Source of the DNA: Clostridia bacterium
GTDB taxonomy: Bacteria; Bacillota; Clostridia; Oscillospirales; Acutalibacteraceae
DNA: 64,000 nucleotides
Direction of reading: 5' to 3'
Assembly: GCA_017407705.1 (NCBI GenBank)
Contig: JAFQWA010000029.1
Span: 1,628-65,627, forward strand
Part shown: piece after piece, positions 1-64,000 of the stretch
Layout of the letters: each line of letters begins with the position of its first letter
Numbering within the stretch: the first letter of the stretch is position 1
Notes under the pieces: model-generated
What the model saw: the letters and a program-made list of their open reading frames with translations, nothing else
Databases searched by the model: none
What the model was told of the DNA's origin: nothing
Made by a program: the position numbers and the translations under genes

Positions 1-315
1 TAAAAGGCTGACTATAAACACGCCCTGAAGCTGATATTTTGAAACAATACCGATAAGCACGGCGGTCATAGCGCCGGTGGGACCTGATATCTGATAACTT
101 GCGCCTGAAAATGCGCTGATGATAAATCCTGCGATAATAGCAGTGATAAGTCCTGCGGCGGCATCAGCGCCACTGCTGACACCAAAAGCAAGTGCCAAGG
201 GCAGTGCCACGGCGGCAACCGTAACACCGGACATTAAATCCTTGCTAAGTCGGTTTAAATTGTATCCTTTAAATTCCTGTTTTAATCTTGCTGCTAAAAT
301 TTTAATACGCCCCAT
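1..315 (-). CDS. SulP family inorganic anion (sulfate) permease, N-terminal fragment running off the window edge
   Basis: Not in the ORF track because there is no stop inside the window. Reverse-strand translation from ATG 315-313 reads MGRIKILAARLKQEFKGYNLNRLSKDLMSGVTVAAVALPLALAFGVSSGADAAAGLITAIIAGFIISAFSGASYQISGPTGAMTAV..., a typical SulP N-terminus. It replaces the + strand ORF 119..331. Confidence 0.8.
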   Translation of the reverse strand, partial: MGRIKILAARLKQEFKGYNLNRLSKDLMSGVTVAAVALPLALAFGVSSGADAAAGLITAIIAGFIISAFSGASYQISGPTGAMTAVLIGIVSKYQLQGVFIVSLL

Positions 316-330
316 TTTTACATTATTTTA

Positions 331-358
331 GGCTGACAAGACGGGTATCTTGTCAGCC
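331..358. other. GC-rich stem-loop (11-bp arms GGCTGACAAGA / TCTTGTCAGCC, 6-nt loop) between the HTH-ARH gene end and the SulP start
   Basis: Perfect inverted repeat read directly. No U-tract follows on either strand, so it is at best a non-canonical terminator or an RNA-stability element. Confidence 0.35.
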
Positions 359-432
359 TATGAGAGTATATCACATTATTCTACTTTTTTCTACCTTAAA
401 ACATTACAAAATAATGGCAGATTTATCCCCTG

Positions 433-2013
433 TTAGCGGTTAATATGCTCAATAGTTTTATTCACTGCCTCGTCAATATCTATTGTACCAACGCCAAATA
501 TAGAGGTTTCAAGCTTGTTGTTTATAGGCTGATACCAGCGTTTTTCAATGCCGTCAATGCCCTTCATCATACCTATAACCGAGCCAACGGTAGCGCCGTT
601 GCAGTCGGTATCAAAGCCGGTCTGCACCGCCATACAGATAGACTTGGAATAATCGCCTTTACCGTATAACAAAGCGGCACACACTATAACTGCGTTGGAA
701 ATGGTGTGGCACCAATCGTGAGATACGTGCTGATCATACTGCTTGTGGATATTCTCAAAGCATTTTTCCTGAGTGAGTCCCCCATCAAAATCTTTAATAA
801 GCTTTGTTATCTCACAGTAAAGTCGTGATGTTTTGGGAATCTGGGAAAGACCTGCCAAAATCACCTGCTTTACATCATCTAAAACCGCCGCTGCAGCAAT
901 CATAGCAGAGATAAACATCTCACCGTAAATACCGTTTTTAACGTGAGAAATAGATGCATCCTTAAACGCCATTTTAGCGGCAGTCTTTATATCACCCGGG
1001 TTGATATAGCCGTAATAATCGCCACGAATCTGTGCACCGATCCACTCACGGTAGGGGTTTTTGTACTCAGCAGAATCGGGTGGGCAGTAGCCGTTGACAA
1101 AGTTCATAAAAGCTACTCTTTCAGCGGTGCAATAAGCATCCTTAGGCTGTCTTTCCAGCCACAGGTTTGCCACGTCCTTAGCGGTAAAGTCACGTCCGTA
1201 TTTCTCTATAAGCACCTGAGCCATAACCACGTAGTTAGTATCGTCATCAACAGGGGCTGCAGTGATGGTATCCTCGTAGCATTTATCACGAAGCTGAAAT
1301 CTGTACTTTTTGTAAATATCCTCATTCAAATCAGCGTTTCTTATGTATCTGTGCATAGGATAGTTGCCGGTTTCCTTTAACAAGGGAATCAGCTCCTCAG
1401 TGTAAATACACTCAATGGGCTTACCCAATAAGCATCCACAAATTCTGCCAACCCAAGCACCCTTTATTTTGTTATACAAGACATCATCTGTGGGGACTTT
1501 GGTAAGGTCTGCATCAAAGTCGGTCAGCAGATTTTGAATTGAATCGTAATCAGAGGGCTCGTTGTACCGGTAGTCTGCTTTTGTCTTAGCATTACGGATA
1601 ATATTAAACAGCACGTCTGCCATCTGCTCTTTTTCTTTGGAAGGCTCTAAGGCGGATATGGAATCGAACAAGCCTTTTAAATTCTCCACGTCCTTACCTT
1701 CATCTATACACTGATCGTATTCAGTGGAGAGTGATGAAGAATAAAGCTCCCATTCCTTTGCAGATTTATATTGGGGAATAATTTCACGGTCCAAACGCTG
1801 TTCTTCAACGCTTCTGTTATCTTCATCGCAAAGCAAAAAGTCCAGTGATACTTTAAAATGACGTGCCATGGCAATCAGCTTTTCCACGTCGGGCACAGCG
1901 GCACCGCTTTCCCATTTTTGCACTGACTGACGTGATACGTTAAATATCTCCGCCATTTTTTCCTGAGACATTGAGAATTTCTTTCTGAGGCTGATAATAC
2001 GTTGACTTAACAT
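433..2013 (-). CDS. XRE-family HTH domain fused to an ADP-ribosylglycohydrolase (ARH/DraG family) domain
   Basis: The N-terminus MLSQRIISLRKKFSMSQEKMAEIFNVSRQSVQKWESG is a Cro/C1-type HTH. The C-terminal two thirds carry ARH hallmarks GAWVGRICGCLLGKPIE, DDDTNYV and GFDTDCNGATVGSVIGM. Start set at ATG 2013 (GGGAG 9 nt upstream); the track start 2022 abuts the RBS. Confidence 0.8.
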   Translation of the reverse strand: MLSQRIISLRKKFSMSQEKMAEIFNVSRQSVQKWESGAAVPDVEKLIAMARHFKVSLDFLLCDEDNRSVEEQRLDREIIPQYKSAKEWELYSSSLSTEYDQCIDEGKDVENLKGLFDSISALEPSKEKEQMADVLFNIIRNAKTKADYRYNEPSDYDSIQNLLTDFDADLTKVPTDDVLYNKIKGAWVGRICGCLLGKPIECIYTEELIPLLKETGNYPMHRYIRNADLNEDIYKKYRFQLRDKCYEDTITAAPVDDDTNYVVMAQVLIEKYGRDFTAKDVANLWLERQPKDAYCTAERVAFMNFVNGYCPPDSAEYKNPYREWIGAQIRGDYYGYINPGDIKTAAKMAFKDASISHVKNGIYGEMFISAMIAAAAVLDDVKQVILAGLSQIPKTSRLYCEITKLIKDFDGGLTQEKCFENIHKQYDQHVSHDWCHTISNAVIVCAALLYGKGDYSKSICMAVQTGFDTDCNGATVGSVIGMMKGIDGIEKRWYQPINNKLETSIFGVGTIDIDEAVNKTIEHINR

Positions 2014-2090
2014 AAAACACATCTCCCAAAAACAATTTTTTCTTTATTATATCCCCTTTTTCAGCGGCAATCAACCACCCAAAAGTAGCA

Positions 2091-3779
2091 TTATTGCAAC
2101 CAGCAGTTGTCAACGAGCTTTAAAGCATACTCTTCCGTTACGGGATCCTTTTTATCATAATCCACATAAACCGCACGGTCTTTGGAATAAAGTATTGCCA
2201 CCGAACGCTTGATCTCGCCCTGAGGGTATTGCTGGGTCAAATATGCCTTTACCTTTTTCAGCAGCTTATCCTCAACCTGCAACACCTTCGGCAATACACC
2301 CGACGAGTTGGTGCTGAGTCGGTCACACACCATTTCATCACGCAGCACTGACTTATCCACATAAGGCTCAGCTGCAAAGTGCTCATATACCTTTGTGACG
2401 TAATGGTCTAACGGAATGTTGTAATTTATCTGAGTTTTAGTGGCAAAGTCGTAAAACAGATCAAAGGGCAGTTTGCCTGATGCTTGAAGCAGATAGTTTA
2501 CCGTTCTTCTGAACCTGCCACTGTTATACAGCCGTTCTAAGGCATCCTCAAATTGATGCAAACCCTTTATTTCATCAGCGCTCAGCCACGGGGTGGATAT
2601 TACCTCATAGGGCGGTGCAGGGTTGTAAGTGCAGGGGTATTCCTCAGCCTTCTCACGCATATCTGCACCGTGTAAAAGCTTTAAAAATCCGAACTGCAGC
2701 ATATTTGGATTAAGCTTAAAGGCGATATTAAAGCTTTGCTTTAAGCTATCCATATCCTCAAAGGGCAGACCTGCAATAAGGTCAATGTGAATATGCATAT
2801 TGCCGTTTTCAATAAGCTTTTGGATATTGGATTTTAATTTTTCAACGTTAGTCTTGCGGTTTATGGCCTTGAGGGTTTTCTCATTAAAGCTTTGCAGACC
2901 TATCTCCAACTGAATAAGTCCTTTAGGGGCAGTGGAAAGCAGACTGATAGTTCCATCGTCCAAAATATCCCCTGCTATCTCAAAGTGAAAGCACACGCCT
3001 TTCGGGATGTTTTCGCCGTAATTATCTATTATAAACTTAAATATCCTATCCGCTCTGTTTTTGTTGGCGTTGAAGGTGCGGTCCACGAATTTAACGGTTT
3101 TAGCACCGCTGTTTGCCAACTTTATTATCTCACCTTCCGCTCTGTCTATATCAAAAAAACGTGCATTACCGCAACGGCCCGACAAACAGAAAGCACAGGA
3201 ATACGGGCATCCCCTACTGCTTTCCAAATAAGCTATTCTGCCGTTTAATGCGGCAAAATACTCCTCTGTGTAGGGTGATGGCGGCTGCTTAACATGGATA
3301 TAGGGCTTACTTATTAGCGCTTTACCCTCGTTTAAATAGCAAAGTCCCGGCACTTTTGATACATCATCCCCCTTGCAAAGACAATTCATAAGCAGTGCAA
3401 AGGGCAACTCACCCTCACCTGATATGATGTAATCCACTTCACTGTTGCTTTTCAGCACATTTTCAGCATTATAGCTGACTTCGGGTCCGCCCAGTACGAT
3501 TATGCAATCAGGCAGACTTGACTTTATCAGCTTTACCAACTGTTTTATCTTTTCGATATTCCATATATAACAGCCAAGTCCCACCACGTTGGGTGATTGC
3601 TTAACTATCCTCTCTGCCACACCGCCAATATCCTCATTAACGGTGCCCTCCACCACCTTAGCACAAATTTCATCAATGCCAAACACCCCGATGCCTGCAA
3701 ACAGACACCAGGGTGCAAGAGATGAATGTATGTATTTTGAATTGAGTGTGGATATTACAACGTTAAATTTTTCTCTCAT
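2091..3779 (-). CDS. B12-binding domain radical SAM protein (DUF4080-type C-terminal extension)
   Basis: CX3CX2C cluster motif SRGCPYSCAFCLSG. N-terminal cobalamin-binding-like region (VVGLGCYIWN ... VLGGPE). Long C-terminal extension. The upstream gene stop is only 2 nt away. Confidence 0.85.
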   Translation of the reverse strand: MREKFNVVISTLNSKYIHSSLAPWCLFAGIGVFGIDEICAKVVEGTVNEDIGGVAERIVKQSPNVVGLGCYIWNIEKIKQLVKLIKSSLPDCIIVLGGPEVSYNAENVLKSNSEVDYIISGEGELPFALLMNCLCKGDDVSKVPGLCYLNEGKALISKPYIHVKQPPSPYTEEYFAALNGRIAYLESSRGCPYSCAFCLSGRCGNARFFDIDRAEGEIIKLANSGAKTVKFVDRTFNANKNRADRIFKFIIDNYGENIPKGVCFHFEIAGDILDDGTISLLSTAPKGLIQLEIGLQSFNEKTLKAINRKTNVEKLKSNIQKLIENGNMHIHIDLIAGLPFEDMDSLKQSFNIAFKLNPNMLQFGFLKLLHGADMREKAEEYPCTYNPAPPYEVISTPWLSADEIKGLHQFEDALERLYNSGRFRRTVNYLLQASGKLPFDLFYDFATKTQINYNIPLDHYVTKVYEHFAAEPYVDKSVLRDEMVCDRLSTNSSGVLPKVLQVEDKLLKKVKAYLTQQYPQGEIKRSVAILYSKDRAVYVDYDKKDPVTEEYALKLVDNCWLQ

Positions 3780-3781
3780 AT

Positions 3782-5095
3782 TTAGTCCATATCAATAATT
3801 AAAACGCAGTCTTCGTTTCTGCCCTGAACTAACGGTTTAAACTCCATAACCTTACCGCCGTCGAAGTGGCCGATAGCGGTGGTTTCACCGTTTTTAACGT
3901 TATACCAAGATGCAGTGAAGCTGTTAACCTCAGTTAAATCCAGCTTACAGGGTAAACCGAAGGTGCAGTAAACCAGAATATACTTCTCACCTTTAGTGGC
4001 ACACTGACGCATCGATCCCTCTAAGGGCTGTGCGATCACCTGATTGTAGGGCACTCGATCAAAAAACGATCTTGACAGCATCAGATTTTTAAGGTGCTTT
4101 ATCTGGTTTGCACCGGGACGGTCCAGTGCATCAAAGGTGTTGTTTAAATGATAATAGGGTTTGCCGAGAGTAGAAAAGTCCATAGGATTCGACTTGCTAC
4201 GCATAGGCCAAACGGAATGATGACCGTAGGTTATACCCAATGAACCCGAGAACACTGCATAATAAGACGCTCTGCGAACGTCAGTATCATCGAAAAAGCC
4301 GTTTTCAATATGGCTAAACGCCACGGGATGATCCTCATAATTAGGCTCACCGTCTAAGGCAGGTCGAATAGGTAGGGTATTGTAATCGTGGGTTATCATT
4401 ATATCACTTTTGGTAATACGCTCACCGTGGCCTGACTGGATCATATTGAAATCCAACCAATCCTCGTCGTTAACAAATTCTGTGGAAGAATGGCCCCCCA
4501 TAGGATGAAGAGTCATAATTTGGGTGGCACCGCCGTCTTTTATACCCTTTGCCATATTGCGAAGAATAAGGCTGTGCTCCTCAGTTTTTACAGCACGGTC
4601 ACCGCCCATAATCCATACGATATTGTCGTAATCCTTATACCTCTCACCTACAAACTTACCGTAGGTATAGGCATTATCGGGGTTGAATATCTCGGGTCCG
4701 ATGCCCCACTCTAAATTCCATTTATCTCCCCAAGTGGGCAGTAATGCGATATATATTCCGTACTCTTTAGCCATTTTAATAAGGGCGTCCACATGGTCAA
4801 AATAGCTGTACTCACCATCTAAATCGGGCATTGTGGGGTCATACTGACCTTCGCTGTTTTTAAGCAGCGGACGTCTGCCGTAAAAATTGGGTTTGTCAAG
4901 ACCGTCGAACTCGGCTAAAATCACCGCCTGAACCACGTTAAACTCTTGCTTTTTGCGGATTTCAAAGTATTCTCTTGCATCCTCGAGGCTGAAATTATGA
5001 AACATCTCCCAGCCTGTGTCTGCCTGCCAGAAAAACGGACTGCCGTCCTTAAGGCACAAAAATCTCTTGTTTTTGCTAACTTTTAATCTCTGCAT
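3782..5095 (-). CDS. DUF4038 / glycoside hydrolase family 140-like protein (cytoplasmic, no signal peptide)
   Basis: The N-terminus LKDGSPFFWQADTGWEMFHNFSLEDAREYFEIRKKQEFNVVQAVILAEFDGL matches the conserved opening of DUF4038/GH140 TIM-barrel proteins. RBS AAGGGG lies 8 nt upstream of the ATG. Confidence 0.7.
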   Translation of the reverse strand: MQRLKVSKNKRFLCLKDGSPFFWQADTGWEMFHNFSLEDAREYFEIRKKQEFNVVQAVILAEFDGLDKPNFYGRRPLLKNSEGQYDPTMPDLDGEYSYFDHVDALIKMAKEYGIYIALLPTWGDKWNLEWGIGPEIFNPDNAYTYGKFVGERYKDYDNIVWIMGGDRAVKTEEHSLILRNMAKGIKDGGATQIMTLHPMGGHSSTEFVNDEDWLDFNMIQSGHGERITKSDIMITHDYNTLPIRPALDGEPNYEDHPVAFSHIENGFFDDTDVRRASYYAVFSGSLGITYGHHSVWPMRSKSNPMDFSTLGKPYYHLNNTFDALDRPGANQIKHLKNLMLSRSFFDRVPYNQVIAQPLEGSMRQCATKGEKYILVYCTFGLPCKLDLTEVNSFTASWYNVKNGETTAIGHFDGGKVMEFKPLVQGRNEDCVLIIDMD

Positions 5096-5114
5096 AACAA
5101 TTACCCCTTTAATT

Positions 5115-5148
5115 TCAAAAAAGTCGGTATAAAGCTATACCGACTTTT
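5115..5148 (-). terminator. Rho-independent terminator of the ior/paaK/ACT operon
   Basis: Stem GTCGGTATA / TATACCGAC with a 4-nt loop, followed on the minus strand by TTTTTT. It lies 6 nt downstream of the ACT gene stop. Confidence 0.8.
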
Positions 5149-5153
5149 CTAAT

Positions 5154-5585
5154 TTAGATAGTATAAATGTCCTCTTCCTTCATAAGGCGGATTCCACCCT
5201 TTGTAAGCGCATCAATAGCGTTATCCTCGTTTTCCACACGCATAATAACAAAAGCAGTATCATCGGTGGGATTTAAAAACGCATACATATACTCGATCTG
5301 AATATCCTTTTCAGACAACACTTTAACAGCACTGCTGAGTCCGCCGGGCTTATCGGGGATAGCAATAGCAATAACGCCTGTTAAAGTCACTGTCATACCT
5401 GCTGACTTAAGGGTTTCCTGGGCCTTTTGGGGGTTATCAACGATAAGACGCAAAATGCCGTAGTCTGTTGTATCTGCGATGGAAAGGGCACGGATATCAA
5501 TGTCGTTCTTAGCAAGAATATCTGTGATTTCCGCCATTCTTCCCTTTTTGTTTTCCACAAAAACCGAAAGCTGTTTAATGATCAT
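5154..5585 (-). CDS. ACT domain-containing protein (amino-acid-binding regulatory domain pair)
   Basis: MIIKQLSVFVENKKGRMAEITDILAKNDIDIRALSIADTTDYGILRLIV is an ACT fold signature. Last gene of the ior operon. Start placed at ATG 5585 (GAAGGG 9 nt upstream); the track start is 5594. Confidence 0.8.
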   Translation of the reverse strand: MIIKQLSVFVENKKGRMAEITDILAKNDIDIRALSIADTTDYGILRLIVDNPQKAQETLKSAGMTVTLTGVIAIAIPDKPGGLSSAVKVLSEKDIQIEYMYAFLNPTDDTAFVIMRVENEDNAIDALTKGGIRLMKEEDIYTI

Positions 5586-5603
5586 AATGCTCATCCCTTC
5601 AAT

Positions 5604-6902
5604 TTATATTTTTCTGTTATCAATAACTCTAACTGCCTTACCCTCGGATCTGGGCAGAGATTTAGGCTCTACCAAGGTTACCTTAGCGGCAATATTAAGA
5701 GTTTGCTGTAATGCTGCGGAGATCTTTCTCTCATATCCTGCAATAGCCTTAACCTGATCTGAGAACATATCCTGACTCATCTCTATCTTTACTTCCATTG
5801 TATCAAGATTTCCGATTCTGTCAACAACAATCTGATAGTTAGGCTCCATATTAAGAGAAAGCAATACGTGCTCAACCTGTGAGGGGAACACGTTAACGCC
5901 TCTGATAATCAGCATATCATCGGTTCTGCCCTTGGGTTTTGCCATTTTAACCAGTGTACGTCCGCAGGCACAGGTGCCACGAGTTAAAGCGCAGATATCA
6001 CGGGTGCGATAACGGATAAGGGGCAGTGCCTCTTTACCGATGCAGGTAAATACCAGCTCACCGTACTCACCGTCGGGCAAGTTTTCGCCGGTTTCGGGGT
6101 CGATGATTTCGGGATAGAAATAGTCCTCGTTAACGTGCATACCGCTCTGGTCGGTACATTCAAAAGCAACGCCGGGACCTGCAATCTCTGAAAGACCGTA
6201 GATATCGTAAGCTTTAATGTTAAGAGATTTTTCTATCTCACGGCGCATATTCTCACTCCAAGCCTCTGCACCGAAAATACCTATTTTAAGGGGCAGCTCT
6301 TTAGTATCAATGCCCATTTCCTTGCAGGTCTCACCGATAAACATAGCATAAGATGGTGTGCAACAAAGAATATCTGACTTGAAATCCTGCATTATCTGAA
6401 TCTGGCGTTTAGTGTTACCTGATGAAACGGGAATAACAGATGCACCGAGCCTTGTTGCGCCGTCGTGCAGACCAAGTCCGCCGGTAAACAAGCCGTAGCC
6501 GTAGGATACGTGAACGTAATCCGACTTTGAGCCGCCCATAGCAACGATAGCACGGGCAACACTTTCAGCCCAGATGTCAAGGTCGTGCTGAGTGTAACCA
6601 ACAACAGTCTGCTTACCTGTGGTACCGCTGGATGCGTGAATTCGTACAACTTCCTCCTTAGGCACAGCAAACAGGTTATAAGGATAGTTGTCTCTAAGAT
6701 CATCCTTATATGTAAAAGGAAGCTTATGTAAATCGTCAATAGATTTGATATCCTCGGGTTTTAAGCCCATTTCATCAAACTTACGTCTGTAATGAGGTAC
6801 GTTCTCATAGCACCTTTTTACCATCTGGCAAAGACGCTCCGATTGTATTTCACGGAGCTGTTCTCTGGATGCGGTCTCGATTTCCTGTGTGTAGAATTTC
6901 AT
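5604..6902 (-). CDS. paaK: Phenylacetate--CoA ligase family protein
   Basis: Adenylate-forming motif HASSGTTGK, the N-terminus ...EIETASREQLREIQSERL and FTYKDDLRDNYPY are typical of the PaaK family. RBS AAGGAG. Confidence 0.9.
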   Translation of the reverse strand: MKFYTQEIETASREQLREIQSERLCQMVKRCYENVPHYRRKFDEMGLKPEDIKSIDDLHKLPFTYKDDLRDNYPYNLFAVPKEEVVRIHASSGTTGKQTVVGYTQHDLDIWAESVARAIVAMGGSKSDYVHVSYGYGLFTGGLGLHDGATRLGASVIPVSSGNTKRQIQIMQDFKSDILCCTPSYAMFIGETCKEMGIDTKELPLKIGIFGAEAWSENMRREIEKSLNIKAYDIYGLSEIAGPGVAFECTDQSGMHVNEDYFYPEIIDPETGENLPDGEYGELVFTCIGKEALPLIRYRTRDICALTRGTCACGRTLVKMAKPKGRTDDMLIIRGVNVFPSQVEHVLLSLNMEPNYQIVVDRIGNLDTMEVKIEMSQDMFSDQVKAIAGYERKISAALQQTLNIAAKVTLVEPKSLPRSEGKAVRVIDNRKI

Positions 6903-6922
6903 ACTCTTTCGCTCCTTATTTC

Positions 6923-7498
6923 TTAAGCCTCATAACCCAATTTAAGAGCCTGCAGGTTCATATCCAAAAACTTAGCCGGCACAGTTTCCTTAACGGCATT
7001 TTCAAATATTTCATAATCAATTCCTGTGTATTTTGCCATAGCGCCCAGCAAAACCACGTTGGTAGCCTTAGCAGAACCGGCTTCCAGCGCCAATTTCAAG
7101 GCATCCATAGAAATTATCTCAACGCCGGTATTGCCGATAGCACAAAGAACATCCTCGGGATATTTGGCGGCGCCGATAACAACGGGCATAGGATCAATAG
7201 ACTGAGTATTAACAATGATCTTGCCGCCTTTTTTAAGATACGGCAACCATCTTGCAGCCTCTAACTGCTCAAAGCTTAAGATAATGTCTGCCTCACCCTT
7301 TTCAATAGTAGGTGAGCAAACGTTCTCCCCTGCTTTAACGTAGGTTACAACTGAGCCGCCACGCTGGGACATACCGTGTACCTCACTGACCTTAACGTCA
7401 TAGCCGCTCTGTATCATAGCACTACCTAAAAGTCTGCTGGCAAGCAGTGTACCCTGTCCGCCTACGCCGACGATCATAACATTTAAACTGTTAGCCAT
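6923..7498 (-). CDS. iorB: Indolepyruvate:ferredoxin oxidoreductase subunit beta
   Basis: MIVGVGGQGTLLASRLLG opens a pyruvate/ketoisovalerate oxidoreductase gamma-type domain. The start abuts the iorA stop (7499). Confidence 0.9.
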   Translation of the reverse strand: MANSLNVMIVGVGGQGTLLASRLLGSAMIQSGYDVKVSEVHGMSQRGGSVVTYVKAGENVCSPTIEKGEADIILSFEQLEAARWLPYLKKGGKIIVNTQSIDPMPVVIGAAKYPEDVLCAIGNTGVEIISMDALKLALEAGSAKATNVVLLGAMAKYTGIDYEIFENAVKETVPAKFLDMNLQALKLGYEA

Positions 7499-9244
7499 TT
7501 AGTTTGCCTCCTTGCCGCATATAGCATCGAATTTACACATCTGCTTGCACACATCACAGCCCACGCACTGGGTGAAGTCGATAACTGCCTTGCCGTCACG
7601 CATGGATATAGCAGGACAGCCGATCTTCATACAAGCCTTGCAGCCCTTACATTTGTCTGCATCCACCTTCAAAGGCGGATTGTGTTTTACTGTTTTAAGC
7701 AGCGCACAAGGTCTGCGTGAAATTATCATAGAAGGCTCTTTTTGAGCAATTTCTTCTTTAATTGCCTGTTCGGTCTGGGCTAAGTTGTAAGGATCAACCA
7801 CTCTTACTCGCTTAAAGCCAACAGCCTTTGCCAATGCTTCAAGATCCACTGCAACGGTGGGATCGTTTTTGATAGTGTAGCCGGTGGTGGGGTTCTGCTG
7901 ATGACCTGTCATACCGGTAATGGAGTTATCCAGAACAATAACGGTGGATATACCCTTATTATAGGCAATGTCAATAATACCTGTAATACCTGAGTGGATA
8001 AAGGTGGAGTCACCGATAACCGCTACGGAATTTGCGGCAAACTCGTCGCCTCTTGCTTTGTTCATACCGTGTAATGCAGAAACAGATGCACCCATACAAA
8101 TACAGCTGTCGATAGCACCTAAGGGCTGCAAAGCACCTAAAGTGTAGCAACCGATGTCGCCGCTTACGTTAAGCTTTAACTTTTTCAAATTGTAGAACAC
8201 GCCTCTGTGAGGACAACCTGCACACAAAACGGGAGGACGGGGCGGAATCTCAAGGTCAGTTGCAACGGAGGGCTTGGTTTCACCCAAAATCTTCTCTGCA
8301 ACAATTCTCTGACTAAACTCGCCCAAATATCCAAACAGCTCTTTACCGATAACATCAATACCGTTTACCTTGCAGTGGGTCTCGATAATACCGTCAAGCT
8401 CTTCAATAACGTAAACCTTATCAAACTTCTCTGCAAAATCACGGATAAGCTTTACGGGCATAGGATTAACGATACCAAGCTTTAAGTAAGATGCCTTATC
8501 GCCTAATGCCTCTTTAGCATACTGATAGCAAATACCTGCGGCAATAACGCCGATTTTAGCGCCGTCGTTAATTTCAACACGGTTAATATCAGCAGTTTCA
8601 GCCCAATCGGCAATATCCAGCATACGCTGTTCGATAATAGCGTGGCGTTTTATAGCCATAGCAGGCATCATAACGTATTTCTGGGGATTTTTCTCAAACT
8701 CCTTCAAAGCGGGTTCTACTCTGTCTTCCACTGTTACCAGTGAGCGTGAATGAGAAATTCTGGTGGTAAGACGAAGTAAAACGGGTGTATCGAATTTTTC
8801 AGAAAGCTCGAAGCCTATCTTTGCAAAATCCTTGCACTCCTGAGAGTCAGCCGGCTCCAGCATCATCAGCTTTGATGCAATAGCGTGATGACGGCTATCC
8901 TGCTCGTTCTGAGATGAGTGCATACCGGGATCGTCAGCCACAGCAACGATCAAGCCGCCGTTTACACCTGTGTAGGATGCAGTGTAAAGAGGGTCAGCCG
9001 CCACGTTAAGACCAACGTGCTTCATAGCAGCGAAGGAACGTGCACCGCCGATAGATGCACCGATAGCCACCTCAACCGCAACCTTCTCGTTAGGTGCCCA
9101 CTCGGAATATATATCATCATAGGTTGAAATAAACTCGGTTATTTCAGTACTGGGTGTTCCCGGATAGCTGGATACTACCGTAACACCTGCTTCATAAAGT
9201 CCTCTGGCAACCGCCTGGTTACCAAGCATAAGTTCTTTTTTCAT
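7499..9244 (-). CDS. iorA: Indolepyruvate:ferredoxin oxidoreductase subunit alpha
   Basis: TPP-binding region GDSTFIHSG and two ferredoxin-type cluster motifs, CKGCKACMKIGCP and CVGCDVCKQMC. Start set at ATG 9244 (GGAGG 5 nt upstream); the track start 9256 is a TTG. Confidence 0.9.
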   Translation of the reverse strand: MKKELMLGNQAVARGLYEAGVTVVSSYPGTPSTEITEFISTYDDIYSEWAPNEKVAVEVAIGASIGGARSFAAMKHVGLNVAADPLYTASYTGVNGGLIVAVADDPGMHSSQNEQDSRHHAIASKLMMLEPADSQECKDFAKIGFELSEKFDTPVLLRLTTRISHSRSLVTVEDRVEPALKEFEKNPQKYVMMPAMAIKRHAIIEQRMLDIADWAETADINRVEINDGAKIGVIAAGICYQYAKEALGDKASYLKLGIVNPMPVKLIRDFAEKFDKVYVIEELDGIIETHCKVNGIDVIGKELFGYLGEFSQRIVAEKILGETKPSVATDLEIPPRPPVLCAGCPHRGVFYNLKKLKLNVSGDIGCYTLGALQPLGAIDSCICMGASVSALHGMNKARGDEFAANSVAVIGDSTFIHSGITGIIDIAYNKGISTVIVLDNSITGMTGHQQNPTTGYTIKNDPTVAVDLEALAKAVGFKRVRVVDPYNLAQTEQAIKEEIAQKEPSMIISRRPCALLKTVKHNPPLKVDADKCKGCKACMKIGCPAISMRDGKAVIDFTQCVGCDVCKQMCKFDAICGKEAN

Positions 9245-9257
9245 TGTATCCTCCAAT

Positions 9258-10532
9258 TTACTTCTCGTTTCTCAGATCCAAAACACGTTTTGCCTTACCC
9301 TGGAATCTCTCAAGAGATTTAGGCTCTGCAAGAGTTACCTTAGCATCAAGACCTAAAATAGTGCGAAGTCTTGACTTGATAGAACGGGTAATTCCCTCAA
9401 GCTCAGAGTATTTTTCCAAGACGCTGCCGTCGATAAGCTCAACCTTAACCTCAAGTGTATCGGCAAAACCCTCACGACGAACAATCAGCTGATAGTGAGG
9501 TCCGATCTTATCCATACCCACCAAAGCACTTTCCACCTGTGAGGGGAACACGTTAACGCCACGAATCTTTAACATATCATCGCTTCTGCCTTTGATCTTA
9601 TCCATTCTGGCAGTGGTTCTTCCGCACTCACATTTCTCCTCAGTGATCCTTGTTAAGTCCTTAGTTCTGTAACGCAACAACGGAATAGCCTCTTTAGTAA
9701 GGGTAGTAACCACCAACTCACCCTCACTGCCGCTGGGCAATACTTCAAGTGTGTTGGGATCGATGGTTTCGCAGATAAAATGGTCCTCGTTAATATGTAA
9801 GCCTTGTCTTAAATGACACTCACCGGACATACCCGGTCCGCAGATTTCAGACAAGCCATAGTTATCGGTAACGAAAATGCCCCAAGCCGCCTCGATCTGA
9901 TCACGCATTTCAGGTGTGCAACCCTCAGAGCCTAAAATACCCAGCTTCAAGTGATAGTCGCTCATGGGATAGCCCAGCTCCTTAGCGCACTCAGCCATAT
10001 ACAAAGCATAGGAAGGTGTGGCAACCAAAGCGTTGGTTTTAAAGTCACGCATAAACATAAGCTGCTTTTCGGTATTTCCCGAGGATGTGGGCACAACGGT
10101 AGCGCCGATCTTTTCAAGACCGTAATGCAAGCCTAAAGCGCCTGTAAACATACCATAGCCAAATGCGATCTGCACGATAGTTTCGTCACTTGCACCGGCA
10201 GCGGTGGTAATACGTGCCACCATCTCAGCCCAGTTTTCCAGATCGTTTTTAGTGTAGCCAACAACGGTGGGCTTACCGGTTGTACCGCTGGATGCGTGAA
10301 TTCTGGCAATATTTTTCATAGGTGTGGCAAACAATCCGAAGGGATAGTTATCTCGCAGATCGGTCTTGTTTGTGTAGGGGATATACTGAATGTCCGAAAG
10401 GGTTTTTATCTTTTCGGGCAATACCCCTGCCATGTTCAGTTTTTTATGATAGAAAGGCACGTTATCGTAACAATATTTAACCAATCTTTTGAGCCTTTCA
10501 AGCTGAAGCGACTTAATATCGCTTCTTGACAT
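9258..10532 (-). CDS. paaK: Phenylacetate--CoA ligase family protein (second paralog)
   Basis: HASSGTTGK and YTNKTDLRDNYPF, collinear with the 5604..6902 paralog. ATG 10532 has AAGGAC 8-9 nt upstream. The track start 10610 is a TTG only about 10 nt downstream of a TATAAT box (10620-10625, minus) and lacks an RBS. Confidence 0.85.
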   Translation of the reverse strand: MSRSDIKSLQLERLKRLVKYCYDNVPFYHKKLNMAGVLPEKIKTLSDIQYIPYTNKTDLRDNYPFGLFATPMKNIARIHASSGTTGKPTVVGYTKNDLENWAEMVARITTAAGASDETIVQIAFGYGMFTGALGLHYGLEKIGATVVPTSSGNTEKQLMFMRDFKTNALVATPSYALYMAECAKELGYPMSDYHLKLGILGSEGCTPEMRDQIEAAWGIFVTDNYGLSEICGPGMSGECHLRQGLHINEDHFICETIDPNTLEVLPSGSEGELVVTTLTKEAIPLLRYRTKDLTRITEEKCECGRTTARMDKIKGRSDDMLKIRGVNVFPSQVESALVGMDKIGPHYQLIVRREGFADTLEVKVELIDGSVLEKYSELEGITRSIKSRLRTILGLDAKVTLAEPKSLERFQGKAKRVLDLRNEK

Positions 10533-10652
10533 AGTTTCAATGTCCTTATTCCAAATAGCTATTTTTCTCAGTCCTTTAAAATAATTTAACGGTTTAAAGC
10601 AATATAGCAATTATATCACATTATACAACAAAATAAAAGAATAAATTTTAAA

Positions 10653-12599
10653 TTATTTACTGTTTATATATGCGGTGGTGTAAAAAGCCGCCGAATTCCA
10701 GTAAATAGTGATTTCGTTGGTGGAATAACTCCACTCATTATCCATAAAACAAGCGGCGGAAGTGGGCTTAGTTTCGTGGGTGTAGAATTTTCTGATGGTT
10801 TCATCTTCCAGTCGGTCGTTAGGGCCGCCGGACACAAGTCCCGGAACAGGTGCGGCAATACCGTCAGCCTGAGAAGGACGGTGGTGGGGATTTTCAATAG
10901 TTTTAGTGCCAAACCCCGTTACATAGCACTGGGACAAAATGTTTCTGCCCATTAAATAGGAAATGTGGTCTTTAATACACTGGTCATATTTGGTGGTGCC
11001 CACAAGCTTTGCCACTGTGCACATAACGTTTGCTCTGTTCATCAGAGCACCGTTACTGCCCCAGAAATAATCCATTGTTCCCAGAGAAATGCCGTAAACG
11101 TTAAGCTGAGAAGCACGGAACATTCTGTCGGCAGCGGATATAAGGTCATTGAGTGCGGCGGATTTCACCGAGCCTTCTGCCTTATCCGAAAGATAATACG
11201 CCATACTGCCTATAACTGCAAAATCCCACTGATTAAAGTTAAAGCTACCCATACTGCTGTTTCTTAACGCCTTGAATTTAGTGTTGTATTTCTGCTCACC
11301 GGTTGCCCTGAACAGCTCAGCTGCTGCGGCATATATTTCGTCCTTGGCGTTGTTGTCGCCGTAAACGCCGGTAACTATGCCTGAGGGATTTCTAAATCCG
11401 CTCATATTCTCGTTTGCCACGCTGAAATCATAAGCCTTTTTAGATGCCGCAAGGCACTTTTGAGCAAACACTGTATCAATGTTTTTGTAAAGTCGGTATG
11501 CGGCGGCGGTGGCTGCAGCAAAGCCTGCCGACGCAGTAAGGGAAATGGGTGATAAATACTGCTGTGCCATATCATACTGAGGCATAACGGTACCTGCAAA
11601 ACGGGCGGTGGTCACCTTATGATACACCCCACCTGAGGGTGCTTGCATAGTAAGCAGCCATTCCAGCTCGTATCTGGCTTCGTCCAGAATATCTGCGGTG
11701 TTGTCCCCACTTTCAGGAATGTTCAGGTTATGGGAAATGCCGTTGTTATACAGCTCATAAGCGTAAAACATCTGTAAAAGTGTGATGTTTGCAGGGGTAC
11801 TGTACTTACCGTAATCACCTGCGTCGTGCCAGCCGCCGAAAGCATCTACCCTAACTGATACATCAGAGTATAATTGTGCGGTGGTGTTGTGGCAGGCAGA
11901 GTGGGTGTAATCCCCTGCATATTTTGACTCCAAAGCACAGCCGCAACGCTGATAGTACAACGCTTTTATCATAGCATCGGACACTTGCTTATAGGGATTT
12001 GATTTTATTGTAAAGGGATAGGTCCTGCCCACGGGAGTGTGGATATAGTAACTACCCTCAGCAGTAACTGAGCTGAAATCGAAGGGATATACTGTTACAG
12101 CGTTGGTATCGTCATACTTGCCGCTTGCGGTGTTGCCCATATATACCACCTTGTTAGTGGCGGCGTTAACAACAAAAAACTTACCGCCAACCCCATTTGA
12201 CAAGGCTATCTTCTTATCGTTTTTACCGTAGCCCACCTGATTTACCGAAACTGCATCGGTGGTGGTGTTGACGTAGCTATCAGGCACCAAATTAGCTCTA
12301 TCAGCAGAGGTGGTGCCGTTATAAGGCGCAGTGGTACGCACCGTCGTGCTTTGCACTTTATCGGTGACAGCGGTACTGCCGCTTACTTGTGGAGCATCAG
12401 GAGATGACTGTGTTGACACAGCTACTGTGGTAGTATAAGAGGCATCAGGCTGATATATACCGGTGGGCTGAGCTGCGTTTGTGCCGGTATTTGAATTGGC
12501 AGTGGTGCTATCAGTTGCGGTGTTGCCGCTTGTAGTACAGGCAGTAACGCTAAGCAAAACACAAACTACTAATAACAGTGCCGTGAGCTTAATTTTCAT
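10653..12599 (-). CDS. Glycoside hydrolase family 9 endoglucanase, lipoprotein with Ser/Thr-rich linker and Ig-like N-terminal module
   Basis: Lipobox LLSVTAC. GH9 signatures GGWHDAGDYGKY and NPHHRPS. No dockerin. Confidence 0.85.
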   Translation of the reverse strand: MKIKLTALLLVVCVLLSVTACTTSGNTATDSTTANSNTGTNAAQPTGIYQPDASYTTTVAVSTQSSPDAPQVSGSTAVTDKVQSTTVRTTAPYNGTTSADRANLVPDSYVNTTTDAVSVNQVGYGKNDKKIALSNGVGGKFFVVNAATNKVVYMGNTASGKYDDTNAVTVYPFDFSSVTAEGSYYIHTPVGRTYPFTIKSNPYKQVSDAMIKALYYQRCGCALESKYAGDYTHSACHNTTAQLYSDVSVRVDAFGGWHDAGDYGKYSTPANITLLQMFYAYELYNNGISHNLNIPESGDNTADILDEARYELEWLLTMQAPSGGVYHKVTTARFAGTVMPQYDMAQQYLSPISLTASAGFAAATAAAYRLYKNIDTVFAQKCLAASKKAYDFSVANENMSGFRNPSGIVTGVYGDNNAKDEIYAAAAELFRATGEQKYNTKFKALRNSSMGSFNFNQWDFAVIGSMAYYLSDKAEGSVKSAALNDLISAADRMFRASQLNVYGISLGTMDYFWGSNGALMNRANVMCTVAKLVGTTKYDQCIKDHISYLMGRNILSQCYVTGFGTKTIENPHHRPSQADGIAAPVPGLVSGGPNDRLEDETIRKFYTHETKPTSAACFMDNEWSYSTNEITIYWNSAAFYTTAYINSK

Positions 12600-12731
12600 A
12601 ATATCCCTCTTTTAAACATTTTTGTATCTTTGCTCAAAAGGATAAAATCCTTATAAAAAAGTTAAAATCATTAAAGCCAAATTAAGTTTTGCAGTATAAA
12701 ATATGAGTAACAGCAGATGGAGGTTTTTTGT

Positions 12732-13742
12732 ATGAATATGAAAAATTGGGTTAACGATATGCTTAGTGCAAAAGAGAAAGTCCCCATGCCTATACTGTCA
12801 TTTCCGTCGGTTTCTCTTCTTAACATCGGAGTTAAGGAGCTTATTTTCGACCCCGACCTTCAGGCAAAAGGTATGAAAGCCGTTGCCGATCGCAACGTTT
12901 CCTCTGCTTCGGTAAGTATGATGGATCTTTCCGTGGAGGCTGAGGCTTTTGGTTCTGCTGTTAAGGTATCTGATGATGAAGTACCCACCGTTGTGGGTGC
13001 CATTGCCGATAACAATGAAAAGGCCATAGCGCTGAAAGTCCCTAAGGTGGGTGACGGCAGAACGGGTATTTATGTATCTGCCATAGAAAAGGCGGTTAAG
13101 CTCATTGGTGACCGACCTGTTTTTGCAGGAATTATCGGTCCATATTCCTTGGCAGGCCGACTTATTGACATCAACGAAATTATGATAAACTGCTATGAGG
13201 AGCCTGAAATGGTCCACACTGTTTTATGTAAGGCAACTGAGTTTTTGATAGACTACGCTAAGGCTTACAAGGCTGTGGGTGCTAATGGAATTGTAATGGC
13301 GGAGCCTTTAGCAGGTATTTTATCCCCCAATTTAGCCAAAGAATTTTCCGAGCCTTATGTAAAGAAAATAGTTGATGCAGTCCAAGACGATGACTTTATT
13401 GTAATCTACCACAACTGCGGTAACAACGTTGTTTTGCAAATAGACTCTATTTTACGCACAGGTGCCATGGCTTACCATTTCGGCAACTCCATAAATATGG
13501 CACAGATGCTTGAAAAAGTCCCTGAAAATATCCTTGTAATGGGAAACGTGGACCCTGCCGCCCAGTTTTTAAACGGCACACCCGATAGCATTAAAGCCGA
13601 AACAAAACGCATTATGCTTCTTTGCTGTTCTCACTCAAACTTTGTTATTTCCTCGGGCTGTGATATCCCACCTATGACTCCCTGGGAAAATATTGATGCA
13701 TTCTTTGATGGGGTAAAGGAATTTTACGCTGAAAACAACTAA
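12732..13742 (+). CDS. Uroporphyrinogen decarboxylase (URO-D) family protein, MtaA/CmuA-like
   Basis: About 337 aa with a URO-D-like layout (MAEPLAG, IYHNCGN, SSGCDIPP). GGAGG lies 8 nt upstream of ATG 12732; the track start 12717 overlaps the RBS. Confidence 0.75.
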   Translation: MNMKNWVNDMLSAKEKVPMPILSFPSVSLLNIGVKELIFDPDLQAKGMKAVADRNVSSASVSMMDLSVEAEAFGSAVKVSDDEVPTVVGAIADNNEKAIALKVPKVGDGRTGIYVSAIEKAVKLIGDRPVFAGIIGPYSLAGRLIDINEIMINCYEEPEMVHTVLCKATEFLIDYAKAYKAVGANGIVMAEPLAGILSPNLAKEFSEPYVKKIVDAVQDDDFIVIYHNCGNNVVLQIDSILRTGAMAYHFGNSINMAQMLEKVPENILVMGNVDPAAQFLNGTPDSIKAETKRIMLLCCSHSNFVISSGCDIPPMTPWENIDAFFDGVKEFYAENN

Positions 13743-14287
13743 TTATCCTTTGCCTGCTTGGTTGTTTTAAATAACCTTTCCACTATAACCACAGCGACTA
13801 CCGAAAGGATAAGTCCTAAAACTGCACCTGATACTACGTCGCTGAAATAATGCACACCAAGATAAATTCTGGAAAAACCTATGAGCGCTGCCGTAACTAT
13901 TGCGGCGGCGCCTACTTTTTTGTTCCAATAAAAAAGTGCACCTGCTGCTGCAAAGGAACTGGTGGTATGACCTGACGGGAAAGAAAATCCGCCGGGTCTA
14001 AATATGATAGCGTCACTCCAGAAAGCCATATCGGGGCGTGGTCTTGCCACAATATTTTTAAGCAGGATATTGCAGAATACAAGGCACAGTATCAGCGCCA
14101 TACCCACAATAAATCCGTTTTTTCTGGTGGACTTTAAACACAGCATAACTATGGCTATGATTATCCAGAAAATGCCTATTTCACCTAAAAGGGTGATCAG
14201 CGACATTGCAACATCCATAAAGGGACTTCGCATTGTAGTTGCCATATATTCAGTTATTGCCATATCTATATTAGTTATAAATGACAT
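13739..14287 (-). CDS. PAP2-family phosphatase (undecaprenyl-diphosphatase / lipid phosphatase-like membrane protein)
   Basis: Three PAP2 motifs: KNIVARPRP, PSGHTTSS and SRIYLGVHYFSDV. Its stop overlaps the convergent URO-D stop by 4 nt. Confidence 0.85.
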   Translation of the reverse strand: MSFITNIDMAITEYMATTMRSPFMDVAMSLITLLGEIGIFWIIIAIVMLCLKSTRKNGFIVGMALILCLVFCNILLKNIVARPRPDMAFWSDAIIFRPGGFSFPSGHTTSSFAAAGALFYWNKKVGAAAIVTAALIGFSRIYLGVHYFSDVVSGAVLGLILSVVAVVIVERLFKTTKQAKDN

Positions 14288-14313
14288 TTTCGCACCTCAT
14301 AAAATCGGGTATC

Positions 14314-14347
14314 AGGGGACAAAAGCAGCTCTTGTCCCCTGTTTTTT
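14314..14347 (+). terminator. Stem-loop with a T-tract on the plus strand only, between the GH38 stop and the PAP2 start
   Basis: AGGGGACAA ... TTGTCCCCT is followed by GTTTTTT on the + strand. On the minus strand no U-tract follows. Both flanking genes are on the minus strand. Confidence 0.55.
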
Positions 14348-17300
14348 ATTTTATCTTTAATTTGATATTTTTGATCTCAAAGGGCTTAAATTCAAGACAA
14401 ATTTCGCCCTTTGCCATATCACTTACAGGCTGCTCCAACAGATTGCACTCACACCAGCTGTCAACTTCATACTCGCTGGTGATGTTAACCTTAGTCTTAC
14501 CGCCACGGCACTCGTGAAGTCTAACTACAATCTCATCGCTGTCGTAAGCCTTCTTAACTGCATCCACGCACACGTTCTCGCTATCAATACGAACCAGCTG
14601 TTTAACATCACATTTGCCGCTGACAGCCACAGGCTTTAAGTTAAGCAGATTGCTCTGTGCAATAGTATCCGACATTGCCACGCTCATATTATGAGGCAGC
14701 AATGAATAAGTAAAGCTGTGCTCACCCATATCTGCAGCATAATCAGGATGCTTACTGCTTTTCAGCAGAGTTATGCTCATTTTATTATCCTTGATGCTGT
14801 AGCCGTATTTGCAGTCGTTAAGCAAGCTTACACCGTAAGACGCATCTGATAAATCCGCCCACTTATGACCTACCACCTCAAAACGTGCATAATCCCAGCT
14901 TGTGTTAAAGTGGGTAGGACGCTCAACGTGACCGTACTGAACGTCGTAAGTGGCTTTGGTGGAGCGGACGTCCACGTTAAACGCCACTTTAAGCAAACGG
15001 TGGGATTCCTGCCAATCGACTTTAGTTTCAAAGTCGATTCGGGGATTGGATCTATACAAAATCATATTCTGAGTAAAGGTTGATTTATTGTACTTGTAAT
15101 TGAATCTGATAACGGTACGTACCGGTCCGTTTTCAACCGGCTCACAACCCACAAACTGAGCAATTTCCTTTTTACGGGTGTAGAATATATCAATATCCCA
15201 AGCATCGTAATTATTGGGCTTATCCTCGAAAATCTCCAGCACGTTAGAGGGCGCAGACAGCACCTGACGGCTGTTGGCCTTATCGAAAATGCTGACAAGA
15301 TTACCATTATCGTCCCACTCAACGCTATAATACGGGGTATCTGCACTGTTTATGCCCATAACAGACGTTACCTCCACATCACTGCAGGTGCAGGGCATAA
15401 AGTAGATGTTTTCAACCGATAAGGGCTTTGCAAACATCTGGACCACATAGCCGTTATCCACCTTCTGGCAGGGCAAAATATTGCCACTTTCGTCCTTAAA
15501 GCAGCCTTTAGCGTCGGTTTTGATAAAAACGTAAGAAACGCCTGAAAATCCACAGAAATTGATAATGCTGAACACGTTTTCCTGCGGCACCGACAGCACC
15601 TTTAACGCACTGTCTTTTACCTCTTTAACAGCATCCTCGACCTCACCGTATTCCTTATGGCAGTCCTTATAAACCTCGTTTATGGACGAGCCTGGGATTA
15701 TATCGTGGAACTGATTACGCAAAACAGTTTCCCAGCCGCTATACAAGGCATTTTGGTTGTACTCACCGCCGTTTAACATTGAGATGGCTGATAACCACTC
15801 TGCTTTTGCCAACTCATATTCCAAATGCCTGTTCATCTTTTTGTTGTAAGCCTGAGTGGTGTAGGTACCACGGTGATACTCAAGATAAAGCTCACCGTCC
15901 CAGGTGGCAAGATAACCGTCGGTATTTTCACAATAAGAATGGAGCTTGTCGAAAAACTCCTTAGCAGTGGAGGTTTTAACGTTGGGCAGACCGGGGATTT
16001 TATCCATTGCCCTTCTCATTTTCAGCATATCACGGTTTACACCGCCGCCACCGTCACCGTATCCGTAAGAAACAAGAGTCTCGGGACTTATATCCTTATT
16101 ACGGAACTTTTTGTAGCTACCCATAATGGCGTGAGGGCAGATAAGTCCGTTGTAAGTGGAAAAACGGGAGTAAATATCATCGCCCCAGTTAGGTGTGTTT
16201 ACAAAATATGTAAGTATCTCACTGCCGTCCATACCTCTCCATTTGAACAGGTCGTTAGGCATAGTGTTATACTGATTCCAGCTTATTTTTGTAGTCATAA
16301 AGGTTTTGATGTTACACAGCTTAAGTATCTGTGGCAGTGCCCAGCTGTATCCGAAAACGTCAGGCAACCACAAAAACTCGCAGTCCTTATCAAATTCCTC
16401 TTTTATGAACCTTGTGCCGTGGATCAGCTGACGTGCCAGTGACTCACCGGAGGTAACGTTACAGTCTGCCTCCAGCCACATACCGCCGTCTGCTTCCCAT
16501 TTGCCCTCTTTAACACGCTTCTTTATATATTCATAAACCTCAGGGCAATCGTTTTTAATATACTTATAAAGCTGAGGCTGAGTCTGCAGGAATTTATACT
16601 CATCAAACTCCTCCATAAGTCTGTTCACTGTTGAAAATGAGCGCATAGCCTTCTCACGGGTATGCTTTAAACGCCACAGCCAAGCCACGTCAATATGAGT
16701 GTGGCCAACGCAGTTTACCGTAACATCGCTGTCAGACTTAATAGCCGCCATATCACGCTCTAACTGCTCTACAGCCGGAGTAACTGTGTTATAAAACTTA
16801 TCGTCATCCCAGTTGATAAGGTCAAGGGCACTGTCCAGCATTTTGATTACCTTATGCTTTATGGGAGTATCCTCTAAATACTCAACTGCCTCTGCAATAC
16901 AGCGGGTGTAATAAAAAAGCTTGTCGGTATCACGGTGAAGATATCCCAAACTTACAGATTTTATCTTATGCTCTATCTCAGTGGGAATACCGCCACCCTC
17001 TAAGCCGGTCCAAAGCAAAAATACAAGCTTTACGTTCTTACCCGATAAATCAGTGAAAACAACGTCCTTATGGTTCTCGTCAACACCTTGATAGGGCTTG
17101 CCGTCCACATAAAGCAACGACTCAAAGCCACAGTTGTTACCGCCGCCGGTCCAACCAAAGTCGAAAAGACCCACAGTTTCATATCCCTCTTTTTGTGCGG
17201 GAATATCCACCTGCTTATACAACCACATATATCTGTCTCTGCCGATAAAATGGTCGCCGATATTTATTGTGTTATCCGAGCCGTATAACTCTTTTGGTAT

Positions 17301-17432
17301 GTACTTGTGAACCTCATCATTGCCAAGAGTATCGTCCATACAGGTAAGCGGTGCAATATTTTGCATATTGCAGTATCTGCGTGAGCCAAGCTCGTTTGCT
17401 CTGCTTTTAAATTTTTTCACGGTTAAGAACAT
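14346..17432 (-). CDS. Alpha-mannosidase, glycoside hydrolase family 38 (cytoplasmic)
   Basis: 1028 aa. GH38 metal-site motif GHTHIDVAWLW. The length and collinear layout are typical of bacterial GH38. RBS AAAGGTGA. Confidence 0.9.
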   Translation of the reverse strand: MFLTVKKFKSRANELGSRRYCNMQNIAPLTCMDDTLGNDEVHKYIPKELYGSDNTINIGDHFIGRDRYMWLYKQVDIPAQKEGYETVGLFDFGWTGGGNNCGFESLLYVDGKPYQGVDENHKDVVFTDLSGKNVKLVFLLWTGLEGGGIPTEIEHKIKSVSLGYLHRDTDKLFYYTRCIAEAVEYLEDTPIKHKVIKMLDSALDLINWDDDKFYNTVTPAVEQLERDMAAIKSDSDVTVNCVGHTHIDVAWLWRLKHTREKAMRSFSTVNRLMEEFDEYKFLQTQPQLYKYIKNDCPEVYEYIKKRVKEGKWEADGGMWLEADCNVTSGESLARQLIHGTRFIKEEFDKDCEFLWLPDVFGYSWALPQILKLCNIKTFMTTKISWNQYNTMPNDLFKWRGMDGSEILTYFVNTPNWGDDIYSRFSTYNGLICPHAIMGSYKKFRNKDISPETLVSYGYGDGGGGVNRDMLKMRRAMDKIPGLPNVKTSTAKEFFDKLHSYCENTDGYLATWDGELYLEYHRGTYTTQAYNKKMNRHLEYELAKAEWLSAISMLNGGEYNQNALYSGWETVLRNQFHDIIPGSSINEVYKDCHKEYGEVEDAVKEVKDSALKVLSVPQENVFSIINFCGFSGVSYVFIKTDAKGCFKDESGNILPCQKVDNGYVVQMFAKPLSVENIYFMPCTCSDVEVTSVMGINSADTPYYSVEWDDNGNLVSIFDKANSRQVLSAPSNVLEIFEDKPNNYDAWDIDIFYTRKKEIAQFVGCEPVENGPVRTVIRFNYKYNKSTFTQNMILYRSNPRIDFETKVDWQESHRLLKVAFNVDVRSTKATYDVQYGHVERPTHFNTSWDYARFEVVGHKWADLSDASYGVSLLNDCKYGYSIKDNKMSITLLKSSKHPDYAADMGEHSFTYSLLPHNMSVAMSDTIAQSNLLNLKPVAVSGKCDVKQLVRIDSENVCVDAVKKAYDSDEIVVRLHECRGGKTKVNITSEYEVDSWCECNLLEQPVSDMAKGEICLEFKPFEIKNIKLKIK

Positions 17433-17503
17433 AAGGAATCACCTTTGTTTTGGAATTTGGTTTCATTGTAGCACAAATATTTTAGGATAGCAATAAATAA
17501 TAC

Positions 17504-17531
17504 TTGCAAAAAAAATAAAAAGTGATATACT
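17504..17531 (+). promoter_or_regulatory. SigA-type promoter of the pheST leader
   Basis: TTGCAA (17504-17509), a 16-nt spacer, then an extended -10 TGaTATACT (17523-17531). Confidence 0.65.
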
Positions 17532-17555
17532 ATTTATAAATATGTGTATTAACGC

Positions 17556-17789
17556 TGTGAAAAAGAGAGTAGATACTGTTTTCATTCCAGAGAGAGCGGC
17601 ATTATTGCTGAAAGTCGCTTAATGTTAAGGCTGTATTGAAGTTCACTTTGGAGCGGTGCAGGTGAAAATGTAGTCTGCAACGGGTTGGCACCGTTATATG
17701 TCACAAAAGTGTTTGCTTTTGCAAAAATTCGGGTGGTACCGCGGAGATTATTTGCTTCGTCCTGTTTTTATCAGGACGAAGTTTTTTTG
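17556..17789 (+). promoter_or_regulatory. T-box riboswitch leader (Phe specifier UUC) with terminator/antiterminator
   Basis: Stem I elements AGAGAG ... GCTGAAAG. Specifier loop GAAgTTCA, with TTC at 17642-17644 followed by A. Conserved T-box sequence AATTCGGGTGGTACCGCGG (17727-17744). Terminator CTTCGTCCTG / CAGGACGAAG plus TTTTTTT (17755-17789). Located directly upstream of pheS. Confidence 0.88.
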
Positions 17790-17823
17790 TTTTACTGCCT
17801 AAACTTAAGAAAGGATGATTTTA

Positions 17824-18846
17824 ATGAAAAATCAAATCAATGCCGTATTGGAAAAGGCATTACAGCAGCTTGAAGCCGCCACATCTCAAGCTGAGCTTGA
17901 GGAAATACGAGTAAAAATTCTTGGTAAGAAAGGTGAGCTGACAGGCATTTTGAAGCAGCTTGGTACTCTTTCTGCCCAGGAGCGTCCCGTAATCGGCCAG
18001 TTGGCTAACGAGGTTCGTACTAAGCTGGAAGGCAAGATCAGCGAGAAAATGACCGAGATCAAAGAGTCGGCCCTTTTGCAGCAGCTTAAAGACGAGAAGA
18101 TCGACGTTACTATGCCCGGCAAACGTAACGAGCTTGGCTACAAGCACCCTCTTACCACTGTTTTAAACGAAATCAAGGATATTTTCATCGGTATGGGCTT
18201 CTCTATTGCAGAGGGACCCGAAGTGGAGTATGACTATTACAACTTCGAGGCTTTAAATCTGCCTAAGGACCATCCTGCAAGAGACACTCAGGATACCTTC
18301 TACATCACTGATAACATTTTGCTGAGAACACAAACCTCTCCTATGCAGGTTCGTGTTATGGAAAAACAGCAGCCCCCTATCAGAATTATTGCTCCCGGTC
18401 GAGTTTACCGTTCTGATGAGGTTGACGCTACCCACTCACCCTTATTCCACCAGATTGAAGGTCTTGTTATTGACAAGGGCGTTACTATGGGTGACCTTAA
18501 GGGTACATTGGAAGTGTTTGCAAAACGTCTTTACGGCGAGGATGCAGTAGTTCGTTTCAGACCCCACCACTTCCCCTTTACCGAGCCCTCTGCTGAGATG
18601 GATATTCAGTGCTTCAGCTGTCAGGGTAAGGGCTGTCGTTTGTGCAAAAACGAGGGTTGGATCGAGATTTTAGGTTGCGGTATGGTGCATCCTAAGGTGC
18701 TGGAGAACTGCGGTATTGACCCCGAGGAGTACAGCGGTTTTGCTTTCGGTTTAGGACTTGAGCGAATCGTTATGCGTCGTTATAACATCGACGATATGCG
18801 TTTGCTTTACGAAAACGATATGAAATTCTTCAAGAGTATTAAATAA
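17824..18846 (+). CDS. pheS: Phenylalanine--tRNA ligase subunit alpha
   Basis: Class II motifs, including [16 protein letters not shown] and [14 protein letters not shown] 17824 has AAGGA 8 nt upstream; the track start 17815 overlaps the RBS. Confidence 0.97.
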
Positions 18847-18864
18847 GAAAGGACGGAATGTATT

Positions 18865-21240
18865 ATGAATTTATCACTTAATTGGTTGAAAGAATTTGTA
18901 GATATACAAGGCATTGACCCTCACGAGTTTTCCGAAGCCGTAACTATGACCGGCTCTAAGGTTGAAAGCTTTCAGGTTGAAGGTGAAGACATCAGCAAGG
19001 TGGTTGTTGGTAAGGTCCTTTCTATCGACAGACACCCCGATGCTGATAAGCTGGTAGTGTGCCAGATAAACGTAGGCATTGAAACGATCCAGATCGTTAC
19101 CGGTGCATCTAACCTTACTGTAGGTGACTTGGTGCCCGTTGCACTGGACGGTTCTACACTTCCCGGCGGCGTTAAGATCAAAAAAGGTAAATTAAGAGGC
19201 GTTGAAAGCTTTGGTATGATGTGCTCACTTGCTGAGCTTAACCTTACTGTAAACGATTTCCCCTACGCTATTGAAGACGGTATTTTTGTTCTGCAGGAGG
19301 ACTGCAAACCCGGTGATGACATTAAAGAGATCCTTCACCTTAACGATACCGTTGTTGAATTTGAAATTACTCCTAACCGTCCTGACTGCTTGTCAGTTAT
19401 CGGTTTGGCAAGAGAAGCCGCCGTTACCTTTGATAAGCCCCTTAACCTGCACACTCCCGTTGTTAAGGAAAGCGACGGCAACATTAACGATATGCTCTCA
19501 GTAGAGGTTTTGGACCCCACTGACTGCCCCCGTTATATGAACAGAATCGTTACTGATATTAAGATCGAGCCCTCACCACTGTGGCTTCGTGAAAGACTTC
19601 GTTCCAGCGGTGTTCGTCCTATCAACAATATCGTTGATATTACCAACTACGTAATGCTGGAGTACGGTCAGCCCATGCACGCTTTCGACTACCGCTTTGT
19701 TAAAGGCAACAAGATAGTTGTTCGTAAGGCTGATAAGGGTGAACAGATAGTAACCTTAGACGGCATTACCCGTGACCTTACTGAAAATATGTTGGTTATT
19801 GCAAATGCTGAAGGCCCTATGGCAGTTGCAGGTGTTATGGGTGGCGAGTATTCGGGAATTATGGAGGATACCACCACTGTTGTGTTCGAATCCGCTAACT
19901 TCAGAGGCCCCGCTATCAGAAACACATCCCGTGCTTTGGCACTGCGTACCGATTCCTCTGCTAAATACGAAAAAGGTCTTGACAGTGAGAACTGCGTACC
20001 TGCTTTGGAACGTGCTTGTGAACTGGTTGAGCTGCTTGGTGCAGGTAAGGTAGTTCGCGGCGTTATTGATGTGAACAACGCAAAGCGTGAGCCCACCAAG
20101 ATTAAGCTGGATGCAGACTGGATCAACTCCTTTATCGGTATTAACGTTAAAAAGGAGCGTATGGTAGAGATCCTTACTAATTTGGGCTTTGAGCTTAATG
20201 GTGATATGATCACTGTTCCCAGTTTTAGAGCTGATGTTGAGCATAAAGCCGACATTGCTGAGGAAATTGCCAGAATTTACGGATATAATAACATTGAAAC
20301 AACTCAGATAAGAGGTAGCGCTGCATCTAAGCTCACAGCCCGTCAGATGGCTGAGAACAACGTGTTTAACACACTTATTGCTCAGGGCTACAGCGAGGTA
20401 CAGACCTTCTCCTTTATCAGCCCCAAATTCTACGATAAGATGTTAGTCCCCCAAGACAGTGAACTCAGAAACTCCATTAAAATTCTGAACCCCTTAGGTG
20501 AGGACACCAGCATTATGCGTACCTTCTCACTGCCCTCAATGATGGAGGTTGTAAGCACCAACTATGCTTCACGTAACCTCTCTGCAAAGCTGTTTGAGAT
20601 CGCAACTGAGTATATTCCAACTAACGAGGGTGAGCTGCCTTACGAGCCTAAGAAAATCGTTATCGGCGCTTACGGTGAGAATTACGATTACTACGATCTT
20701 AAGGGTGCTGTTGAGGAAATTATTGCACAGCTTAATATTAAAGACTTTGATATTGAAGCCTCCGGTGACATTCCTTGGTTCCACCCCGGCAGATGTGCTG
20801 TTATAAAGCTTGGTGATGATGTTTTGGGTGAGCTTGGTGAGGTACATCCCTTGGCAGTTAAGAATTACGGTATGGATGTTAAGGTTTATGCCGCTTCTCT
20901 GGATCTTAACACACTCATTAAACACTCCAACAGCGAAAAGACCTACCACAAAATGCCCAGATTCCCTGCGGCAACCCGCGACCTTGGTCTTATCTGCGAT
21001 GCGGATATGCCGGTTATTACCATTGAAAAGACTATCAAAAAAGCGGCAGGCAAGCTGCTTGAGGATATTAAACTGTTTGACGTTTACACCGGTGCACAGG
21101 TGCTTTCAGGTAAAAAGAGTGTTGCTTACAACATTGTGCTTCGTGCTGCAGACCGTACCCTCACTGTTGAGGAAGCTGACAACACTGTAAACAAAATCCT
21201 TAAAGCTCTTGCAGCCATCGACGTAACCCTTCGTCAATAA
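18865..21240 (+). CDS. pheT: Phenylalanine--tRNA ligase subunit beta
   Basis: N-terminal tRNA-binding domain GKVLSIDRHPDADKLVVCQINVG, then B3/B4, B5 and a C-terminal FDX-ACB domain. 791 aa, 18 nt after pheS. Confidence 0.97.
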   Translation: MNLSLNWLKEFVDIQGIDPHEFSEAVTMTGSKVESFQVEGEDISKVVVGKVLSIDRHPDADKLVVCQINVGIETIQIVTGASNLTVGDLVPVALDGSTLPGGVKIKKGKLRGVESFGMMCSLAELNLTVNDFPYAIEDGIFVLQEDCKPGDDIKEILHLNDTVVEFEITPNRPDCLSVIGLAREAAVTFDKPLNLHTPVVKESDGNINDMLSVEVLDPTDCPRYMNRIVTDIKIEPSPLWLRERLRSSGVRPINNIVDITNYVMLEYGQPMHAFDYRFVKGNKIVVRKADKGEQIVTLDGITRDLTENMLVIANAEGPMAVAGVMGGEYSGIMEDTTTVVFESANFRGPAIRNTSRALALRTDSSAKYEKGLDSENCVPALERACELVELLGAGKVVRGVIDVNNAKREPTKIKLDADWINSFIGINVKKERMVEILTNLGFELNGDMITVPSFRADVEHKADIAEEIARIYGYNNIETTQIRGSAASKLTARQMAENNVFNTLIAQGYSEVQTFSFISPKFYDKMLVPQDSELRNSIKILNPLGEDTSIMRTFSLPSMMEVVSTNYASRNLSAKLFEIATEYIPTNEGELPYEPKKIVIGAYGENYDYYDLKGAVEEIIAQLNIKDFDIEASGDIPWFHPGRCAVIKLGDDVLGELGEVHPLAVKNYGMDVKVYAASLDLNTLIKHSNSEKTYHKMPRFPAATRDLGLICDADMPVITIEKTIKKAAGKLLEDIKLFDVYTGAQVLSGKKSVAYNIVLRAADRTLTVEEADNTVNKILKALAAIDVTLRQ

Positions 21241-21311
21241 CTCTTTACAGTAATGCGATTTTGTGTTACAATAATGTAAACGCTTGATATTTTATGAAAA
21301 GGAGTTTTGAT

Positions 21312-21596
21312 ATGTCAGACTTTTTGACTTATAAAGGTAAGCCGCTGGTTAGAAAAGGCAATACTATTTACTACGGAGATATGTCCGATAAATACGTTGT
21401 TCAGCTTTCTATAACTCAGTCGGAAAAAGTAGGCGACGTTGATTTAGCTAAAAAGGTACTGGTTCAGCTGATGAGCACCGATCCCGATGTTAATCCTAAG
21501 GACAGTATTGTTAAAAAGAGCGAGAAAAACGGCTTGTATGAAGCGCTGGACGTTGGCGCTATCTGGCTGGAGAAAAGGCTCAAAGACAGCAAATAA
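21312..21596 (+). CDS. Hypothetical small protein (94 aa)
   Basis: ORF with AAAGGAG 7 nt upstream of ATG 21312, followed by a strong terminator. No family recognised. Confidence 0.55.
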   Translation: MSDFLTYKGKPLVRKGNTIYYGDMSDKYVVQLSITQSEKVGDVDLAKKVLVQLMSTDPDVNPKDSIVKKSEKNGLYEALDVGAIWLEKRLKDSK

Positions 21597-21601
21597 TAAA
21601 C

Positions 21602-21636
21602 AAACCCCATCTTGGAATACCAAGATGGGGTTTTTA
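21602..21636. terminator. Bidirectional rho-independent terminator
   Basis: AAACCCCATCTTGG / CCAAGATGGGGTTT with a 4-nt loop and T-tracts on both strands. It lies between the convergent genes ending at 21596 and 21640. Confidence 0.85.
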
Positions 21637-21639
21637 TTA

Positions 21640-21861
21640 TTACTCTTTTTCAGAATTAAAAACACTATAATTTGGGCACTCTTTCTCTGTACAGCCCTTA
21701 CAATCATCAAAGCCCGACTTTATACAACACATCATATAATCACATTCATCACAACAGCATTCTATAGCATTTCCATTTTCATCCGTATAGGATCCATTAC
21801 CTAAGCAATCATCACCGTTATTACCGGGAGTAAGCACAATTCCTGTGATATCATATATCAT
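21640..21861 (-). CDS. Acidic cysteine-rich small protein (73 aa, 10 Cys), unknown function
   Basis: MIYDITGIVLTPGNNGDDCLGNGSYTDENGNAIECCCDECDYMMCCIKSGFDDCKGCTEKECPNY... RBS GGGGTG 6 nt upstream. Near-consensus promoter upstream and a terminator downstream. No signal peptide. Confidence 0.6.
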   Translation of the reverse strand: MIYDITGIVLTPGNNGDDCLGNGSYTDENGNAIECCCDECDYMMCCIKSGFDDCKGCTEKECPNYSVFNSEKE

Positions 21862-21902
21862 AAATTACACCCCACTTGTTGAATATTCTACATAGTAGGT
21901 AC

Positions 21903-21932
21903 ATTTTAACACATACCAACGCATTCTGTCAA
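21903..21932 (-). promoter_or_regulatory. Strong SigA-type promoter for the Cys-rich peptide gene
   Basis: On the minus strand: TTGACA (21932-21927), an 18-nt spacer, then an extended -10 TGtTAAAAT (-10 hexamer at 21908-21903). Confidence 0.6.
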
Positions 21933-21970
21933 CATACTATGTCATATATAATATATGTGAGGTGGAATAT

Positions 21971-22201
21971 ATGAAGGATCAACACTATGTAAAATACCGT
22001 GATTTAGGGTTGTCTATCTTCTTTTTCAGAAAGCAAAAAGGTATGACTCAACAGCAATTAGCTGATAAAATGGATGTGAATTACGAAACCATAAGCCGTA
22101 TTGAAAACGCTAACACAGGTATTTCAATGGATATGCTGTTTGACCTGTCAAACGCTCTCGAAACCCCTTTAAGCGAATTATTTTCCCACGCACAAATTTA
22201 A
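21971..22201 (+). CDS. XRE-family helix-turn-helix transcriptional regulator (76 aa)
   Basis: FFRKQKGMTQQQLADKMDVNYETISRIENANTGISMDMLFDLSNAL is a Cro/C1 HTH. ATG 21971 is preceded by GAGGTGG. Divergent from the Cys-rich gene. Confidence 0.8.
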   Translation: MKDQHYVKYRDLGLSIFFFRKQKGMTQQQLADKMDVNYETISRIENANTGISMDMLFDLSNALETPLSELFSHAQI

Positions 22202-22214
22202 ATATTATGATAAA

Positions 22215-22253
22215 ACAACCCTTCGTTTATACAAACGAAGGGTTGTTTTTTTT
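22215..22253 (+). terminator. Rho-independent terminator
   Basis: 14-bp stem ACAACCCTTCGTTT / AAACGAAGGGTTGT with a 4-nt loop, followed by TTTTTTT. Confidence 0.9.
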
Positions 22254-22272
22254 AATTATATATTCAGAAATT

Positions 22273-22782
22273 TTATTTTTCTATTTTCAATACCTTTTTA
22301 AGCTCATCAAAATGCTTAACTGTATATGTAATATTTGCGCTCATACTTATAGCCTGACCGATAACGCCAATAAGTGAGAAAAACAGCATATTATATATCA
22401 GCATTAAAATACCCACAAAAATACAGGTAAATTTAATACTTATTTCTTTACTAAGCCACAATGCAATTACCAAAAGTGAGTTTGCCGCAATGGCTATAAG
22501 CGAAAACGCATTCTGCCAGGTGACAATTCCAGTAATGATATATATCAGTATAAAAACCATGGGCACCCAATTACTTGATAACAGCTTCACCTTGCCTTTA
22601 AATATAAAGGTAAGCACCATTGCAACGCATACCATTCCGCAAAAAGCACCCGTTACTGCACCAAGCAGTAGAAAATGTATGCCCCATAAACCGTTGATAA
22701 CGGCGTTGCATAGCATTATAGTTTCACGTTTTACCTTATTAAGTCCGCACCAGAGCATTACCAAAATCGCACAGGCAACCAA
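22273..22782 (-). CDS. YgjV-like inner membrane protein (start uncertain, possibly non-canonical upstream start)
   Basis: Polytopic. The motif NKVKRETIMLCNAVINGLWGIHFLLLG resembles the YgjV family. The track start is a TTG without an RBS. The frame stays open upstream to an AGGGGAG RBS (see findings). Confidence 0.5.
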   Translation of the reverse strand: MVACAILVMLWCGLNKVKRETIMLCNAVINGLWGIHFLLLGAVTGAFCGMVCVAMVLTFIFKGKVKLLSSNWVPMVFILIYIITGIVTWQNAFSLIAIAANSLLVIALWLSKEISIKFTCIFVGILMLIYNMLFFSLIGVIGQAISMSANITYTVKHFDELKKVLKIEK

Positions 22783-22835
22783 AACCTGGGCTATTATGTA
22801 TGGAATTATAACAATCTCCCCTAACGGTTTAAAAA

Positions 22836-23240
22836 TTATGACCTGAATTTTCTGGGTGAAAAATCAACTGCCTCAAACCGCCTTGCTACCTCACTGGATA
22901 CCTCGTTAAAAATATGATGAAAATAGCAGCTGCAATCATCAGGATGGTCGCAAACATAGTCGCCCTGCTGACATTTGCTGATAACAATAGGGCCGCCGAT
23001 GATCTCAATTACCTCACGCAAGGTAATATCCTTAGGGTCTCTTGCCAGCTCGTAGCCGCCACCCACTCCTTTATAAGAGCGTACCAAATTCTCTGCGGCA
23101 AGCTTACGAAGTATTTTCAGACAAAATTTCGGGGTTACGCCGGTTTTGGCGGAAATAGTGTTGGCATCTACTCGTTTACCCTCGTTTGCCATACACTGAA
23201 CTATCCTCACAGCGTAATCGGTTTCAAGATTTATACGCAT
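22836..23240 (-). CDS. Rrf2 family transcriptional regulator (Cys-containing, probable Fe-S or redox sensing)
   Basis: MRINLETDYAVRIVQCMA ... GGGYELARDP is the Rrf2 winged HTH. C-terminal Cys cluster CQQGDYVCDHPDDCSC. Confidence 0.9.
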   Translation of the reverse strand: MRINLETDYAVRIVQCMANEGKRVDANTISAKTGVTPKFCLKILRKLAAENLVRSYKGVGGGYELARDPKDITLREVIEIIGGPIVISKCQQGDYVCDHPDDCSCYFHHIFNEVSSEVARRFEAVDFSPRKFRS

Positions 23241-23249
23241 CTTTTCACC

Positions 23250-24323
23250 CTACTTATTATCTCTGAATTTGTTGCTACGTACGGGATGACGCAGCTTTCT
23301 TAATGCCTTAGCCTCGATCTGACGAATACGCTCACGGGTAACGTGGAACTCTGAGCCAACCTCCTCAAGAGTGTGGCATCTGCCGTCGTGCAAGCCGAAA
23401 CGCAGACGAATAACGTCTTCCTCACGGGGTGTTAAGGTTTTAAGTACAGCGTCGATATCCTCGTTGGTAATAGTCTTTAAAGCAGCCTCATCAGGAGCTA
23501 AAGCCTCTTCATCACGGATAAAGTCCATAAGTCGGCTGTCCTCCTCAGGGCCGATAGGGGTTTCCATAGAAACCGGCTCCTGAGCCACACGCATAATCTC
23601 TCTTACACGGCTAACAGGCAGTCCCATTGCCTCAGCGATCTGCTCCTCGGTTGACTCTCTGCCGTTTTCGTGGAGCAACTGACTCTGAACCTTCTTAAGC
23701 TTATTGATAGTCTCAACCATATGAACGGGAATACGGATAGTTCTTGCCTGATCTGCAATAGCTCTGGTAATAGCCTGTCTTATCCACCAAGTAGCGTAGG
23801 TTGAAAATTTAAAGCCCTTGGTATAGTCGAACTTTTCAACAGCCTTAATAAGACCCACGTTGCCCTCCTGAATAAGATCCAGAAAGTGCATACCTCTGCC
23901 CACGTATCTTTTTGCAATACTTACAACCAGACGCAGGTTAGCCTCTGTCAAACGCTGTTTTGCTTTCAGATCACCGTCAGCAATTCTGGTAGCCAAAGTT
24001 ACCTCTTCGTCTGAGCTTAAAAGGGGCACACGTCCGATCTCTTTAAGGTACATCTTAACGGGGTCGTTAAGAGTGATGTTATCAATATTCAGCGCATTTT
24101 CCAAGTCCTCAGGAGTTATATCCTCCAGCTCATCGGCATCGGGCTCGTCAAGATAATCCAAATCCAAAAGAGGCGCTTCTTTTAACTCCTCGTCGATATC
24201 GTCGGGAATCTGAGAGAATATATCCACATCATCCAGATCATCGTTTCTTGCGTGTCCGTCCAGCTCACGCTCGGTGGTTTTTCCAAAATCCTCAACACTG
24301 TTCTTTTTAATTTTCTTTTCCAT
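23250..24323 (-). CDS. rpoD: RNA polymerase primary sigma factor
   Basis: Region 2 [32 protein letters not shown] and region 4.2 [30 protein letters not shown]. Located downstream of dnaG. Confidence 0.97.
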
Positions 24324-24346
24324 TTTCAGTATCCTTCCTAAATGGT

Positions 24347-26116
24347 TTACTTTTTATTCTTAGCTATTTTTTGCATTGCCTTGGCAAATTCATCGTTATC
24401 CATATTAGATGAATCTATCTTCTGAAGCTTATTGTTCTCCTCTTTAAGCACTGCTATACAGTCATTCAGCTCACGCCTTGAATCCTTATAAACGGTGGCC
24501 TTGTTCTGTATCAGCACTATCCTGCCCATTTCCGCAGGAGAAAACTCACTGCTTATCATTGTTATATCAAAGGCTTTTGAGGTGCTCAGCGCTGTCTTTA
24601 ACGCCTTATACAGTCGGCGGTTAAAGGAGGTTATAAACTCTTCCTCACTTAGCTGCTCAAAGGCGGTGGTACAAAGCTCGGGGTTAAGCATTAAGATAGA
24701 AATTATTATCTCCTCTGCCGCCGCCGCTCTTTTATGACGGACTGCCTCGGGATTGATGTCATCACGCCTTACGGTGGGTGAGGTCATTTCTCTCAGTTGT
24801 TCCTTTTGCCTTGCTCCTGCTCGTTTTTTGTACAAAGCCTTAATGCGGTTTGTAAGCACCTGCTTGTCCACCGACAGCTCGTCTGAGAGTCTGCCTGCAT
24901 AGATGTTCTGCGCTATCTCGTTGTTCACGCCTGCCAATATCTCCACTGCGTCGTTCAAATACTGCAAACGACCTGCGTCGGTATCGGTGTCGTACTTTGC
25001 TTTTGCACTAAAAAGGTTGAATTCAATGTCGTTTTTAGCACCCTCCAGCAACAGCTTAAACCGCTCAGCGCCATAAGTTTTGATATATTCATCGGGATCC
25101 TTGCCACCCTCAATCTGCAGCACACGGATCTTAAGCCCTGTTTTATTTACAATATCTATAGCACGTTTTGACGCCTTTTGACCTGCCTCATCGGAGTCCA
25201 TAGTGATAATTACCTCTTTGGCATACTTGCTGATAAGCGTTGCCTGGTCCTCGGTAAAGGCAGTACCAAGTGCCGCCACTGCGTTAGTAAAACCTGCCTG
25301 ATGCAGTGCGATAACATCCATATATCCTTCGCACAAAATAATGCTCTCAGACTTGGAGTTTTTCGCCAGGTTCATAGCATACATATTTTTGGTTTTCTTG
25401 TAAACGGGAGTGTCAGAGGTGTTGATGTATTTGGCACCCTCATCACCGGGCAGCTTTCTGCCGCCAAAACCCACCACGTTGCCACGAAGGTCGATAATCG
25501 GGAACATTACCTTGCCTCTGAATCTGTCGTAAGCACCGCCGTTTTTACCTCTGCCTGCCACGTTTGCCAGTATCATATCATTTTCCTTGTAGCCAAGGGA
25601 TTTAAGATGATTGACAAGATTATAAAATCCGTCAGGGGCAAAGCCTAAACCGAATTTTTTAATGGTAGTGGGCGTTAACTGACGCTGATAAAAATAATCC
25701 AGTCCCCTTTTACCGATTTTCGGGTCTATAAGACAGCTATGATAAAATCTTGCGGTCTCACGGTTTATCTCCAACAAAGTTTTTCTCATTTTCTCAGCAG
25801 AATCGTCATACCCGCTCTCGGGCATACTCATTCCGCTTCGATCAGCCAGATATTTCACTGCCTCGATATAATCGAGATTTTCAGCGTTTCTGATAAAGGT
25901 TATAACGTCGCCGCCGTTCTGACATCCAAAGCAGTAATAAGAGCCGTTTTCGGGGTAAACGGTGAATGACGGTGTTTTTTCGTTATGGAAAGGACAAAGT
26001 CCTTTCATAGTATTGCCGGTGCGTTTCAGATTAACGTAAGAGGAAATAACATCCTCAATACGGTTTCTGTACCTTATTTCCGACAAAAATTCATCACTTA
26101 ATCTGATAACGCTCAC
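24347..26116 (-). CDS. dnaG: DNA primase
   Basis: Zinc finger [13 protein letters not shown] ... CFGCQNGGD and TOPRIM motif [15 protein letters not shown] start with AAAGAAG upstream. Confidence 0.95.
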
Positions 26117-26203
26117 CTTCTTTGCTTAAGTTTTTAGGTTTTCAAAGCCAACGGAATATAAAAATATTTCGAGTGCTTTGAAAAGCTACGATTTACCAAA
26201 ATT

Positions 26204-27202
26204 TCATATTCCCCAGAATTTAGGGAGATTTAGTTCGTTATATACATGCACTGCGTAACGGTCGGTCATACCTGCAATATAGTCTGCCGCTGCACGGGAT
26301 GCACCCTCTTTTTCCAAAATGAATTTGTAATCATCGGGCAGTCCATCGGGATTTTTACTGTAATACTCATAAAGGCTGCAAATAAGTGCTTCTGCCTTAT
26401 ACTCCTCGCCCTTTGCAATGGGATTTGTATAAACCGACTGATACATAAACTTGTGCAGACTGTCAAACAGCTCATCATAGGGCTTGTTCATCTTAACATC
26501 GGTATCGCTACCGCTTATCAGCGCCTTAACCATGGTGTTGATGCGCTGGGACTTAGACTTGCCCAAGCCCTCGCGGATATGTGCAGGAATATCGGTTTCG
26601 GTTAAAATACCTGCTTTAATGGCATCGTCAATATCGTGGTTCATATATGCGATCTTATCGGCAAATCTAACCACTCTGCCTTCCCAGGTAATAGCGTCGG
26701 CACCGTGGGTGTGGCAACGGATACCGTCACGCACCTCGTATGTAAGGTTTAAACCCTTACCGTTTTTCTCAAGCAGCTCCACCACACGAACACTCTGCTC
26801 GTAATGCTTAAAGCCACCCTCCAAGCAATTGTTAAGCGCACGTTCTCCTGCGTGACCAAAGGGGGTATGGCCTAAATCGTGACCCAGTGCGATAGCCTCG
26901 GTCAGATCCTCGTTTAAACAAAGTGCCCTCGATACAGTACGGGCAATCTGTGCCACCTCTAAGGTGTGGGTAAGGCGGGTACGAAAATGGTCACCCTCGG
27001 GGGCGATGAAAACCTGAGTTTTATGTTTAAGACGCCTGAAAGCGGGACAATGTATTATCCTATCACGGTCACGCTGAAACTCAGTACGCAACTCGCATTT
27101 TTCTTCCGGTACCTCTCTGCCTTTAGTATCAGTGCTAAGACAAGCCTTATCACACAGCATCAGTTTTTCGGAATTTTCAATTTTTTCTCTTACGTTTTCC
27201 AT
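26204..27202 (-). CDS. dGTP triphosphohydrolase-like HD-domain phosphohydrolase
   Basis: HD motifs THTLEVAQIAR and GHDLGHTPFGH. ATG 27202 is preferred (GGTGAG upstream) over the track GTG at 27211. Confidence 0.9.
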   Translation of the reverse strand: MENVREKIENSEKLMLCDKACLSTDTKGREVPEEKCELRTEFQRDRDRIIHCPAFRRLKHKTQVFIAPEGDHFRTRLTHTLEVAQIARTVSRALCLNEDLTEAIALGHDLGHTPFGHAGERALNNCLEGGFKHYEQSVRVVELLEKNGKGLNLTYEVRDGIRCHTHGADAITWEGRVVRFADKIAYMNHDIDDAIKAGILTETDIPAHIREGLGKSKSQRINTMVKALISGSDTDVKMNKPYDELFDSLHKFMYQSVYTNPIAKGEEYKAEALICSLYEYYSKNPDGLPDDYKFILEKEGASRAAADYIAGMTDRYAVHVYNELNLPKFWGI

Positions 27203-27251
27203 AAAACTCACCGCCTTCTATATAATTATTCGACAAAACTTTGTTTTCACC

Positions 27252-27884
27252 TTATATTTTTATCTTTATAGGCATAAATTTTTCACTATTTTTGCAAACG
27301 TCAACAGTGCCACCGGTCTTTTCAGTAAGATCGGCGCAAAGAGCATCGAATTTATCCGCTTCAATATAAAATGAGATCTTGATATTTTCAGTAAACTGAG
27401 TGTCGGTGATCTCTGCCTCATGCTCAGATAAAAGTATCTGCAGCATATTATATCTGCTGTAATCACACACAATGTCACACTCATAGCAGGTAACCATTTT
27501 AACCGGCTCACCTGCCGCCACTGCTAATTTTGCAGCGTGGGCATAGGCACGTACCAGTCCACCTGCACCCAGCAGCACACCGCCGAAGTATCTGGTAACC
27601 ACCACAGCGCAGTCGGTTATTCCCGATTTCAGCAATATTTCCAACACAGGAATACCTGCAGTGCCCTGAGGCTCTCCGTCGTCAGAATAGCGCTGTTTAT
27701 TGCCCTCACGGGTTAAATAAGCATACACGTTGTGAGTAGCGTCGGGATGCTTTTTACGGATCTTATTGACAAACTCTATAGCCTCGTCCTCAGTTTGCAC
27801 AGGGCAAATATACCCGATAAACTTGGACTTGCGCTCAATAAACTCAGCGCTTGACTCACTTTTTACAGTAGTGTATTCGTTCAT
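27252..27884 (-). CDS. YigZ / IMPACT family protein
   Basis: IERKSKFIGY ... DATHNVYAY ... DDGEPQGTAG are UPF0029/IMPACT N-terminal motifs plus a C-terminal DUF1949-like half. Confidence 0.85.
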   Translation of the reverse strand: MNEYTTVKSESSAEFIERKSKFIGYICPVQTEDEAIEFVNKIRKKHPDATHNVYAYLTREGNKQRYSDDGEPQGTAGIPVLEILLKSGITDCAVVVTRYFGGVLLGAGGLVRAYAHAAKLAVAAGEPVKMVTCYECDIVCDYSRYNMLQILLSEHEAEITDTQFTENIKISFYIEADKFDALCADLTEKTGGTVDVCKNSEKFMPIKIKI

Positions 27885-27920
27885 ATATTTTCAGTCCTCC
27901 TGAAAAATATCATAAAAGGT

Positions 27921-27952
27921 AAAAACCGCAACTACCAAAAGATAGTTGCGGT
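27921..27952 (-). terminator. Rho-independent terminator of rpmE
   Basis: ACCGCAACTA / TAGTTGCGGT stem, followed on the minus strand by TTTTT. Confidence 0.8.
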
Positions 27953-27970
27953 AACAAAACTAAAATCGAA

Positions 27971-28174
27971 TTATTTGCTTGCATTGAAACGCTTGTTAAA
28001 GCGATCAACACGTCCGCCTGTGTCAACAAGCTTCTGCTTACCTGTAAAGAACGGATGACATTTTGAGCAGATATCAACACGAAGCTCTTTTTTGGTAGAT
28101 TTAGTTTCAAACTCGTTGCCGCATGCGCACTTTACAACAGCAACATCATAATCCGGATGGATACCCTGTTTCAT
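27971..28174 (-). CDS. rpmE: 50S ribosomal protein L31 (type A, Zn-ribbon)
   Basis: MKQGIHPDY ... CACGNEF ... [12 protein letters not shown]. Confidence 0.97.
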
Positions 28175-28302
28175 CTAAAGACAGCCCTTTCTATAAGTAT
28201 TAGTATAATCAACTTTTTCAGTGATACATACATTAACAGGATAATATTATCACATATCTTTACGGAATGCAAGAAGTTTTTTTAAAAAATCGAATTTTTA
28301 TA

Positions 28303-28605
28303 TTAAACCTCGAAATCCACCGACGCTCTGTCCTCACGAAGCTCCTTACAAAACTTAGCATACTCCTTGTGGCTGGGGTGGTTAAGATACTCCTCCATTT
28401 GCTCCTTGTTATCAAAGCTGGTAAACAGCACTGTATCAAACATACCCTCTTTGTCAGTTATGTTTTTCATTATTTTGGCATCAGCGATCTGAGGTATCTC
28501 CTTTTTCAATTCCTCATACTTTTCAATCAGCAGATCAATATTTTCCTCTTTAGTTCTGCCGTCGGCAAAATCTTTTAATTTCCACATAACGATGTGCTTT
28601 ATCAT
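28303..28605 (-). CDS. Dabb (stress-responsive A/B barrel) family protein
   Basis: MIKHIVMWKLKD ... HPSHKEY is typical of a Dabb domain. 100 aa. Confidence 0.8.
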   Translation of the reverse strand: MIKHIVMWKLKDFADGRTKEENIDLLIEKYEELKKEIPQIADAKIMKNITDKEGMFDTVLFTSFDNKEQMEEYLNHPSHKEYAKFCKELREDRASVDFEV

Positions 28606-28620
28606 TTTAAAGTCCCCTTT

Positions 28621-29448
28621 TTAAATAATTTGTTTTCTAAAGGTGGTCGGTGACATTCCCGTGTTGTTCTTAAAAGACGTCACAAACCCCGATTCACTGG
28701 AAAATCCCGTTTTAAAAGCAATTTCCTTGATCTGCATATCGGTGGTTTTCAGCAAACGCTGAGCCTCGTTTATGCGAACCTTTATAAGATATTCGTGGGG
28801 TGAAAATCCCACAAACTGTTTAAACACTCTGCTAAAATGAAACGGGCTTAAGGATGCACTGTCGGCAATATCCTCTAAGCTGATGGGCTTGTCATAATTG
28901 GCAGCAATAAATTTCACCGCATTGCTTATACCGTCATCAGTATGACCGTATGCCAAGCCCGACGCATTATCTAAAACATAGCAGAGCATAGTATGTATTT
29001 TAACCGAAATATCCGCATTAGTCAACGCAGTGCCGTTCTTTCTGCACATTACAATGTCAACTAAATTTTTCTCCACCATATCCACATCTGCATCCTGCAC
29101 CACATTAGCCTGACGTAAGTCTGCAAATCGGCAAATATCCTGAGAACTGGCGCCGTTAAAATGCACCCAATAAAAGTTGAAATATTCATCTGATCCGTAA
29201 ATATGAGGCCGTGAGCAGTTGATAAGCGCCAGACACCCTTTTTTTAGCTCCAGCTTATTGCCGCCCGACTCCGCATAACCTCTGCCCTCAACCACATAAA
29301 GCAGCAAATTCCAATCGTATCGGCTACGGTCGATATGATAACCCCCGTGGGTCACCTGCACTCCGCAAAGACTGGAATGAAACAGCATATTAGCGTCCGA
29401 CGGGTTTACGGTATCGAAAAACACCTCACTCTTTTCAGCTATCCACAT
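28621..29448 (-). CDS. AraC family transcriptional regulator (cupin sensor plus dual HTH)
   Basis: N-terminal AraC-type ligand-binding barrel. C-terminal SLSPFHFSRVFKQFVGFSPHEYLIKVRINEAQRLL ... GFSSESGFVTSFK. Confidence 0.9.
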   Translation of the reverse strand: MWIAEKSEVFFDTVNPSDANMLFHSSLCGVQVTHGGYHIDRSRYDWNLLLYVVEGRGYAESGGNKLELKKGCLALINCSRPHIYGSDEYFNFYWVHFNGASSQDICRFADLRQANVVQDADVDMVEKNLVDIVMCRKNGTALTNADISVKIHTMLCYVLDNASGLAYGHTDDGISNAVKFIAANYDKPISLEDIADSASLSPFHFSRVFKQFVGFSPHEYLIKVRINEAQRLLKTTDMQIKEIAFKTGFSSESGFVTSFKNNTGMSPTTFRKQII

Positions 29449-29569
29449 ATTATCACCTATACAGCAATTTTTTTAAATAAAACAGCAACATTCTTAAATT
29501 TACTTTGTGTATAATTATAATATACAAAGCAAGAAAATGCAATTCTGATTTTAGAAAGAAGGATGTTTT

Positions 29570-30697
29570 ATGAGCATTACTCCTATTCGTGAAAAATGGA
29601 AAGGCACTATGACCGAACGTGAGCGCTTTAATAATCAGATGAATTATAAGAGCTTTGACCGTAGTTTTAATATGGAGTTCGGCTACTGGGATGAAAACTA
29701 CAAAACCTGGAAATGCTTTTTGGATAACGGCATTACCAGTGAGTGGCAGGCTAACCAGTTCTTCAACTTTGACAGAATAGACGGTGTTTGGGAGAAGGTG
29801 GAGATACATCCCGGCTTTCAGGAGAAGATCATCTCCGAAACCGATACCCATTACATAATGCAAAACAGTGAGGGACTTATCGGTGAGTTGTCTAAAACCG
29901 GCGGTGAGTCTATCCCCCGATTTGAACGGTCATCTATTCAAACTCCTGATGACTGGAAGCGTGTTAAGGAATTGTATTTTGATATTAACCACCCTGACAG
30001 AAAGGTGGATATTGCTGCACTTAAGGCTATTCACGGTGATGATGCAACCCGTGATTATCCTTTGGGTATTTACTGCGGTTCTATGATCGGCAAGATCCGA
30101 AATCTTTTAACCTTTGAGGGTCTTTGCTATGCAGTTTACGATTATCCCGATATGGTGGAGGATATGGTGGAGACCCACTGTCAGCTGGTGGAGAACTGTC
30201 TGGACCAGGTACTTCCTTATTTTCAGTTTGACTATGCCAGCGGCTGGGAGGACATTTGCTTTAAAAACGGCCCTATCGTATCCCCTGACTTTTTCAAGAA
30301 CGTAATTATGCCCCGTCTAAAACGCATTGGTGACAAGCTGAAGGCTGCGGGAATTAAGATCTGGTACACCGACTGTGACGGTGACGTACGTCCGTTGCTG
30401 CCTTATATGATGGAGGCAGGTATTAACTGTCTGTTCCCCTTTGAGGTAAACGGCTGCTCACATCCTGCTGAGCTTATGGCTGAGTATAAGGGTGAGCTGA
30501 GAATAATGGGCGGTATTGATAAGATACAGCTAAAAGCAGGTAAAGACGAGATCAAGGCTTACCTGAAATCTGTTGAAAAATTAGTGGCAGACGGCGGATA
30601 TATCCCCTTCTGCGATCACCGTTGCCCACCGGATGTAAGTGAAGAAAATTATTTCTACTATCTTGACTTAAAAGAGAGAATGTTTGGAATCAAATAA
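29570..30697 (+). CDS. Uroporphyrinogen decarboxylase (URO-D) family protein
   Basis: 375 aa. The C-terminal half (WEDICFKNGP ... WYTDCDGD ... CLFPFE ... FCDHRCPPD) has a URO-D/methyltransferase-like TIM layout. Divergent from AraC. RBS GAAGGA. Confidence 0.7.
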   Translation: MSITPIREKWKGTMTERERFNNQMNYKSFDRSFNMEFGYWDENYKTWKCFLDNGITSEWQANQFFNFDRIDGVWEKVEIHPGFQEKIISETDTHYIMQNSEGLIGELSKTGGESIPRFERSSIQTPDDWKRVKELYFDINHPDRKVDIAALKAIHGDDATRDYPLGIYCGSMIGKIRNLLTFEGLCYAVYDYPDMVEDMVETHCQLVENCLDQVLPYFQFDYASGWEDICFKNGPIVSPDFFKNVIMPRLKRIGDKLKAAGIKIWYTDCDGDVRPLLPYMMEAGINCLFPFEVNGCSHPAELMAEYKGELRIMGGIDKIQLKAGKDEIKAYLKSVEKLVADGGYIPFCDHRCPPDVSEENYFYYLDLKERMFGIK

Positions 30698-30712
30698 CAA
30701 GGAGCTACTATT

Positions 30713-31693
30713 ATGACACCAAAGCAAAGATTTTTAACTGCTCTAAAAGGCGGTATTCCTGATGATAAGATCGCCCGTATGGAGCTTGAGTTCCATTTGT
30801 TTAAAGAATTTTTAGGCAAGGAACCCATTTGTGGTGAGGAATATGCAAAGCTTTCCAAAAAGGAAAAGGATATTGCTCTTAATGAAAACGCACAGATGAT
30901 AGTTGAGATCAACCAAATCTGCGGACTTGACGCTATTCGTGAGATCGGCGGCTACTGGGAGGTGGCTCCCGGTGTGGGTGCATATTTGTGGTTGCCTGAG
31001 GAAGAGGATCAGATCAATCAGCTTAAAGCCATTAAAAAGGCGGCAGGTGATGAGTATGCCATAATCGGTACCGGCGGCGGTACTATGTCACTGCCTGACG
31101 GTAACAGCATCAACGATTTTGTTATCGACTTGTTTGAGGAGCCCGAGAAGATCCACGCTCAGAATGAGCGTATGCTGACAGACAACGCCATTCACGAACA
31201 AAAATTAGTTGAAGCGGGTTTGGTTGATGCCATTATCAACTGCGGTGACGTGGCGTTCAACTCAGGTCCCTTTATCTCGCCCGATATGATGGATGAGTTT
31301 TTCTTCCCTTATTTTAACCGCTGGGTGGAGCGTGTGCACAGCTTTGGTGTGCCTGCCATCTGGCATACCGACGGTAATATTATGCCGCTGATGGACCGTG
31401 TGCTTCAAAGCGGTGTTGATGCTATCCAGTGTATTGACCCGTTAGCTTCTATGGACATTGTGGAGTTGATTAAGCAGGTTGAGGGCAAGCTTACTCTTAT
31501 CGGTAACTTAGACTGCTCGGTACTGCAGTTTGGCCCTGAAGGCGATATTGACGCACTGGCAAAACGTATTATTGAAAACTGCAAGGATAAAAAAGGATTT
31601 ATTTTCAGCTGCTGCAACGTTATCTTTAAGGGTATTCCAAAGCATCATTATCAGTCGCTAATAAACGCCGTTGAGAAATACGGTAGCATATAA
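30713..31693 (+). CDS. Uroporphyrinogen decarboxylase (URO-D) family protein
   Basis: 326 aa. MTPKQRFLTALKGGIPD ... IWHTDGNI ... DAIQCIDP ... FSCCNV is typical of URO-D-family proteins. RBS AAGGAG. Starts 15 nt after the previous gene. Confidence 0.75.
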   Translation: MTPKQRFLTALKGGIPDDKIARMELEFHLFKEFLGKEPICGEEYAKLSKKEKDIALNENAQMIVEINQICGLDAIREIGGYWEVAPGVGAYLWLPEEEDQINQLKAIKKAAGDEYAIIGTGGGTMSLPDGNSINDFVIDLFEEPEKIHAQNERMLTDNAIHEQKLVEAGLVDAIINCGDVAFNSGPFISPDMMDEFFFPYFNRWVERVHSFGVPAIWHTDGNIMPLMDRVLQSGVDAIQCIDPLASMDIVELIKQVEGKLTLIGNLDCSVLQFGPEGDIDALAKRIIENCKDKKGFIFSCCNVIFKGIPKHHYQSLINAVEKYGSI

Positions 31694-31960
31694 AAAACAA
31701 CGCCTGACGGACTTGCGTGTTCTCCGTTAAGGATAACACGCAACGATATAAATCCCTTTCGGGATTTGCGAGATACGCTGTGGCGTACGATATATCTTCG
31801 ATGCGATATGCTTTTTGGCATTCCTTGCCGCAGGCAAGATATGTCAAAAAGCGTAGGAAGGATTTATATCATATCGCTACTAAAGCGAAGCAAAGGTAAT
31901 ATCGCATTTGAGCGCAAGCGAAAATATATCATGTTTGCATAAGCAAACATATCGCCTAAC
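31694..31960. other. Hairpin-dense non-coding stretch (candidate structured RNA or 3' UTR)
   Basis: At least six local stem-loops, for example 31715-31741, 31750-31767, 31774-31787, 31811-31851 (nested) and 31931-31950. Repeated GCGATAT/ATATCGC words. An 11-nt inverted repeat (31699-31709 / 32030-32040) closes the region. Confidence 0.3.
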
Positions 31961-32010
31961 AAAAAAAGAGAGAGAGAACATTTTGGCTTTTCCGATTTGT
32001 TCTCTCTCTT
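31961..32010 (-). terminator. Rho-independent terminator of the third binding-protein gene (possibly bidirectional)
   Basis: AGAGAGAGAACA / TGTTCTCTCTCT stem, followed on the minus strand by CTTTTTTT. Confidence 0.8.
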
Positions 32011-32043
32011 TGATTGTAATATAGACTTGCGTCAGGCGTTATT

Positions 32044-33606
32044 TTATTTTGCTGTGATAATGTAGTCTTTCCAGGCGGATAAATATTCTTGCTCTAACTG
32101 TAAGCCATAGGTATCTATCGCCCACTGAGCGTCTTTTCCCTCTTTAACCACCTTATTTACTATATCCTCTGTTTTTATTTCAGCGTTTTGTCTTTCGGCA
32201 TAAGCAATCAAATTCACATAAGACTTATATTCATTATTGTTGAATTTAAGATTTGCCAAGCACTTCATTTCAAGTGAGTTAAGCCTTAAAATATTCCTAT
32301 ACTTTAATTGAATATCTCGATCTTTAAAGCGTGATGCCAGTCGGTAGATCTCGTTTCTTATAAACAATATCTTAGCGGCATCTGTTGCCTTTGGAGCAGG
32401 AATAAACTCAGCATATTTTATCTGCTTTTGAGTTACATATATCTGCCCTGCCTTGGGTGTGGGGAACGGTGCTACGCCTACTGTAAACTCATTGGTATCT
32501 TTGGGCGAACCAATCTGCGTAATACCCGATGCCAAAAACATTGCCAATTCGCCACTTGCAAACTTTTTAAGCAGTGTATCACGGGGCACATTCTCGTCTA
32601 ATATGTTTAAAACGGAATTTTTAGTCCAGACGGACAATGTGTTCAAAGCATTTCTTGCAGCAGTGGAGTCGATATTGGTTTTTACAGCTCCGGGGATCGC
32701 AGGAACCAAGGCTCCGCCACCGGAAATAACCATTGATGCGTAAAAATCATTGTAGTCTGTGTGGCAAGACAGACCGATCACATTGTTAGAGCTAAGCTTT
32801 TTAGCATAGCTTTCCATAACCTCCCAGGTCCACTGACGTTTCTCTGCAAGAGCGGCAGGATCTGCAAGTCCTGCTTTTTTTATCATATCCTTGTTGTATA
32901 AAATCACATAAGGCTCAAGGTCATCCTCTGCCCAAGCATACTGTCCGCCGTTAACGTTGAAAAACGTCCTTGCTTCCTGATTAAACCAAGTAAGTCTCAT
33001 ATCAACGCCCGACGTTGACATCGCCTTATTAAGATTGGTCATATAGTTTTGCCTTAAAAATCCGTAATAATTAACATCCTCGACCCTGTATATATCAGCA
33101 TCACACCTGCCGGATACTATAGCGGCTGCAACGGTTTCGGTGTAACCCTCATACATACCGCTTACAACTATATTAACGCCAAACTCTTTTTCTACCTCAA
33201 TTTCAACGTAAGCTGCAGCTTCGTAAAGTTCAGTTCCCGAAGCATAATTTCCCCAAGGGTTATGGATTTTAAGAGTATATCCCTTTAAGCCTTTGATAAA
33301 CGCCTGTGAGGGATTACCGTTTTGATCAGTGGTAAGCTTCGGTGCTGTGTGATAATGAGGATGTCCGCAAATCAGAATAAAATTACCATCATCAGATGAG
33401 GTAGTTGTTGCCACAGTGGTGGTAGAGGGAGTTGTTTGCTCGCTTGTTTGTGCAGTGGTATGATTTGTGGTGGTTGGTGTAGTGGTAGTTGTGGGTGTGG
33501 TTGTACCCTCTGCCTCATTGGTGTTTGTATCATTTATGCAGGAAGCGATTACAAAGGTAAAGCACAATGCCAAAGCAAACGCTACTATTCTTTTAGCTGT
33601 TGACAT
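32044..33606 (-). CDS. ABC transporter extracellular solute-binding lipoprotein (paralog 3, most diverged)
   Basis: Lipobox FVIASC and a Thr/Pro-rich linker. SBP family-1-like core (YNKDMIKKAGLADP ... WTW ... GELAMFL ... VAPFPTPKAG). Collinear with the two upstream paralogs. Confidence 0.85.
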   Translation of the reverse strand: MSTAKRIVAFALALCFTFVIASCINDTNTNEAEGTTTPTTTTTPTTTNHTTAQTSEQTTPSTTTVATTTSSDDGNFILICGHPHYHTAPKLTTDQNGNPSQAFIKGLKGYTLKIHNPWGNYASGTELYEAAAYVEIEVEKEFGVNIVVSGMYEGYTETVAAAIVSGRCDADIYRVEDVNYYGFLRQNYMTNLNKAMSTSGVDMRLTWFNQEARTFFNVNGGQYAWAEDDLEPYVILYNKDMIKKAGLADPAALAEKRQWTWEVMESYAKKLSSNNVIGLSCHTDYNDFYASMVISGGGALVPAIPGAVKTNIDSTAARNALNTLSVWTKNSVLNILDENVPRDTLLKKFASGELAMFLASGITQIGSPKDTNEFTVGVAPFPTPKAGQIYVTQKQIKYAEFIPAPKATDAAKILFIRNEIYRLASRFKDRDIQLKYRNILRLNSLEMKCLANLKFNNNEYKSYVNLIAYAERQNAEIKTEDIVNKVVKEGKDAQWAIDTYGLQLEQEYLSAWKDYIITAK

Positions 33607-33627
33607 AATAATTCCCCCTTTTATTTT

Positions 33628-33656
33628 AATATAACATACAAATACGTTATTTACAA
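33628..33656 (-). promoter_or_regulatory. Promoter of binding-protein paralog 3
   Basis: On the minus strand: TTGTAA (33656-33651), a 17-nt spacer, then an extended -10 TGtTATATT (hexamer at 33633-33628). Confidence 0.5.
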
Positions 33657-33726
33657 CTTTACCCTTTCACTTATTAGACGAAAGTTTTTAAAAATTCTCC
33701 CACCTGATTTTTAAAAAATTTATAAC

Positions 33727-33757
33727 AAAAACCCGTGGACTTAAAGTCCACGGGTTT
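33727..33757 (-). terminator. Rho-independent terminator after binding-protein paralog 2
   Basis: ACCCGTGGACT / AGTCCACGGGT stem with a 3-nt loop, followed on the minus strand by TTTTTG. Confidence 0.85.
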
Positions 33758-33775
33758 TAATTTATGAGTTAATCT

Positions 33776-35356
33776 TTATTTGCCAGTAATTTTCAGGCCT
33801 TTCCAGGTTGATGCATATTCCTGATCAATTACACTTGAGTAAGTGTCAATAGCAGCCTGAGGTGTTCTTGTTCCGTTAACAACCTCGTAAACTGTCCAGT
33901 CAGTACTTGCAGTAGCACCTGATTTTTCAGTCAAGGAAGTAACGTTGATAGCAGACTTAAATCCTGCTCTATCGAAAGCAATATTAGAGAAGTTAGTAAG
34001 ATCTTTGCTTCCTACGGGGAACATATCCTGATTGTTTATCTGGAACTCTCTATCCCACAAACGATAGCTTACACGGTACATCTCGTTTCTGATAAAGAGG
34101 ATCTTTGCAGCTGATGTAGCCTTAGGAGCGGGGATAAAGTCGATCCACTGGAGTTTTCTCTGAGTAACATAATCCTGACCTGCTTTAGGTGTGGGGAACG
34201 GAACGACGCCCATCTTAAATGTGGATTTGTAATTTCTGTAAGACTTATCAACTGTTCCGCCGAGGATCATAGCAAGCTCGCCCTTAGCAAACTTATTAGG
34301 AGCTTCCTGCCACATTTCTTGACCCTTCATTATGTTGAAAACAGCGTCATTCTTTGTCCAAGTTGCAAGAGTCTGCAAGCAGTTCTTAACAACAGCGGAT
34401 TTGATGTTTGACTTAGGAACTCCGTTATCAACAACTACCAATGAGCTGCCGCTGGAGATAACCATTGAAGCCAAGAAGTCAGTAACGGTAGTACCGCAGG
34501 AAAGACCCATAACTGATGCAGTAGTAAGCTTTTCGGAATAGGTTTTTAATTTATCCCAAGTCCACTGCTTTTTAGCAACCAAGTCAGCGGGATCTGTAAG
34601 ACCTGCTTTCTTGATCATATCTTTATTATAGTACAGATAGAAGGTCTGAGCAGAGTTGCTGCCCAACCAAGCATACTGACCGTTGTTAACGTTAAAGAAT
34701 TTCCTTGCATCCTGACTGTACCAAGGCTCTTTCATATCAACGCCTGAAGTGGTCATAGCTTTTGTAAGGTTAGCCATATACTTTTTGCTCAAATATGTAG
34801 CATAGTTAAAGTCCTGAACCTTGTAGATATCAGCATCAGGACGGCCTGATGTAATATTAGCAAATACTGTTTCAGCATAGCCTTCCCAGTTACCTGTCTG
34901 ATAGATCTCTACGCCAAACTCTTTTTCTACCTCAGTCTCAACGAAGGCTGCATCCTGATAAAGAGTAGTACCTGCAGCAGCGCCGGTCCAAGGATCAAAG
35001 ATCTTAAGAGTGTAGCCCTTAAGGCTCTTGATAAATGCAGCGCTTGCGTTACCGTTTTTATCGGTAGTACGTTTGATCTCATTACCGATGGTGCTGTATC
35101 CTTCAATATCTGTAACGGTTGCCACTGTAGGCATTTTTGTTGTAACAACAGTTCCCTTTGTTGTAGTCGCACCTGTTGCAACGGTTTCGTCACCGCCTGC
35201 AACTGTAGTTTCAACGTTTGCATCGCCCTGAGCTGCTGTTGTTGTAGCTGCTGTTGTTGCATCGCCACCAGTTGCGGGGTTTTTTGAGCAAGATGCAATC
35301 ACAAGAACAAAGCAAAGTGCCAGAACAAGTGCTAATGCTCTTTTCAGATAAGACAT
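33776..35356 (-). CDS. ABC transporter extracellular solute-binding lipoprotein (paralog 2)
   Basis: MSYLKRALALVLALCFVLVIASC lipobox. ATG 35356 has GGAGG upstream; the track start is 35398. Very similar to the 35534..37117 product over the full length. Confidence 0.88.
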   Translation of the reverse strand: MSYLKRALALVLALCFVLVIASCSKNPATGGDATTAATTTAAQGDANVETTVAGGDETVATGATTTKGTVVTTKMPTVATVTDIEGYSTIGNEIKRTTDKNGNASAAFIKSLKGYTLKIFDPWTGAAAGTTLYQDAAFVETEVEKEFGVEIYQTGNWEGYAETVFANITSGRPDADIYKVQDFNYATYLSKKYMANLTKAMTTSGVDMKEPWYSQDARKFFNVNNGQYAWLGSNSAQTFYLYYNKDMIKKAGLTDPADLVAKKQWTWDKLKTYSEKLTTASVMGLSCGTTVTDFLASMVISSGSSLVVVDNGVPKSNIKSAVVKNCLQTLATWTKNDAVFNIMKGQEMWQEAPNKFAKGELAMILGGTVDKSYRNYKSTFKMGVVPFPTPKAGQDYVTQRKLQWIDFIPAPKATSAAKILFIRNEMYRVSYRLWDREFQINNQDMFPVGSKDLTNFSNIAFDRAGFKSAINVTSLTEKSGATASTDWTVYEVVNGTRTPQAAIDTYSSVIDQEYASTWKGLKITGK

Positions 35357-35379
35357 AACTAATACCTCCAAAATCTGTT

Positions 35380-35398
35380 TTGTGTAAATCTTACACAA
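35380..35398. promoter_or_regulatory. Perfect 8-3-8 palindrome TTGTGTAA-atc-TTACACAA in the leader of paralog 2 (candidate operator)
   Basis: Read directly. It lies between the predicted -10 (35430-35435) and the RBS. Confidence 0.4.
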
Positions 35399-35429
35399 TA
35401 AAATAACAATGATCTGTTATTTTTATTTA

Positions 35430-35458
35430 ATTATACTATGGGACTTTATAAAATGCAA
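35430..35458 (-). promoter_or_regulatory. Promoter of binding-protein paralog 2
   Basis: On the minus strand: TTGCAT (35458-35453), a 17-nt spacer, then TATAAT (35435-35430). Confidence 0.6.
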
Positions 35459-35481
35459 TAGCAAAATGACTTTATTAAAAG

Positions 35482-35514
35482 AAAAAACCTGCCGAAAATC
35501 GGCAGGTTTTTTTT
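35482..35514 (-). terminator. Rho-independent (bidirectional) terminator after binding-protein paralog 1
   Basis: ACCTGCCGA / TCGGCAGGT stem flanked by A- and T-tracts. Confidence 0.85.
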
Positions 35515-35533
35515 GGTTATTTAAGATAAAATC

Positions 35534-37117
35534 TTATTTACCTGTGATTGTAAGACCCTTCCAAACTGACTCATACTCAGCCTCGATCATTGAGCCATAA
35601 GCGTCGATAGCAGCCTGAGGAGTTCTTGTTCCGGCAACAACCTCGCTTACAGTCCAGCTTGTACTTGCTGTAGCGTCAGATTTCTCTGTCAATGAAACGA
35701 AGTTTGTTGCAGTCTTGAAGTAAGACTTTCTGTTGTAAGTAATATCAGCAAGATCTGTCATCTCTTTACCGTTGAGCTTGAACATATCCTTGTTTCTGAT
35801 CTGGAAGTCTCTATCCCAGAAACGATAGCTTACACGATACATCTCGTTTCTGATGAAGAGGATCTTTGCAGCAGAAGTAGCTTTAGGAGCGGGGATGAAG
35901 TCCATATACTGAACTTTAGTCTGGCTAACGTAATCCTGACCTGCTTTAGGTGTGGGGAACGGAACAACGCCAACTGTGAAAGTAGCTTTCTGAGCTTTAT
36001 AAGCCTTAGCATTGTCACCGCCGAGGATCATAGCGAGCTCGCCTTTAGCAAACTTCTTGGGAGCTTCCTGCCACATTTCCTGACCCTTCATCATGTTAAC
36101 AACAGCGTCATTCTTTGTCCAAGTTGCAAGAGTCTGCAAGCAGTTCTTAACAACAGCGGATTTGATGTTTGACTTGGGTTTGCCGTTAACGATGCTTACC
36201 AATGAACCGCCACTGGAAATAACCATTGAAGCGAGGAAGTCAGCTGCAGTAGTACCGCATGAAAGACCGATAACAGAAGAACTGTTAAGTTTCTCAGCGT
36301 ATTTCTTCATCTGATCCCAAGTCCACTGTTTCTTAGCAACTAAGTCAGCGGGATCTGTAAGACCTGCTTTTTTGATCATATCCTTATTGTACATAATAAG
36401 GTAGGGGCTGCCTTCAGAACCTGCCCAAGCATACTGACCATCGTTAATGTTGAAGAATTTTCTTGCATCCTGGTTGTACCAAGGCTCTTTCATGTCAACA
36501 CCGGCTGTTCTCATAGCCTTTGTCATGTTAGCCATGTACTTTTTGCTTACGTAAGTAGCATAGTTGAAATCCTGAACCTTGTAGATATCAGCATCAGGAC
36601 GACCTGATGTGATATTGGCAAATACTGTTTCAGCATAGCCTTCCCAGTTACCTGTTTCATGGATCTCTACGCCGAACTCTTTCTCTACTTCAGTCTCAAC
36701 GTAAGCTGCAGACTGATAGATGTCTGATCCAGGTTCAGCACCCGGCCAAGGGTTATAGATCTTAAGAGTATAACCTTTAAGGCTCTTAATGAATGAAGCG
36801 CTTGCGTTACCGTTTTTGTCAGTGGTACGTTTGATCTCAGCATTGATCTTACTCATTGACGGATTATCGGTAACTGTCTCAACAACGGGGGCTTTTGTTG
36901 TTGTGCCAACTGTTCCACCCTTTGTTGTTGTTGCGCCTGTTGCAACGGTTTCACCGTTTGCAAGTGTTGTTTCGACATTTGCGTCGCCCTGAGCTGCTGT
37001 TGTTGTAGTTGTTGTGCCGTCATTGTTTCCTGCAGGCTCTTTCGGACCGCAAGCAGCAATCACAAGAACAAAACACAGTGCGAGCACAAGTGCCAAAGCT
37101 CTTTTCAGATAAGACAT
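35534..37117 (-). CDS. ABC transporter extracellular solute-binding lipoprotein (paralog 1)
   Basis: MSYLKRALALVLALCFVLVIAAC lipobox. ATG 37117 has GGAGG upstream. SBP family-1-like core. No terminator separates it from the upstream permease gene. Confidence 0.88.
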   Translation of the reverse strand: MSYLKRALALVLALCFVLVIAACGPKEPAGNNDGTTTTTTAAQGDANVETTLANGETVATGATTTKGGTVGTTTKAPVVETVTDNPSMSKINAEIKRTTDKNGNASASFIKSLKGYTLKIYNPWPGAEPGSDIYQSAAYVETEVEKEFGVEIHETGNWEGYAETVFANITSGRPDADIYKVQDFNYATYVSKKYMANMTKAMRTAGVDMKEPWYNQDARKFFNINDGQYAWAGSEGSPYLIMYNKDMIKKAGLTDPADLVAKKQWTWDQMKKYAEKLNSSSVIGLSCGTTAADFLASMVISSGGSLVSIVNGKPKSNIKSAVVKNCLQTLATWTKNDAVVNMMKGQEMWQEAPKKFAKGELAMILGGDNAKAYKAQKATFTVGVVPFPTPKAGQDYVSQTKVQYMDFIPAPKATSAAKILFIRNEMYRVSYRFWDRDFQIRNKDMFKLNGKEMTDLADITYNRKSYFKTATNFVSLTEKSDATASTSWTVSEVVAGTRTPQAAIDAYGSMIEAEYESVWKGLTITGK

Positions 37118-37180
37118 AACTAATACCTCCAAATTTTATTTATGCTAAATTTTAAAGCATACAAAGTAATAAGATTTTGG

Positions 37181-38113
37181 TTATCCAACCAAGCCGCTTC
37201 GTGAAATACTCTCAACGAAGAATCTCTGAGTGAATACATACAGCACGATAAGAGGTGCTATGATCATCATAATAGCGGCATTTTTGATCAAAGAGATGTT
37301 CAGGTCAACTGAACTTGTAATTCCTGTACCAACAGTACTGTCCAAAGAACCGATCTTTGTGGATATCAGGTTTACCTCTCTCATAAAGACGGTGGTGTAG
37401 GATGAATCCAACCACTGCCAAACAAAGGAGAACAGGAAAACTGTAACCATCATAGAAACCGCACCCGGCAACATGATAGACACAAAGGTCTTTGCGGGGC
37501 CGGCGCCGTCAACGTAGGCAGCTTCTTCAAGCTCCTTAGGCATTCCTCTGAAGAACTGACGCATAAGGAATATGTAAAGGCTACACTTAAGACCCGTACA
37601 AGTTGCTGCGAAGCACAGCATAGACAAGGGACTGTCGTTGATCTGGTCAAGTGATCTGAACATACTGTATCTGTGGGTGAACAACAGATCCGGCGGGAGC
37701 AGCAATGCAAGAATAACAAGGAAGAATAATATCTTTCCGCCTTTGAATCTGAATCTTGCCAAGCCGTAGCCTACCAAGGTTGCTGTTGCAACCTGCAGAA
37801 TAGATGTTGAGAAGGTCAGCAGGAATGTGTTTGAGAATGTCTGGAATCCACCAAGCTTCATCCAAGCAGTTTGGTAGTTGCCGAAAATGATCTGCTTAGG
37901 AATGTATTTAACTGTTGCGTCGTACATATCGTCAGAGGTCATGAAAGACAGTGACAACTGTGAGAACAACGGGTACAGTATAACAAAGCACATACCTAAG
38001 ATAAACAACCAACGGACAGCGGATACAACATACTTAAAAACATACTTTTTGATCTTAACGTTTTTCGCTCTACGTTTTATCTCATCTACTTGAATTTGAG
38101 TTAATTCGCTCAT
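37181..38113 (-). CDS. Carbohydrate ABC transporter permease (MalG/LplC-like)
   Basis: Six TM segments and the EAA loop EEAAYVDGAGPAKTFVSIMLP. Confidence 0.9.
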   Translation of the reverse strand: MSELTQIQVDEIKRRAKNVKIKKYVFKYVVSAVRWLFILGMCFVILYPLFSQLSLSFMTSDDMYDATVKYIPKQIIFGNYQTAWMKLGGFQTFSNTFLLTFSTSILQVATATLVGYGLARFRFKGGKILFFLVILALLLPPDLLFTHRYSMFRSLDQINDSPLSMLCFAATCTGLKCSLYIFLMRQFFRGMPKELEEAAYVDGAGPAKTFVSIMLPGAVSMMVTVFLFSFVWQWLDSSYTTVFMREVNLISTKIGSLDSTVGTGITSSVDLNISLIKNAAIMMIIAPLIVLYVFTQRFFVESISRSGLVG

Positions 38114-38127
38114 TGTATCTGCCCTCC

Positions 38128-39084
38128 TTAATCCTGATAGAATACTACTTTAGAAAGTACTGCAAAAACTATTCCCAAAATCGCAAGGATTATCAGTGAG
38201 TAGCTTACCGCCATAGCAGCACCTACATCGTAAGTACCACCGATGATAGTCTGGTGGATGTTACGTATAACTGCGTTTACATTACTTGTAAAGGAGTCAA
38301 CAACTGTGTAAACAACTGACAACAAGATCAGCGGGCTTACCATAGGAAGACTGATCTTCCAGAAAACTTCCCATTTAGTTGCACCTTCAATGTATGACGC
38401 CTCATAAATAGAGGGAGAAATACTCTGAAGACCTGCAAGGAAGATAACGATTGAAACCGCACCCATAGTGGTGATTTCACTGATTCTGCCAACCGCACCA
38501 ATAAGGAACTCGATCAGTCTTACCGGCAGGTCCATCTGCATAAGCATCATTTCGAAAGCACCTGTGATCTCGAAGGAGCTGTCAGCGGTAGAAGCAAATC
38601 TGTCACCTGCACCAATCAGCTGTGCTGCAAGGTCGTTCTGTGTCAATGAAATGATAACACCTGATGAAATGATAACCGGCAGGAACATTACAGAACGGGC
38701 AAAACCACGTCCCATAAATTTAGTGTTAAGCACACTGGCCATAAAGAAGGAGAAGATAACAACAACCGGAACGTTAATAGCCATATCTCCCAATGAAGCC
38801 AATATCTGTTTACGGAAGTTCGGGTCAACGTTGAAAATCTCGTTGTAGTTATCTAAGCCGAAGCTTCCGTCAACACAGATAAGACCTTTACCTACTTCAG
38901 GTGAAAGCTCAACCTTGTGGAATGAATAAATAACAGAATATACCAGGGGGATCAATATGAAAATGATCGCACCGACGATAAACGGTGAAGTAAAGATGTA
39001 ACCGTACTTCTTCTGCTTGGATTCCAGTGAGCGCTTACGTCGTCTTATGTTTTTAGGGGTTAATTGATTTGTATTAGTTGCCAA
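38128..39084 (-). CDS. Sugar ABC transporter permease (MalF/LplB-like)
   Basis: EAA loop YEASYIEGATKWEVFWKISLP. TTG start with GGAAAGGTGG 8 nt upstream. Starts 3 nt after the upstream gene stop. Confidence 0.9.
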   Translation of the reverse strand: MATNTNQLTPKNIRRRKRSLESKQKKYGYIFTSPFIVGAIIFILIPLVYSVIYSFHKVELSPEVGKGLICVDGSFGLDNYNEIFNVDPNFRKQILASLGDMAINVPVVVIFSFFMASVLNTKFMGRGFARSVMFLPVIISSGVIISLTQNDLAAQLIGAGDRFASTADSSFEITGAFEMMLMQMDLPVRLIEFLIGAVGRISEITTMGAVSIVIFLAGLQSISPSIYEASYIEGATKWEVFWKISLPMVSPLILLSVVYTVVDSFTSNVNAVIRNIHQTIIGGTYDVGAAMAVSYSLIILAILGIVFAVLSKVVFYQD

Positions 39085-39087
39085 CGT

Positions 39088-41724
39088 TTACGCCACCTTT
39101 CCTGCATAGTAATCTTTTGCTTTTACGGTAATTCCGTTAGCAGTGTAATCCTTATCGTTGTAGTTAACGATGGTGTAATGACCGTTCTTATATGTGGTCT
39201 TGAACACGCCGTCAACTAATCTTTCGTGATTAACGATCTGCTGACCGTAAGTATCCTTCAAAGCGCCTGAAACATAGTTATATGATTCCATAACGCTGTC
39301 TTCGATCTCACTGTAAACAGTGGAGTAGAAGATCTTGCTGGGAGTTTCGGATATTTTCTCATATCCCTGACCGGTAAGGGTGAAGTAAGCACCTGAACCA
39401 GCCTCGATAAGCTTCAGCAAGTCATTTCTGTCGCTGTTGCTTAAGTTAATGGGTTTGTATGTGTAATCAACGTTACCGCTGAGTACCATAGCTGTAAAGG
39501 GAACGCTGTAATCGCACTTATCAAGTCCTGCTGACTGGATAGGCATATTGTTGATAACGCTCATATATTTTACGAAAGGAGCATTACCGCCGGTTCCCAT
39601 AATCTTGTAACCGTCTTTAGTAGCACCGTCAACCAGCTTTAACAAGCTCTTCATAGTATCCTGACGCTCTAAGAAATCTTTTCTGTCGTTATAGTTAGCG
39701 TTGATGTTGTCGCCCATAGAACGCAGAGAGATGTTCTTAAGCTCATACTCTTTATAGTTCTCAAAGAAGCCTGTGAAGTTTCTGGTAATAGCGTTCATAG
39801 AAAGGATATGCTTGCTGAAATCAGCAGTCTGAGCAAAGGTTACCGCACTGTATGAGTAGATAGCACCCTTTTGTCTGTTAAGCATATAAGCAGTATCCGC
39901 ATTGGATATTTTGCTTTCTTCTTCTCTGTAAACGTGCTGAATATCAACATCGGGATACAGACCTATGTTAGCGCTGTTAAGGTTAGAGATCAATGTCTTC
40001 AAGCCGTCAGTACCGCCTAACTGCTTCATAACCTTGATCTTATCGGCATAACCGTGCTCATAACCACCGTTAAACCAACCGGTCAGCTTAATGTTAAAAT
40101 TCTTCATACCGTTGTTCTGAAGATCTTTTGCAATAGTCTCAACCTGGTTGAAATCGGTGAGAGTTTCTTTAGTGTTATAGCTGATACCCATAAAGTTACC
40201 GTAACCGTTGATAACGCCTATCATTTCAACTGTTGAGTAATAGGGTTTGGTTTCGGAGTTGTTAACATCACCAAACAGGTAGCTTCTATAATACTTAGCC
40301 ATACCTGCATACTCAGAATCCTCACCGGTCAAGAACTTATATCTAACCTTAAGGTCGCCTAAGTATCTCTGGTACTGGTAGATAGCATATTGCTCGTTAG
40401 ACTTTCCGCTCTTACTGAAGGATCTCATTCTTGATTCTTCGTTGATACGGAACTCAATCCAAGCCTTGTTAGTGGAAATTCCGTTACCGGGATGTGCTTC
40501 AACACCTGAGAAGGTCTCACCTTCCTCGATGATAGCCAGAACACCGTTTTTAACCTGAGGAGTGGTTTCAACGGGAGCCTCTACGGGGATCTCGTTGCCT
40601 TCCTCATCATACTCAGGTTCGGGCTGAGGCAGGGGTGTTGACTGTACACAAGCACCCAGTATGGGGAATACTGCATCATTAAAGTTTGCAGTTTTTGAGA
40701 TAACAGTACGTGACTCGTCAATACCGTAGATCGGGATATAAACGGGCTCGTTACGCAAATCGTCTTTCTTATTGTCAAAGTTCATAACTGAACCTGAACC
40801 GTCGGGCAGTAAGTAGTAGCCCTTAGTGCCGGGATCAAATGTCATAAAGTTCTCGTGGAGAGTGATGTTCTTTATAACAAAGTTTTTGGAGTGGTAGATC
40901 TCGGTTTCGGGAATTCTTACAGACAAGGAACCGTTTTCCAGAGTGTAGTAAATATTGATTGCAAATTCCGGACGCTCAGTATCGGTAAGAACAACGCCTT
41001 TGTTATCACGTGCCAACTCTTCATCAGTGTATCCTGCACGGGCAAACAGCTCGTTCATCTGGATAACCTGATTGTCGTTAAAGGAGGAACGGGGATAATA
41101 CCAAGGCTCCTGCAATGCCAAGGGGAACTTCTGCTCATTTTCCTCCTTATTAACAGCATTTCTGAAAGCATCACTGTCAAAGTCGATAAGCATATAGTTT
41201 GCATCGAACAATGCCTGATCCTCGGGAGTCATACGGGTTTTAATCTCATCAGCTCGTTTTTGTGAAATAGCTCTGGGGTATTTGATTTTGAAATCAACGT
41301 AACCAACGCCGTACTCAACTTTAATACCGTTTTCTATATCAGTAACTCTGAACTGACCCTTTTTGATAGACTCTTCAACGCTGGTCATAGTTTTTAATGT
41401 ACCTGCGTTGTTGCTGTATGCTAAGGTGAATATCTGTCCACGCTCAGGAGAGTATCCGTCAACGGGAACGTACTCGGTGGACCACTCATAGCCTGTGGAT
41501 TTAACTTTTACTTTAATATCGGTAGTAAGATCGTTATAAAGTAAAACCAAATCACCGTTTTCAGCTACCTGACGATAGGAATCGCTGTCTAAGTTATATT
41601 CGCTGGTGTTAACACCGGGAATATTGGTAGGTCTTTCGGGATTTTGACTCTTAACGGCGCCGCAAGAGGTTAATGTAACCATCAGCATAGCCACAAGGGA
41701 CAGAATCGCAATTATTTTTTTCAT
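39088..41724 (-). CDS. Large lipoprotein, DUF5696-like (uncharacterised; possible glycan-processing enzyme)
   Basis: Lipobox VTLTSCG. 878 aa. The internal motif YYLLPDGSGSVMNF and the overall size and context match what I recall of DUF5696 proteins. ATG 41724 has AGGGGGAG 8 nt upstream; the track start 41730 is a TTG. Confidence 0.55.
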   Translation of the reverse strand: MKKIIAILSLVAMLMVTLTSCGAVKSQNPERPTNIPGVNTSEYNLDSDSYRQVAENGDLVLLYNDLTTDIKVKVKSTGYEWSTEYVPVDGYSPERGQIFTLAYSNNAGTLKTMTSVEESIKKGQFRVTDIENGIKVEYGVGYVDFKIKYPRAISQKRADEIKTRMTPEDQALFDANYMLIDFDSDAFRNAVNKEENEQKFPLALQEPWYYPRSSFNDNQVIQMNELFARAGYTDEELARDNKGVVLTDTERPEFAINIYYTLENGSLSVRIPETEIYHSKNFVIKNITLHENFMTFDPGTKGYYLLPDGSGSVMNFDNKKDDLRNEPVYIPIYGIDESRTVISKTANFNDAVFPILGACVQSTPLPQPEPEYDEEGNEIPVEAPVETTPQVKNGVLAIIEEGETFSGVEAHPGNGISTNKAWIEFRINEESRMRSFSKSGKSNEQYAIYQYQRYLGDLKVRYKFLTGEDSEYAGMAKYYRSYLFGDVNNSETKPYYSTVEMIGVINGYGNFMGISYNTKETLTDFNQVETIAKDLQNNGMKNFNIKLTGWFNGGYEHGYADKIKVMKQLGGTDGLKTLISNLNSANIGLYPDVDIQHVYREEESKISNADTAYMLNRQKGAIYSYSAVTFAQTADFSKHILSMNAITRNFTGFFENYKEYELKNISLRSMGDNINANYNDRKDFLERQDTMKSLLKLVDGATKDGYKIMGTGGNAPFVKYMSVINNMPIQSAGLDKCDYSVPFTAMVLSGNVDYTYKPINLSNSDRNDLLKLIEAGSGAYFTLTGQGYEKISETPSKIFYSTVYSEIEDSVMESYNYVSGALKDTYGQQIVNHERLVDGVFKTTYKNGHYTIVNYNDKDYTANGITVKAKDYYAGKVA

Positions 41725-41741
41725 ATTCAATTCTCCCCCTT

Positions 41742-43967
41742 TTAAGATCGTGTGGCGACTTCGTTAATAATATCCAGTACGAAGCTATACATCTGCTGTA
41801 ACAATGCGAAGAACAAAACAGCAAGGAACACTACTATAAGCATTACAACTACTGTTATAAGCATTTCTACGATTGTCATTCCCAGTGAGTAGTCGTGGAT
41901 CCGCATATTACCCGCCACGATCAGCATCAATACCCACAGCAATGCAATAGTTACGAAAACTGTATAGAAGTCACCTTCTTCTTTAACCATAACGTTGCTG
42001 AATATCAAGGCTATGGGATAAAGAATGATGATAGGTGTCAAAGCGTAAGATGTTGCGATGTAGATGGATTTGAAGTTACCTTCACCGTTAAGCAGTGAGG
42101 TTACGCACCAGTTACATACACAGAACAACAGTGCAGGTCCGATAATCTTGAGCAACTCAAGGAATACGTTGGTTTTATCTGCCTCAGGTGAGAAGATAAA
42201 GCCTGTAAATCTTGTTTGCAGCAAGCTTACAACTGCAGCTGCCAACAAAATGGTTGTGGCGGTTGCCACGCTGCTGTGATTTTCACGGGTAAGTGCCCAA
42301 TATCCGTTAAGGGGTCGGAATATAACCTTCTTAGCATATCCCAACTTGCCCAGATATGAGTCAGACTTGATAGGAGGCAGATACTTTTTACCAAGCTTGC
42401 TGCCAACTATTATAAGAACGATCAAAATAGCTGCAACGATAATAGCTATATCAAAGTACTTACTGATGATATCTCTACGATCATACTTATAAGCCTTTGA
42501 GAAGTTAAGAGTATCTTTAGTTTCTTTAAAGTACTTCATAGCAGTCTTGTAGTCGCCGTTACGGTAAGCAACCTTACCAAGACTCTGCTTTGCTGCAGCA
42601 CTGTTGCTGTTGAATTTCAGTACCTCTTTCCAAACCTCATTCTCTTCATCGTACTTATTCTCGTGATGCAGCTTGGTAGCTTTCATAATAAGCTCGCCGT
42701 AATCAGTCAGCTTAAATACGTTGATAGTTTTAAGGTCGCTGTCCAAAACCAAGCACTGACCGTCTAACCACTCGATAGATCTGGGCATTTTTAAAGTACC
42801 TGAAATATAGCTGATGTGGTTGGGGTCACTGTTGTCGGGAGGACAACCAAACTGGAACAGGTTGATACCTTCTGAGTTGTAAAAGAATACTTTGTTACGG
42901 TTACCGTCAAGTATTGCATACATTTCGTTATCCATAGCGATAACATCGTAAAGCAGTGACGGACCTTTGTATGCACCAACCAGAACGTTGATAACGTCAC
43001 CGTAGGGCTTAGCACCGTCGGTAACTCTCTTAAGAACGTCCTTACCTTTAGCACTGAGCTTTCTCAAAGCGTCGGTAGAGGTCATAGCATACTCACTGTC
43101 GGGCAGTGAAGTAACATACAAGAAATCGTCATTATCAATGTCGATATTGTTGTACTCGGTAGGAACGAAGTTCTGCATTCCCTTTCTTTGCTCTTCGGTT
43201 GAGAACATACGCCAGATCAACTCAACGATGTTGGGAGTAACCTTGGGAGCGCCCAAGCACTGCATAAACTCGCCTTTTTTATTAAGCTCGATAACACCCA
43301 TATTGAAGCCTTTGGAAAGAATAAAGATTCTTCCTGCGCCGTCAACGGTTATCTTGGTAGGTACGAAGTAGAAGTCTTCCGGCAAAACGGGAGATTCGAT
43401 CTGACAAATGGTACGTACAAACTTACCGGTTTTATCAAACTGAACCACACGGCCTGCGATATTGTCAGACTCATCAAGATCGTGAGCTGCAAGGTATTCC
43501 AGAACTGAAGCATCACAGTTAGTGGCGGTAAGACCGTAGGTATCGCAAACGTAGAGGTTGCCCTCTCTATCTACGAATGTACCTTCGGGCTTGAAGAATG
43601 TATCTTCGATCTCGGTTTTATTTCCGTCTTTATCAACGATAACGTTAGTGAATTTATCAATAACTCTATTAAATGTAAAGTCGGAGTTTAAAACAACGAT
43701 TCTGTGGTTATATGTGTCGGATACATAAATAAGGTTATCAGGACTTAAATATATATCCTGAGGATCGTAAAGTCTGCCAACGGGGTTGCCCTCGGCATCC
43801 AGAACCTCCTCTAAGTCTATGCTTTTATCAAAGATCATAGCATCGGGAGCGGGATAATCGTTTCCGTTGCTGTCGTAAACATAAGACTGATAGGGTGAAG
43901 CCGCGCTTACAGCTGTTTGAAATATAAACAAAACGGCTATTAAACAAACAATTATTTTACGTTTCAA
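41742..43967 (-). CDS. Signal peptide, NHL-repeat-like beta-propeller, TPR-like helix pair, TM segment and a C-terminal Yip1-family multi-pass membrane domain
   Basis: Signal peptide ...QTAVSA/AS. NHL-like blades (LIYVSDTYNHRIVVLN, NLYVCDTYG, RIFILSKGFN, MYAILDGNRNKVFFYN). TPR-like GKVAYRNGDYKTAMKYFKE. C-terminal five hydrophobic segments with a Yip1-like layout. TTG start with AAGGGAGGGAG upstream. Confidence 0.65.
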   Translation of the reverse strand: MKRKIIVCLIAVLFIFQTAVSAASPYQSYVYDSNGNDYPAPDAMIFDKSIDLEEVLDAEGNPVGRLYDPQDIYLSPDNLIYVSDTYNHRIVVLNSDFTFNRVIDKFTNVIVDKDGNKTEIEDTFFKPEGTFVDREGNLYVCDTYGLTATNCDASVLEYLAAHDLDESDNIAGRVVQFDKTGKFVRTICQIESPVLPEDFYFVPTKITVDGAGRIFILSKGFNMGVIELNKKGEFMQCLGAPKVTPNIVELIWRMFSTEEQRKGMQNFVPTEYNNIDIDNDDFLYVTSLPDSEYAMTSTDALRKLSAKGKDVLKRVTDGAKPYGDVINVLVGAYKGPSLLYDVIAMDNEMYAILDGNRNKVFFYNSEGINLFQFGCPPDNSDPNHISYISGTLKMPRSIEWLDGQCLVLDSDLKTINVFKLTDYGELIMKATKLHHENKYDEENEVWKEVLKFNSNSAAAKQSLGKVAYRNGDYKTAMKYFKETKDTLNFSKAYKYDRRDIISKYFDIAIIVAAILIVLIIVGSKLGKKYLPPIKSDSYLGKLGYAKKVIFRPLNGYWALTRENHSSVATATTILLAAAVVSLLQTRFTGFIFSPEADKTNVFLELLKIIGPALLFCVCNWCVTSLLNGEGNFKSIYIATSYALTPIIILYPIALIFSNVMVKEEGDFYTVFVTIALLWVLMLIVAGNMRIHDYSLGMTIVEMLITVVVMLIVVFLAVLFFALLQQMYSFVLDIINEVATRS

Positions 43968-43984
43968 ATGGCTCCCTCCCTTTC

Positions 43985-44887
43985 TTAATCCTTAAGTCCT
44001 GACGATGCCATGGTGTCAAGAATCTGAGTTTGTGAGAAAATGAAAACTGATAACGGCGGAATGAGCATAATCAAACCAACCGCAGCACCTGCACCTGCAC
44101 GAGCAAGACCACCTGTAACGATCTGACCAAGTGCGTAGGTCAAGGGCTTTTTAGCCTCAGTGAAGATAACTGTGCTACCTGATGCACCCCACATACTCTG
44201 AACTGAGAACAGTATCATGGTCATCCAAGCGGGTTTTACCAGCGGCATTACGATACCGGTGAAAATCCTGAGCTCTGAAGCGCCGTCAATACGGGCAGCT
44301 TCCAGCAGCGCATTAGGAATAGATGATGTCATAAACTGCTTCATAAGGTAAAGACCCATTGAACCGCCTATGTAAGGAATGATCAAAGCATAATATGTAT
44401 CAACCATACCTAACTTGGACATAATAATGTAGTTGGGAATACCTGTAACAGCAGGGGTAAACATAAGTGAAAGAACGATTACTTTAAACATAACCTTTCT
44501 TCCGGGGAATTCACGTTTTTCAAGAACGTAAGCCGCCAGTGATGCAAAGATGATGTGGAAGAAGGTTGCAACAACTGTCATAAACACAGTATTGAATATG
44601 TATCTTGAGAAAGGCACCCATGACTGGCTCATCAAAACGCCGATGTTCTGGAAGTTTTCCAGAGTTGGGTTTCTAACGAAGAAACGAGGCGGGAAGATGA
44701 ACAACTCATCCAAGGGTTTAAATGCGTTACATACTGTATAAACCAGCGGCAACACCATAAAAACGCCAACTGCACAAAGGAACAGGAAGTTTGTAATATT
44801 ACCTGCTCTGGAACGTGCGGGACCGGGATTAAATTTTTTCTTGGAAACCTTAAGTTTGCTAACGTCAACTTGTCTTGTTGCTTCCAT
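43985..44887 (-). CDS. Carbohydrate ABC transporter permease (MalG-like)
   Basis: EAA loop LEAARIDGASELRIFTGIVMP. ATG 44887 (AGGTGG 9 nt upstream) lies 1 nt after the upstream stop; the track start is 44929. Confidence 0.9.
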   Translation of the reverse strand: MEATRQVDVSKLKVSKKKFNPGPARSRAGNITNFLFLCAVGVFMVLPLVYTVCNAFKPLDELFIFPPRFFVRNPTLENFQNIGVLMSQSWVPFSRYIFNTVFMTVVATFFHIIFASLAAYVLEKREFPGRKVMFKVIVLSLMFTPAVTGIPNYIIMSKLGMVDTYYALIIPYIGGSMGLYLMKQFMTSSIPNALLEAARIDGASELRIFTGIVMPLVKPAWMTMILFSVQSMWGASGSTVIFTEAKKPLTYALGQIVTGGLARAGAGAAVGLIMLIPPLSVFIFSQTQILDTMASSGLKD

Positions 44888-44888
44888 A

Positions 44889-45824
44889 TTACTGTCCCAC
44901 CTTTCCGAGTATTCTCTGGATGATCTCATTTACGCCAACCATTGTTACGAACAGCAAGGTAGCGATAGCACAAGCATAACCCATTTCAAAACGTGTTGTA
45001 CCGTAGTCACCCAAGTGGTTAAGAATAGTATGGGCAGCATAGTCGGTGCTGGGGAATCCGAAAAGTGTGGTTGTAACGTCACCTACGGTAAATGCAGATG
45101 TAATACTCATAACCGCACTAAACATCATCTGGGGTCTCATAGAAGGCAGTGTGATGAACCACAGCTCCTGCCAACGGTTTCTGATACCCTCAACGTAGCC
45201 TGCTTCATACTGTGAACGGTCAATAGTTCTGAAACCTGCAACGTTAGAAAGGAATCCGGCACCAAGGCTCATCCATACCATAACGATTACGCATACCCAG
45301 ATCATCCAGTCGGTATTGGTTAAGAACTGTATAGGCTCTGTAAGAATACCAAGGTTGATAAGTGTACCGTTGATCCAACCGTAGGTATCACCGGAGAACA
45401 TAACCTTCCAGATCATATAAGCACCACCGGAAATAGACGGTGCATACATTATAGTAACCATAATAGCTCTGACGACAGGTGACAGCTCATTGATAAACCA
45501 AGCGAACATCAAAGCAGACAAGTAACCTACAGGTCCTGTGATGATAGCTATGATCAATGTGTTCTTAACAGCTGTTAAGAATATATCGTCGTTAGCGATA
45601 AGGTTTTTGTAGTTCTCAAGACCGATAAATTTCGGTAACTCGAGAACGTTAAAATATGTAAAGCTAAGAGCGATGGAAATAAGAACCGGCAACACGGTGA
45701 AGGTAAAGAATATCAATCCGTACGGTGCTATATAGAAATAGCAATCCCAGTTCTGTTTGAGCATCTTGAATCTTAACTTTTTATCTTGCAGCTTAATAGC
45801 TTTAGATTCAGCAGTAGCTTTCAT
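44889..45824 (-). CDS. Sugar ABC transporter permease (MalF-like)
   Basis: EAA loop YEAGYVEGIRNRWQELWFITLP. RBS GGAGG. Confidence 0.9.
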   Translation of the reverse strand: MKATAESKAIKLQDKKLRFKMLKQNWDCYFYIAPYGLIFFTFTVLPVLISIALSFTYFNVLELPKFIGLENYKNLIANDDIFLTAVKNTLIIAIITGPVGYLSALMFAWFINELSPVVRAIMVTIMYAPSISGGAYMIWKVMFSGDTYGWINGTLINLGILTEPIQFLTNTDWMIWVCVIVMVWMSLGAGFLSNVAGFRTIDRSQYEAGYVEGIRNRWQELWFITLPSMRPQMMFSAVMSITSAFTVGDVTTTLFGFPSTDYAAHTILNHLGDYGTTRFEMGYACAIATLLFVTMVGVNEIIQRILGKVGQ

Positions 45825-45838
45825 TATAACCTCCGTTC

Positions 45839-45854
45839 TGTGTTTTAAAACACA
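45839..45854. other. 16-nt perfect palindrome TGTGTTTTAAAACACA between the large binding-protein gene and the first permease gene
   Basis: Read directly. It could form a short intercistronic hairpin. Confidence 0.3.
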
Positions 45855-45872
45855 TATCCGTCAAAATAATCT

Positions 45873-48812
45873 TTACTCTTCTCTCAGCGGAAGGCCGAAT
45901 TCCTTACGCTTATTAGTGATCTCTGAATTGATGGTATTTGAGTAATCCAACAATGTATCTTTGGGGTCTTCAGCCTTATAAACAACTCGTCTGAAAGCGT
46001 TGTTGATATGACGTTGTAAGAAGTAGCCACCGGGAACCTCGGGGATAGAGTAAGATGTTTCGAGCTGTGCCTTCAAAGTAGCGATTTCATCTGCTGACCA
46101 GGGCAAACGCTCAAATGCTTCTGTATTTGCAGTTCCGTAACGTGCGGAGGGTCCGAGGATACACTCAAGCTCACTACCATACTGTGACTGTGTATCGGCT
46201 CTGGTCCACCACTCTAAGAACTTCCAAGACTGCTCAAGTTTCTTAGTGCTTGAAAGGATCAAAGCGCAGCTTGTAACCAATGTGTTAGAGCGGTCAATAG
46301 TTCCATCTTTCTGCACGGTTCCGGGGATAACTGTGAAATCCCACAGACCACGAATTTCAGGAGCTGCAACTGACAGTGCGTTATACATACCGTAGTTTCC
46401 GATACCGAGAGGCATCTCACCGGTTCTGAAACGGTTCTGGAAGTCATAATCAAGGAGCAAACCGTAGTTTACATAGAAGTTAGTCCAAGCCTTGAATGCA
46501 GTGGTTGCTGCGTCGGTATGAAGAGCTGTTGAGAAAGTATCCTCTTCATACATATTACCGCCGTTCTGACGAAGGAATGAGTAGAATGTCATAACACCTG
46601 CGCCAACGTCGTTTGTGGTAGGTACGGGCATACCGAATTCAAGGTTATTCTTATTAAGAATAGTAATGGCTGTAATGATCTCTTCCCAAGTCTGGGGAAC
46701 TTTTTCGATACCCACCTCAGAAAGAACGTCTTTACGGTAGAACATTACGTTAAAGGACTGGGTTTCGGGAAGAGCGTAAACACCTGTGTGTTTACCGTCA
46801 TTAAAGTAGTAAGGAATCATTGCTTCATTGGAGAAGCGCTTTGCAACAGTTGAGAATTTCTGACTGTCGTCCCACTTGTCCTCAAACTGAGTCAAGTCCA
46901 CAACAGCATTTCTCATAGCAAAGTTAACGGCCTCGTTCTGTCCCTGACCTAACGCTACGTCAGGACCGATACCTGCAACAATCGCTGACAGCAACGCACC
47001 CATATTAACAAGCTCAAGGTTGATTTCCTGACCTGTGGTCTTGGTGAGTGAGTCGTTGATCATAGCACGCAGTGTCTGGAACTGGTCACGACCGGTAGAA
47101 ATCCAAACTGTGATGGTTTCTTCTTTATTAGTATTTTTTGTAAGGTTACCGATAGAGTTATAGTCGATAACAAAGGATGCGATAAACTGGTTTACCTGAT
47201 ATGCCAAATCTACAAAGAAATTAGCGGTAGGCTTCTTTATCTGGCCGTCAGGCTTTGAGAATGATATGTAGTCCAGCTCAAGGGGCACGTTACCTGCTGT
47301 ATTAAGCCAGGTTCCCAATGAACCGATGTTGGTTTTGAAGTAAGAGAGGTTCTTTGCAATGTCCTGAGGCTTCTCATACATTTTCTTCAGCTGACGTGAC
47401 ATTGTTTCCAATGTTGCCAAGTCCGAACCCTTTTTCTTGGTGTATGAAAGGATACCTGCAACGATGTCGTCCAGTCTTTTTGCCTGAACGTCAAACTGCT
47501 CGATAACATCAGGCATAAGTTGTTCCAATTTATAGTCACGGTATTTATCAGGCTCGGAACCGGTAACGATAAGTATCTTTCTGTACATCTCGTTAAGGGT
47601 GGTAAGGCAATCCTCAGCATCACGGAGGAAGGGGCCCATCTGACCCTGAGTGGTTTCCATTGTAATGGTGTTTTCACCGGCTTTAAGATAAATCAGGCAA
47701 TCCTTACCGTCAGCGGTGGTGGGATTTACGATAACCCAGTTGTTATCAAACTTAAAGGGAACAGCCTCTGCCTCTGCAAAGGGGATCTCACCGTTGATGT
47801 AAAGCTTTCTGGAGGAGATCATACCCTGATACAGGTTCTTACGGGCTTTAAAGTTGATCTTATAAAGACCTGCCTTCTCTACCTTTGCAGTCCAGGTGAT
47901 AGACTGCTGAGCATACTGCCATCTTGTACCGCCGATCTCGTTGATAAGCATTTTGTAAGCTTTATAAGGAACGGTAGCAGGAGTGGAAAGGTCAGCCATA
48001 GGATAAAGAGTCTGGTCGGATTTTACAGAAGGTCTTTCGGCCTGAATGAAGATTTCTTCACCGTCGTAGATAGGATAGTTGTTAGCTTTATACTCAGCCT
48101 CAACCTCAGCATAAGTAGGTATTGTAGTAGCGGGTACCAACTTAATGGACTTAATGGTCATAGGCTCTTTTACAGAGTGAAGCTTAATGGTATTCTGACC
48201 CTCTTTGAAGTAGAACTCCAAAGGAGTAGAAACGTAACCTAAATAATCATAGAAATAGGAGGATGTCCATGTATGAAGCTCCTGCTGAGTAGGACGGATA
48301 TCGTTTCCGTATGCGTCCTTAGCAAACTCTTCGTCTGAACCGATAACGTCAATCCATACACGGTTGAAGGTAAAGTTGTTTGCTGTTTTGAAGGGAACCT
48401 CACCGTTGATCTCTATTTTTCTTTCAATAGAGATATTTTTACCTTTCTCGTTATAGTACTCCAGGAAAAGGTTATACTTTCCTTCTTTAGCGTCAAAGGT
48501 AAATTCAACAGCGTCGGTATTGCTTGTATAGATAGCAGTACCGGTAGCTCCTTCATAATTTTCTCTGAGCTCAACACCCTCGGTTTTGGAAGTGATCTTG
48601 GAAGCATCGATCAAAACCTCGGTTGTTCCACGGGGAATATCCTTATATTTATCAAGGTAATCCTGATAACTGATATCCTCCTGGTAATCGCCGACATAGA
48701 TAGCTGTGTCTGAATTACCGGTGTCAGCAGCGGGGGTTTCTGCGGATGCTACTACTACCAGCATAGACATTAACATCAAGACGGTCAATAATGCTGATAT
48801 AATTCTCTTCAT
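45873..48812 (-). CDS. Very large (979 aa) extracellular solute-binding protein with two N-terminal CBM-like modules
   Basis: Signal peptide MKRIISALLTVLMLMSMLVVVASA without a lipobox Cys. Two related modules (GKYNLFLEYYNEKGKNISIERKIEINGEVPFKTANNFTFNRVW and GLYKINFKARKNLYQGMISSRKLYINGEIPFAEAEAVPFKFDNNW). The C-terminal roughly 430 aa are SBP family-1-like (ITVWISTGRDQ ... FYRKDVLSEVGIEKVPQTWEE). Confidence 0.8.
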   Translation of the reverse strand: MKRIISALLTVLMLMSMLVVVASAETPAADTGNSDTAIYVGDYQEDISYQDYLDKYKDIPRGTTEVLIDASKITSKTEGVELRENYEGATGTAIYTSNTDAVEFTFDAKEGKYNLFLEYYNEKGKNISIERKIEINGEVPFKTANNFTFNRVWIDVIGSDEEFAKDAYGNDIRPTQQELHTWTSSYFYDYLGYVSTPLEFYFKEGQNTIKLHSVKEPMTIKSIKLVPATTIPTYAEVEAEYKANNYPIYDGEEIFIQAERPSVKSDQTLYPMADLSTPATVPYKAYKMLINEIGGTRWQYAQQSITWTAKVEKAGLYKINFKARKNLYQGMISSRKLYINGEIPFAEAEAVPFKFDNNWVIVNPTTADGKDCLIYLKAGENTITMETTQGQMGPFLRDAEDCLTTLNEMYRKILIVTGSEPDKYRDYKLEQLMPDVIEQFDVQAKRLDDIVAGILSYTKKKGSDLATLETMSRQLKKMYEKPQDIAKNLSYFKTNIGSLGTWLNTAGNVPLELDYISFSKPDGQIKKPTANFFVDLAYQVNQFIASFVIDYNSIGNLTKNTNKEETITVWISTGRDQFQTLRAMINDSLTKTTGQEINLELVNMGALLSAIVAGIGPDVALGQGQNEAVNFAMRNAVVDLTQFEDKWDDSQKFSTVAKRFSNEAMIPYYFNDGKHTGVYALPETQSFNVMFYRKDVLSEVGIEKVPQTWEEIITAITILNKNNLEFGMPVPTTNDVGAGVMTFYSFLRQNGGNMYEEDTFSTALHTDAATTAFKAWTNFYVNYGLLLDYDFQNRFRTGEMPLGIGNYGMYNALSVAAPEIRGLWDFTVIPGTVQKDGTIDRSNTLVTSCALILSSTKKLEQSWKFLEWWTRADTQSQYGSELECILGPSARYGTANTEAFERLPWSADEIATLKAQLETSYSIPEVPGGYFLQRHINNAFRRVVYKAEDPKDTLLDYSNTINSEITNKRKEFGLPLREE

Positions 48813-49003
48813 TGCCTCATTCTCCTACCGTTAAAAATTTAAACAATTCTTATACAAAAATTTTCACGTTAAAGTTTACTTTAAAATAAAAATTTTTATG
48901 TACAAGGCGTGGTTTTTTATGCCACTCTCACATAAACTTGTACAGTTTTTTGTGAACAATGCACAAAATTATCGGATAATACTCCTATTGTGCACCTCAT
49001 ATT

Positions 49004-49032
49004 AGCATAGATAATATCGTTTTTCTTGTCAA
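49004..49032 (-). promoter_or_regulatory. Candidate promoter of the 17-kb transport locus
   Basis: On the minus strand: TTGACA (49032-49027), a 17-nt spacer, then TATGCT (49009-49004). This implies a leader of roughly 185 nt. Confidence 0.35.
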
Positions 49033-49232
49033 ATAGTGACTATTTTTGTGCGTATTACCAAAAACCAAGCGGCAGTTTTTGGATATTTTAAACTTATGCG
49101 GCTATAAACATTATCTAAATAAACAGGCTGTTTTTTGGGCACTTTTACTTGCGGTAATAATCAATTTTTCGACTAAAACGGCATATTTATGGGTAAATTT
49201 GCAAAGTCACCACTGTATTTTGATATTAAAAC

Positions 49233-49262
49233 AAAAAAATCCTTGTGCGTTTTGCACAAGGA
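49233..49262 (-). terminator. Rho-independent terminator of the 49272..50018 gene
   Basis: TCCTTGTGC / GCACAAGGA stem, followed on the minus strand by TTTTTTT. Confidence 0.85.
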
Positions 49263-49271
49263 CCTTTTATT

Positions 49272-50018
49272 TTACAGATATTTCTTTGCGTTTTTAGGCT
49301 TTTTCAGCAAATTCAGCATATTAACGCAATCCTTTTTAAGGTAAGTATATTTGTCCATATACTCAAAGGCTGCTTTCTCAAGAGTGGGGTACTTAATAAG
49401 TGTTCCCGCTACTATTGTGTAAACTATTGTGGTAGTTACCGCATTGTCACCGTTGGTATAGCAAGATGACAGCCACTCCATATACTTATTGATGTTTTTC
49501 TTTACTCCGCCGGTCAGCACTTCGCTGAAGGTAGCCACACCGTGGGTTTTAAAGAACTCGTCATATAAAAACTCATTATATAATGTAACGTTCTGCTTGT
49601 AAGCATCCTTTAAGGTGGGGTATATTGCTAAAAATCTTGCGGTAAAGCTTTCGATATCCACAGTATCTGCTTTTAAATGTTTACTGGGCAGATCCACCTG
49701 AGTTCTGGTCTGGGTAAGCTTAACGCCCATAAAATCATTGATGCTGTCGATAAAATCATTGGCAATACTGCTCTTATCACGATCGGGAGTTTTCTCATCC
49801 ATAGCCCAGGATGACATAACCTTCCACTCAACGCCCTGACCTTCTTGAAGTGTAGCACTCTTCAAGCACAGCAGACCTTTAGCATCATACTCGATCATAA
49901 CAGCCTTTTCGCCGTTGGAATAATACTCTAAACTCTCATCACTTGATAACTTAAAGCCTTTTTCAAAAAGCAGCTTTTCCACTGCCTCGGTTATTATTAA
50001 ATAATTAGATTTATCCAT
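49272..50018 (-). CDS. Hypothetical cytoplasmic protein (248 aa)
   Basis: Long ORF with AGGAG 8 nt upstream and its own terminator. No family recognised. Confidence 0.6.
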   Translation of the reverse strand: MDKSNYLIITEAVEKLLFEKGFKLSSDESLEYYSNGEKAVMIEYDAKGLLCLKSATLQEGQGVEWKVMSSWAMDEKTPDRDKSSIANDFIDSINDFMGVKLTQTRTQVDLPSKHLKADTVDIESFTARFLAIYPTLKDAYKQNVTLYNEFLYDEFFKTHGVATFSEVLTGGVKKNINKYMEWLSSCYTNGDNAVTTTIVYTIVAGTLIKYPTLEKAAFEYMDKYTYLKKDCVNMLNLLKKPKNAKKYL

Positions 50019-50118
50019 TTTGATAGCTCCTAAAGTAATTTTAAACCTATTATAGCAAACAATTCCGTATTTGTCACTAACTTTTATTGTAAACAGTTTG
50101 TAAAATTCAAAATAAAGG

Positions 50119-50148
50119 TTGAAATTTGTCTGCTTATACCTTTATAAT
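50119..50148 (+). promoter_or_regulatory. SigA-type promoter of the lipoprotein-rpe unit
   Basis: TTGAAA (50119-50124), an 18-nt spacer, then TATAAT (50143-50148). Confidence 0.55.
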
Positions 50149-50177
50149 ATATATAACATAAATTTTAGGAGAACGCT

Positions 50178-50936
50178 ATGAAAAAAACAGTTTATAAAAT
50201 AATTGCAGCAGTATTAGCTGCCGTTATGGTAATTTCAATGAGCAGCTGTAACAACGTTGCTACAAAACAGTTCAACTGTGACCTTTTGTGGGAAAAGGGT
50301 AAAATAAGTGCCCGTCCTACCAACGCTTATTATGACGAAGAAGGACAGTTTATTGTAGTTGTGGGCGTTACCAACAGCACTAACCACGCTAAGGTGGTAC
50401 ATACATTAGAGGTAGTATCCATTAAAGACATAAAGGGTCGTGACATTATTGAGGGCTCTGAGTTCGTGCTTGATGAACCCGTTGTTTTGGAGCAAGGCAA
50501 GGCTACCTATATTCAGTGTGATTTTGAAAAGGAAAAGGTTTTGTTCTCCAGTGACTTAAAACAGCTTTCCTCTGAGATCACCGTTAAGTTCTACGGTTGC
50601 GTGAAAAACGGTCCTCAGCCTGCTGAGTCGGACACTGAAGGCTACACTATGACTATTCCTGAGGCAGTTTTCTCTGACTCAGGTGCTATTGAGGGTAAAA
50701 TTGCTATCAGAAACAACTATAAAACCGATAAAACTCCCTCAAACATCTCCTTCTCTATTAAAACCAATTCAGGTGAGGTCATCACTAAGGAAAACGTTCA
50801 GATCAGCAACTCGGTAACCATCAAAGCAGGCGGTACTCTTACCATTGCCTTCACCTTGGTTCCCAATAACATTAAGGATTCTTTTGCCGAGAGCCGTGCG
50901 TTTGATACCTTAACACCCGTTTTCACTATTGAATAA
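50178..50936 (+). CDS. Lipoprotein with two tandem beta-rich modules of about 100 aa (possibly SLAP-domain-like)
   Basis: Lipobox ISMSSCN and an internal two-module organisation. RBS AGGAG. The family call is tentative. Confidence 0.6.
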   Translation: MKKTVYKIIAAVLAAVMVISMSSCNNVATKQFNCDLLWEKGKISARPTNAYYDEEGQFIVVVGVTNSTNHAKVVHTLEVVSIKDIKGRDIIEGSEFVLDEPVVLEQGKATYIQCDFEKEKVLFSSDLKQLSSEITVKFYGCVKNGPQPAESDTEGYTMTIPEAVFSDSGAIEGKIAIRNNYKTDKTPSNISFSIKTNSGEVITKENVQISNSVTIKAGGTLTIAFTLVPNNIKDSFAESRAFDTLTPVFTIE

Positions 50937-50949
50937 GGAGTTGCTTCAA

Positions 50950-51606
50950 ATGGTAAAGTTTTCACCCTCTATCCTCACAGCAGACTTTGTTAAACTTGGT
51001 GCTGCTATCACCGAGCTGGATAACGCCGGTACAGATATGCTGCATCTCGACGTTATGGACGGTATTTTCGTTCCCAACATTTCTTTTGGTATGCCGGTGG
51101 TGCAGTCCATCAGAAAAGCCACCAACACCATACTTGACGTGCATCTTATGATAGACCGTCCTCACAGATACATCGAGCATTTTGCTAAAGCAGGTGCAGA
51201 TATTATCGGATTTCACATCGAAGCAGGGTCCGACGTTGCCGAAACCTTAAAGGCTATTCGTGAGCTGGGTAAAAAGTCCTGCCTTACCATTAAACCTGCA
51301 ACTCCCGCAGAGAGTGTTTTCCCCTATATGGAGCTGTGCGATATGATCTTGGTTATGTCGGTAGAACCGGGATTTGGCGGTCAGAGCTTTATGCCTGAGT
51401 CGCTGGCGAAAATAACCGCTATTCGCAACAAGGCAAATGAAATGGGACTGGATATTGACATCGAGGTTGACGGCGGCATCAATATGGACACAGCACCCTT
51501 AGCAGTTAAAGCCGGTGCAAACGTATTGGTTACGGGAAACGTACTGTTTTCCGCCGATAATATGACCAAGCGTTTAGCCGAGCTCAGAGAAGTCGTTGCA
51601 AAATAA
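50950..51606 (+). CDS. rpe: Ribulose-phosphate 3-epimerase
   Basis: SPSILTADF ... LHLDVMDGIFVPNISFG ... VEPGFGGQSF ... EVDGGIN. ATG 50950 has AAGGAG 9 nt upstream; the track start 50929 is a TTG overlapping the previous gene. Confidence 0.93.
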   Translation: MVKFSPSILTADFVKLGAAITELDNAGTDMLHLDVMDGIFVPNISFGMPVVQSIRKATNTILDVHLMIDRPHRYIEHFAKAGADIIGFHIEAGSDVAETLKAIRELGKKSCLTIKPATPAESVFPYMELCDMILVMSVEPGFGGQSFMPESLAKITAIRNKANEMGLDIDIEVDGGINMDTAPLAVKAGANVLVTGNVLFSADNMTKRLAELREVVAK

Positions 51607-51616
51607 AATGTAGAGT

Positions 51617-51668
51617 AACCGCAGGTGTCCCCTGCGGTTATTTTTATGCCCTGCCTACTACTTGAAAA
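51617..51668 (+). repeat. Direct repeat copy 1 (includes the rpe terminator hairpin AACCGCAGG / CCTGCGGTT plus T-tract)
   Basis: The 40-nt block CCCCTGCGGTTATTTTTATGCCCTGCCTACTACTTGAAAA is identical to 52148..52187. The left stem arm AACCGCAGG is also shared; only the loop differs. Confidence 0.85.
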
Positions 51669-51724
51669 TATATTATCTATATGATATATTAATTACATAA
51701 CATACATATTTAGGGGGAATTTTT

Positions 51725-52129
51725 GTGTTTAGTAACATTGGCGGCAAAATCAAAATATTAGCTGTAGTGATTTGTGTATTAGGAATGTTTTTTGCCCTTT
51801 TGTCTGCTATAGGTTCTGCAACCGTTTTTTCTCAAAATGAAAATCCTCTTATAATTATATTTACGCTGATAATTGGCTTTCTCATTTCCTGGGCTGGTTC
51901 GTTTGTGCTTTATGGTTTTGGCGAACTGATAGATAGAGTTAGCTCTATTGATGAGAAAATCTCTTCATCTTCAACCTATGACGCAAATGAATGTTTGTCC
52001 GACAATCACGAATATAGACCAATCGTAGAAAACAGATATGTAATATGCCCAACTTGTGGAGAACGTGTTTATTTTGGCGAAACACAATGCAAAAATTGTC
52101 CTCAAACATTTAATTGGGAGAATCTATAA
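51725..52129 (+). CDS. Small membrane protein with a C-terminal zinc-ribbon (CPTC ... CKNC)
   Basis: Two TM segments followed by YVICPTCGERVYFGETQCKNCPQ. GTG start with AGGGGGA 6 nt upstream. Confidence 0.6.
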   Translation: MFSNIGGKIKILAVVICVLGMFFALLSAIGSATVFSQNENPLIIIFTLIIGFLISWAGSFVLYGFGELIDRVSSIDEKISSSSTYDANECLSDNHEYRPIVENRYVICPTCGERVYFGETQCKNCPQTFNWENL

Positions 52130-52133
52130 TCTC

Positions 52134-52187
52134 AACCGCAGGGCACCCCCCTGCGGTTATTTTTATGCCCTGCCTACTACTTGAAAA
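52134..52187 (+). repeat. Direct repeat copy 2 (terminator hairpin AACCGCAGGG / CCCTGCGGTT plus T-tract)
   Basis: See copy 1. It lies immediately after the stop of 51725..52129. Confidence 0.85.
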
Positions 52188-52267
52188 ATGGATTTTTGAG
52201 TAGTATAATAAAAATGTAATGTAACGGCGTTACGTTGCAGCAATTAAAATTATGGGAGATGTAAACA

Positions 52268-53368
52268 ATGAAAAGAATTTTTGCCCTGATATTAGCACTG
52301 GTCCTTGTTTTTGCTTTGGCTTCCTGCGGCAATAACGGTGACGCTCCGTCGGATAACGGCACCACCACCGCCGCTACCACCACTGCAGCTACTACCACTG
52401 CGTCAAGCTTTGTGAAACCCGCAAACTACGCATCAGTGCTGATTGTGACTATCAATCCGCAGTTTAAGTTGTATCTTGACGAAAGCGGCAAGGTTTTGGC
52501 AGTTGAGGCGGTTAATAAGGATGCGCAGTCCTTTGCAGACAGCATCAGCTTTAAGGATGAAAAATTCGAGACCGTTGTTAAAAAGATAGTGACTACTGCC
52601 AACGAAAAAGGCTTTGTAAAGAAGAATGCTACCGTAAGCTTTGAGATTGCAGAAGCCAAGAGCCCCACTGTGAATGCAGCCGATATTTTAAACAAGGCTG
52701 AGTCCACAGCAAAGGATACCGCCACTCAGCTGAGCATTGAAATCGCAGTTGCTACTCAAAAGCCTACCGACGCAGCTACCACCACTGCCGCCACTACTCT
52801 GGCAACCACCACTGCTCACAAGCACAGCTTTGCTGCCGCTAACTGCACTACACCTAAAAAGTGTTCCTGCGGTGCAACCGAAGGCTCTGCTTTAGGTCAT
52901 AATTACAAAGACGGCGCTTGTACCCGTTGTAAAGCCGCCGACCCCAACGCAAAATACACACCCGTTGCCCAAAAGGTTGGCAGATGGCTGTTTGTGTATT
53001 TATCGGACAAAACCTTGTATGATGTTTCCCTTAAGTTGAACGACGGCGCTCCCGAGCCCCGTTTAAGCTACGGTATAGGCGACCATATCAGTACTTTACC
53101 CGAAGAGATGCGTGAGGAGGCTAAGCCCGATTGCACTAAGTTTAACGGCGAATATTATTACATAGGCAGAGGCAGTGCCGACGAGCTTGGCTCTGTTAAG
53201 GAAAATGGAAACACCGTAACTGTTACTGATTCATCAGGTAACAAGTTAGTGCTTACCCGAACAAGCGAAACCACTTTAAAAGTAACCTCATCCCCTGCAA
53301 GCTTCTCGGATGTTGAAAAAATTCCCGTTGGAACAATCCTCACATTCACCGAGGCTCAGGAAGATTAA
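52268..53368 (+). CDS. Hypothetical lipoprotein with Thr/Ala-rich linkers and a central Cys motif
   Basis: Lipobox FALASCG, (TTAATTTA)n linkers and HKHSFAAANCTTPKKCSCGATEGSALGHNYKDGACTRCK. Confidence 0.65.
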   Translation: MKRIFALILALVLVFALASCGNNGDAPSDNGTTTAATTTAATTTASSFVKPANYASVLIVTINPQFKLYLDESGKVLAVEAVNKDAQSFADSISFKDEKFETVVKKIVTTANEKGFVKKNATVSFEIAEAKSPTVNAADILNKAESTAKDTATQLSIEIAVATQKPTDAATTTAATTLATTTAHKHSFAAANCTTPKKCSCGATEGSALGHNYKDGACTRCKAADPNAKYTPVAQKVGRWLFVYLSDKTLYDVSLKLNDGAPEPRLSYGIGDHISTLPEEMREEAKPDCTKFNGEYYYIGRGSADELGSVKENGNTVTVTDSSGNKLVLTRTSETTLKVTSSPASFSDVEKIPVGTILTFTEAQED

Positions 53369-53436
53369 AAGTTATTATAAAAAGGCAGTGATTAGGGGCC
53401 GTACTCTAAAGAATAGTTTTCTGTGAAACAAATTAT

Positions 53437-53471
53437 AACCGTGGCTTTTTTGGAAGCCACGGTTATTTTTT
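53437..53471 (+). terminator. Rho-independent terminator
   Basis: AACCGTGGCTT / AAGCCACGGTT stem followed by ATTTTTT. Confidence 0.85.
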
Positions 53472-53558
53472 AAAATATTCTATTTGATAATTGATTAAAT
53501 TGTGATACAATATAACTAACCGATAAAAAATATGTTGACGAATGGAGGAGAGAGGGCT

Positions 53559-54002
53559 GTGAAATTGAGAATATTAGATTTTTTGGTTGATATAGAAGAA
53601 GTGAATGGCGTTGCCTTATCGGCAAAGCTTCAATGTTCTTGTGGAGCAACTAAATTTGATTTTTTACACACTGGCAAGCAAACCAAAGGTATTTTAGCCC
53701 CATTCATTGTCAGGCAAAAGCAGCAGTTGCTTTTAAAGGCTGTATGTCCAATTTGTAAAAACGAAATCATCATATATGATTCCACACAAGATGGTGCTTC
53801 TGCTCATAAAAAGAGTTCCGTTTGCGAATTCAAGGCGCTTGCTATAAATACCCTATCAAATCCGTTCGCTGTTGCAATTAAATACAACTACTTTCCGGAA
53901 AAATTCAAAATCGGAGGAGAATACTCTAATCAATTTGAAAATTGTTTCATTTATATCTTAGACAATAACGATAAAGAAGGAAAGGCTTTATTAGAGGAAT
54001 AA
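53559..54002 (+). CDS. Hypothetical protein with CxC ... CxxC motif
   Basis: GTG 53559 has GGAGGAG 8 nt upstream. The alternative ATG 53532 lacks an RBS. Motifs LQCSCG ... CPICKNE. Confidence 0.5.
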   Translation: MKLRILDFLVDIEEVNGVALSAKLQCSCGATKFDFLHTGKQTKGILAPFIVRQKQQLLLKAVCPICKNEIIIYDSTQDGASAHKKSSVCEFKALAINTLSNPFAVAIKYNYFPEKFKIGGEYSNQFENCFIYILDNNDKEGKALLEE

Positions 54003-54111
54003 ATTCTTTTTACAAAATTTATAAAGTTATTCGCAAAGGGTTTTAGGTTCTCCTAACAAGCGGAAAATGTGATGTACATTTTCCCTGCTTGTTGCGGTAT
54101 AAGACAAAATT

Positions 54112-54146
54112 AAAAGCTGTGTAGAAAATTTCTACACAGCTTTTTT
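54112..54146. terminator. Rho-independent terminator between convergent genes
   Basis: AGCTGTGTAGAAA / TTTCTACACAGCT stem followed by TTTTTT on the + strand. Confidence 0.85.
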
Positions 54147-54168
54147 ACTGTCCTTTAAAGTACAACGC

Positions 54169-54981
54169 TTATTCACTGCCTTTTTTTGTTGTAGCTATTG
54201 TGGGGATTGCTGTGGACTGTAATGACGGCACCTGCCTACCCTCGTGGTTTACGGTATACTGGCCTGTGTATATCTGCTGGGATACGGGCACTAACTTATA
54301 CCCGTCTGCCTGCAACTTTTCGATTATCTTAGGCAGTGCGGCAGGTGTGTTTTTGGCGGCATTATGGAACAGGCAGATAGACCCCTCCGCCACCTTGGAC
54401 GTTACTCTATCTATAATCTGCTGGGCAGTTTTATCCTTCCAATCCAATGAGTCAACGTCCCACTGAACACAGTACATACCCTGAGATTTCAGCACTTCTA
54501 TCAGCGCATCGTTATAGTCACCATAGGGTGGACGAAACAAAGTGGGGCGTTTGCCGGTTATTTTCTCGATTTTATCGTTACAGCTTTTTATCTCTTTCAC
54601 CATATCCTCACGGGATAGCTTGGGCATATGAGGGTGGGTATCGGAATGGTTTTGTATCTCGTGACCTGCGTCGGATAACGCCTTGACCGACTCAGGATAC
54701 TTATCCACCCACTCACCCACTATAAAAAACGTGGCCTTCACATTATACCGAGCCAATATATCAATAAGCTGCTGGGTGTCCTCGTTACCCCAGGCGGCAT
54801 CGAAGGATAGAGATGCTATTTTTTCAGTTTGTGTGGTGCAATATATGGGCAGCTTTTTCTTATGCACCGAGGCTGAGGACACCGGTCCCGTGCCCACCAT
54901 TAAAAACAGCGATAAAATTATCAGTGCTATTACTGTAAGTGTGATGATCAGATTTTTCTTTGTAAGTATTAAATAACGCAT
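54169..54981 (-). CDS. Polysaccharide deacetylase (NodB / CE4 domain) family protein, membrane-anchored
   Basis: N-terminal TM segment. NodB motifs LSFDAAWG and HEIQNHSDTHPHM. Confidence 0.88.
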   Translation of the reverse strand: MRYLILTKKNLIITLTVIALIILSLFLMVGTGPVSSASVHKKKLPIYCTTQTEKIASLSFDAAWGNEDTQQLIDILARYNVKATFFIVGEWVDKYPESVKALSDAGHEIQNHSDTHPHMPKLSREDMVKEIKSCNDKIEKITGKRPTLFRPPYGDYNDALIEVLKSQGMYCVQWDVDSLDWKDKTAQQIIDRVTSKVAEGSICLFHNAAKNTPAALPKIIEKLQADGYKLVPVSQQIYTGQYTVNHEGRQVPSLQSTAIPTIATTKKGSE

Positions 54982-55038
54982 AAAACCACCTCATAAAAAT
55001 ATATGAGGTGGTTTTGATTTTAATGATTATAATCATTA

Positions 55039-56787
55039 TTACAGTGCTTTCAGTGAAAGTATGTAACGCTTAATTTCCAAAAGATCAGAAGCGGTAACGC
55101 TACCGTCCACATTCACGTCGCCGGCTGATTCCTGATAAAACTCTGTCTGGTCCACTGCCAAAACCATACGCTTTACCTTCAAAAGGTCGGACGCGGTAAC
55201 ATTACCGTTACCGTCAACATCACCTTTAACCACTGCATACAGCAGCTTTACTGTTTTGGTGCCGTCCTTAACGTAAATAGGCATACCTGAATATACGGTA
55301 GCGGCAGTAGAGGGTGTGCTTAAACTATAAGACGAGCTCAGTCTGCTTGTAACGTTTGCCACCTGCGTTTTGGGACTAATACCTAAAACAAGGTTGTTTT
55401 TCATTGTATAAGTATTGCTGGTAACAGGGTATTTGTTGGTGGTTATACCCACCTGAACAACTCCGCTCATATACGATACCGCCTGCTTAACGCAAATGGG
55501 TGTCACCATAACCTCACCTGCTTTTAAAGAGGTGTTTTCGGTTGTGCTCAGCTCGTGTATCTTAATTTTATCGTAGCTGGTATCACCTAAAAAGCCGTGA
55601 ACACCGGTGGGGTAATTGGCAAGCAGTGCTATTCTGAAATTGGCATAAAAGTCAGCATAAGTGTATTGGTAGCCTATTCCCTCAAGTGCCTCTGCCACAG
55701 CATTCTCGTCTATATAATTACTATTAACAATGCTTTTGAAAATCTTGTTGCCGCCGCCCTGCAAATTGGCAGTCTGCAGTCTTAAATAATCCGAGTAAAA
55801 AGCGCCAAGGGCATAGTTATATAGGCTGTTGTTCCAATTATAAAGGGAGTTGTCTGCTTTGGGATGGTCGTTGTAGCAACGCACGTGATAGTCTATTGTG
55901 CTTTGGTCATATAAAATAGTAGCCGCCTGAGACATAGACTCGTTAAGCCAGGTTTCGGCAAATCCGCTCTTGTTGGGATTGTTCCAGGTTTCGGAAAAAT
56001 TCACACAGTGCTGACCCTCGTGGATGAGAGTTTCTTTAGCCACACTGTAATCGTTATTACGCATAAACTCATTGCAATCTATATGTATCATGTCCATCAT
56101 ATTACCGTTGCCGCCGTAATAGGTGGATACCATATCTGCTGCGTTGAAATATCCTGAAACGCCCACGGGGTTGGACTGACTGAAATCGTCTAAAATATCG
56201 TAAAAGCAGATAGCCAGCTTACCGTCAGCATCAGCGTCCATCATATCGCCGAAATACTCCGACAGTATGGGGAAAATGACTCTATCGTATTCCAAAGCCA
56301 AATGCTCTGCAGCAGCATCGGTAATGGGGAAAGTGGGGTCATTCCATATAGTGCAGTGACTACCTGAGTATATCATTTGCAGTGTTTTCTGATATTCAGT
56401 ACCGGCACCGCCTTTCATATTCAGCAGCGTAAAGGTTTTGGTGCTGCCCACTACATACAAGTTAGGCTCCAATCCCTCAACCGACACTCTGTTAGCTAAC
56501 ACCTGAGAATTTTCGGGCTTTTTAATGTTTTTCAGCACCGACTCCAAGTTAAAACGCTGAACACCCAGTTCTTCACCGCCCACAGACACAACTGAAGTTA
56601 CCTCTGCATCCTTCACATAGCTAAGACCGGGAGTATTAACCGATATTTGCCGTGCAGAGGTGCTGGTGTTTACGCTTACAAGATAGTCTCCGTAAACATA
56701 TTTTTTAGTATCAGCGGTTACGGTAATCGCCGCTAACATAGATAAGATAATAACAAAACAACAAAGGGATACAAGTATTTTTTTCAT
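55039..56787 (-). CDS. Secreted type-I dockerin protein with an HExxH (putative zinc metallopeptidase-like) N-terminal domain
   Basis: Signal peptide. TLIHEGQHCVNF contains HEGQH. C-terminal duplicated dockerin segments GDVDGNGNVTASDLLKVKR and GDVNVDGSVTASDLLEIKR. Confidence 0.7.
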   Translation of the reverse strand: MKKILVSLCCFVIILSMLAAITVTADTKKYVYGDYLVSVNTSTSARQISVNTPGLSYVKDAEVTSVVSVGGEELGVQRFNLESVLKNIKKPENSQVLANRVSVEGLEPNLYVVGSTKTFTLLNMKGGAGTEYQKTLQMIYSGSHCTIWNDPTFPITDAAAEHLALEYDRVIFPILSEYFGDMMDADADGKLAICFYDILDDFSQSNPVGVSGYFNAADMVSTYYGGNGNMMDMIHIDCNEFMRNNDYSVAKETLIHEGQHCVNFSETWNNPNKSGFAETWLNESMSQAATILYDQSTIDYHVRCYNDHPKADNSLYNWNNSLYNYALGAFYSDYLRLQTANLQGGGNKIFKSIVNSNYIDENAVAEALEGIGYQYTYADFYANFRIALLANYPTGVHGFLGDTSYDKIKIHELSTTENTSLKAGEVMVTPICVKQAVSYMSGVVQVGITTNKYPVTSNTYTMKNNLVLGISPKTQVANVTSRLSSSYSLSTPSTAATVYSGMPIYVKDGTKTVKLLYAVVKGDVDGNGNVTASDLLKVKRMVLAVDQTEFYQESAGDVNVDGSVTASDLLEIKRYILSLKAL

Positions 56788-56939
56788 TTTACTTCGCCTC
56801 CGTTTTTGATACTATAATTATATCACATATTTAAAATATATTCAACCATTCCTACATTTACTTTTTGTTCACAAAAAATTGCGGATTATGAAATAAATAT
56901 TTGTTATATTATAAATAGGCAAAGTAAAGGAGTGCTTTT

Positions 56940-58238
56940 ATGGATAATAATTATATTAACCCTTTTGATAATCATGACAAAAAGGAGCAGACAGCGAGTC
57001 CTCTTAACTCGTTTAACGATCAGCTTAAAGTCCCAACCGGGCAGAGCTTTTACTCTCCCATGGGCGGATTTGATGCAAAACCCCCTAAGAAAGAGAAAAA
57101 CAAGTATCCCCTTTCGGTGCTGATCGCTTGTTGCGTTATATGCTCATTACTGGCAGGTATAGTTGCATCGGGCACTATGATAATGGCAGATAAATTTGCT
57201 GTGGGCACCGAGATGGGTCAACAGTCGGAGCAACAAAGTGATAACAAAAACAACACCGTCATCAACATTGAAAAGCCCTCCAACGAGCTGATTTCGGTAA
57301 TTGCACAAAAGGTGAGCCCTTCGGTGGTTGGCATACGTGCCACTGCATCGGTAAACAGCTTTTTCGGATTTTCACAGCAGTCCTCCGACGAAGGCTCGGG
57401 TATTATCTACAAATCCAACGGATATATCATCACCAACTACCACGTTATTTCCATAGTCGCAGAGGCTACCAACAAGTCTAACGCCGCCATTCAGGTGTTT
57501 TTACCCTCCGACCCCCAGACCGCCATTTCAGCTTCTATCGTAGGCTTTGACAGTGAGTCAGACCTGGCGGTTATTAAGATTGAGAAAACAGGTTTACCTG
57601 CCGTTGAGATAGGCGACTCCGAAAAGATTGAGGTGGGCGAAACTGCCGTTGCTATCGGCAACCCCGGTGGACTCCGTTATATGGGTTCGGTCAGCAGCGG
57701 TGTTATCAGCGGACTTAACCGTACTCTAAAGCTTGAAGGCACTGCCCAGATTGAGCTTATCCAGACCGATGCAGCTATCAACCCCGGTAATTCCGGCGGT
57801 GCGTTGGTTAATGCTAAAGGTCAGCTTATCGGCGTAAACAGTGCAAAAATTGCAGGTGAGGAATATGAGGGTATGGGCTTTGCTATCCCTTCAAACTACA
57901 CCGTTAAAGTCTGCGACAACATTATCAACAACAAGGATGTAAAACGTGCTTACGTGGGCGTTAAGATAAGCACTGAGTACACAGGTGAGGTGCTTCAAAA
58001 AATGGGGTATCCTGCAGGTGCGTTGGTTGAGAGCGTAGTGGAAGGGTCCCCTGCTGATAAAATAGGCATACGCACTATGGATATCATCACCGAGTTTGAC
58101 GGTGTTAAGGTAACGGATTATTCCCAGTATAACAGTGAGCGTTTAAAGCACAAGCCCGGTGAGAGCGTTCAGCTTAAAGTGTATCGCAGCGGAAGATATT
58201 ACGACGTGACCATTACCTTAGGCGAAAGCAATAATTAG
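56940..58238 (+). CDS. htrA: HtrA/DegP-family (S1C) serine protease with PDZ domain, membrane-anchored
   Basis: Catalytic triad context TNYHVI, DLAVIK and GNSGGALVN. C-terminal PDZ domain. RBS AAGGAG. Confidence 0.9.
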   Translation: MDNNYINPFDNHDKKEQTASPLNSFNDQLKVPTGQSFYSPMGGFDAKPPKKEKNKYPLSVLIACCVICSLLAGIVASGTMIMADKFAVGTEMGQQSEQQSDNKNNTVINIEKPSNELISVIAQKVSPSVVGIRATASVNSFFGFSQQSSDEGSGIIYKSNGYIITNYHVISIVAEATNKSNAAIQVFLPSDPQTAISASIVGFDSESDLAVIKIEKTGLPAVEIGDSEKIEVGETAVAIGNPGGLRYMGSVSSGVISGLNRTLKLEGTAQIELIQTDAAINPGNSGGALVNAKGQLIGVNSAKIAGEEYEGMGFAIPSNYTVKVCDNIINNKDVKRAYVGVKISTEYTGEVLQKMGYPAGALVESVVEGSPADKIGIRTMDIITEFDGVKVTDYSQYNSERLKHKPGESVQLKVYRSGRYYDVTITLGESNN

Positions 58239-58241
58239 CAT

Positions 58242-58279
58242 AAAAGGACTTATTTGCAAGCTGCGAATAAGTCCTTTTC
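58242..58279 (+). terminator. Rho-independent terminator of htrA
   Basis: AAAAGGACTTATT / AATAAGTCCTTTT stem. Confidence 0.8.
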
Positions 58280-58280
58280 C

Positions 58281-58308
58281 TTGACATTGTTAGAATTTGT
58301 TTTATAAT
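58281..58308 (+). promoter_or_regulatory. Consensus SigA promoter of the CE7 esterase gene
   Basis: TTGACA (58281-58286), a 16-nt spacer, then TATAAT (58303-58308). Confidence 0.7.
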
Positions 58309-58338
58309 AAAGGTAACTTTATGCAAAGGGGTTATCCT

Positions 58339-59292
58339 ATGAATACCATTGACAATCAAATCGAACAGCTTTTAAAATATCAAGGTTCGACTCCAAAGCC
58401 TGATGATTTCGACGAATACTGGGCTCGTGCCTTAAAGGAGCTGGACGCTACCGCTCCCGAGGTCCAGTTAAAGCCTGCTAAATTTCAGGTGGACTGCGCT
58501 GACTGCTTTGACCTGTATTTCACAGGTGTGGGCGGCTCCAGAATATATGCAAAATATCTGCGTCCTAAAAAGTCAGACGCTCCTCACCCTGCCCTTTTAA
58601 TGTTCCACGGCTACAGTGCCAACTCAGGTAACTGGAACGAAAAGCTTGCTTATGTGGCTGCAGGATTTTCTGTTTTTGCGATGGACGTACGTGGTCAGGG
58701 CGGCTTGTCGCAGGACCTTACCAACCCCAACGGACCTACACTTAGTCTGCACGTTATGAAGGGTATTGAGGACCACGAGGATACTCTGTTTTACCGCAAC
58801 GTTTATCTTGATACCGTACAGCTTGCCCGTGTGGCGGCAAGTATGCCTGAGGTTGACGGTGAGCGCCTTGGTGTAATGGGTGGCTCTCAGGGCGGTGGCT
58901 TGTCCCTTGCCTGTGCTGCTCTTGCCAACATCAAACGTGCCGCTGTTACTTATCCATTCTTGTGCGATTTTGTTTGGGGCTACCGCAATCATCCTGCTTC
59001 CTCTAACTGGGAGCTGCGTGAATATTTCCGTCGTCACGATCCCCGTAATCTTACTGAAAAAGAAGTGTTCAGAAAGTTAGGTTATATCGACTGTCAGCAT
59101 CTGGCAGACCGTATTACCGCTGAGGTGCTGATGCACACCGGTCTTGAGGATAACATTTGTCCGCCTATGACACAGTTTGCAATGTACAACAAGCTAAAAT
59201 GCAAAAAGAGCTTTATGACTTATCCTAACTACACCCACGAATGGATTCCCGATTCTGACGATTACAACTTTATGTTCTTAACACAGCTTTAA
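58339..59292 (+). CDS. Acetylxylan esterase / cephalosporin-C deacetylase (carbohydrate esterase family 7)
   Basis: CE7 motifs RGQGG, GGSQGG and THEW. The N-terminus ...KPDDFDEYWARALKEL is typical. Start at ATG 58339, because the upstream track starts fall inside or too close to the promoter. Confidence 0.88.
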   Translation: MNTIDNQIEQLLKYQGSTPKPDDFDEYWARALKELDATAPEVQLKPAKFQVDCADCFDLYFTGVGGSRIYAKYLRPKKSDAPHPALLMFHGYSANSGNWNEKLAYVAAGFSVFAMDVRGQGGLSQDLTNPNGPTLSLHVMKGIEDHEDTLFYRNVYLDTVQLARVAASMPEVDGERLGVMGGSQGGGLSLACAALANIKRAAVTYPFLCDFVWGYRNHPASSNWELREYFRRHDPRNLTEKEVFRKLGYIDCQHLADRITAEVLMHTGLEDNICPPMTQFAMYNKLKCKKSFMTYPNYTHEWIPDSDDYNFMFLTQL

Positions 59293-59297
59293 TAATC

Positions 59298-59329
59298 AAA
59301 ACGGGCAGATGAAATATCTGCCCGTTTTT
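59298..59329. terminator. Bidirectional rho-independent terminator
   Basis: AAAACGGGCAGAT / ATCTGCCCGTTTT stem between convergent genes. Confidence 0.85.
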
Positions 59330-59331
59330 AT

Positions 59332-61059
59332 TTACATTATACTCTGAATGTTACACAGATTGGAATAAACGCCGTTTAGCTTTATCAGCTCATCGTGCTT
59401 TCCGCACTCAACTATCTCGCCCTCTTTAAGCACCACTATCTTGTCCGCCTTTTTAACGGTAGATAATCTGTGGGCGATAACCACCAGCGTTCTTGTACCT
59501 GCAATTTTGTTGATTGCTTCCTGAATGTGAGTTTCGGTTTCGGTATCCACCGCCGAGGTTGCTTCATCCAGCACCAGTATAGGTGAATTACGCAGTATGG
59601 CACGGGCAATGGAGATACGTTGCTTCTGACCGCCGGAAAGACGCACACCCCTTTCACCTATCATAGTTTCATACTTATCAGGCAGCGACTCCACAAAATC
59701 ATCAATACAAGCAGTTTTTGCCGCCTCAATTATCTGCTCCATAGTGGCACTCTCACAACCGTAAGCGATATTCTCAGCAATACTGCCGTTAAACAGAAAT
59801 ACGTCCTGCATAACCATACTAAGCTGATTTCTCAAGCAATGCAGTGTCATATCGTCGATGTTTATGCCGTCGAACTTAACGTGGCCCTCTGTGGGATCGT
59901 AAAATCTTGCAATAAGTGATGAGATGGTGCTCTTACCAACACCGGTGGGGCCCACCAGCGCCACCATTTCCCCTGCCTTAATATCAAGGTTGATATTTTT
60001 AAGCACGGGAATATTCTCGTTATACTCAAAGCTTACGTTATCAAAGGTGATAGCACCTGAAAGTCTGCCAACCTCAACAGCATCGGGCTTGTCGGTGATT
60101 TCAGAGGGTGTATCCAGCACCTCGAAAACTCTGTCGGCACCTGCTAATGCACGTTGAATATCCTCTAACAAACGGGCAAAGCTGGAAACAGGTGCATAAA
60201 ACATACCAAGATACAGCAAAAATTCCACAACGTCTGCAATGGCAAGATCGGTATTCAGTGCAAAGATCGGGCCAAAGATCAAAACGATAACCGTACCCAG
60301 TGAGGATACCATTCCAACTGTCGGATGCAGTATGCTGGAATATTTCATTGCCTTAACGTGGGCGTTAGCGTGAGCATCAGCCAATTCCTTAACTCTTGCC
60401 GCCTCATAAGCCTGCTTATTGAACAGCTGGATCTCTTTCATTCCTGAAAAATCGTCCTGCAAGGCAGCGTTGAGTGCCGCTGCTTCTTCCTGCGCTCTGC
60501 GGAAATTACGTCTTATCTTACGCATTACTGTGGATAAAAACGCAATAAACGGAATGGGAATACAAACTATCAGAGTCAGCATTGCGTTGGTTCTGAACAG
60601 TATAACCAAAACGCTTACAAAGGTGATTATATTAGTAGCCAGATCGGGAATAGCGTGGGCTACCAAGTTTTCGAAGGTCATGGTATCGTTTACCACGCAG
60701 GACATCAGCGTACCTGTTTGCTTATCGTGGTAATAGCTCATGGACAACGACTGGAAGTGCTCATAAATCATACATCTGATTTTAGCCACCAACCGCCAAC
60801 TGGTCACGTGCTGATAAAAGCTTACCACAAACTGTAGCCCCGAACGGATCAGATTTATGCCCAGTAAAGAAAGTCCCAACGCCACAATAAAGCCGATAGA
60901 ATCCTCACTCAGATCGGTTTCCATTATGGAAATGATCATTTTGGTTATTTTGGGCGTAACAAGGTTTATGCCCGTTATTACCAAAAGGGATATGGAGGAT
61001 AAAATAATCAGATGTCGCCAGGGTTTTGCGATTTTAAACAACCTGATAATGTTTTTCAA
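59332..61059 (-). CDS. ABC transporter ATP-binding/permease fusion (MsbA-like exporter half-transporter)
   Basis: Six-TM domain plus Walker A GPTGVGKST, signature LSGGQKQR and Walker B ILVLDEATS. TTG start with AAGGAG 8 nt upstream. Confidence 0.9.
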   Translation of the reverse strand: MKNIIRLFKIAKPWRHLIILSSISLLVITGINLVTPKITKMIISIMETDLSEDSIGFIVALGLSLLGINLIRSGLQFVVSFYQHVTSWRLVAKIRCMIYEHFQSLSMSYYHDKQTGTLMSCVVNDTMTFENLVAHAIPDLATNIITFVSVLVILFRTNAMLTLIVCIPIPFIAFLSTVMRKIRRNFRRAQEEAAALNAALQDDFSGMKEIQLFNKQAYEAARVKELADAHANAHVKAMKYSSILHPTVGMVSSLGTVIVLIFGPIFALNTDLAIADVVEFLLYLGMFYAPVSSFARLLEDIQRALAGADRVFEVLDTPSEITDKPDAVEVGRLSGAITFDNVSFEYNENIPVLKNINLDIKAGEMVALVGPTGVGKSTISSLIARFYDPTEGHVKFDGINIDDMTLHCLRNQLSMVMQDVFLFNGSIAENIAYGCESATMEQIIEAAKTACIDDFVESLPDKYETMIGERGVRLSGGQKQRISIARAILRNSPILVLDEATSAVDTETETHIQEAINKIAGTRTLVVIAHRLSTVKKADKIVVLKEGEIVECGKHDELIKLNGVYSNLCNIQSIM

Positions 61060-61071
61060 AACGCAGTCTCC

Positions 61072-61599
61072 TTATCTTTCAAAAAAATCTCTCAAGGGTT
61101 TAGTGGATCTTATTATCTGTATAATCAAACAAGCGGCGATAATACCAAAAAGTCCTTGCACCAAGTTTCCGGGAATACTTGCCGCCGCTGCCAGACCTTC
61201 ACCCAAAATCAACCATGCATACACAAAATATCCCAGTACCATAACCAGCTCTGCCGCAACACCGCTTACTATTCTTGCTATAACGCCCTTACCTTTACAA
61301 AGCTTAAACATCAGCGCAAACACAGCATAAGCAAGCAGCGCTACCAGTCCCTTTATAATAACGGTGGCGGGAGCATAGTAAGCGTAACCGGTGAGGATAT
61401 CCGCAAGTCCTGAGCCTATTGCCGCCGCTGCTACACCGTAAACAGGGCCAAGCAGCCAACCTGAAAGCAGACAAAAGCAGTCGCCCATATTAACGTAGCC
61501 ATTCATAGGGGATGGAATCTGTATCACCATAGTGGTAACACAAACTATAGCGGCAAACAGCGATGTGGTAACTACCGTCTTTACTTTCTGATTTCTCAT
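61072..61599 (-). CDS. ECF-transporter S-component-like membrane protein (substrate unknown)
   Basis: 175 aa, about six TM segments. The Gly/Ala-rich helices (GDCFCLLSGWLLGPVYG, GSGLADILTGY) are typical of ECF S components. Confidence 0.65.
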   Translation of the reverse strand: MRNQKVKTVVTTSLFAAIVCVTTMVIQIPSPMNGYVNMGDCFCLLSGWLLGPVYGVAAAAIGSGLADILTGYAYYAPATVIIKGLVALLAYAVFALMFKLCKGKGVIARIVSGVAAELVMVLGYFVYAWLILGEGLAAAASIPGNLVQGLFGIIAACLIIQIIRSTKPLRDFFER

Positions 61600-61676
61600 T
61601 TTTGAAACACCTCTTGGAACAAACTGACTATATTATACAACAATTTTTTCATAATTGGAATACCCCAATATAAAGG

Positions 61677-61705
61677 TTGACAATTTTTATTTGGTGATTT
61701 AAAAT
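61677..61705 (+). promoter_or_regulatory. Promoter of rnpB
   Basis: TTGACA (61677-61682), a 17-nt spacer, then TAAAAT (61700-61705), just upstream of the P1 helix. Confidence 0.7.
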
Positions 61706-61708
61706 TAT

Positions 61709-62047
61709 TATGCGAGTAAATTATGCGATCGCGCCGAATTTTTTTCGGTGAGGAAAGTCCGAGCATCACAGAGCAGGATAACGGCTAACAGCCGCCGAGG
61801 GCGACCTTAGGGAAAGTGCAACAGAAATAAACCGCCGTGATTCACGGTAAGGATGGAAAGGCGAGGTAAGAGCTCACCGGCATACAGGAGACTGTGTGGC
61901 CATGTAAACCCTATCCGATGCAACATTGACAAGGGGCTATACGTCTGCTCGGCGTTACCCTGAAAAATGGCTTGAGGCAGTCGGCAACGGCTGTCCCAGA
62001 TAGATGATCGCACACGACAGAACTCGGCTTACAGATTTACTCGCATT
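61709..62047 (+). ncRNA. rnpB: RNase P RNA, bacterial class A
   Basis: P1 pairing TGCGAGTAAAT / ATTTACTCGCA. Conserved GAGGAAAGTCCG, AGTGCAACAGAAA, GGTAAGAGCTCACC and ACGACAGAACTCGGCTTA blocks are collinear with the E. coli class-A RNA. Confidence 0.92.
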
Positions 62048-62062
62048 ATATTACAAATTCTA

Positions 62063-62090
62063 AGGCGGCTTTTTTGCCGCCTATTATTTA
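62063..62090 (+). terminator. Terminator after rnpB
   Basis: AGGCGGC TTTTTT GCCGCCT followed by an AT-rich tail. Confidence 0.6.
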
Positions 62091-62106
62091 AAGTTGAGGT
62101 AATTTT

Positions 62107-63462
62107 ATGCGGAAAAATGACCGTGTCGTTCTCACCATAACGGGAATGACCGCCGAAGGACTGGGCGTTGGCAGATACGAGAATATGGCTGTTTTTGTGC
62201 CCAATTCCGCCATTGGCGACGTGGCAAACGTGCTGATAGTTAAGGTGCTGAAAAAGTACTGTTTTGGCAAAATAATTGATTTTATAAAACAAAGCGACCA
62301 CCGCACCGAGCCCGACTGCCCTGTTTTCAGTCAATGCGGCGGCTGCTCCTACCGTCATATTTCCTACGCCGCTGAGTGCGATATAAAGCATCAGCGTGTT
62401 TTGGACGTTATCGGCAGAATTGCTAAGTCTGAGGCTGAGGTTTTGCCCATTATGGGGTCGGACCGTTTGGACGGCTACCGCAACAAAGCGCAGTATCCCG
62501 TGGGCAACTCTGACAATGGTATCTACACCGGTTTTTACGCATTACATTCTCACCGAATCGTTAAGTGTGATGACTGCAAGCTGCAGCCCACTGAATTTAA
62601 AGATATATTGGACGTTATCCGTAATTATGCCCACAAAAACGGCGTTAGTGCTTATGATGAAGCTTTAAACAGCGGCGTTTTACGGCATATCTACATCCGA
62701 AAAGCGGAAAAAACCAATCAGCTTATGGTGTGTTTGGTTATTAACGGTGAACGTCTGCCGAATGAGAATAATTTATGCCACAGCCTGATTAAGGTAAATG
62801 AGAACATAAAAAGCATTGTGGTTAACATAAATCAAAACAAAACTAACGTTATATTAGGTGAAAAGTGTCGCACTCTTTACGGTGATGACCATATTACCGA
62901 CATTTTGTGCGACGTTAAGGTAAAGCTGTCACCTCTGTCCTTTTATCAGGTAAATCGCAATATGGCCCAGCAGCTGTATAAAGTGGCAGCAGAGTTTGCG
63001 CAGCCCCGAGGCAAGACAGTGTTGGACTTATACTGCGGTGCAGGAACCATCGGCTTATCTATGGCATGTTTGGCGAAACAGATAATCGGTGTTGAGATAG
63101 TGCCCGAGGCCATAGAAGACGCTAAGTTCAACGCCAAGGCAAACGGCATTGAAAACGCTGAGTTTTACTGTGGTGATGCCTTGTTTGCCGCAAAGCAGTT
63201 GGCACAAAAAGACATTCATCCCGACGTGGTGGTATTAGACCCGCCCAGAAAGGGTATTGACAGTCAGTTGGTTGACATAATAACAGATGAGTTTGCCCCT
63301 GAAAGAGTGGTTTACGTGTCCTGCGACCCTGCAACGCTGGCAAGAGATATATTTTTGTTTGAGCAAAAGGGATATAAGGCAATAAAGGTCCAGCCCGTTG
63401 ACCTATTCCCCCGAACACCACACGTGGAAAGTGTAGCTTTGCTTACTAAATCTCGCCATTGA
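62107..63462 (+). CDS. rlmD: 23S rRNA (uracil-C5)-methyltransferase, RumA/RlmD family
   Basis: N-terminal TRAM domain. Fe-S motif CPVFSQCGGCSYRH. SAM motif VLDLYCGAGTIGL. DPPRKG and the catalytic YVSCDPATLARD. Confidence 0.92.
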   Translation: MRKNDRVVLTITGMTAEGLGVGRYENMAVFVPNSAIGDVANVLIVKVLKKYCFGKIIDFIKQSDHRTEPDCPVFSQCGGCSYRHISYAAECDIKHQRVLDVIGRIAKSEAEVLPIMGSDRLDGYRNKAQYPVGNSDNGIYTGFYALHSHRIVKCDDCKLQPTEFKDILDVIRNYAHKNGVSAYDEALNSGVLRHIYIRKAEKTNQLMVCLVINGERLPNENNLCHSLIKVNENIKSIVVNINQNKTNVILGEKCRTLYGDDHITDILCDVKVKLSPLSFYQVNRNMAQQLYKVAAEFAQPRGKTVLDLYCGAGTIGLSMACLAKQIIGVEIVPEAIEDAKFNAKANGIENAEFYCGDALFAAKQLAQKDIHPDVVVLDPPRKGIDSQLVDIITDEFAPERVVYVSCDPATLARDIFLFEQKGYKAIKVQPVDLFPRTPHVESVALLTKSRH

Positions 63463-63482
63463 GTTTTTATCAAGGAGTTTTT

Positions 63483-64000
63483 ATGAAAAAAATAAAACTT
63501 GTTGCTTTACCTGTCCTTTGCGCAGATGTCTTTGACGGTACAAACGAAATACGTCCCGGTGGCGAAGCGCTGAACTTTTCAGTACACGCCGCCGAGTTTT
63601 CGGAGTTTGATGTGACGCTTTTAGGTGTTATCGGCGATGACGATTACGGCAAATGCATTATGTCATCAATAGCAAATAAAAACATCAACACAAAGTATGT
63701 CAGGGTTGATAAAACCCACCCCACAGCCCACAACACAACCTACCTTACCGAAAAGGGCGACAGATATTACAAAGAGGATTCCTGGACCGGTGATGTCTTG
63801 GAAAATATAGTTCTTGACGATGCCGAAACAAAGCTGATCTGTGAGTCTGACGTAGTTTTTATTCATTTTGGAGCATCTTGCTTTGACCAGGTCTTAGAGC
63901 TTAGAAAAAAACACAAATTTAAGCTTGCGGTGGATTTTGACGTAAATAGAGATTTTGACAAAATGGAGCAGTACGCACCTTATGTCGATTTCTTTATGAT
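63483..64000 (+). CDS. PfkB-family carbohydrate kinase, N-terminal part (runs off the window)
   Basis: Not in the track because there is no stop. AGGAG upstream of ATG 63483. MKKIKLVALPVLCADVFDGTNEIRPGGEALNFSVHAAEF ... LLGVIGDDDYGKCI resembles ribokinase-like kinases. Confidence 0.6.
   Translation, partial: MKKIKLVALPVLCADVFDGTNEIRPGGEALNFSVHAAEFSEFDVTLLGVIGDDDYGKCIMSSIANKNINTKYVRVDKTHPTAHNTTYLTEKGDRYYKEDSWTGDVLENIVLDDAETKLICESDVVFIHFGASCFDQVLELRKKHKFKLAVDFDVNRDFDKMEQYAPYVDFFM

What the first reader, a model, noticed from the sequence alone, without database searches (positions are those of the whole stretch)
32044..49032. 17-kb one-strand locus with two permease pairs, four binding proteins, a DUF5696-like lipoprotein and an NHL/Yip1 membrane protein, but no ATPase, glycosidase or regulator
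Thirteen consecutive minus-strand genes have tiny or overlapping junctions (1-17 nt between most genes from 45824 down to 37181).

Gene order, in transcription direction:
- candidate promoter and long leader
- 979-aa binding protein with CBM-like modules
- MalF-like permease
- MalG-like permease
- NHL-propeller/TPR/Yip1 membrane protein
- 878-aa DUF5696-like lipoprotein
- second MalF-like / MalG-like permease pair
- three paralogous lipoprotein binding proteins

A canonical CUT1 importer operon has one binding protein and one permease pair. Here two translocators are interleaved with two large proteins of unknown function, both predicted to be extracytoplasmic. Missing an ATPase is normal for CUT1 systems, which share MsmK/MsmX-type ATPases. 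The absence of any recognisable GH/PL/CE family inside a 17-kb glycan-type locus is not normal. It makes the DUF5696-like and propeller proteins the candidate catalytic or capture components.

To my recollection, the core set (large binding protein, two permeases, Yip1-family protein, DUF5696 protein) recurs in other Firmicutes without any experimental characterisation. That recollection needs a database check.
Basis: partly seen in the sequence, partly recalled or inferred. Interest (0 to 1): 0.78.

Follow-up and report, generated by a model that had tools for sequence, protein, structure and literature searches.

The report
Conserved twin-transporter sugar-uptake gene cassette
This is a real, widely conserved and apparently unstudied gene cassette of gut and soil Firmicutes: two sugar importers always sit with a giant binding protein, a propeller/Yip1 membrane protein and a glycosidase-shaped lipoprotein (DUF5696), which suggests a new way for Gram-positive bacteria to capture and import complex carbohydrates.

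Summary
There are 10 co-directional minus-strand genes, not 13, and six junctions are 1-17 nt. Pfam confirms four solute-binding proteins (SBPs), four permeases, one NHL/TPR/Yip1 protein and one DUF5696 lipoprotein. There is no ATPase or regulator inside the locus.

A strong terminator follows the first small SBP, so the likely operon is 8 genes (48812..35534). The last two SBP genes are lineage-specific add-ons.

The order big SBP, permease pair A, NHL/TPR-Yip1, DUF5696, permease pair B holds in 66 of 67 related loci (48 complete, 18 cut by contig ends, 1 rearranged). It persists down to about 23% DUF5696 identity. It occurs in cultured Anaerocolumna and Aristaeella, and in several copies per genome.

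Flanking genes vary (GH16, GH43, GH51, GH98, GH94/GH144-like, GH3, GH78, GH2, AraC/LacI regulators, once an MsmX-type ATPase).

"No glycosidase" needs correcting. DUF5696 is a remote homologue of GH129/GH101 (hhalign 99.2%; Foldseek E 3.5e-27). However, the canonical GH129 nucleophile and acid/base positions are not conserved.

My best reading is a modular dual-importer glycan-uptake machine with obligate extracytoplasmic accessory subunits. No paper in the searched library mentions DUF5696. Verdict: new variant of a known kind, high interest.

The parts
49004..49032 (-). Promoter-like site (TTGACA, 17 nt, TATGCT)
   Evidence: Consensus scan, 10 of 12 matches. It lies just downstream of the terminator of the preceding gene (49268-49234). 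This is a consensus match only.
48813..49003 (-). Leader of about 190 nt
   Evidence: Predicted RNA fold -46.5 kcal/mol, z = -4.3 against shuffles. No Rfam family matches. Function unknown.
45873..48812 (-). Giant binding protein (979 aa): signal or anchor peptide without a lipobox, two beta-sandwich modules, a helical stalk and a CUT1 SBP domain
   Evidence: SBP_bac_1 matches aa 576-875. AF2 model pLDDT 86.7, with beta modules at about 60-230 and 250-390, helices 390-506 and the SBP fold at 510-979. Nearest solved relative of the SBP domain is Lin1841, the sophoro-oligosaccharide SBP (profile E 3.3e-29; Foldseek). The N-terminal 516 aa have no PDB sequence hit. CBM_35 similarity is weak. 113 of 120 homologues lack a lipobox.
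44889..45824 (-). Permease A1 (MalF/UgpA-like)
   Evidence: BPD_transp_1 E 7.9e-11; NCBIfam sub-threshold similarity to GlcT and UgpA.
43985..44887 (-). Permease A2 (MalG/UgpE-like), probable 300-aa product
   Evidence: BPD_transp_1. The metagenome-assembled genome's (MAG's) gene call gives 300 aa, 1 nt after A1. The longest ORF starts at 44929.
41742..43967 (-). Membrane protein (741 aa): signal peptide, NHL beta-propeller, TPR, one TM helix plus the hydrophobic Yip1 domain
   Evidence: Pfam NHL 41.5 bits and Yip1 39.2 bits. PDB hits to NHL propellers (PknD, TRIM71) and to consensus TPR at 434-484. Hydropathy peaks at 507-525 and, within the Yip1 domain, nine overlapping windows above threshold between 565 and 720, which I merge into five segments. 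The NHL/TPR part and the Yip1 part are separate adjacent genes in 14 of 67 loci.
39088..41730 (-). DUF5696 lipoprotein (878-880 aa), GH129/GH101-fold
   Evidence: Pfam DUF5696 E 4.5e-146. Lipobox LTSC. AF2 pLDDT 89.4. Foldseek finds ZgGH129 (E 3.5e-27, TM 0.68-0.70) and NagBb (E 6e-23, TM 0.71). hhalign against a NagBb-like sequence gives 99.2% probability. The canonical nucleophile position holds R670.
38128..39084 (-). Permease B1
   Evidence: BPD_transp_1 E 2.3e-7. About 23% identical to A1. Starts 3 nt after the DUF5696 stop codon.
37181..38113 (-). Permease B2
   Evidence: BPD_transp_1 E 7.7e-12. About 23% identical to A2.
35534..37132 (-). Small lipoprotein SBP no. 1 (527-532 aa), last gene of the probable operon
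   Evidence: SBP_bac_1. Lipobox followed by a Thr-rich linker. A homologue is adjacent to the cassette in about 60% of complete loci.
35482..35512 (-). Intrinsic-terminator-like hairpin with a T-run
   Evidence: 14 pairs with 6 G-C pairs on the minus strand, and 16 pairs with 6 G-C pairs at 35480-35514 on the plus strand. It starts 22 nt after the SBP532 stop codon.
33776..35398 (-). Small lipoprotein SBP no. 2, a recent duplicate of no. 1
   Evidence: 75% identical to SBP532, with the same signal peptide. It lies behind the terminator and is not part of the conserved cassette.
32044..33606 (-). Small lipoprotein SBP no. 3
   Evidence: 47-49% identical to the other two small SBPs. It has its own promoter-like site at 33656-33628, and a terminator-like site follows at 31951-31930.

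Best explanation
Genes 48812..35534 form an 8-gene operon. It encodes a self-contained, modular glycan capture-and-import apparatus that is conserved across Bacillota.

**Proposed components**
- Two different CUT1-type ABC translocators, permease pairs A and B, only about 23% identical to each other.
- The 979-aa binding protein. It probably stays membrane-tethered by its N-terminal hydrophobic segment. It has two beta-sandwich modules, a helical stalk and an oligosaccharide-type SBP domain. It is proposed to capture glycan and feed translocator A.
- The ordinary lipoprotein SBPs. These are proposed to feed translocator B.
- The NHL-propeller/TPR/Yip1 membrane protein. It is proposed to act as an assembly scaffold, by analogy with the Yip1-family protein YknW, which organises the YknXYZ ABC transporter.
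- The lipid-anchored DUF5696 protein. It has a glycosidase fold (GH129/GH101 superfamily) and is an obligate extracytoplasmic subunit. It either trims the captured glycan or holds it at the membrane surface.
- Energy is proposed to come from a shared MsmX/MsmK-type ATPase encoded elsewhere.

Substrate specificity is set by the binding proteins and by whichever glycoside hydrolases flank the cassette in a given genome.

**Shown**
- Gene content and the tight gene junctions.
- Conservation of the cassette and its multiple copies per genome.
- The fold homology of DUF5696.
- Extracytoplasmic targeting signals.
- Variable GH neighbours.

**Inferred**
- Physical assembly of the components.
- Which SBP serves which translocator.
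- The scaffold role of the Yip1 protein.
- Whether DUF5696 is catalytic. I put this at about 50%: either a new GH family with relocated catalytic residues, or a pseudo-glycosidase.
For: - **Domain content:** Pfam and NCBIfam domain calls.
- **Gene junctions:** 1-17 nt junctions.
- **Operon end:** a terminator after SBP532.
- **Synteny:** of 67 related loci, 48 are complete and canonical, 18 are cut by contig ends but collinear, and 1 is rearranged.
  - The order holds even for the most distant DUF5696 homologues at 23-26% identity.
  - It holds in cultured Anaerocolumna cellulosilytica and Aristaeella hokkaidonensis.
- **NHL/TPR and Yip1 link:** these two parts are either fused or encoded by adjacent genes, 14 of 67 split. 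This ties the two modules together functionally.
- **Copy number:** 2-3 copies in single MAGs (URYX01, CAUGOD01, CATWUX01, CABQAA01, CAKTXU01).
- **Flanks:** not conserved overall, 153 clusters from 274 ORFs. They often encode glycan enzymes or regulators:
  - GH16, GH98, GH78-like, GH2, BNR/CBM9 and AraC;
  - GH94, two GH144-like genes and an MsmX-type ATPase;
  - GH3 plus a glucosamine-6-P isomerase;
  - GH43;
  - GH16, GH43 and LacI;
  - GH43 and GH51.
- **DUF5696 fold:** PDB profile hits to GH129, Foldseek and hhalign at 99.2%.
- **SBP979:** its SBP domain is closest to an oligosaccharide SBP.
- **YknW precedent:** PMC4887032.
- **Family size:** 4,110 clusters at 50% identity with E <= 1e-30.
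Against: - There is no expression, interaction or transport data of any kind.
- No ATPase is encoded in the window.
- About 40% of complete loci lack a second SBP, so the partner of translocator B is unclear.
- The GH129 nucleophile position (C-terminal end of beta-4) holds R/G/S/A across the family.
- The position aligned to the GH129 acid/base residue is variable.
- A family-conserved Asp (D679, 150 of 169 sequences) is Asn in the window protein and its whole clade.
- The catalytic half of the barrel cannot be aligned reliably, so catalysis can be neither affirmed nor excluded.
- The N-terminal modules of SBP979 are only weakly CBM-like.
- The window locus has no flanking GH that would hint at a substrate.
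Confidence: 0.6

Rival explanations
1. DUF5696 is simply an active surface glycoside hydrolase of a new GH family, distantly related to GH129/GH101. It cleaves the target glycan into oligosaccharides, and two ordinary CUT1 importers take these up. The locus is then a conventional Gram-positive polysaccharide utilisation locus (PUL) whose enzyme had not been recognised. The Yip1 protein is peripheral.
For: - Fold and profile homology to GH129 enzymes.
- Near-invariant polar and acidic residues: D310, D338, D740, N762, E776, H835 and N856. Several sit at the C-terminal ends of barrel strands.
- There is precedent for relocated catalytic residues in this superfamily. In ZgGH129/DagB only the NagBb nucleophile is conserved, and an Asp from the N-terminal domain is essential (PMC5698469).
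- The protein is a lipoprotein, so it sits outside the cytoplasmic membrane.
Against: - The one residue shared by NagBb and DagB, the beta-4 nucleophile, aligns to non-acidic residues in DUF5696.
- D679 is Asn in this clade.
- The gene never leaves the cassette in 67 loci, although the flanking GHs imply very different substrates, many of them beta-linked: GH16, GH43, GH94/GH144-like and GH3. The GH129/101/36/31/13 superfamily acts on alpha-linkages. A substrate-specific enzyme would be expected to shuffle between loci.
Confidence: 0.3
2. The arrangement is a fortuitous juxtaposition of two unrelated CUT1 transporter operons and two unrelated genes, with no functional unity.
For: - The permease pairs are only about 23% identical.
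- A canonical CUT1 system needs only one pair.
- At least one internal terminator exists in the 17-kb locus.
Against: - 66 of 67 loci keep the same seven genes in the same order and on the same strand, across several orders of Bacillota and down to 23% identity. The flanks meanwhile are unconserved.
- Junctions are 1-17 nt.
- The terminator lies outside the 7-gene core.
Confidence: 0.03
3. The cassette is not mainly a nutrient importer. It is instead a sensing or cell-envelope device. One version: DUF5696 and the propeller act on the cell's own wall polymers, and the importers recycle the fragments. Another version: the system reports extracellular glycans to regulators.
For: - The conserved residue set of DUF5696 does not change with the flanking GH context. 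This would fit a constant ligand, either a self polymer or a partner protein, rather than the variable nutrient.
- NHL propellers serve as extracellular sensor domains, for example in PknD.
- Some close relatives of the window locus are flanked by wall-related genes: a glycerophosphotransferase and a DegT-type aminotransferase.
Against: - More distant cassettes are frequently flanked, co-directionally, by catabolic GHs and sugar regulators.
- BPD_transp_1 permeases with SBPs are importers.
- No kinase or sigma/anti-sigma gene is part of the cassette.
Confidence: 0.07

Closest known systems
CUT1 (carbohydrate uptake transporter 1) ABC importers, e.g. MalEFGK2 and the Listeria Lin1841 sophoro-oligosaccharide system
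   Same: - SBP_bac_1 binding proteins together with MalF/MalG-type BPD_transp_1 permease pairs.
- The SBP domain of the 979-aa protein is closest to Lin1841.
- The ATPase is encoded elsewhere, as is common for MsmX/MsmK-sharing systems in Firmicutes (my own knowledge). One related locus carries such an ATPase.
   Different: - Two non-identical permease pairs sit in one invariant cassette.
- The primary SBP carries an N-terminal extension of about 560 aa, with no PDB sequence relative, and no lipid anchor.
- There are two obligate extra components: NHL/TPR/Yip1 and DUF5696.
GH129 (NagBb alpha-N-acetylgalactosaminidase; ZgGH129/DagB 3,6-anhydro-D-galactosidase) and GH101 endo-alpha-GalNAc-ases
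   Same: - The same three-part fold: N-terminal beta-sandwich, (beta/alpha)8 barrel and C-terminal beta-sandwich. Foldseek E 3.5e-27 and TM about 0.7 over the targets.
- Collinear profile homology.
- Shared motifs: PxFG in the N-domain, YxxMAxxYR, and LTTF...GW in beta-1/beta-2.
   Different: - No hit to Pfam Glyco_hydro_129 or Glyco_hydro_101 at E <= 0.01.
- About 10-12% identity.
- About 160 extra residues in the N-domain.
- NagBb D435 aligns to R670 or N675, and E478 aligns to a variable column.
- The beta-4 to beta-8 half cannot be aligned by HMMER.
- DUF5696 is locked into a transporter cassette. GH129 genes are not.
YknWXYZ of Bacillus (Yip1-family YknW as an ABC-transporter assembly factor)
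   Same: A bacterial Yip1-domain membrane protein is encoded with an ABC transporter, and in the Ykn system it is required for assembly of that transporter (PMC4887032).
   Different: - YknYZ is a MacB-type exporter with a membrane-fusion protein, not a type-I importer.
- YknW is not described with a propeller or TPR ectodomain (my own knowledge, not checked).
- No sequence comparison was made beyond the shared Pfam family.
Gram-positive PULs and Bacteroidota SusC/D-based PULs (conceptual analogue)
   Same: A conserved uptake core is present in several paralogous copies per genome. It is surrounded by variable GHs and regulators.
   Different: - The core here is a 7-gene inner-membrane and lipoprotein cassette, not a TonB-dependent transporter pair.
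- The window copy has no recognised CAZyme or regulator within the locus.
Heavy chains of heteromeric amino-acid transporters (4F2hc/rBAT): glycosidase-fold ectodomains used as transporter ancillary subunits (analogy from my own knowledge)
   Same: A membrane-tethered ectodomain with an alpha-amylase-superfamily-type fold, obligately paired with a transporter. The canonical catalytic residues are not all retained.
   Different: - This is a eukaryotic system, and the transporter class and glycosidase family are unrelated.
- The association of DUF5696 with the permeases is inferred only from gene linkage.

Membership tests
Pfam DUF5696 (PF18952) | Full-length match to the family HMM above the gathering score | tested here: met
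   488.3 bits against a cut-off of 25.6, covering profile positions 2-612 of 612.
GH129 | Three-domain fold with a central (beta/alpha)8 barrel, as in NagBb and ZgGH129 | tested here: met
   The AF2 model (pLDDT 89.4) matches 5opq, 8rzk and 5wz* with Foldseek E 3.5e-27 to 1e-21 and target TM 0.68-0.71.
GH129 | Detectable sequence homology to GH129 members | tested here: met
   Profile against PDB: E 5.8e-7 (5opq) and 3.7e-6 (5wzq). hhalign against a NagBb-like sequence: 99.2% probability, E 7.5e-19. There is no hit to Pfam Glyco_hydro_129 at E <= 0.01.
GH129 | Catalytic nucleophile Asp at the end of beta-4 (NagBb D435 = ZgGH129 D486) | tested here: not met
   Two hhalign runs place D435 on N675 or on R670. 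Column 670 is R57/G33/S24/A14 and column 675 is D45/Q28/E25 among 169 family members. Alignment confidence there is low, and HMMER does not align this half at all. Strictly, the result is 'not met, with an uncertain alignment'.
GH129 | Acid/base Glu (NagBb E478) | tested here: not met
   E478 aligns to S724 of the window protein. The column is D64/S39/N14/T13, and an acidic residue is present in only about half of the members. This residue is also not conserved in ZgGH129 (PMC5698469).
GH129 | Glycosidase activity | not testable with these tools
   Needs recombinant protein and substrate panels.
CUT1 ABC importer | Cluster-type SBP (SBP_bac_1/SBP_bac_8) | tested here: met
   All four SBPs hit SBP_bac_1 above the cut-off. 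The SBP979 domain is closest to Lin1841.
CUT1 ABC importer | Two MalF/MalG-type permeases (BPD_transp_1) | tested here: met
   Four permeases score above the Pfam cut-off. NCBIfam shows sub-threshold similarity to UgpA/UgpE/MalF/MalG.
CUT1 ABC importer | MalK/MsmX-type ATPase | tested here: not met
   None in the locus or in the 64-kb window. An ATPase with ABC_tran, OB_MalK and TOBE_2 domains is present in related locus L063. Sharing of an ATPase encoded elsewhere cannot be tested here.
Yip1 family (PF04893) | Match to the Yip1 HMM over a multi-span hydrophobic domain | tested here: met
   39.2 bits against a cut-off of 28.6, aa 547-715. Nine overlapping hydropathy windows above threshold lie between 565 and 720; I merge them into five segments. 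One further TM helix lies at 507-525.
NHL-repeat beta-propeller | NHL repeats forming a propeller | tested here: inconclusive
   One repeat scores above the Pfam cut-off (41.5 bits). PDB hits to six-bladed NHL domains cover aa 56-226. No structure was predicted for this protein.
Gram-positive PUL (transporter + CAZyme + regulator in one locus) | At least one annotated CAZyme and a regulator in the locus | tested here: not met
   The window locus has neither by Pfam or NCBIfam. An AraC gene lies 2.6 kb away, beyond two divergent URO-D-like genes. Related loci do have both.

The most novel reading that the evidence does not exclude
The 7-gene cassette is the core of a previously unrecognised, generic glycan-import nanomachine of Bacillota. 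Functionally it would be a Gram-positive counterpart of SusC/D. Two ABC translocators would be physically organised by a propeller-TPR-Yip1 scaffold. DUF5696 would not be a nutrient-specific enzyme. It would be a glycosidase-fold ancillary subunit with a constant ligand, either a partner protein or the cell's own wall polymer. In that role it would be comparable to 4F2hc/rBAT in eukaryotic transporters, or it would open a path through the wall for large oligosaccharides.
Probability: 0.25. Interest if true: 0.88.

Novelty: new variant of a known kind. Interest (0 to 1): 0.72.

Why it matters
How Gram-positive gut and soil bacteria capture and import complex glycans is much less well understood than the Sus-like systems of Bacteroidota.

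This analysis found an invariant cassette with these properties:
- The DUF5696 family holds at least 4,110 clusters at 50% identity.
- It is present in Oscillospirales, Lachnospirales and Christensenellales, and cultured Paenibacillus and Cohnella carry full-length homologues of its giant binding protein (the neighbourhood there could not be checked).
- It occurs in several copies per genome.
- It is surrounded by different glycoside hydrolases in different genomes.

If it is one machine, three things follow:
1. It gives a new genomic marker for glycan-utilisation loci in Firmicutes.
2. It assigns a role to a large domain of unknown function.
3. It adds a second example of a Yip1 protein organising an ABC transporter.

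It also poses a clear biochemical question: is DUF5696 a new glycosidase family or a pseudo-enzyme? Cultured carriers (Anaerocolumna cellulosilytica, Aristaeella hokkaidonensis) make this directly testable.

Tried and rejected
1. **Search with a NagBb fragment.** I used a 68-aa NagBb fragment to fetch full-length GH129 sequences. It returned only short fragments. Those fragments carry precomputed hits to both Glyco_hydro_101 and DUF5696. I rebuilt a NagBb-like sequence from a twice-frameshifted gene in L061 instead. Its numbering was validated by W398, D435 and E478.
2. **Mapping the catalytic residues by sequence.** Two hhalign runs disagree (N675 against R670), and HMMER does not align the beta-4 to beta-8 half at all.
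3. **D724 or D679 as the catalytic residue.** D724 is acidic in only about half of the family. D679 swaps with Asn in several scattered lineages. That pattern fits a hydrogen-bonding role better than a nucleophile.
4. **Foldseek on the SBP979 model.** The C-terminal MalE-like domain dominated the results, so the N-terminal modules could not be classified. PDB sequence search of the N-terminal 516 aa found nothing. Pfam gave only weak CBM_35 and Golvesin_C hits.
5. **Leader RNA.** Rfam found nothing in the leader.
6. **Literature searches.** Searches for DUF5696, PF18952, and Yip1 combined with SBP/permease/GH or NHL terms found nothing relevant. The Sato et al. GH129 structure paper was not held.
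7. **Locus search with the wide alignment.** The first related-loci run, using the wide alignment, failed for lack of conserved stretches. The narrower alignment biased the 59 genome loci towards Oscillospirales. Eight further loci reached through distant proteins offset this bias.
8. **Paenibacillus rhizovicinus.** The neighbourhood could not be fetched.
9. **Rejected idea: the three small SBPs are part of the conserved unit.** They are not.


Full report
**1. The observation**

ORF listing shows ten consecutive minus-strand ORFs between 48812 and 32044. The finding says thirteen.

Pfam confirms the described content:
- A 979-aa protein whose only hit is SBP_bac_1, at aa 576-875.
- Two BPD_transp_1 permeases.
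- A 741-aa protein with NHL (41.5 bits) and Yip1 (39.2 bits).
- An 880-aa DUF5696 protein (E 4.5e-146, full profile length).
- Two more permeases.
- Three SBP_bac_1 proteins of 520-540 aa.

PDB sequence hits add a TPR stretch at aa 434-484 and NHL-propeller relatives such as PknD and TRIM71. NCBIfam gives only sub-threshold similarity to Ugp, Mal and Glc permeases.

Targeting signals:
- DUF5696 and the three small SBPs have lipoboxes.
- The small SBPs also carry Thr-rich linkers.
- The 979-aa SBP and the NHL/Yip1 protein have hydrophobic N-termini without a lipobox.

Hydropathy places one TM helix at 507-525. Within the Yip1 domain, nine overlapping windows above threshold lie between 565 and 720, and I merge them into five segments.

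Junctions between 45824 and 37181 are 1, 17, 11-17, 3 and 14 nt (and the MAG gene calls).

The exact contig is an ENA metagenome scaffold.

**2. Transcription units**

- A terminator for the upstream gene lies at 49268-49234.
- A TTGACA-17-TATGCT site follows at 49032-49004.
- The roughly 190-nt leader folds stably (z = -4.3). It matches no Rfam family.
- A strong hairpin with a T-run at 35512-35482 lies 22 nt after the first small SBP gene.
- The next two SBP genes follow gaps of 135-177 nt and 169 nt.
- The last SBP gene has its own promoter-like site.

The likely operon is therefore eight genes (48812..35534). SBP540 is a 75%-identical duplicate of SBP532 with the same signal peptide. SBP520 is 47-49% identical to the other two.

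**3. Conservation**

A pattern scan of 185,579 species genomes with a DUF5696 alignment returned 59 loci. Most come from Acutalibacteraceae, Oscillospiraceae and Ruminococcaceae MAGs. Eight more loci came from distant DUF5696 or big-SBP proteins.

I ran phmmer with the window proteins against all ORFs of these 67 loci. The order tested was big SBP, permA1, permA2, NHL/TPR-Yip1, DUF5696, permB1, permB2, all on one strand.

| Result | Loci |
|---|---|
| Complete and canonical | 48 |
| Collinear but cut by a contig end | 18 |
| Rearranged (L059) | 1 |

- The order holds at 23-26% DUF5696 identity.
- In 14 loci the NHL/TPR part and the Yip1 part are separate adjacent genes.
- Flanking genes are not conserved (153 clusters from 274 flanking ORFs).
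- About 60% of fully covered loci (20 of 34) have one ordinary-sized SBP directly next to the cassette, either after permB2 or before the big SBP.
- Several MAGs carry two or three cassettes.
- Cultured carriers include Anaerocolumna cellulosilytica and Aristaeella hokkaidonensis.
- Full-length big-SBP homologues at about 40% identity exist in Paenibacillus, Cohnella, Anaerotaenia and Mobilitalea.
- A full HMM scan of 1.84 billion representative proteins found 7,101 DUF5696 clusters at E <= 1e-3 and 4,110 at E <= 1e-30.

**4. What flanks the cassette elsewhere**

| Locus or loci | Flanking genes |
|---|---|
| Various genome loci | GH16, GH98, GH78-like, GH2, BNR/CBM9, divergent AraC |
| L063 | GH94, two 'Glycoamylase' (GH144-like) genes, a MalK/MsmX-type ATPase |
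| L065 | GH3, glucosamine-6-P isomerase, acetyltransferase |
| L066 | Two GH43 genes, AraC |
| L069 | GH16, LacI, GH43 |
| L070 | GH43, GH51 |

The cassette therefore looks like a substrate-agnostic uptake core embedded in diverse glycan loci.

The window copy and its closest relatives have no GH next to them. The window does come from a fibrolytic organism: it also encodes GH9, GH38, an apiosidase-like protein, a dockerin protein, an RsgI-like protein, CE7 and CE4.

**5. DUF5696**

*Homology to GH129/GH101*
- A profile of 42 homologues hits the GH129 structures 5opq and 8rz* (E about 6e-7) and NagBb (E about 4e-6).
- The AF2 model has pLDDT 89.4 and pTM 0.85.
- Foldseek ranks ZgGH129 first (E 3.5e-27, target TM 0.68-0.70), then NagBb (E 6e-23, TM 0.71), then GH101, then GH36, GH13 and GH31.
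- I rebuilt a NagBb-like sequence from a frameshifted gene. Its numbering reproduces W398, D435 and E478, which are named in PMC8106489 and PMC5698469.
- hhalign of the family against that sequence gives 99.2% probability over the full length.

*Catalytic positions*
- D435 falls on N675 or R670 in the two hhalign runs. Neither column is acidic across the family.
- E478 falls on a column that is acidic in only about half of 169 members.
- HMMER aligns only the N-domain motif, the beta-1 to beta-3 region (48.8 bits) and the C-terminal sandwich.

*The family's own near-invariant set*
- P309-D310-G311-S312-G313, Y335, D338, Y474/A478, T525, R689, N716, D740, P744-F745, N762, E776, H835 and N856-Y857.
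- D679 is Asp in 150 of 169 members. It is Asn in the window protein and its clade.

*Interpretation*
- ZgGH129 itself keeps only the nucleophile of NagBb and uses other acids, including one from the N-domain. Relocated catalysis is therefore possible in this superfamily.
- Even so, the one shared residue is missing here.
- DUF5696 belongs to the GH129/GH101 superfamily by fold. It fails the GH129 catalytic-residue test. Its catalytic competence remains open.

**6. The 979-aa binding protein**

- The AF2 model (pLDDT 86.7) shows two beta-sandwich modules, a helical segment of about 115 aa and a MalE-like domain.
- The SBP domain is closest to the sophoro-oligosaccharide binder Lin1841.
- The N-terminal 516 aa have no PDB sequence relative.
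- CBM_35 similarity is weak.
- 113 of 120 homologues lack a lipobox, and many look like signal-anchored proteins.

**7. Mechanism**

The best-supported reading is a dual-translocator glycan capture-and-import module with two obligate extracytoplasmic accessory proteins, energised by a shared ATPase.

- The scaffold role of the Yip1 protein is an analogy to YknW.
- The pairing of SBP979 with translocator A, and of the small SBPs with translocator B, is inferred from gene order.
- DUF5696 occupies the 'SBP position' directly in front of permease pair B, with a 3-nt gap. About 40% of cassettes have no second SBP. It may therefore itself serve translocator B. This is speculation.

**8. Novelty**

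No paper in the searched library mentions DUF5696 or PF18952. None describes a Yip1/NHL protein in a sugar ABC locus.

The parts are of known kinds. The invariant architecture, its spread and the pseudo-enzyme question are new. I rate it a new variant of a known kind with high interest.

Noticed in passing
window 17548-17767 (+) and 61713-62047 (+): A T-box leader lies upstream of pheS/pheT (17815-21240). A bacterial class A RNase P RNA is also present. Both score above the Rfam gathering thresholds.
   Followed up: no
window 12717-13742, 29570-30697, 30713-31693 (+); 2091-3779 (-): Three URO-D-family paralogues are present. Two of them sit between the locus and an AraC regulator at 28621-29448. 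A B12-binding radical-SAM/DUF4080 protein is also encoded. Together these may form a corrinoid-dependent methyltransferase or demethylation system. They are not linked to the cassette in other genomes.
   Followed up: partly
window 52268-53368, 55039-56787, 10653-12599, 14346-17432, 3782-5095, 58297-59292, 54169-54981: The window encodes an RsgI-like anti-sigma protein, a dockerin-bearing protein, GH9, GH38, an apiosidase-like (GH140-type) protein, a CE7 acetyl-xylan esterase and a CE4 deacetylase. The host looks like a cellulosome-type plant-fibre degrader.
   Followed up: no
window 33776-37132 (-): SBP532 and SBP540 are 75% identical tandem duplicates with an identical signal peptide and lipobox. 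A strong terminator separates them, which suggests a recent lineage-specific expansion of binding proteins.
   Followed up: partly
window 48813-49003 (-): The leader of the operon folds much more stably than shuffled controls (z = -4.3). It includes an inverted repeat, GTGCACAA...TTGTGCA, right after the -10 box. No Rfam family matches. It could be an operator or a regulatory RNA.
   Followed up: partly
L063 1-18622: A distant cassette sits between a GH94 phosphorylase, two GH144-like genes and an MsmX-type ATPase. This suggests a beta-1,2-glucan locus. It fits with the big-SBP family being closest to the sophoro-oligosaccharide binder Lin1841.
   Followed up: partly
L061 3075-4970: A NagBb-like GH129 gene in a metagenome contig is broken by two frameshifts. 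This is either a pseudogene or an assembly error. Short NagBb-like fragments in the protein database carry precomputed hits to both Glyco_hydro_101 and DUF5696.
   Followed up: partly
L029, L030, L053 (URYX01); L026, L027 (CAUGOD01); L028, L056 (CATWUX01); L022, L050 (CABQAA01); L059, L060 (CAKTXU01): Single MAGs carry two or three divergent copies of the whole cassette. This resembles the way paralogous PULs are distributed within a genome.
   Followed up: partly
window 39088-48812 compared with L002-L021: The closest DUF5696 homologue among GTDB species representatives is only about 52% identical. The closest big-SBP homologue in the protein database is only about 56-58% identical. The host lineage therefore seems poorly represented.
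   Followed up: no

Follow-up and report, generated by a model that had tools for sequence, protein, structure and literature searches.

What does a protein do that joins an extracytoplasmic propeller to a Yip1 domain and is encoded between two pairs of importer permeases? The import of plant and host glycans by Gram-positive bacteria of gut and soil is mainly seen as simple: a binding protein (SBP), two permeases and a shared ATPase. At the locus described here, which lies in a 64-kb stretch of clostridial DNA (the window), fixed extras travel with two importers: a propeller/TPR-Yip1 protein, a DUF5696 protein that is shaped like a glycosidase, and a giant SBP. A reading of the window made without database searches (the sequence-only reading) had proposed that the propeller/Yip1 protein is an accessory subunit of the translocators that presents or captures a polymeric ligand. 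We are highly confident of the topology of this protein and of its membership in a conserved cassette; what it does there is a matter of more tentative argument.

Architecture of the NHL/Yip1 protein

The features of the locus are collected in Table 1. The TTG start codon is at 43967-43965 and is preceded by AAGGGAGGGAG at 43982-43972, just as the sequence-only reading had it, and the permease gene upstream (A2) stops at 43985. In the alignment, the resulting N-terminus lines up with the MKK/MKR starts of 20 homologues. The peptides that had been quoted from the product are all found in it: LIYVSDTYNHRIVVLN at residues 78-93, NLYVCDTYG at 137-145, RIFILSKGFN at 213-222, MYAILDGNRNKVFFYN at 349-364, and GKVAYRNGDYKTAMKYFKE at 464-482.

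Table 1. Features of the locus, from upstream to downstream (positions in the 64-kb window)
Feature	Positions	Strand	Basis
Best promoter-like site upstream of the cassette, TTGACA-17-TATGCT	49004..49032	minus	consensus scan only
Giant SBP, 979 aa; SBP core at residues 576-875; no lipobox	45873..48812	minus	Pfam SBP_bac_1; best PDB relative Lin1841, 5ysb
Permease A1 (BPD_transp_1)	44889..45824	minus	Pfam; synteny
Permease A2 (BPD_transp_1), 41-nt overlap with A1	43985..44929	minus	Pfam; synteny
RBS, AAGGGAGGGAG	43972..43982	minus	read from sequence; GGAGG core ends 7 nt before TTG
NHL/Yip1 gene, 741 aa, TTG start	41742..43967	minus	ORF and translation
Signal peptide, residues 1-22 (MKRKIIVCLIAVLFIFQTAVSA / AS), SPase-I type, without lipobox	43902..43967	minus	hydrophobic stretch 1-26; AxA motif kept in homologues
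Six-bladed NHL beta-propeller, about residues 26-420	42708..43892	minus	Pfam NHL, PDB profile matches, AlphaFold2 strands, Foldseek, conservation
Two TPR-like helical hairpins between propeller and membrane, about residues 421-484	42516..42707	minus	AlphaFold2 helices 422-435, 439-452, 457-469, 473-482
Juxtamembrane helix and TM1, residues 485-529, hydrophobic core about 505-527	42381..42515	minus	hydropathy; AlphaFold2 continuous helix 486-529
K/R-rich cytoplasmic linker, residues 530-566	42270..42380	minus	8 K/R in residues 527-570; gene split point in other genomes
Five-helix Yip1 bundle, residues 567-741	41745..42269	minus	Pfam Yip1; AlphaFold2 helices 567-587, 601-626, 632-659, 662-691, 695-740
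DUF5696 lipoprotein, 880 aa, begins 11 nt past the NHL/Yip1 stop codon	39088..41730	minus	Pfam DUF5696 E=4.5e-146; lipobox LTSC
Permease B1 (BPD_transp_1)	38128..39084	minus	Pfam; synteny
Permease B2 (BPD_transp_1)	37181..38113	minus	Pfam; synteny
Three tandem ordinary lipoprotein SBP genes, downstream of pair B	32044..37132 (35534-37132, 33776-35398, 32044-33606)	minus	lipoboxes; Pfam SBP_bac_1 for the first
First strong terminator-like hairpin past the cassette, behind the first ordinary SBP gene	35482..35512	minus	consensus scan

The product is a polytopic membrane protein with an NHL propeller, two TPR-like hairpins, a TM helix, a cytoplasmic linker and a Yip1 bundle. The four-part architecture proposed earlier is borne out: the NHL and Yip1 profile searches that had been suggested as a check both gave significant matches, above the Pfam cut-offs, and the AlphaFold2 model, hydropathy and Foldseek agree. 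Hydropathy gives the order signal peptide, TM1, a linker with 8 K/R, and five TM segments, and the signal peptide is predicted to be cleaved after MKRKIIVCLIAVLFIFQTAVSA. More than 265 full-length homologues conserve all three parts.

The ectodomain is a six-bladed NHL propeller by both repeat profile and fold. Pfam's NHL model matches the protein itself (E=1.1e-10, 41.5 bits, cut-off 20), and a profile of the family matches the propeller of the PknD sensor in the PDB (1rwi, 1e-31) as well as TRIM71 and the "Pizza" NHL propellers (Pizza6). The AlphaFold2 model (mean pLDDT 82.6, pTM 0.71) has six four-stranded blades by our reading of its strand list, and Foldseek matches it to the six-bladed NHL domains of TRIM71, Brat and Thin (E=2e-14, target TM-score 0.74-0.78). 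The propeller carries two insertions: a family-specific one of two helices (residues 247-265), which is followed by a conserved FVPTEYNN motif, and a clade-specific one in blade 2 (residues 143-172). Several acidic residues in the propeller are invariant in the alignment (D142, D209, E271, D341 and D354). Pfam detected no carbohydrate-binding family in the ectodomain.

We describe residues 421-484 as TPR-like, with two hairpins. At the family level, profile positions 384-438 match consensus TPR proteins with E down to 1e-40, and matches to TPR_16, TPR_1 and TPR_2 are on record in Pfam for homologues; in this protein the TPR models stay below threshold, and the one hint is a sub-threshold match to ARM_TT21_C (19.7 vs 35).

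The C-terminal part matches nearly the full length of Pfam's Yip1 profile (PF04893, E=8.8e-10, 39.2 bits, cut-off 28.6; profile positions 2-172 of 173 at residues 547-715), and it has the five TM helices of the family after a cytoplasmic N-terminal stretch, as judged by AlphaFold2 helices and hydropathy. The orientation of these helices is predicted by the positive-inside rule. Two motifs are conserved, NWC(V/L)T(S/T)L..GEG and H(D/Q)Y(S/T); L625, G628, G630, H691 and Y693 are invariant in the alignment, and N619 and W620 nearly so. The family profile retrieved no relative from the PDB by sequence for the Yip1 part. Foldseek on the full model was dominated by the propeller, so this comparison of structures concerns the ectodomain.

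A gene that is fused or split

A scan of genomes with the single protein as query retrieved no relative, and relatives were instead recovered by an alignment-based scan. In many of them the protein is encoded by two genes: one for the propeller, the TPR hairpins and TM1, and, abutting it, a gene for a 207-aa Yip1 protein. Across 167 loci, 103 are fused and 64 are split. Each half is recognized by Pfam in the split form (NHL 63.7 bits; Yip1 60.8 bits for the 207-aa homologue), the stand-alone Yip1 homologues start without a signal peptide, and the two ORFs abut or overlap with the junction in the linker (loci L019, L025 and L085-L087). One fused ORF, from Paenibacillus, was confirmed directly. 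We rejected sequencing errors as the source of the split ORFs: dozens of independent genomes share the junction, and the start and stop codons abut or overlap at it.

On the tree the state changes at least four times, and fusion or fission has thus occurred at least that often. When adjacent genes fuse repeatedly, this is a classic sign of parts that function together as a unit. Furthermore, the NHL part is directly upstream of Yip1 in 167/167 loci, from Clostridia and Bacilli. The sequence-only reading had described the protein as a fusion to a normally stand-alone Yip1 protein. The fusion is real, but the 207-aa Yip1 proteins of this subfamily do not stand alone: they trail an NHL-TPR-TM gene in every sampled locus, so what has been fused is a pair of obligate partners. 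The gene in the window is the fused form of this NHL-TPR-TM1 and Yip1 gene pair.

A conserved cassette with two permease pairs

Pfam places a pair of BPD_transp_1 permeases on either side of the NHL/Yip1 gene, in keeping with the position claimed for it between two importer permease pairs. The canonical order is giant SBP, permeases A1 and A2 (pair A), NHL/Yip1, DUF5696, and permeases B1 and B2 (pair B). In an early set from the first genome scan and contig look-ups, this order was kept, wherever the flank allows, in 84/84 loci. All 167 sampled loci fit the cassette, and 106 of them are complete and canonical with the giant SBP first; nearly all of the others run into a contig end, while five have the two halves permuted and a few are without the giant-SBP half. 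This reduced form (L129 and L134) consists of NHL/Yip1, DUF5696, pair B and SBPs, and this is the minimal cassette. The DUF5696 gene always adjoins NHL/Yip1 on its downstream side. Ordinary SBP genes usually come behind pair B, one or two of them in other loci.

The gene junctions are tight and without an internal terminator, which we counted in favor of an operon: the consensus scan found no hairpin comparable to the downstream one between 48812 and 35534. By Pfam on the neighbors, this is a CUT1-type locus, with SBP_bac_1 and two BPD_transp_1 proteins. A search of Pfam matches and ORFs found no ABC_tran gene between 32044 and 49032. In CUT1 systems a shared ATPase is encoded elsewhere, and by analogy the importers of the cassette probably use such an ATPase. 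The regulators found at these loci are common AraC- or LacI-type proteins with genes of their own.

Two scans of species-representative genomes gave at least 569 matching stretches each. The carriers belong to the Oscillospiraceae, the Lachnospiraceae (Butyrivibrio, including sp. MC2013, and Roseburia), Paenibacillus and the Bacillaceae, and several copies per genome, beside different CAZymes, are common. Cultured carriers include Alkalihalobacillus trypoxylicola, Neobacillus vireti, several Paenibacillus and Caldicoprobacter algeriensis. The locus is also present in gut-metagenome runs, all typed as DNA or unclassified and none labelled as RNA.

Our literature searches found no paper on DUF5696 by name, and none that describes a Yip1/NHL/SBP/GH129 cassette in Firmicutes or ties this architecture to a function; an already described function for it is what the sequence-only reading had named as counting against its proposal. 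The core of the cassette (two permease pairs, giant SBP, NHL/Yip1 and DUF5696) is thus, as far as we found, described in no paper.

DUF5696 and the giant binding protein

DUF5696 is, by its model, a GH129/GH101-like glycosidase fold. A profile of the family matches two GH129 structures in the PDB (5opq, 6e-10; 5wzn, 2.5e-7), and Foldseek matches the AlphaFold2 model (pLDDT 86.3) to the same two (E=7e-27 and E=2e-23) with a target TM-score of about 0.70. D310, D594, D740 and E776 are conserved carboxylates; the HMMER alignments to GH129 end before the catalytic region. The sequence-only reading drew no link between the NHL/Yip1 protein and the DUF5696 gene just downstream.

In the giant SBP, about 550 N-terminal residues precede the SBP core. 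This N-terminal half has no match in the PDB even at E=10, and Pfam gives just a sub-threshold hint of CBM_35 (E=0.006). We do not claim carbohydrate-binding modules there.

Both proteins mostly lack an anchor of their own. An SPase-I signal peptide with neither a lipobox nor a C-terminal TM segment was seen in 58/80 DUF5696 and 55/65 giant-SBP orthologues, by our own heuristics for start codons and for signal-peptide and lipobox motifs. We also considered a C-terminal TM anchor and rejected it, since no orthologue of either protein has one. With neither a lipid nor a TM anchor in most lineages, DUF5696 and the giant SBP would need a protein dock. The window's own clade differs: its DUF5696 protein is a lipoprotein (lipobox LTSC) and needs no dock there for retention.

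A tentative role as a docking subunit

The explanation that we favor, with a little less confidence than even odds would express, is that the NHL/Yip1 protein belongs to a glycan-uptake machine as a scaffold or accessory subunit without catalytic activity. Its Yip1 bundle would pack onto the transmembrane domains of the permeases, by analogy to YknW and the YknXYZ ABC complex. The TPR-like hairpins and the propeller would keep DUF5696, and perhaps the giant SBP as well, next to the translocons at the membrane, and the released products would then be within reach of the SBPs and permeases for uptake. The docking mechanism itself we put forward as a tentative proposal. What the ectodomain holds is more likely to be DUF5696 than a polymeric ligand.

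The general idea of an accessory subunit of the translocators, which came from the sequence-only reading, fits the data, in that the protein is an invariant member of the cassette in all sampled loci and is encoded by two abutting genes in 64 of them. The precedent that it cited is also confirmed: in B. subtilis, YknW is a Yip1-family protein that modulates the assembly of the YknXYZ ABC complex (Yamada et al. 2012, as cited in PMC4887032 and PMC4338810). The analogy is loose, since YknW serves a MacB-type exporter and its membrane-fusion protein rather than type I importers.

In a mirror-tree analysis, the partial correlations of the NHL part were highest with DUF5696 (0.32) and permease B1 (0.27), as compared to 0.43, 0.23 and 0.22 for known partners (B1 with B2, A1 with A2, and the giant SBP with A1), but these effects are small and confounded by shared history, so we treat them as exploratory only. 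The Yip1 part tracks permease A2 (0.26) and not pair B, which counts against docking as we propose it. The propeller, with its FVPTEYNN insertion, is strongly conserved; a ligand-binding or catalytic site would explain this equally well, which also counts against docking.

Other possible roles for the ectodomain

The ectodomain might instead be a lectin-like surface receptor that captures a glycan polymer and delivers it to DUF5696, to the SBPs and to the permeases, in line with the ligand capture that the sequence-only reading suggested. The propeller is large, conserved and extracytoplasmic and has conserved surface motifs; the variable CAZymes that flank it and the multiple copies in some genomes are what one would expect of substrate-specific receptors; and the ectodomain diverges fast (mean distance 1.23 vs 0.62-0.63 for pair A). 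We nevertheless consider this role unlikely. The absence of any Pfam carbohydrate-binding family from the ectodomain speaks against it, as do the nearest solved NHL domains, which are the PknD sensor and the RNA-binding TRIM-NHL proteins and Brat rather than lectins, and the giant SBP, with its large extra N-terminal region, and the GH129-fold protein are more obvious glycan binders.

An enzymatic propeller is more improbable still. In this scenario it would act as a lyase, lactonase or esterase, like SGL/SMP-30, Vgb or PAL, before import, with Yip1 as a mere anchor. Homologues and the split form do have weak matches to SGL (PF08450), but these are marginal (26.5 bits vs a cut-off of 26.3 in one homologue), and the protein in the window has none. 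Virginiamycin B lyase and PAL are among the lower-ranked Foldseek matches. As for the invariant Asp and Glu residues, which might be catalytic, most conserved Asp are at the canonical NHL repeat position and so are probably structural. Moreover, a mere anchor needs neither a five-helix bundle with invariant motifs nor a separate Yip1 gene.

It is similarly doubtful that the ectodomain senses the substrate or the loaded partners, as the NHL sensor of PknD presumably does, and regulates transport via intramembrane contacts between Yip1 and the permeases. Among natural bacterial NHL domains the extracellular sensor of PknD comes closest, and in the predicted topology the conserved GEG and HDY motifs of the Yip1 bundle face the cytoplasm. 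The protein has, however, no cytoplasmic output domain, just a linker of about 40 residues, and regulation at these loci is encoded separately, by AraC and LacI types. Finally, we give little credence to a factor that helps the permease pairs to insert or assemble, or large exoproteins to be exported, and is not a stable subunit: YknW does influence how its partners oligomerize and assemble, and the gene is central, between the two permease pairs, but a scaffold fits the present data alike and a transient helper would need no large conserved ectodomain.

Implications

Taken one step further, the docking subunit leads to a broader proposal, which we regard as speculative and rather unlikely as a whole: that the cassette encodes an unrecognized multi-subunit glycan-import machine of monoderms, a counterpart of the Sus system of Bacteroidota. 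The NHL-TPR/Yip1 protein would be its membrane hub, coupling two ABC translocons via Yip1 and holding the GH129-fold protein and the giant anchor-less SBP via its ectodomain. If the hub reading were true, it would give the first defined role of a bacterial Yip1 domain in an importer. If the parts do form one machine, then the model of glycan foraging by Firmicutes would change, DUF5696 would gain a function, and there would be a tractable bacterial system for Yip1 domains. To our knowledge, the molecular role of Yip1 domains is unclear even in eukaryotes. Because cultured carriers exist, the question is directly testable.

Comparison with known systems

Like the C-terminal domain of the NHL/Yip1 protein, YknW belongs to Pfam's Yip1 family, by which we compare the two, and it is likewise a bacterial polytopic protein encoded in an ABC-transporter operon, where it acts as an accessory subunit. 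However, YknW is small, has no ectodomain, and has a MacB-type exporter and a membrane-fusion protein as its partners. The protein described here always has an NHL-TPR ectodomain, whether fused or as the product of the upstream gene, and it is found together with BPD_transp_1 sugar importers of type I and with a GH129-fold protein. By Pfam, the cassette contains importer permeases and SBPs and neither a membrane-fusion protein nor an FtsX-type permease.

For the ectodomain, the closest parallel is PknD of M. tuberculosis (1rwi), whose six-bladed NHL propeller is also extracytoplasmic and tethered by a TM helix; TRIM71 and Brat share the six-bladed NHL fold. The protein described here has no kinase or other cytoplasmic output domain, and it has in addition the TPR-like hairpins, the two-helix insertion with FVPTEYNN, and the Yip1 bundle. 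DUF5696 shares its multi-domain fold with GH129 enzymes (ZgGH129/DagB, 5opq; NagBb, 5wzn) at only about 10-11% identity, and the alignment leaves the catalytic equivalence of the conserved carboxylates unassigned.

At the level of the locus, the closest parallel is offered by Gram-positive polysaccharide utilization loci (gpPULs) built on CUT1 importers, for example in Roseburia and Eubacterium rectale. For a gpPUL, by definition, a transporter, a regulator and CAZymes suffice. These loci resemble the cassette in having an SBP with two BPD_transp_1 permeases, no ATPase gene, CAZymes, and AraC or LacI regulators, and the carriers of the cassette are gut and soil fiber degraders. What sets the cassette apart from gpPULs is its fixed core of two permease pairs, the giant SBP, the NHL/Yip1 protein and DUF5696.

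The cassette protein and its gene

The open reading frame proposed by the sequence-only reading exists, on the minus strand, and the translation contains all of the peptides that had been quoted from it. The proposed TTG start and ribosome binding site are also borne out: the GGAGG core of AAGGGAGGGAG ends 7 nt upstream of the TTG. The permease gene on the 5' side has its stop at 43985, and the aligned start position is common to 20 homologues.

Both of the domains that had been suggested exceed their Pfam cut-offs, with 41.5 bits for NHL (cut-off 20) and 39.2 bits for Yip1 (cut-off 28.6; residues 547-715 align to positions 2-172 of 173). The protein belongs to both families, and it is TPR-like at the family level. 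A family profile built from 21 members matched the PknD sensor propeller (1rwi, 1e-31), TRIM71, and designed "Pizza" NHL propellers in the PDB; its helical part matched consensus TPR proteins, and its Yip1 part matched no solved structure in this comparison. An AlphaFold2 model from the same alignment (pLDDT 82.6, pTM 0.71) has, by our reading of its strand list, six blades of four strands, followed by four helices (422-482), then one uninterrupted helix (486-529), and finally five long ones (567-740). In Foldseek, the ectodomain fell among NHL domains with six blades (E = 2e-14, target TM-score 0.74-0.78). Blade 2 carries an insertion of about 30 residues (143-172, with a short helix at 153-161) that is found only in the closest clade.

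The hydropathy profile consists of a signal peptide, TM1 (about 505-527), a linker with 8 lysines or arginines, and five more transmembrane segments. The architecture is NHL-TPR-TM1-Yip1, and the predicted topology places the propeller and TPR outside, the linker inside, and the C-terminus outside. This prediction is supported by the split genes described below, because the split falls in the basic linker and the stand-alone Yip1 protein lacks a signal peptide. There are over 265 full-length homologues, with identities down to 30%, and their annotations go no further than "hypothetical," "YIP1 family," or "TPR repeat protein."

Coordinates of features in the window and in homologous loci (L numbers) from other genomes or metagenomes
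Feature	Position	Strand	Details
NHL-TPR-Yip1 gene	41742-43967	minus	741 aa; ORF and translation
Its start codon	43967-43965	minus	TTG
Its ribosome binding site	43982-43972	minus	AAGGGAGGGAG
Blade 2 insertion	43452-43541	minus	residues 143-172
Giant SBP	45873-48812	minus	979 aa; SBP core confined to residues 576-875; lacks a lipobox
Permease A1	44889-45824	minus	BPD_transp_1
Permease A2	43985-44929	minus	BPD_transp_1
DUF5696 lipoprotein	39088-41730	minus	880 aa; Pfam E = 4.5e-146
Permease B1	38128-39084	minus	BPD_transp_1
Permease B2	37181-38113	minus	BPD_transp_1
Three ordinary lipoprotein SBPs	32044-37132	minus	tandem paralogues, 3' of permease pair B
Terminator	35482-35512		bidirectional; 3' of first ordinary SBP gene, before the second
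URO-D-like genes	29570-30697, 30713-31693, 12717-13742
Apiosidase-like gene	3782-5095		GH140-type
HTH_3/ADP-ribosylglycohydrolase gene	433-2022		529 aa
L003 giant SBP gene	5143-8065		two overlapping ORFs
L085 DUF624/ABC-2 genes	17942-20627
L086 DUF624/ABC-2 genes	17029-20627
L129 reduced cassette	6408-13298		one or two ordinary SBP genes at end
L134 reduced cassette	6453-13372		one or two ordinary SBP genes at end
L134 accompanying genes	4861-5895, 3449-4753, 14875-16179		URO-D-family and GH140-type apiosidase; L134 also has a pectic acid lyase gene

Fused and split genes

In four loci (L018, L019, L021, and L025), the ORF call ends at 502 amino acids. Direct reading of L019 and L025 gave a 502-aa ORF (signal peptide, NHL, TPR, TM1, and a short basic tail) and then a 207-aa Yip1 ORF from the very next base. 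The same cassette contains an overlapping or abutting pair of these genes in a MAG labelled Atribacteria as well as in Alkalihalobacillus trypoxylicola and Neobacillus vireti, both of them cultured Bacilli. Against Pfam, the split halves outscore the fused protein, with 63.7 bits for NHL and 60.8 bits for Yip1. For the stand-alone Yip1 there are 1371 homologues, each around 207 aa long.

Across the 167 sampled loci, 103 are fused and 64 are split, and the NHL part lies directly upstream of Yip1 in every one, so NHL-TPR-TM1 is obligately paired with Yip1. A tree built from the concatenated parts requires at least 4 changes of state. Both states occur within each of Paenibacillaceae, Oscillospiraceae, and Lachnospiraceae, and one Paenibacillus fused ORF was confirmed by direct reading. 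The recurrent changes imply that these two obligate partners became fused several times independently, our protein being one such case. At the genomic level, this is strong evidence for the ectodomain-TM protein and the Yip1 bundle working as one unit.

A conserved cassette

As the sequence-only reading noted, the gene lies between two importer permease pairs. The cassette genes are all on one strand with tiny gaps or overlaps; the best promoter-like site is 5' of the giant SBP gene, and the first strong terminator-like hairpin follows the first ordinary SBP gene. Our ORF and Pfam survey of the neighbors in the window found no ATPase gene within the cassette. The N-terminal ~550 residues of the giant SBP have no significant Pfam or PDB match, just a CBM_35 hint (E = 0.006).

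When species-representative genomes were scanned with an alignment, at least 572 stretches proved to encode a relative, and a second scan, seeded by stand-alone Yip1 proteins, found at least 569 more. Sources in the second scan include Paenibacillus, Alkalihalobacillus, Perspicuibacillus, Halalkalibacter, Fundicoccus, Butyrivibrio, Roseburia, Anaerotaenia, Mobilitalea, Herbinix, Halanaerobiales, Peptococcaceae, and one Spirochaetaceae MAG; several genomes had more than one stretch. The order giant SBP, pA1, pA2, NHL/Yip1, DUF5696, pB1, pB2 is kept in 84 of 84 loci, as far as the contig extends. The cassette is complete and canonical in 106 of 167 loci, and nearly all of the others are truncated by contig ends. 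It is very probable that our protein belongs to this cassette. In L003, a metagenome contig, the giant SBP gene is broken into two overlapping ORFs, probably by an assembly or sequencing frameshift; L004, which is nearly identical, has an unbroken 972-aa version.

The halves are permuted in 5 of the 167 loci (L100, L108, L135, L136, and L137), where NHL/Yip1-DUF5696-pB1-pB2 precedes giant SBP-pA1, which implies that the cassette acts as two modules able to swap places. In L129 and L134, the giant SBP and permease pair A are missing, which leaves the fused NHL/Yip1, DUF5696, pB1, pB2, and ordinary SBP(s). These reduced cassettes imply that NHL/Yip1 is tied most tightly to DUF5696 and pair B. 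The MAG Bacillota AS08sgBPME_46 has several copies of the reduced form. URO-D-family and GH140-type apiosidase genes accompany the cassette both in the window and in the unrelated MAG that contains L134.

In an exploratory analysis of 99 non-redundant complete cassettes, we computed partial correlations with the shared signal removed. Known partners gave 0.43 (pB1-pB2), 0.23 (pA1-pA2), and 0.22 (giant SBP-pA1); NHL-DUF5696, NHL-pB1, Yip1-pA2, and Yip1-DUF5696 gave 0.32, 0.27, 0.26, and 0.21. This pattern is weak evidence, but it agrees with the minimal cassette of NHL/Yip1, DUF5696, and pair B.

Anchoring and a possible mechanism

The DUF5696 profile matches GH129 enzymes in the PDB (5opq, 6e-10; 8rzk, 5e-10; 5wzn, 2.5e-7). 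With Foldseek, its AlphaFold2 model (pLDDT 86.3, pTM 0.84) matches ZgGH129 (E = 7e-27, target TM-score 0.70), NagBb (2e-23), and then GH101, GH31, and GH36. Carboxylates D310, D594, D740, and E776 are conserved. Both this GH129-fold protein and the permease pair of a type I importer are invariable neighbors of NHL/Yip1.

In a monoderm cell, secreted proteins without an anchor would drift off unless they are held. Judged by heuristics of our own for start codons and lipoboxes, an ordinary signal peptide with no lipobox is present in 58 of 80 DUF5696 orthologues and in 55 of 65 giant-SBP orthologues, and none of those checked has a C-terminal transmembrane helix. Of the cassette's surface domains, only the NHL-TPR ectodomain is both invariant and tethered to the membrane. 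Retention alone is not a sufficient explanation, however, because DUF5696 does have a lipobox in the window's own clade.

We tentatively propose that the NHL/Yip1 protein is a non-catalytic scaffold: the Yip1 bundle would touch the permease transmembrane domains, and the TPR and propeller would dock DUF5696, perhaps with the giant SBP too, above the translocons. It is also possible that the propeller itself captures glycan directly, as the sequence-only reading suggested, or that it is catalytic. The protein might instead be a sensor or gate, or a transient assembly factor. There is a modest chance that this scaffold would be the hub of an import machine that is truly new and made of multiple subunits.

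Flanking genes and substrate

The flanking genes vary from locus to locus: GH38, cellulase-like, and LacI (L001); pectate-lyase-like, GH32, and GH43 (L003); GH43 (L085); a BNR protein (L086); acetyltransferase and amidohydrolase (L087); and pectic acid lyase, URO-D-like, and GH140-type apiosidase (L134). Beside the window's cassette are an AraC regulator and two URO-D-like genes, with GH140-type apiosidase, GH9, and GH38 genes further off. There are hints in the gene content of a pectin or rhamnogalacturonan-II-type substrate, and of a non-haem role for the nearby URO-D-like proteins. The locus is present in gut metagenomes, bovine and sheep among them.

In two Bacilli (L085 and L086), genes for a DUF624 membrane protein, an ABC-2-type exporter, and an ABC_transp_aux (GldG-like) protein sit after the cassette and an ordinary SBP gene, and in L085 after GH43 too. 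Elsewhere in the window, an N-terminal HTH_3 DNA-binding domain is fused to an ADP-ribosylglycohydrolase domain.

Comparison with known systems

In our literature search, no paper named DUF5696 and none connected sugar importers with Yip1 and NHL. The closest concept at the system level is the Gram-positive polysaccharide utilisation locus, whose definition reportedly includes none of the cassette's fixed extra parts. The closest functional precedent is YknW, the Yip1-family accessory subunit of YknXYZ in Bacillus subtilis, but YknW has no ectodomain and its partner transporter is of another class. We rate the NHL/Yip1 protein as a putative ABC-transporter accessory subunit, with domains from known families, inside a Gram-positive glycan-uptake locus.
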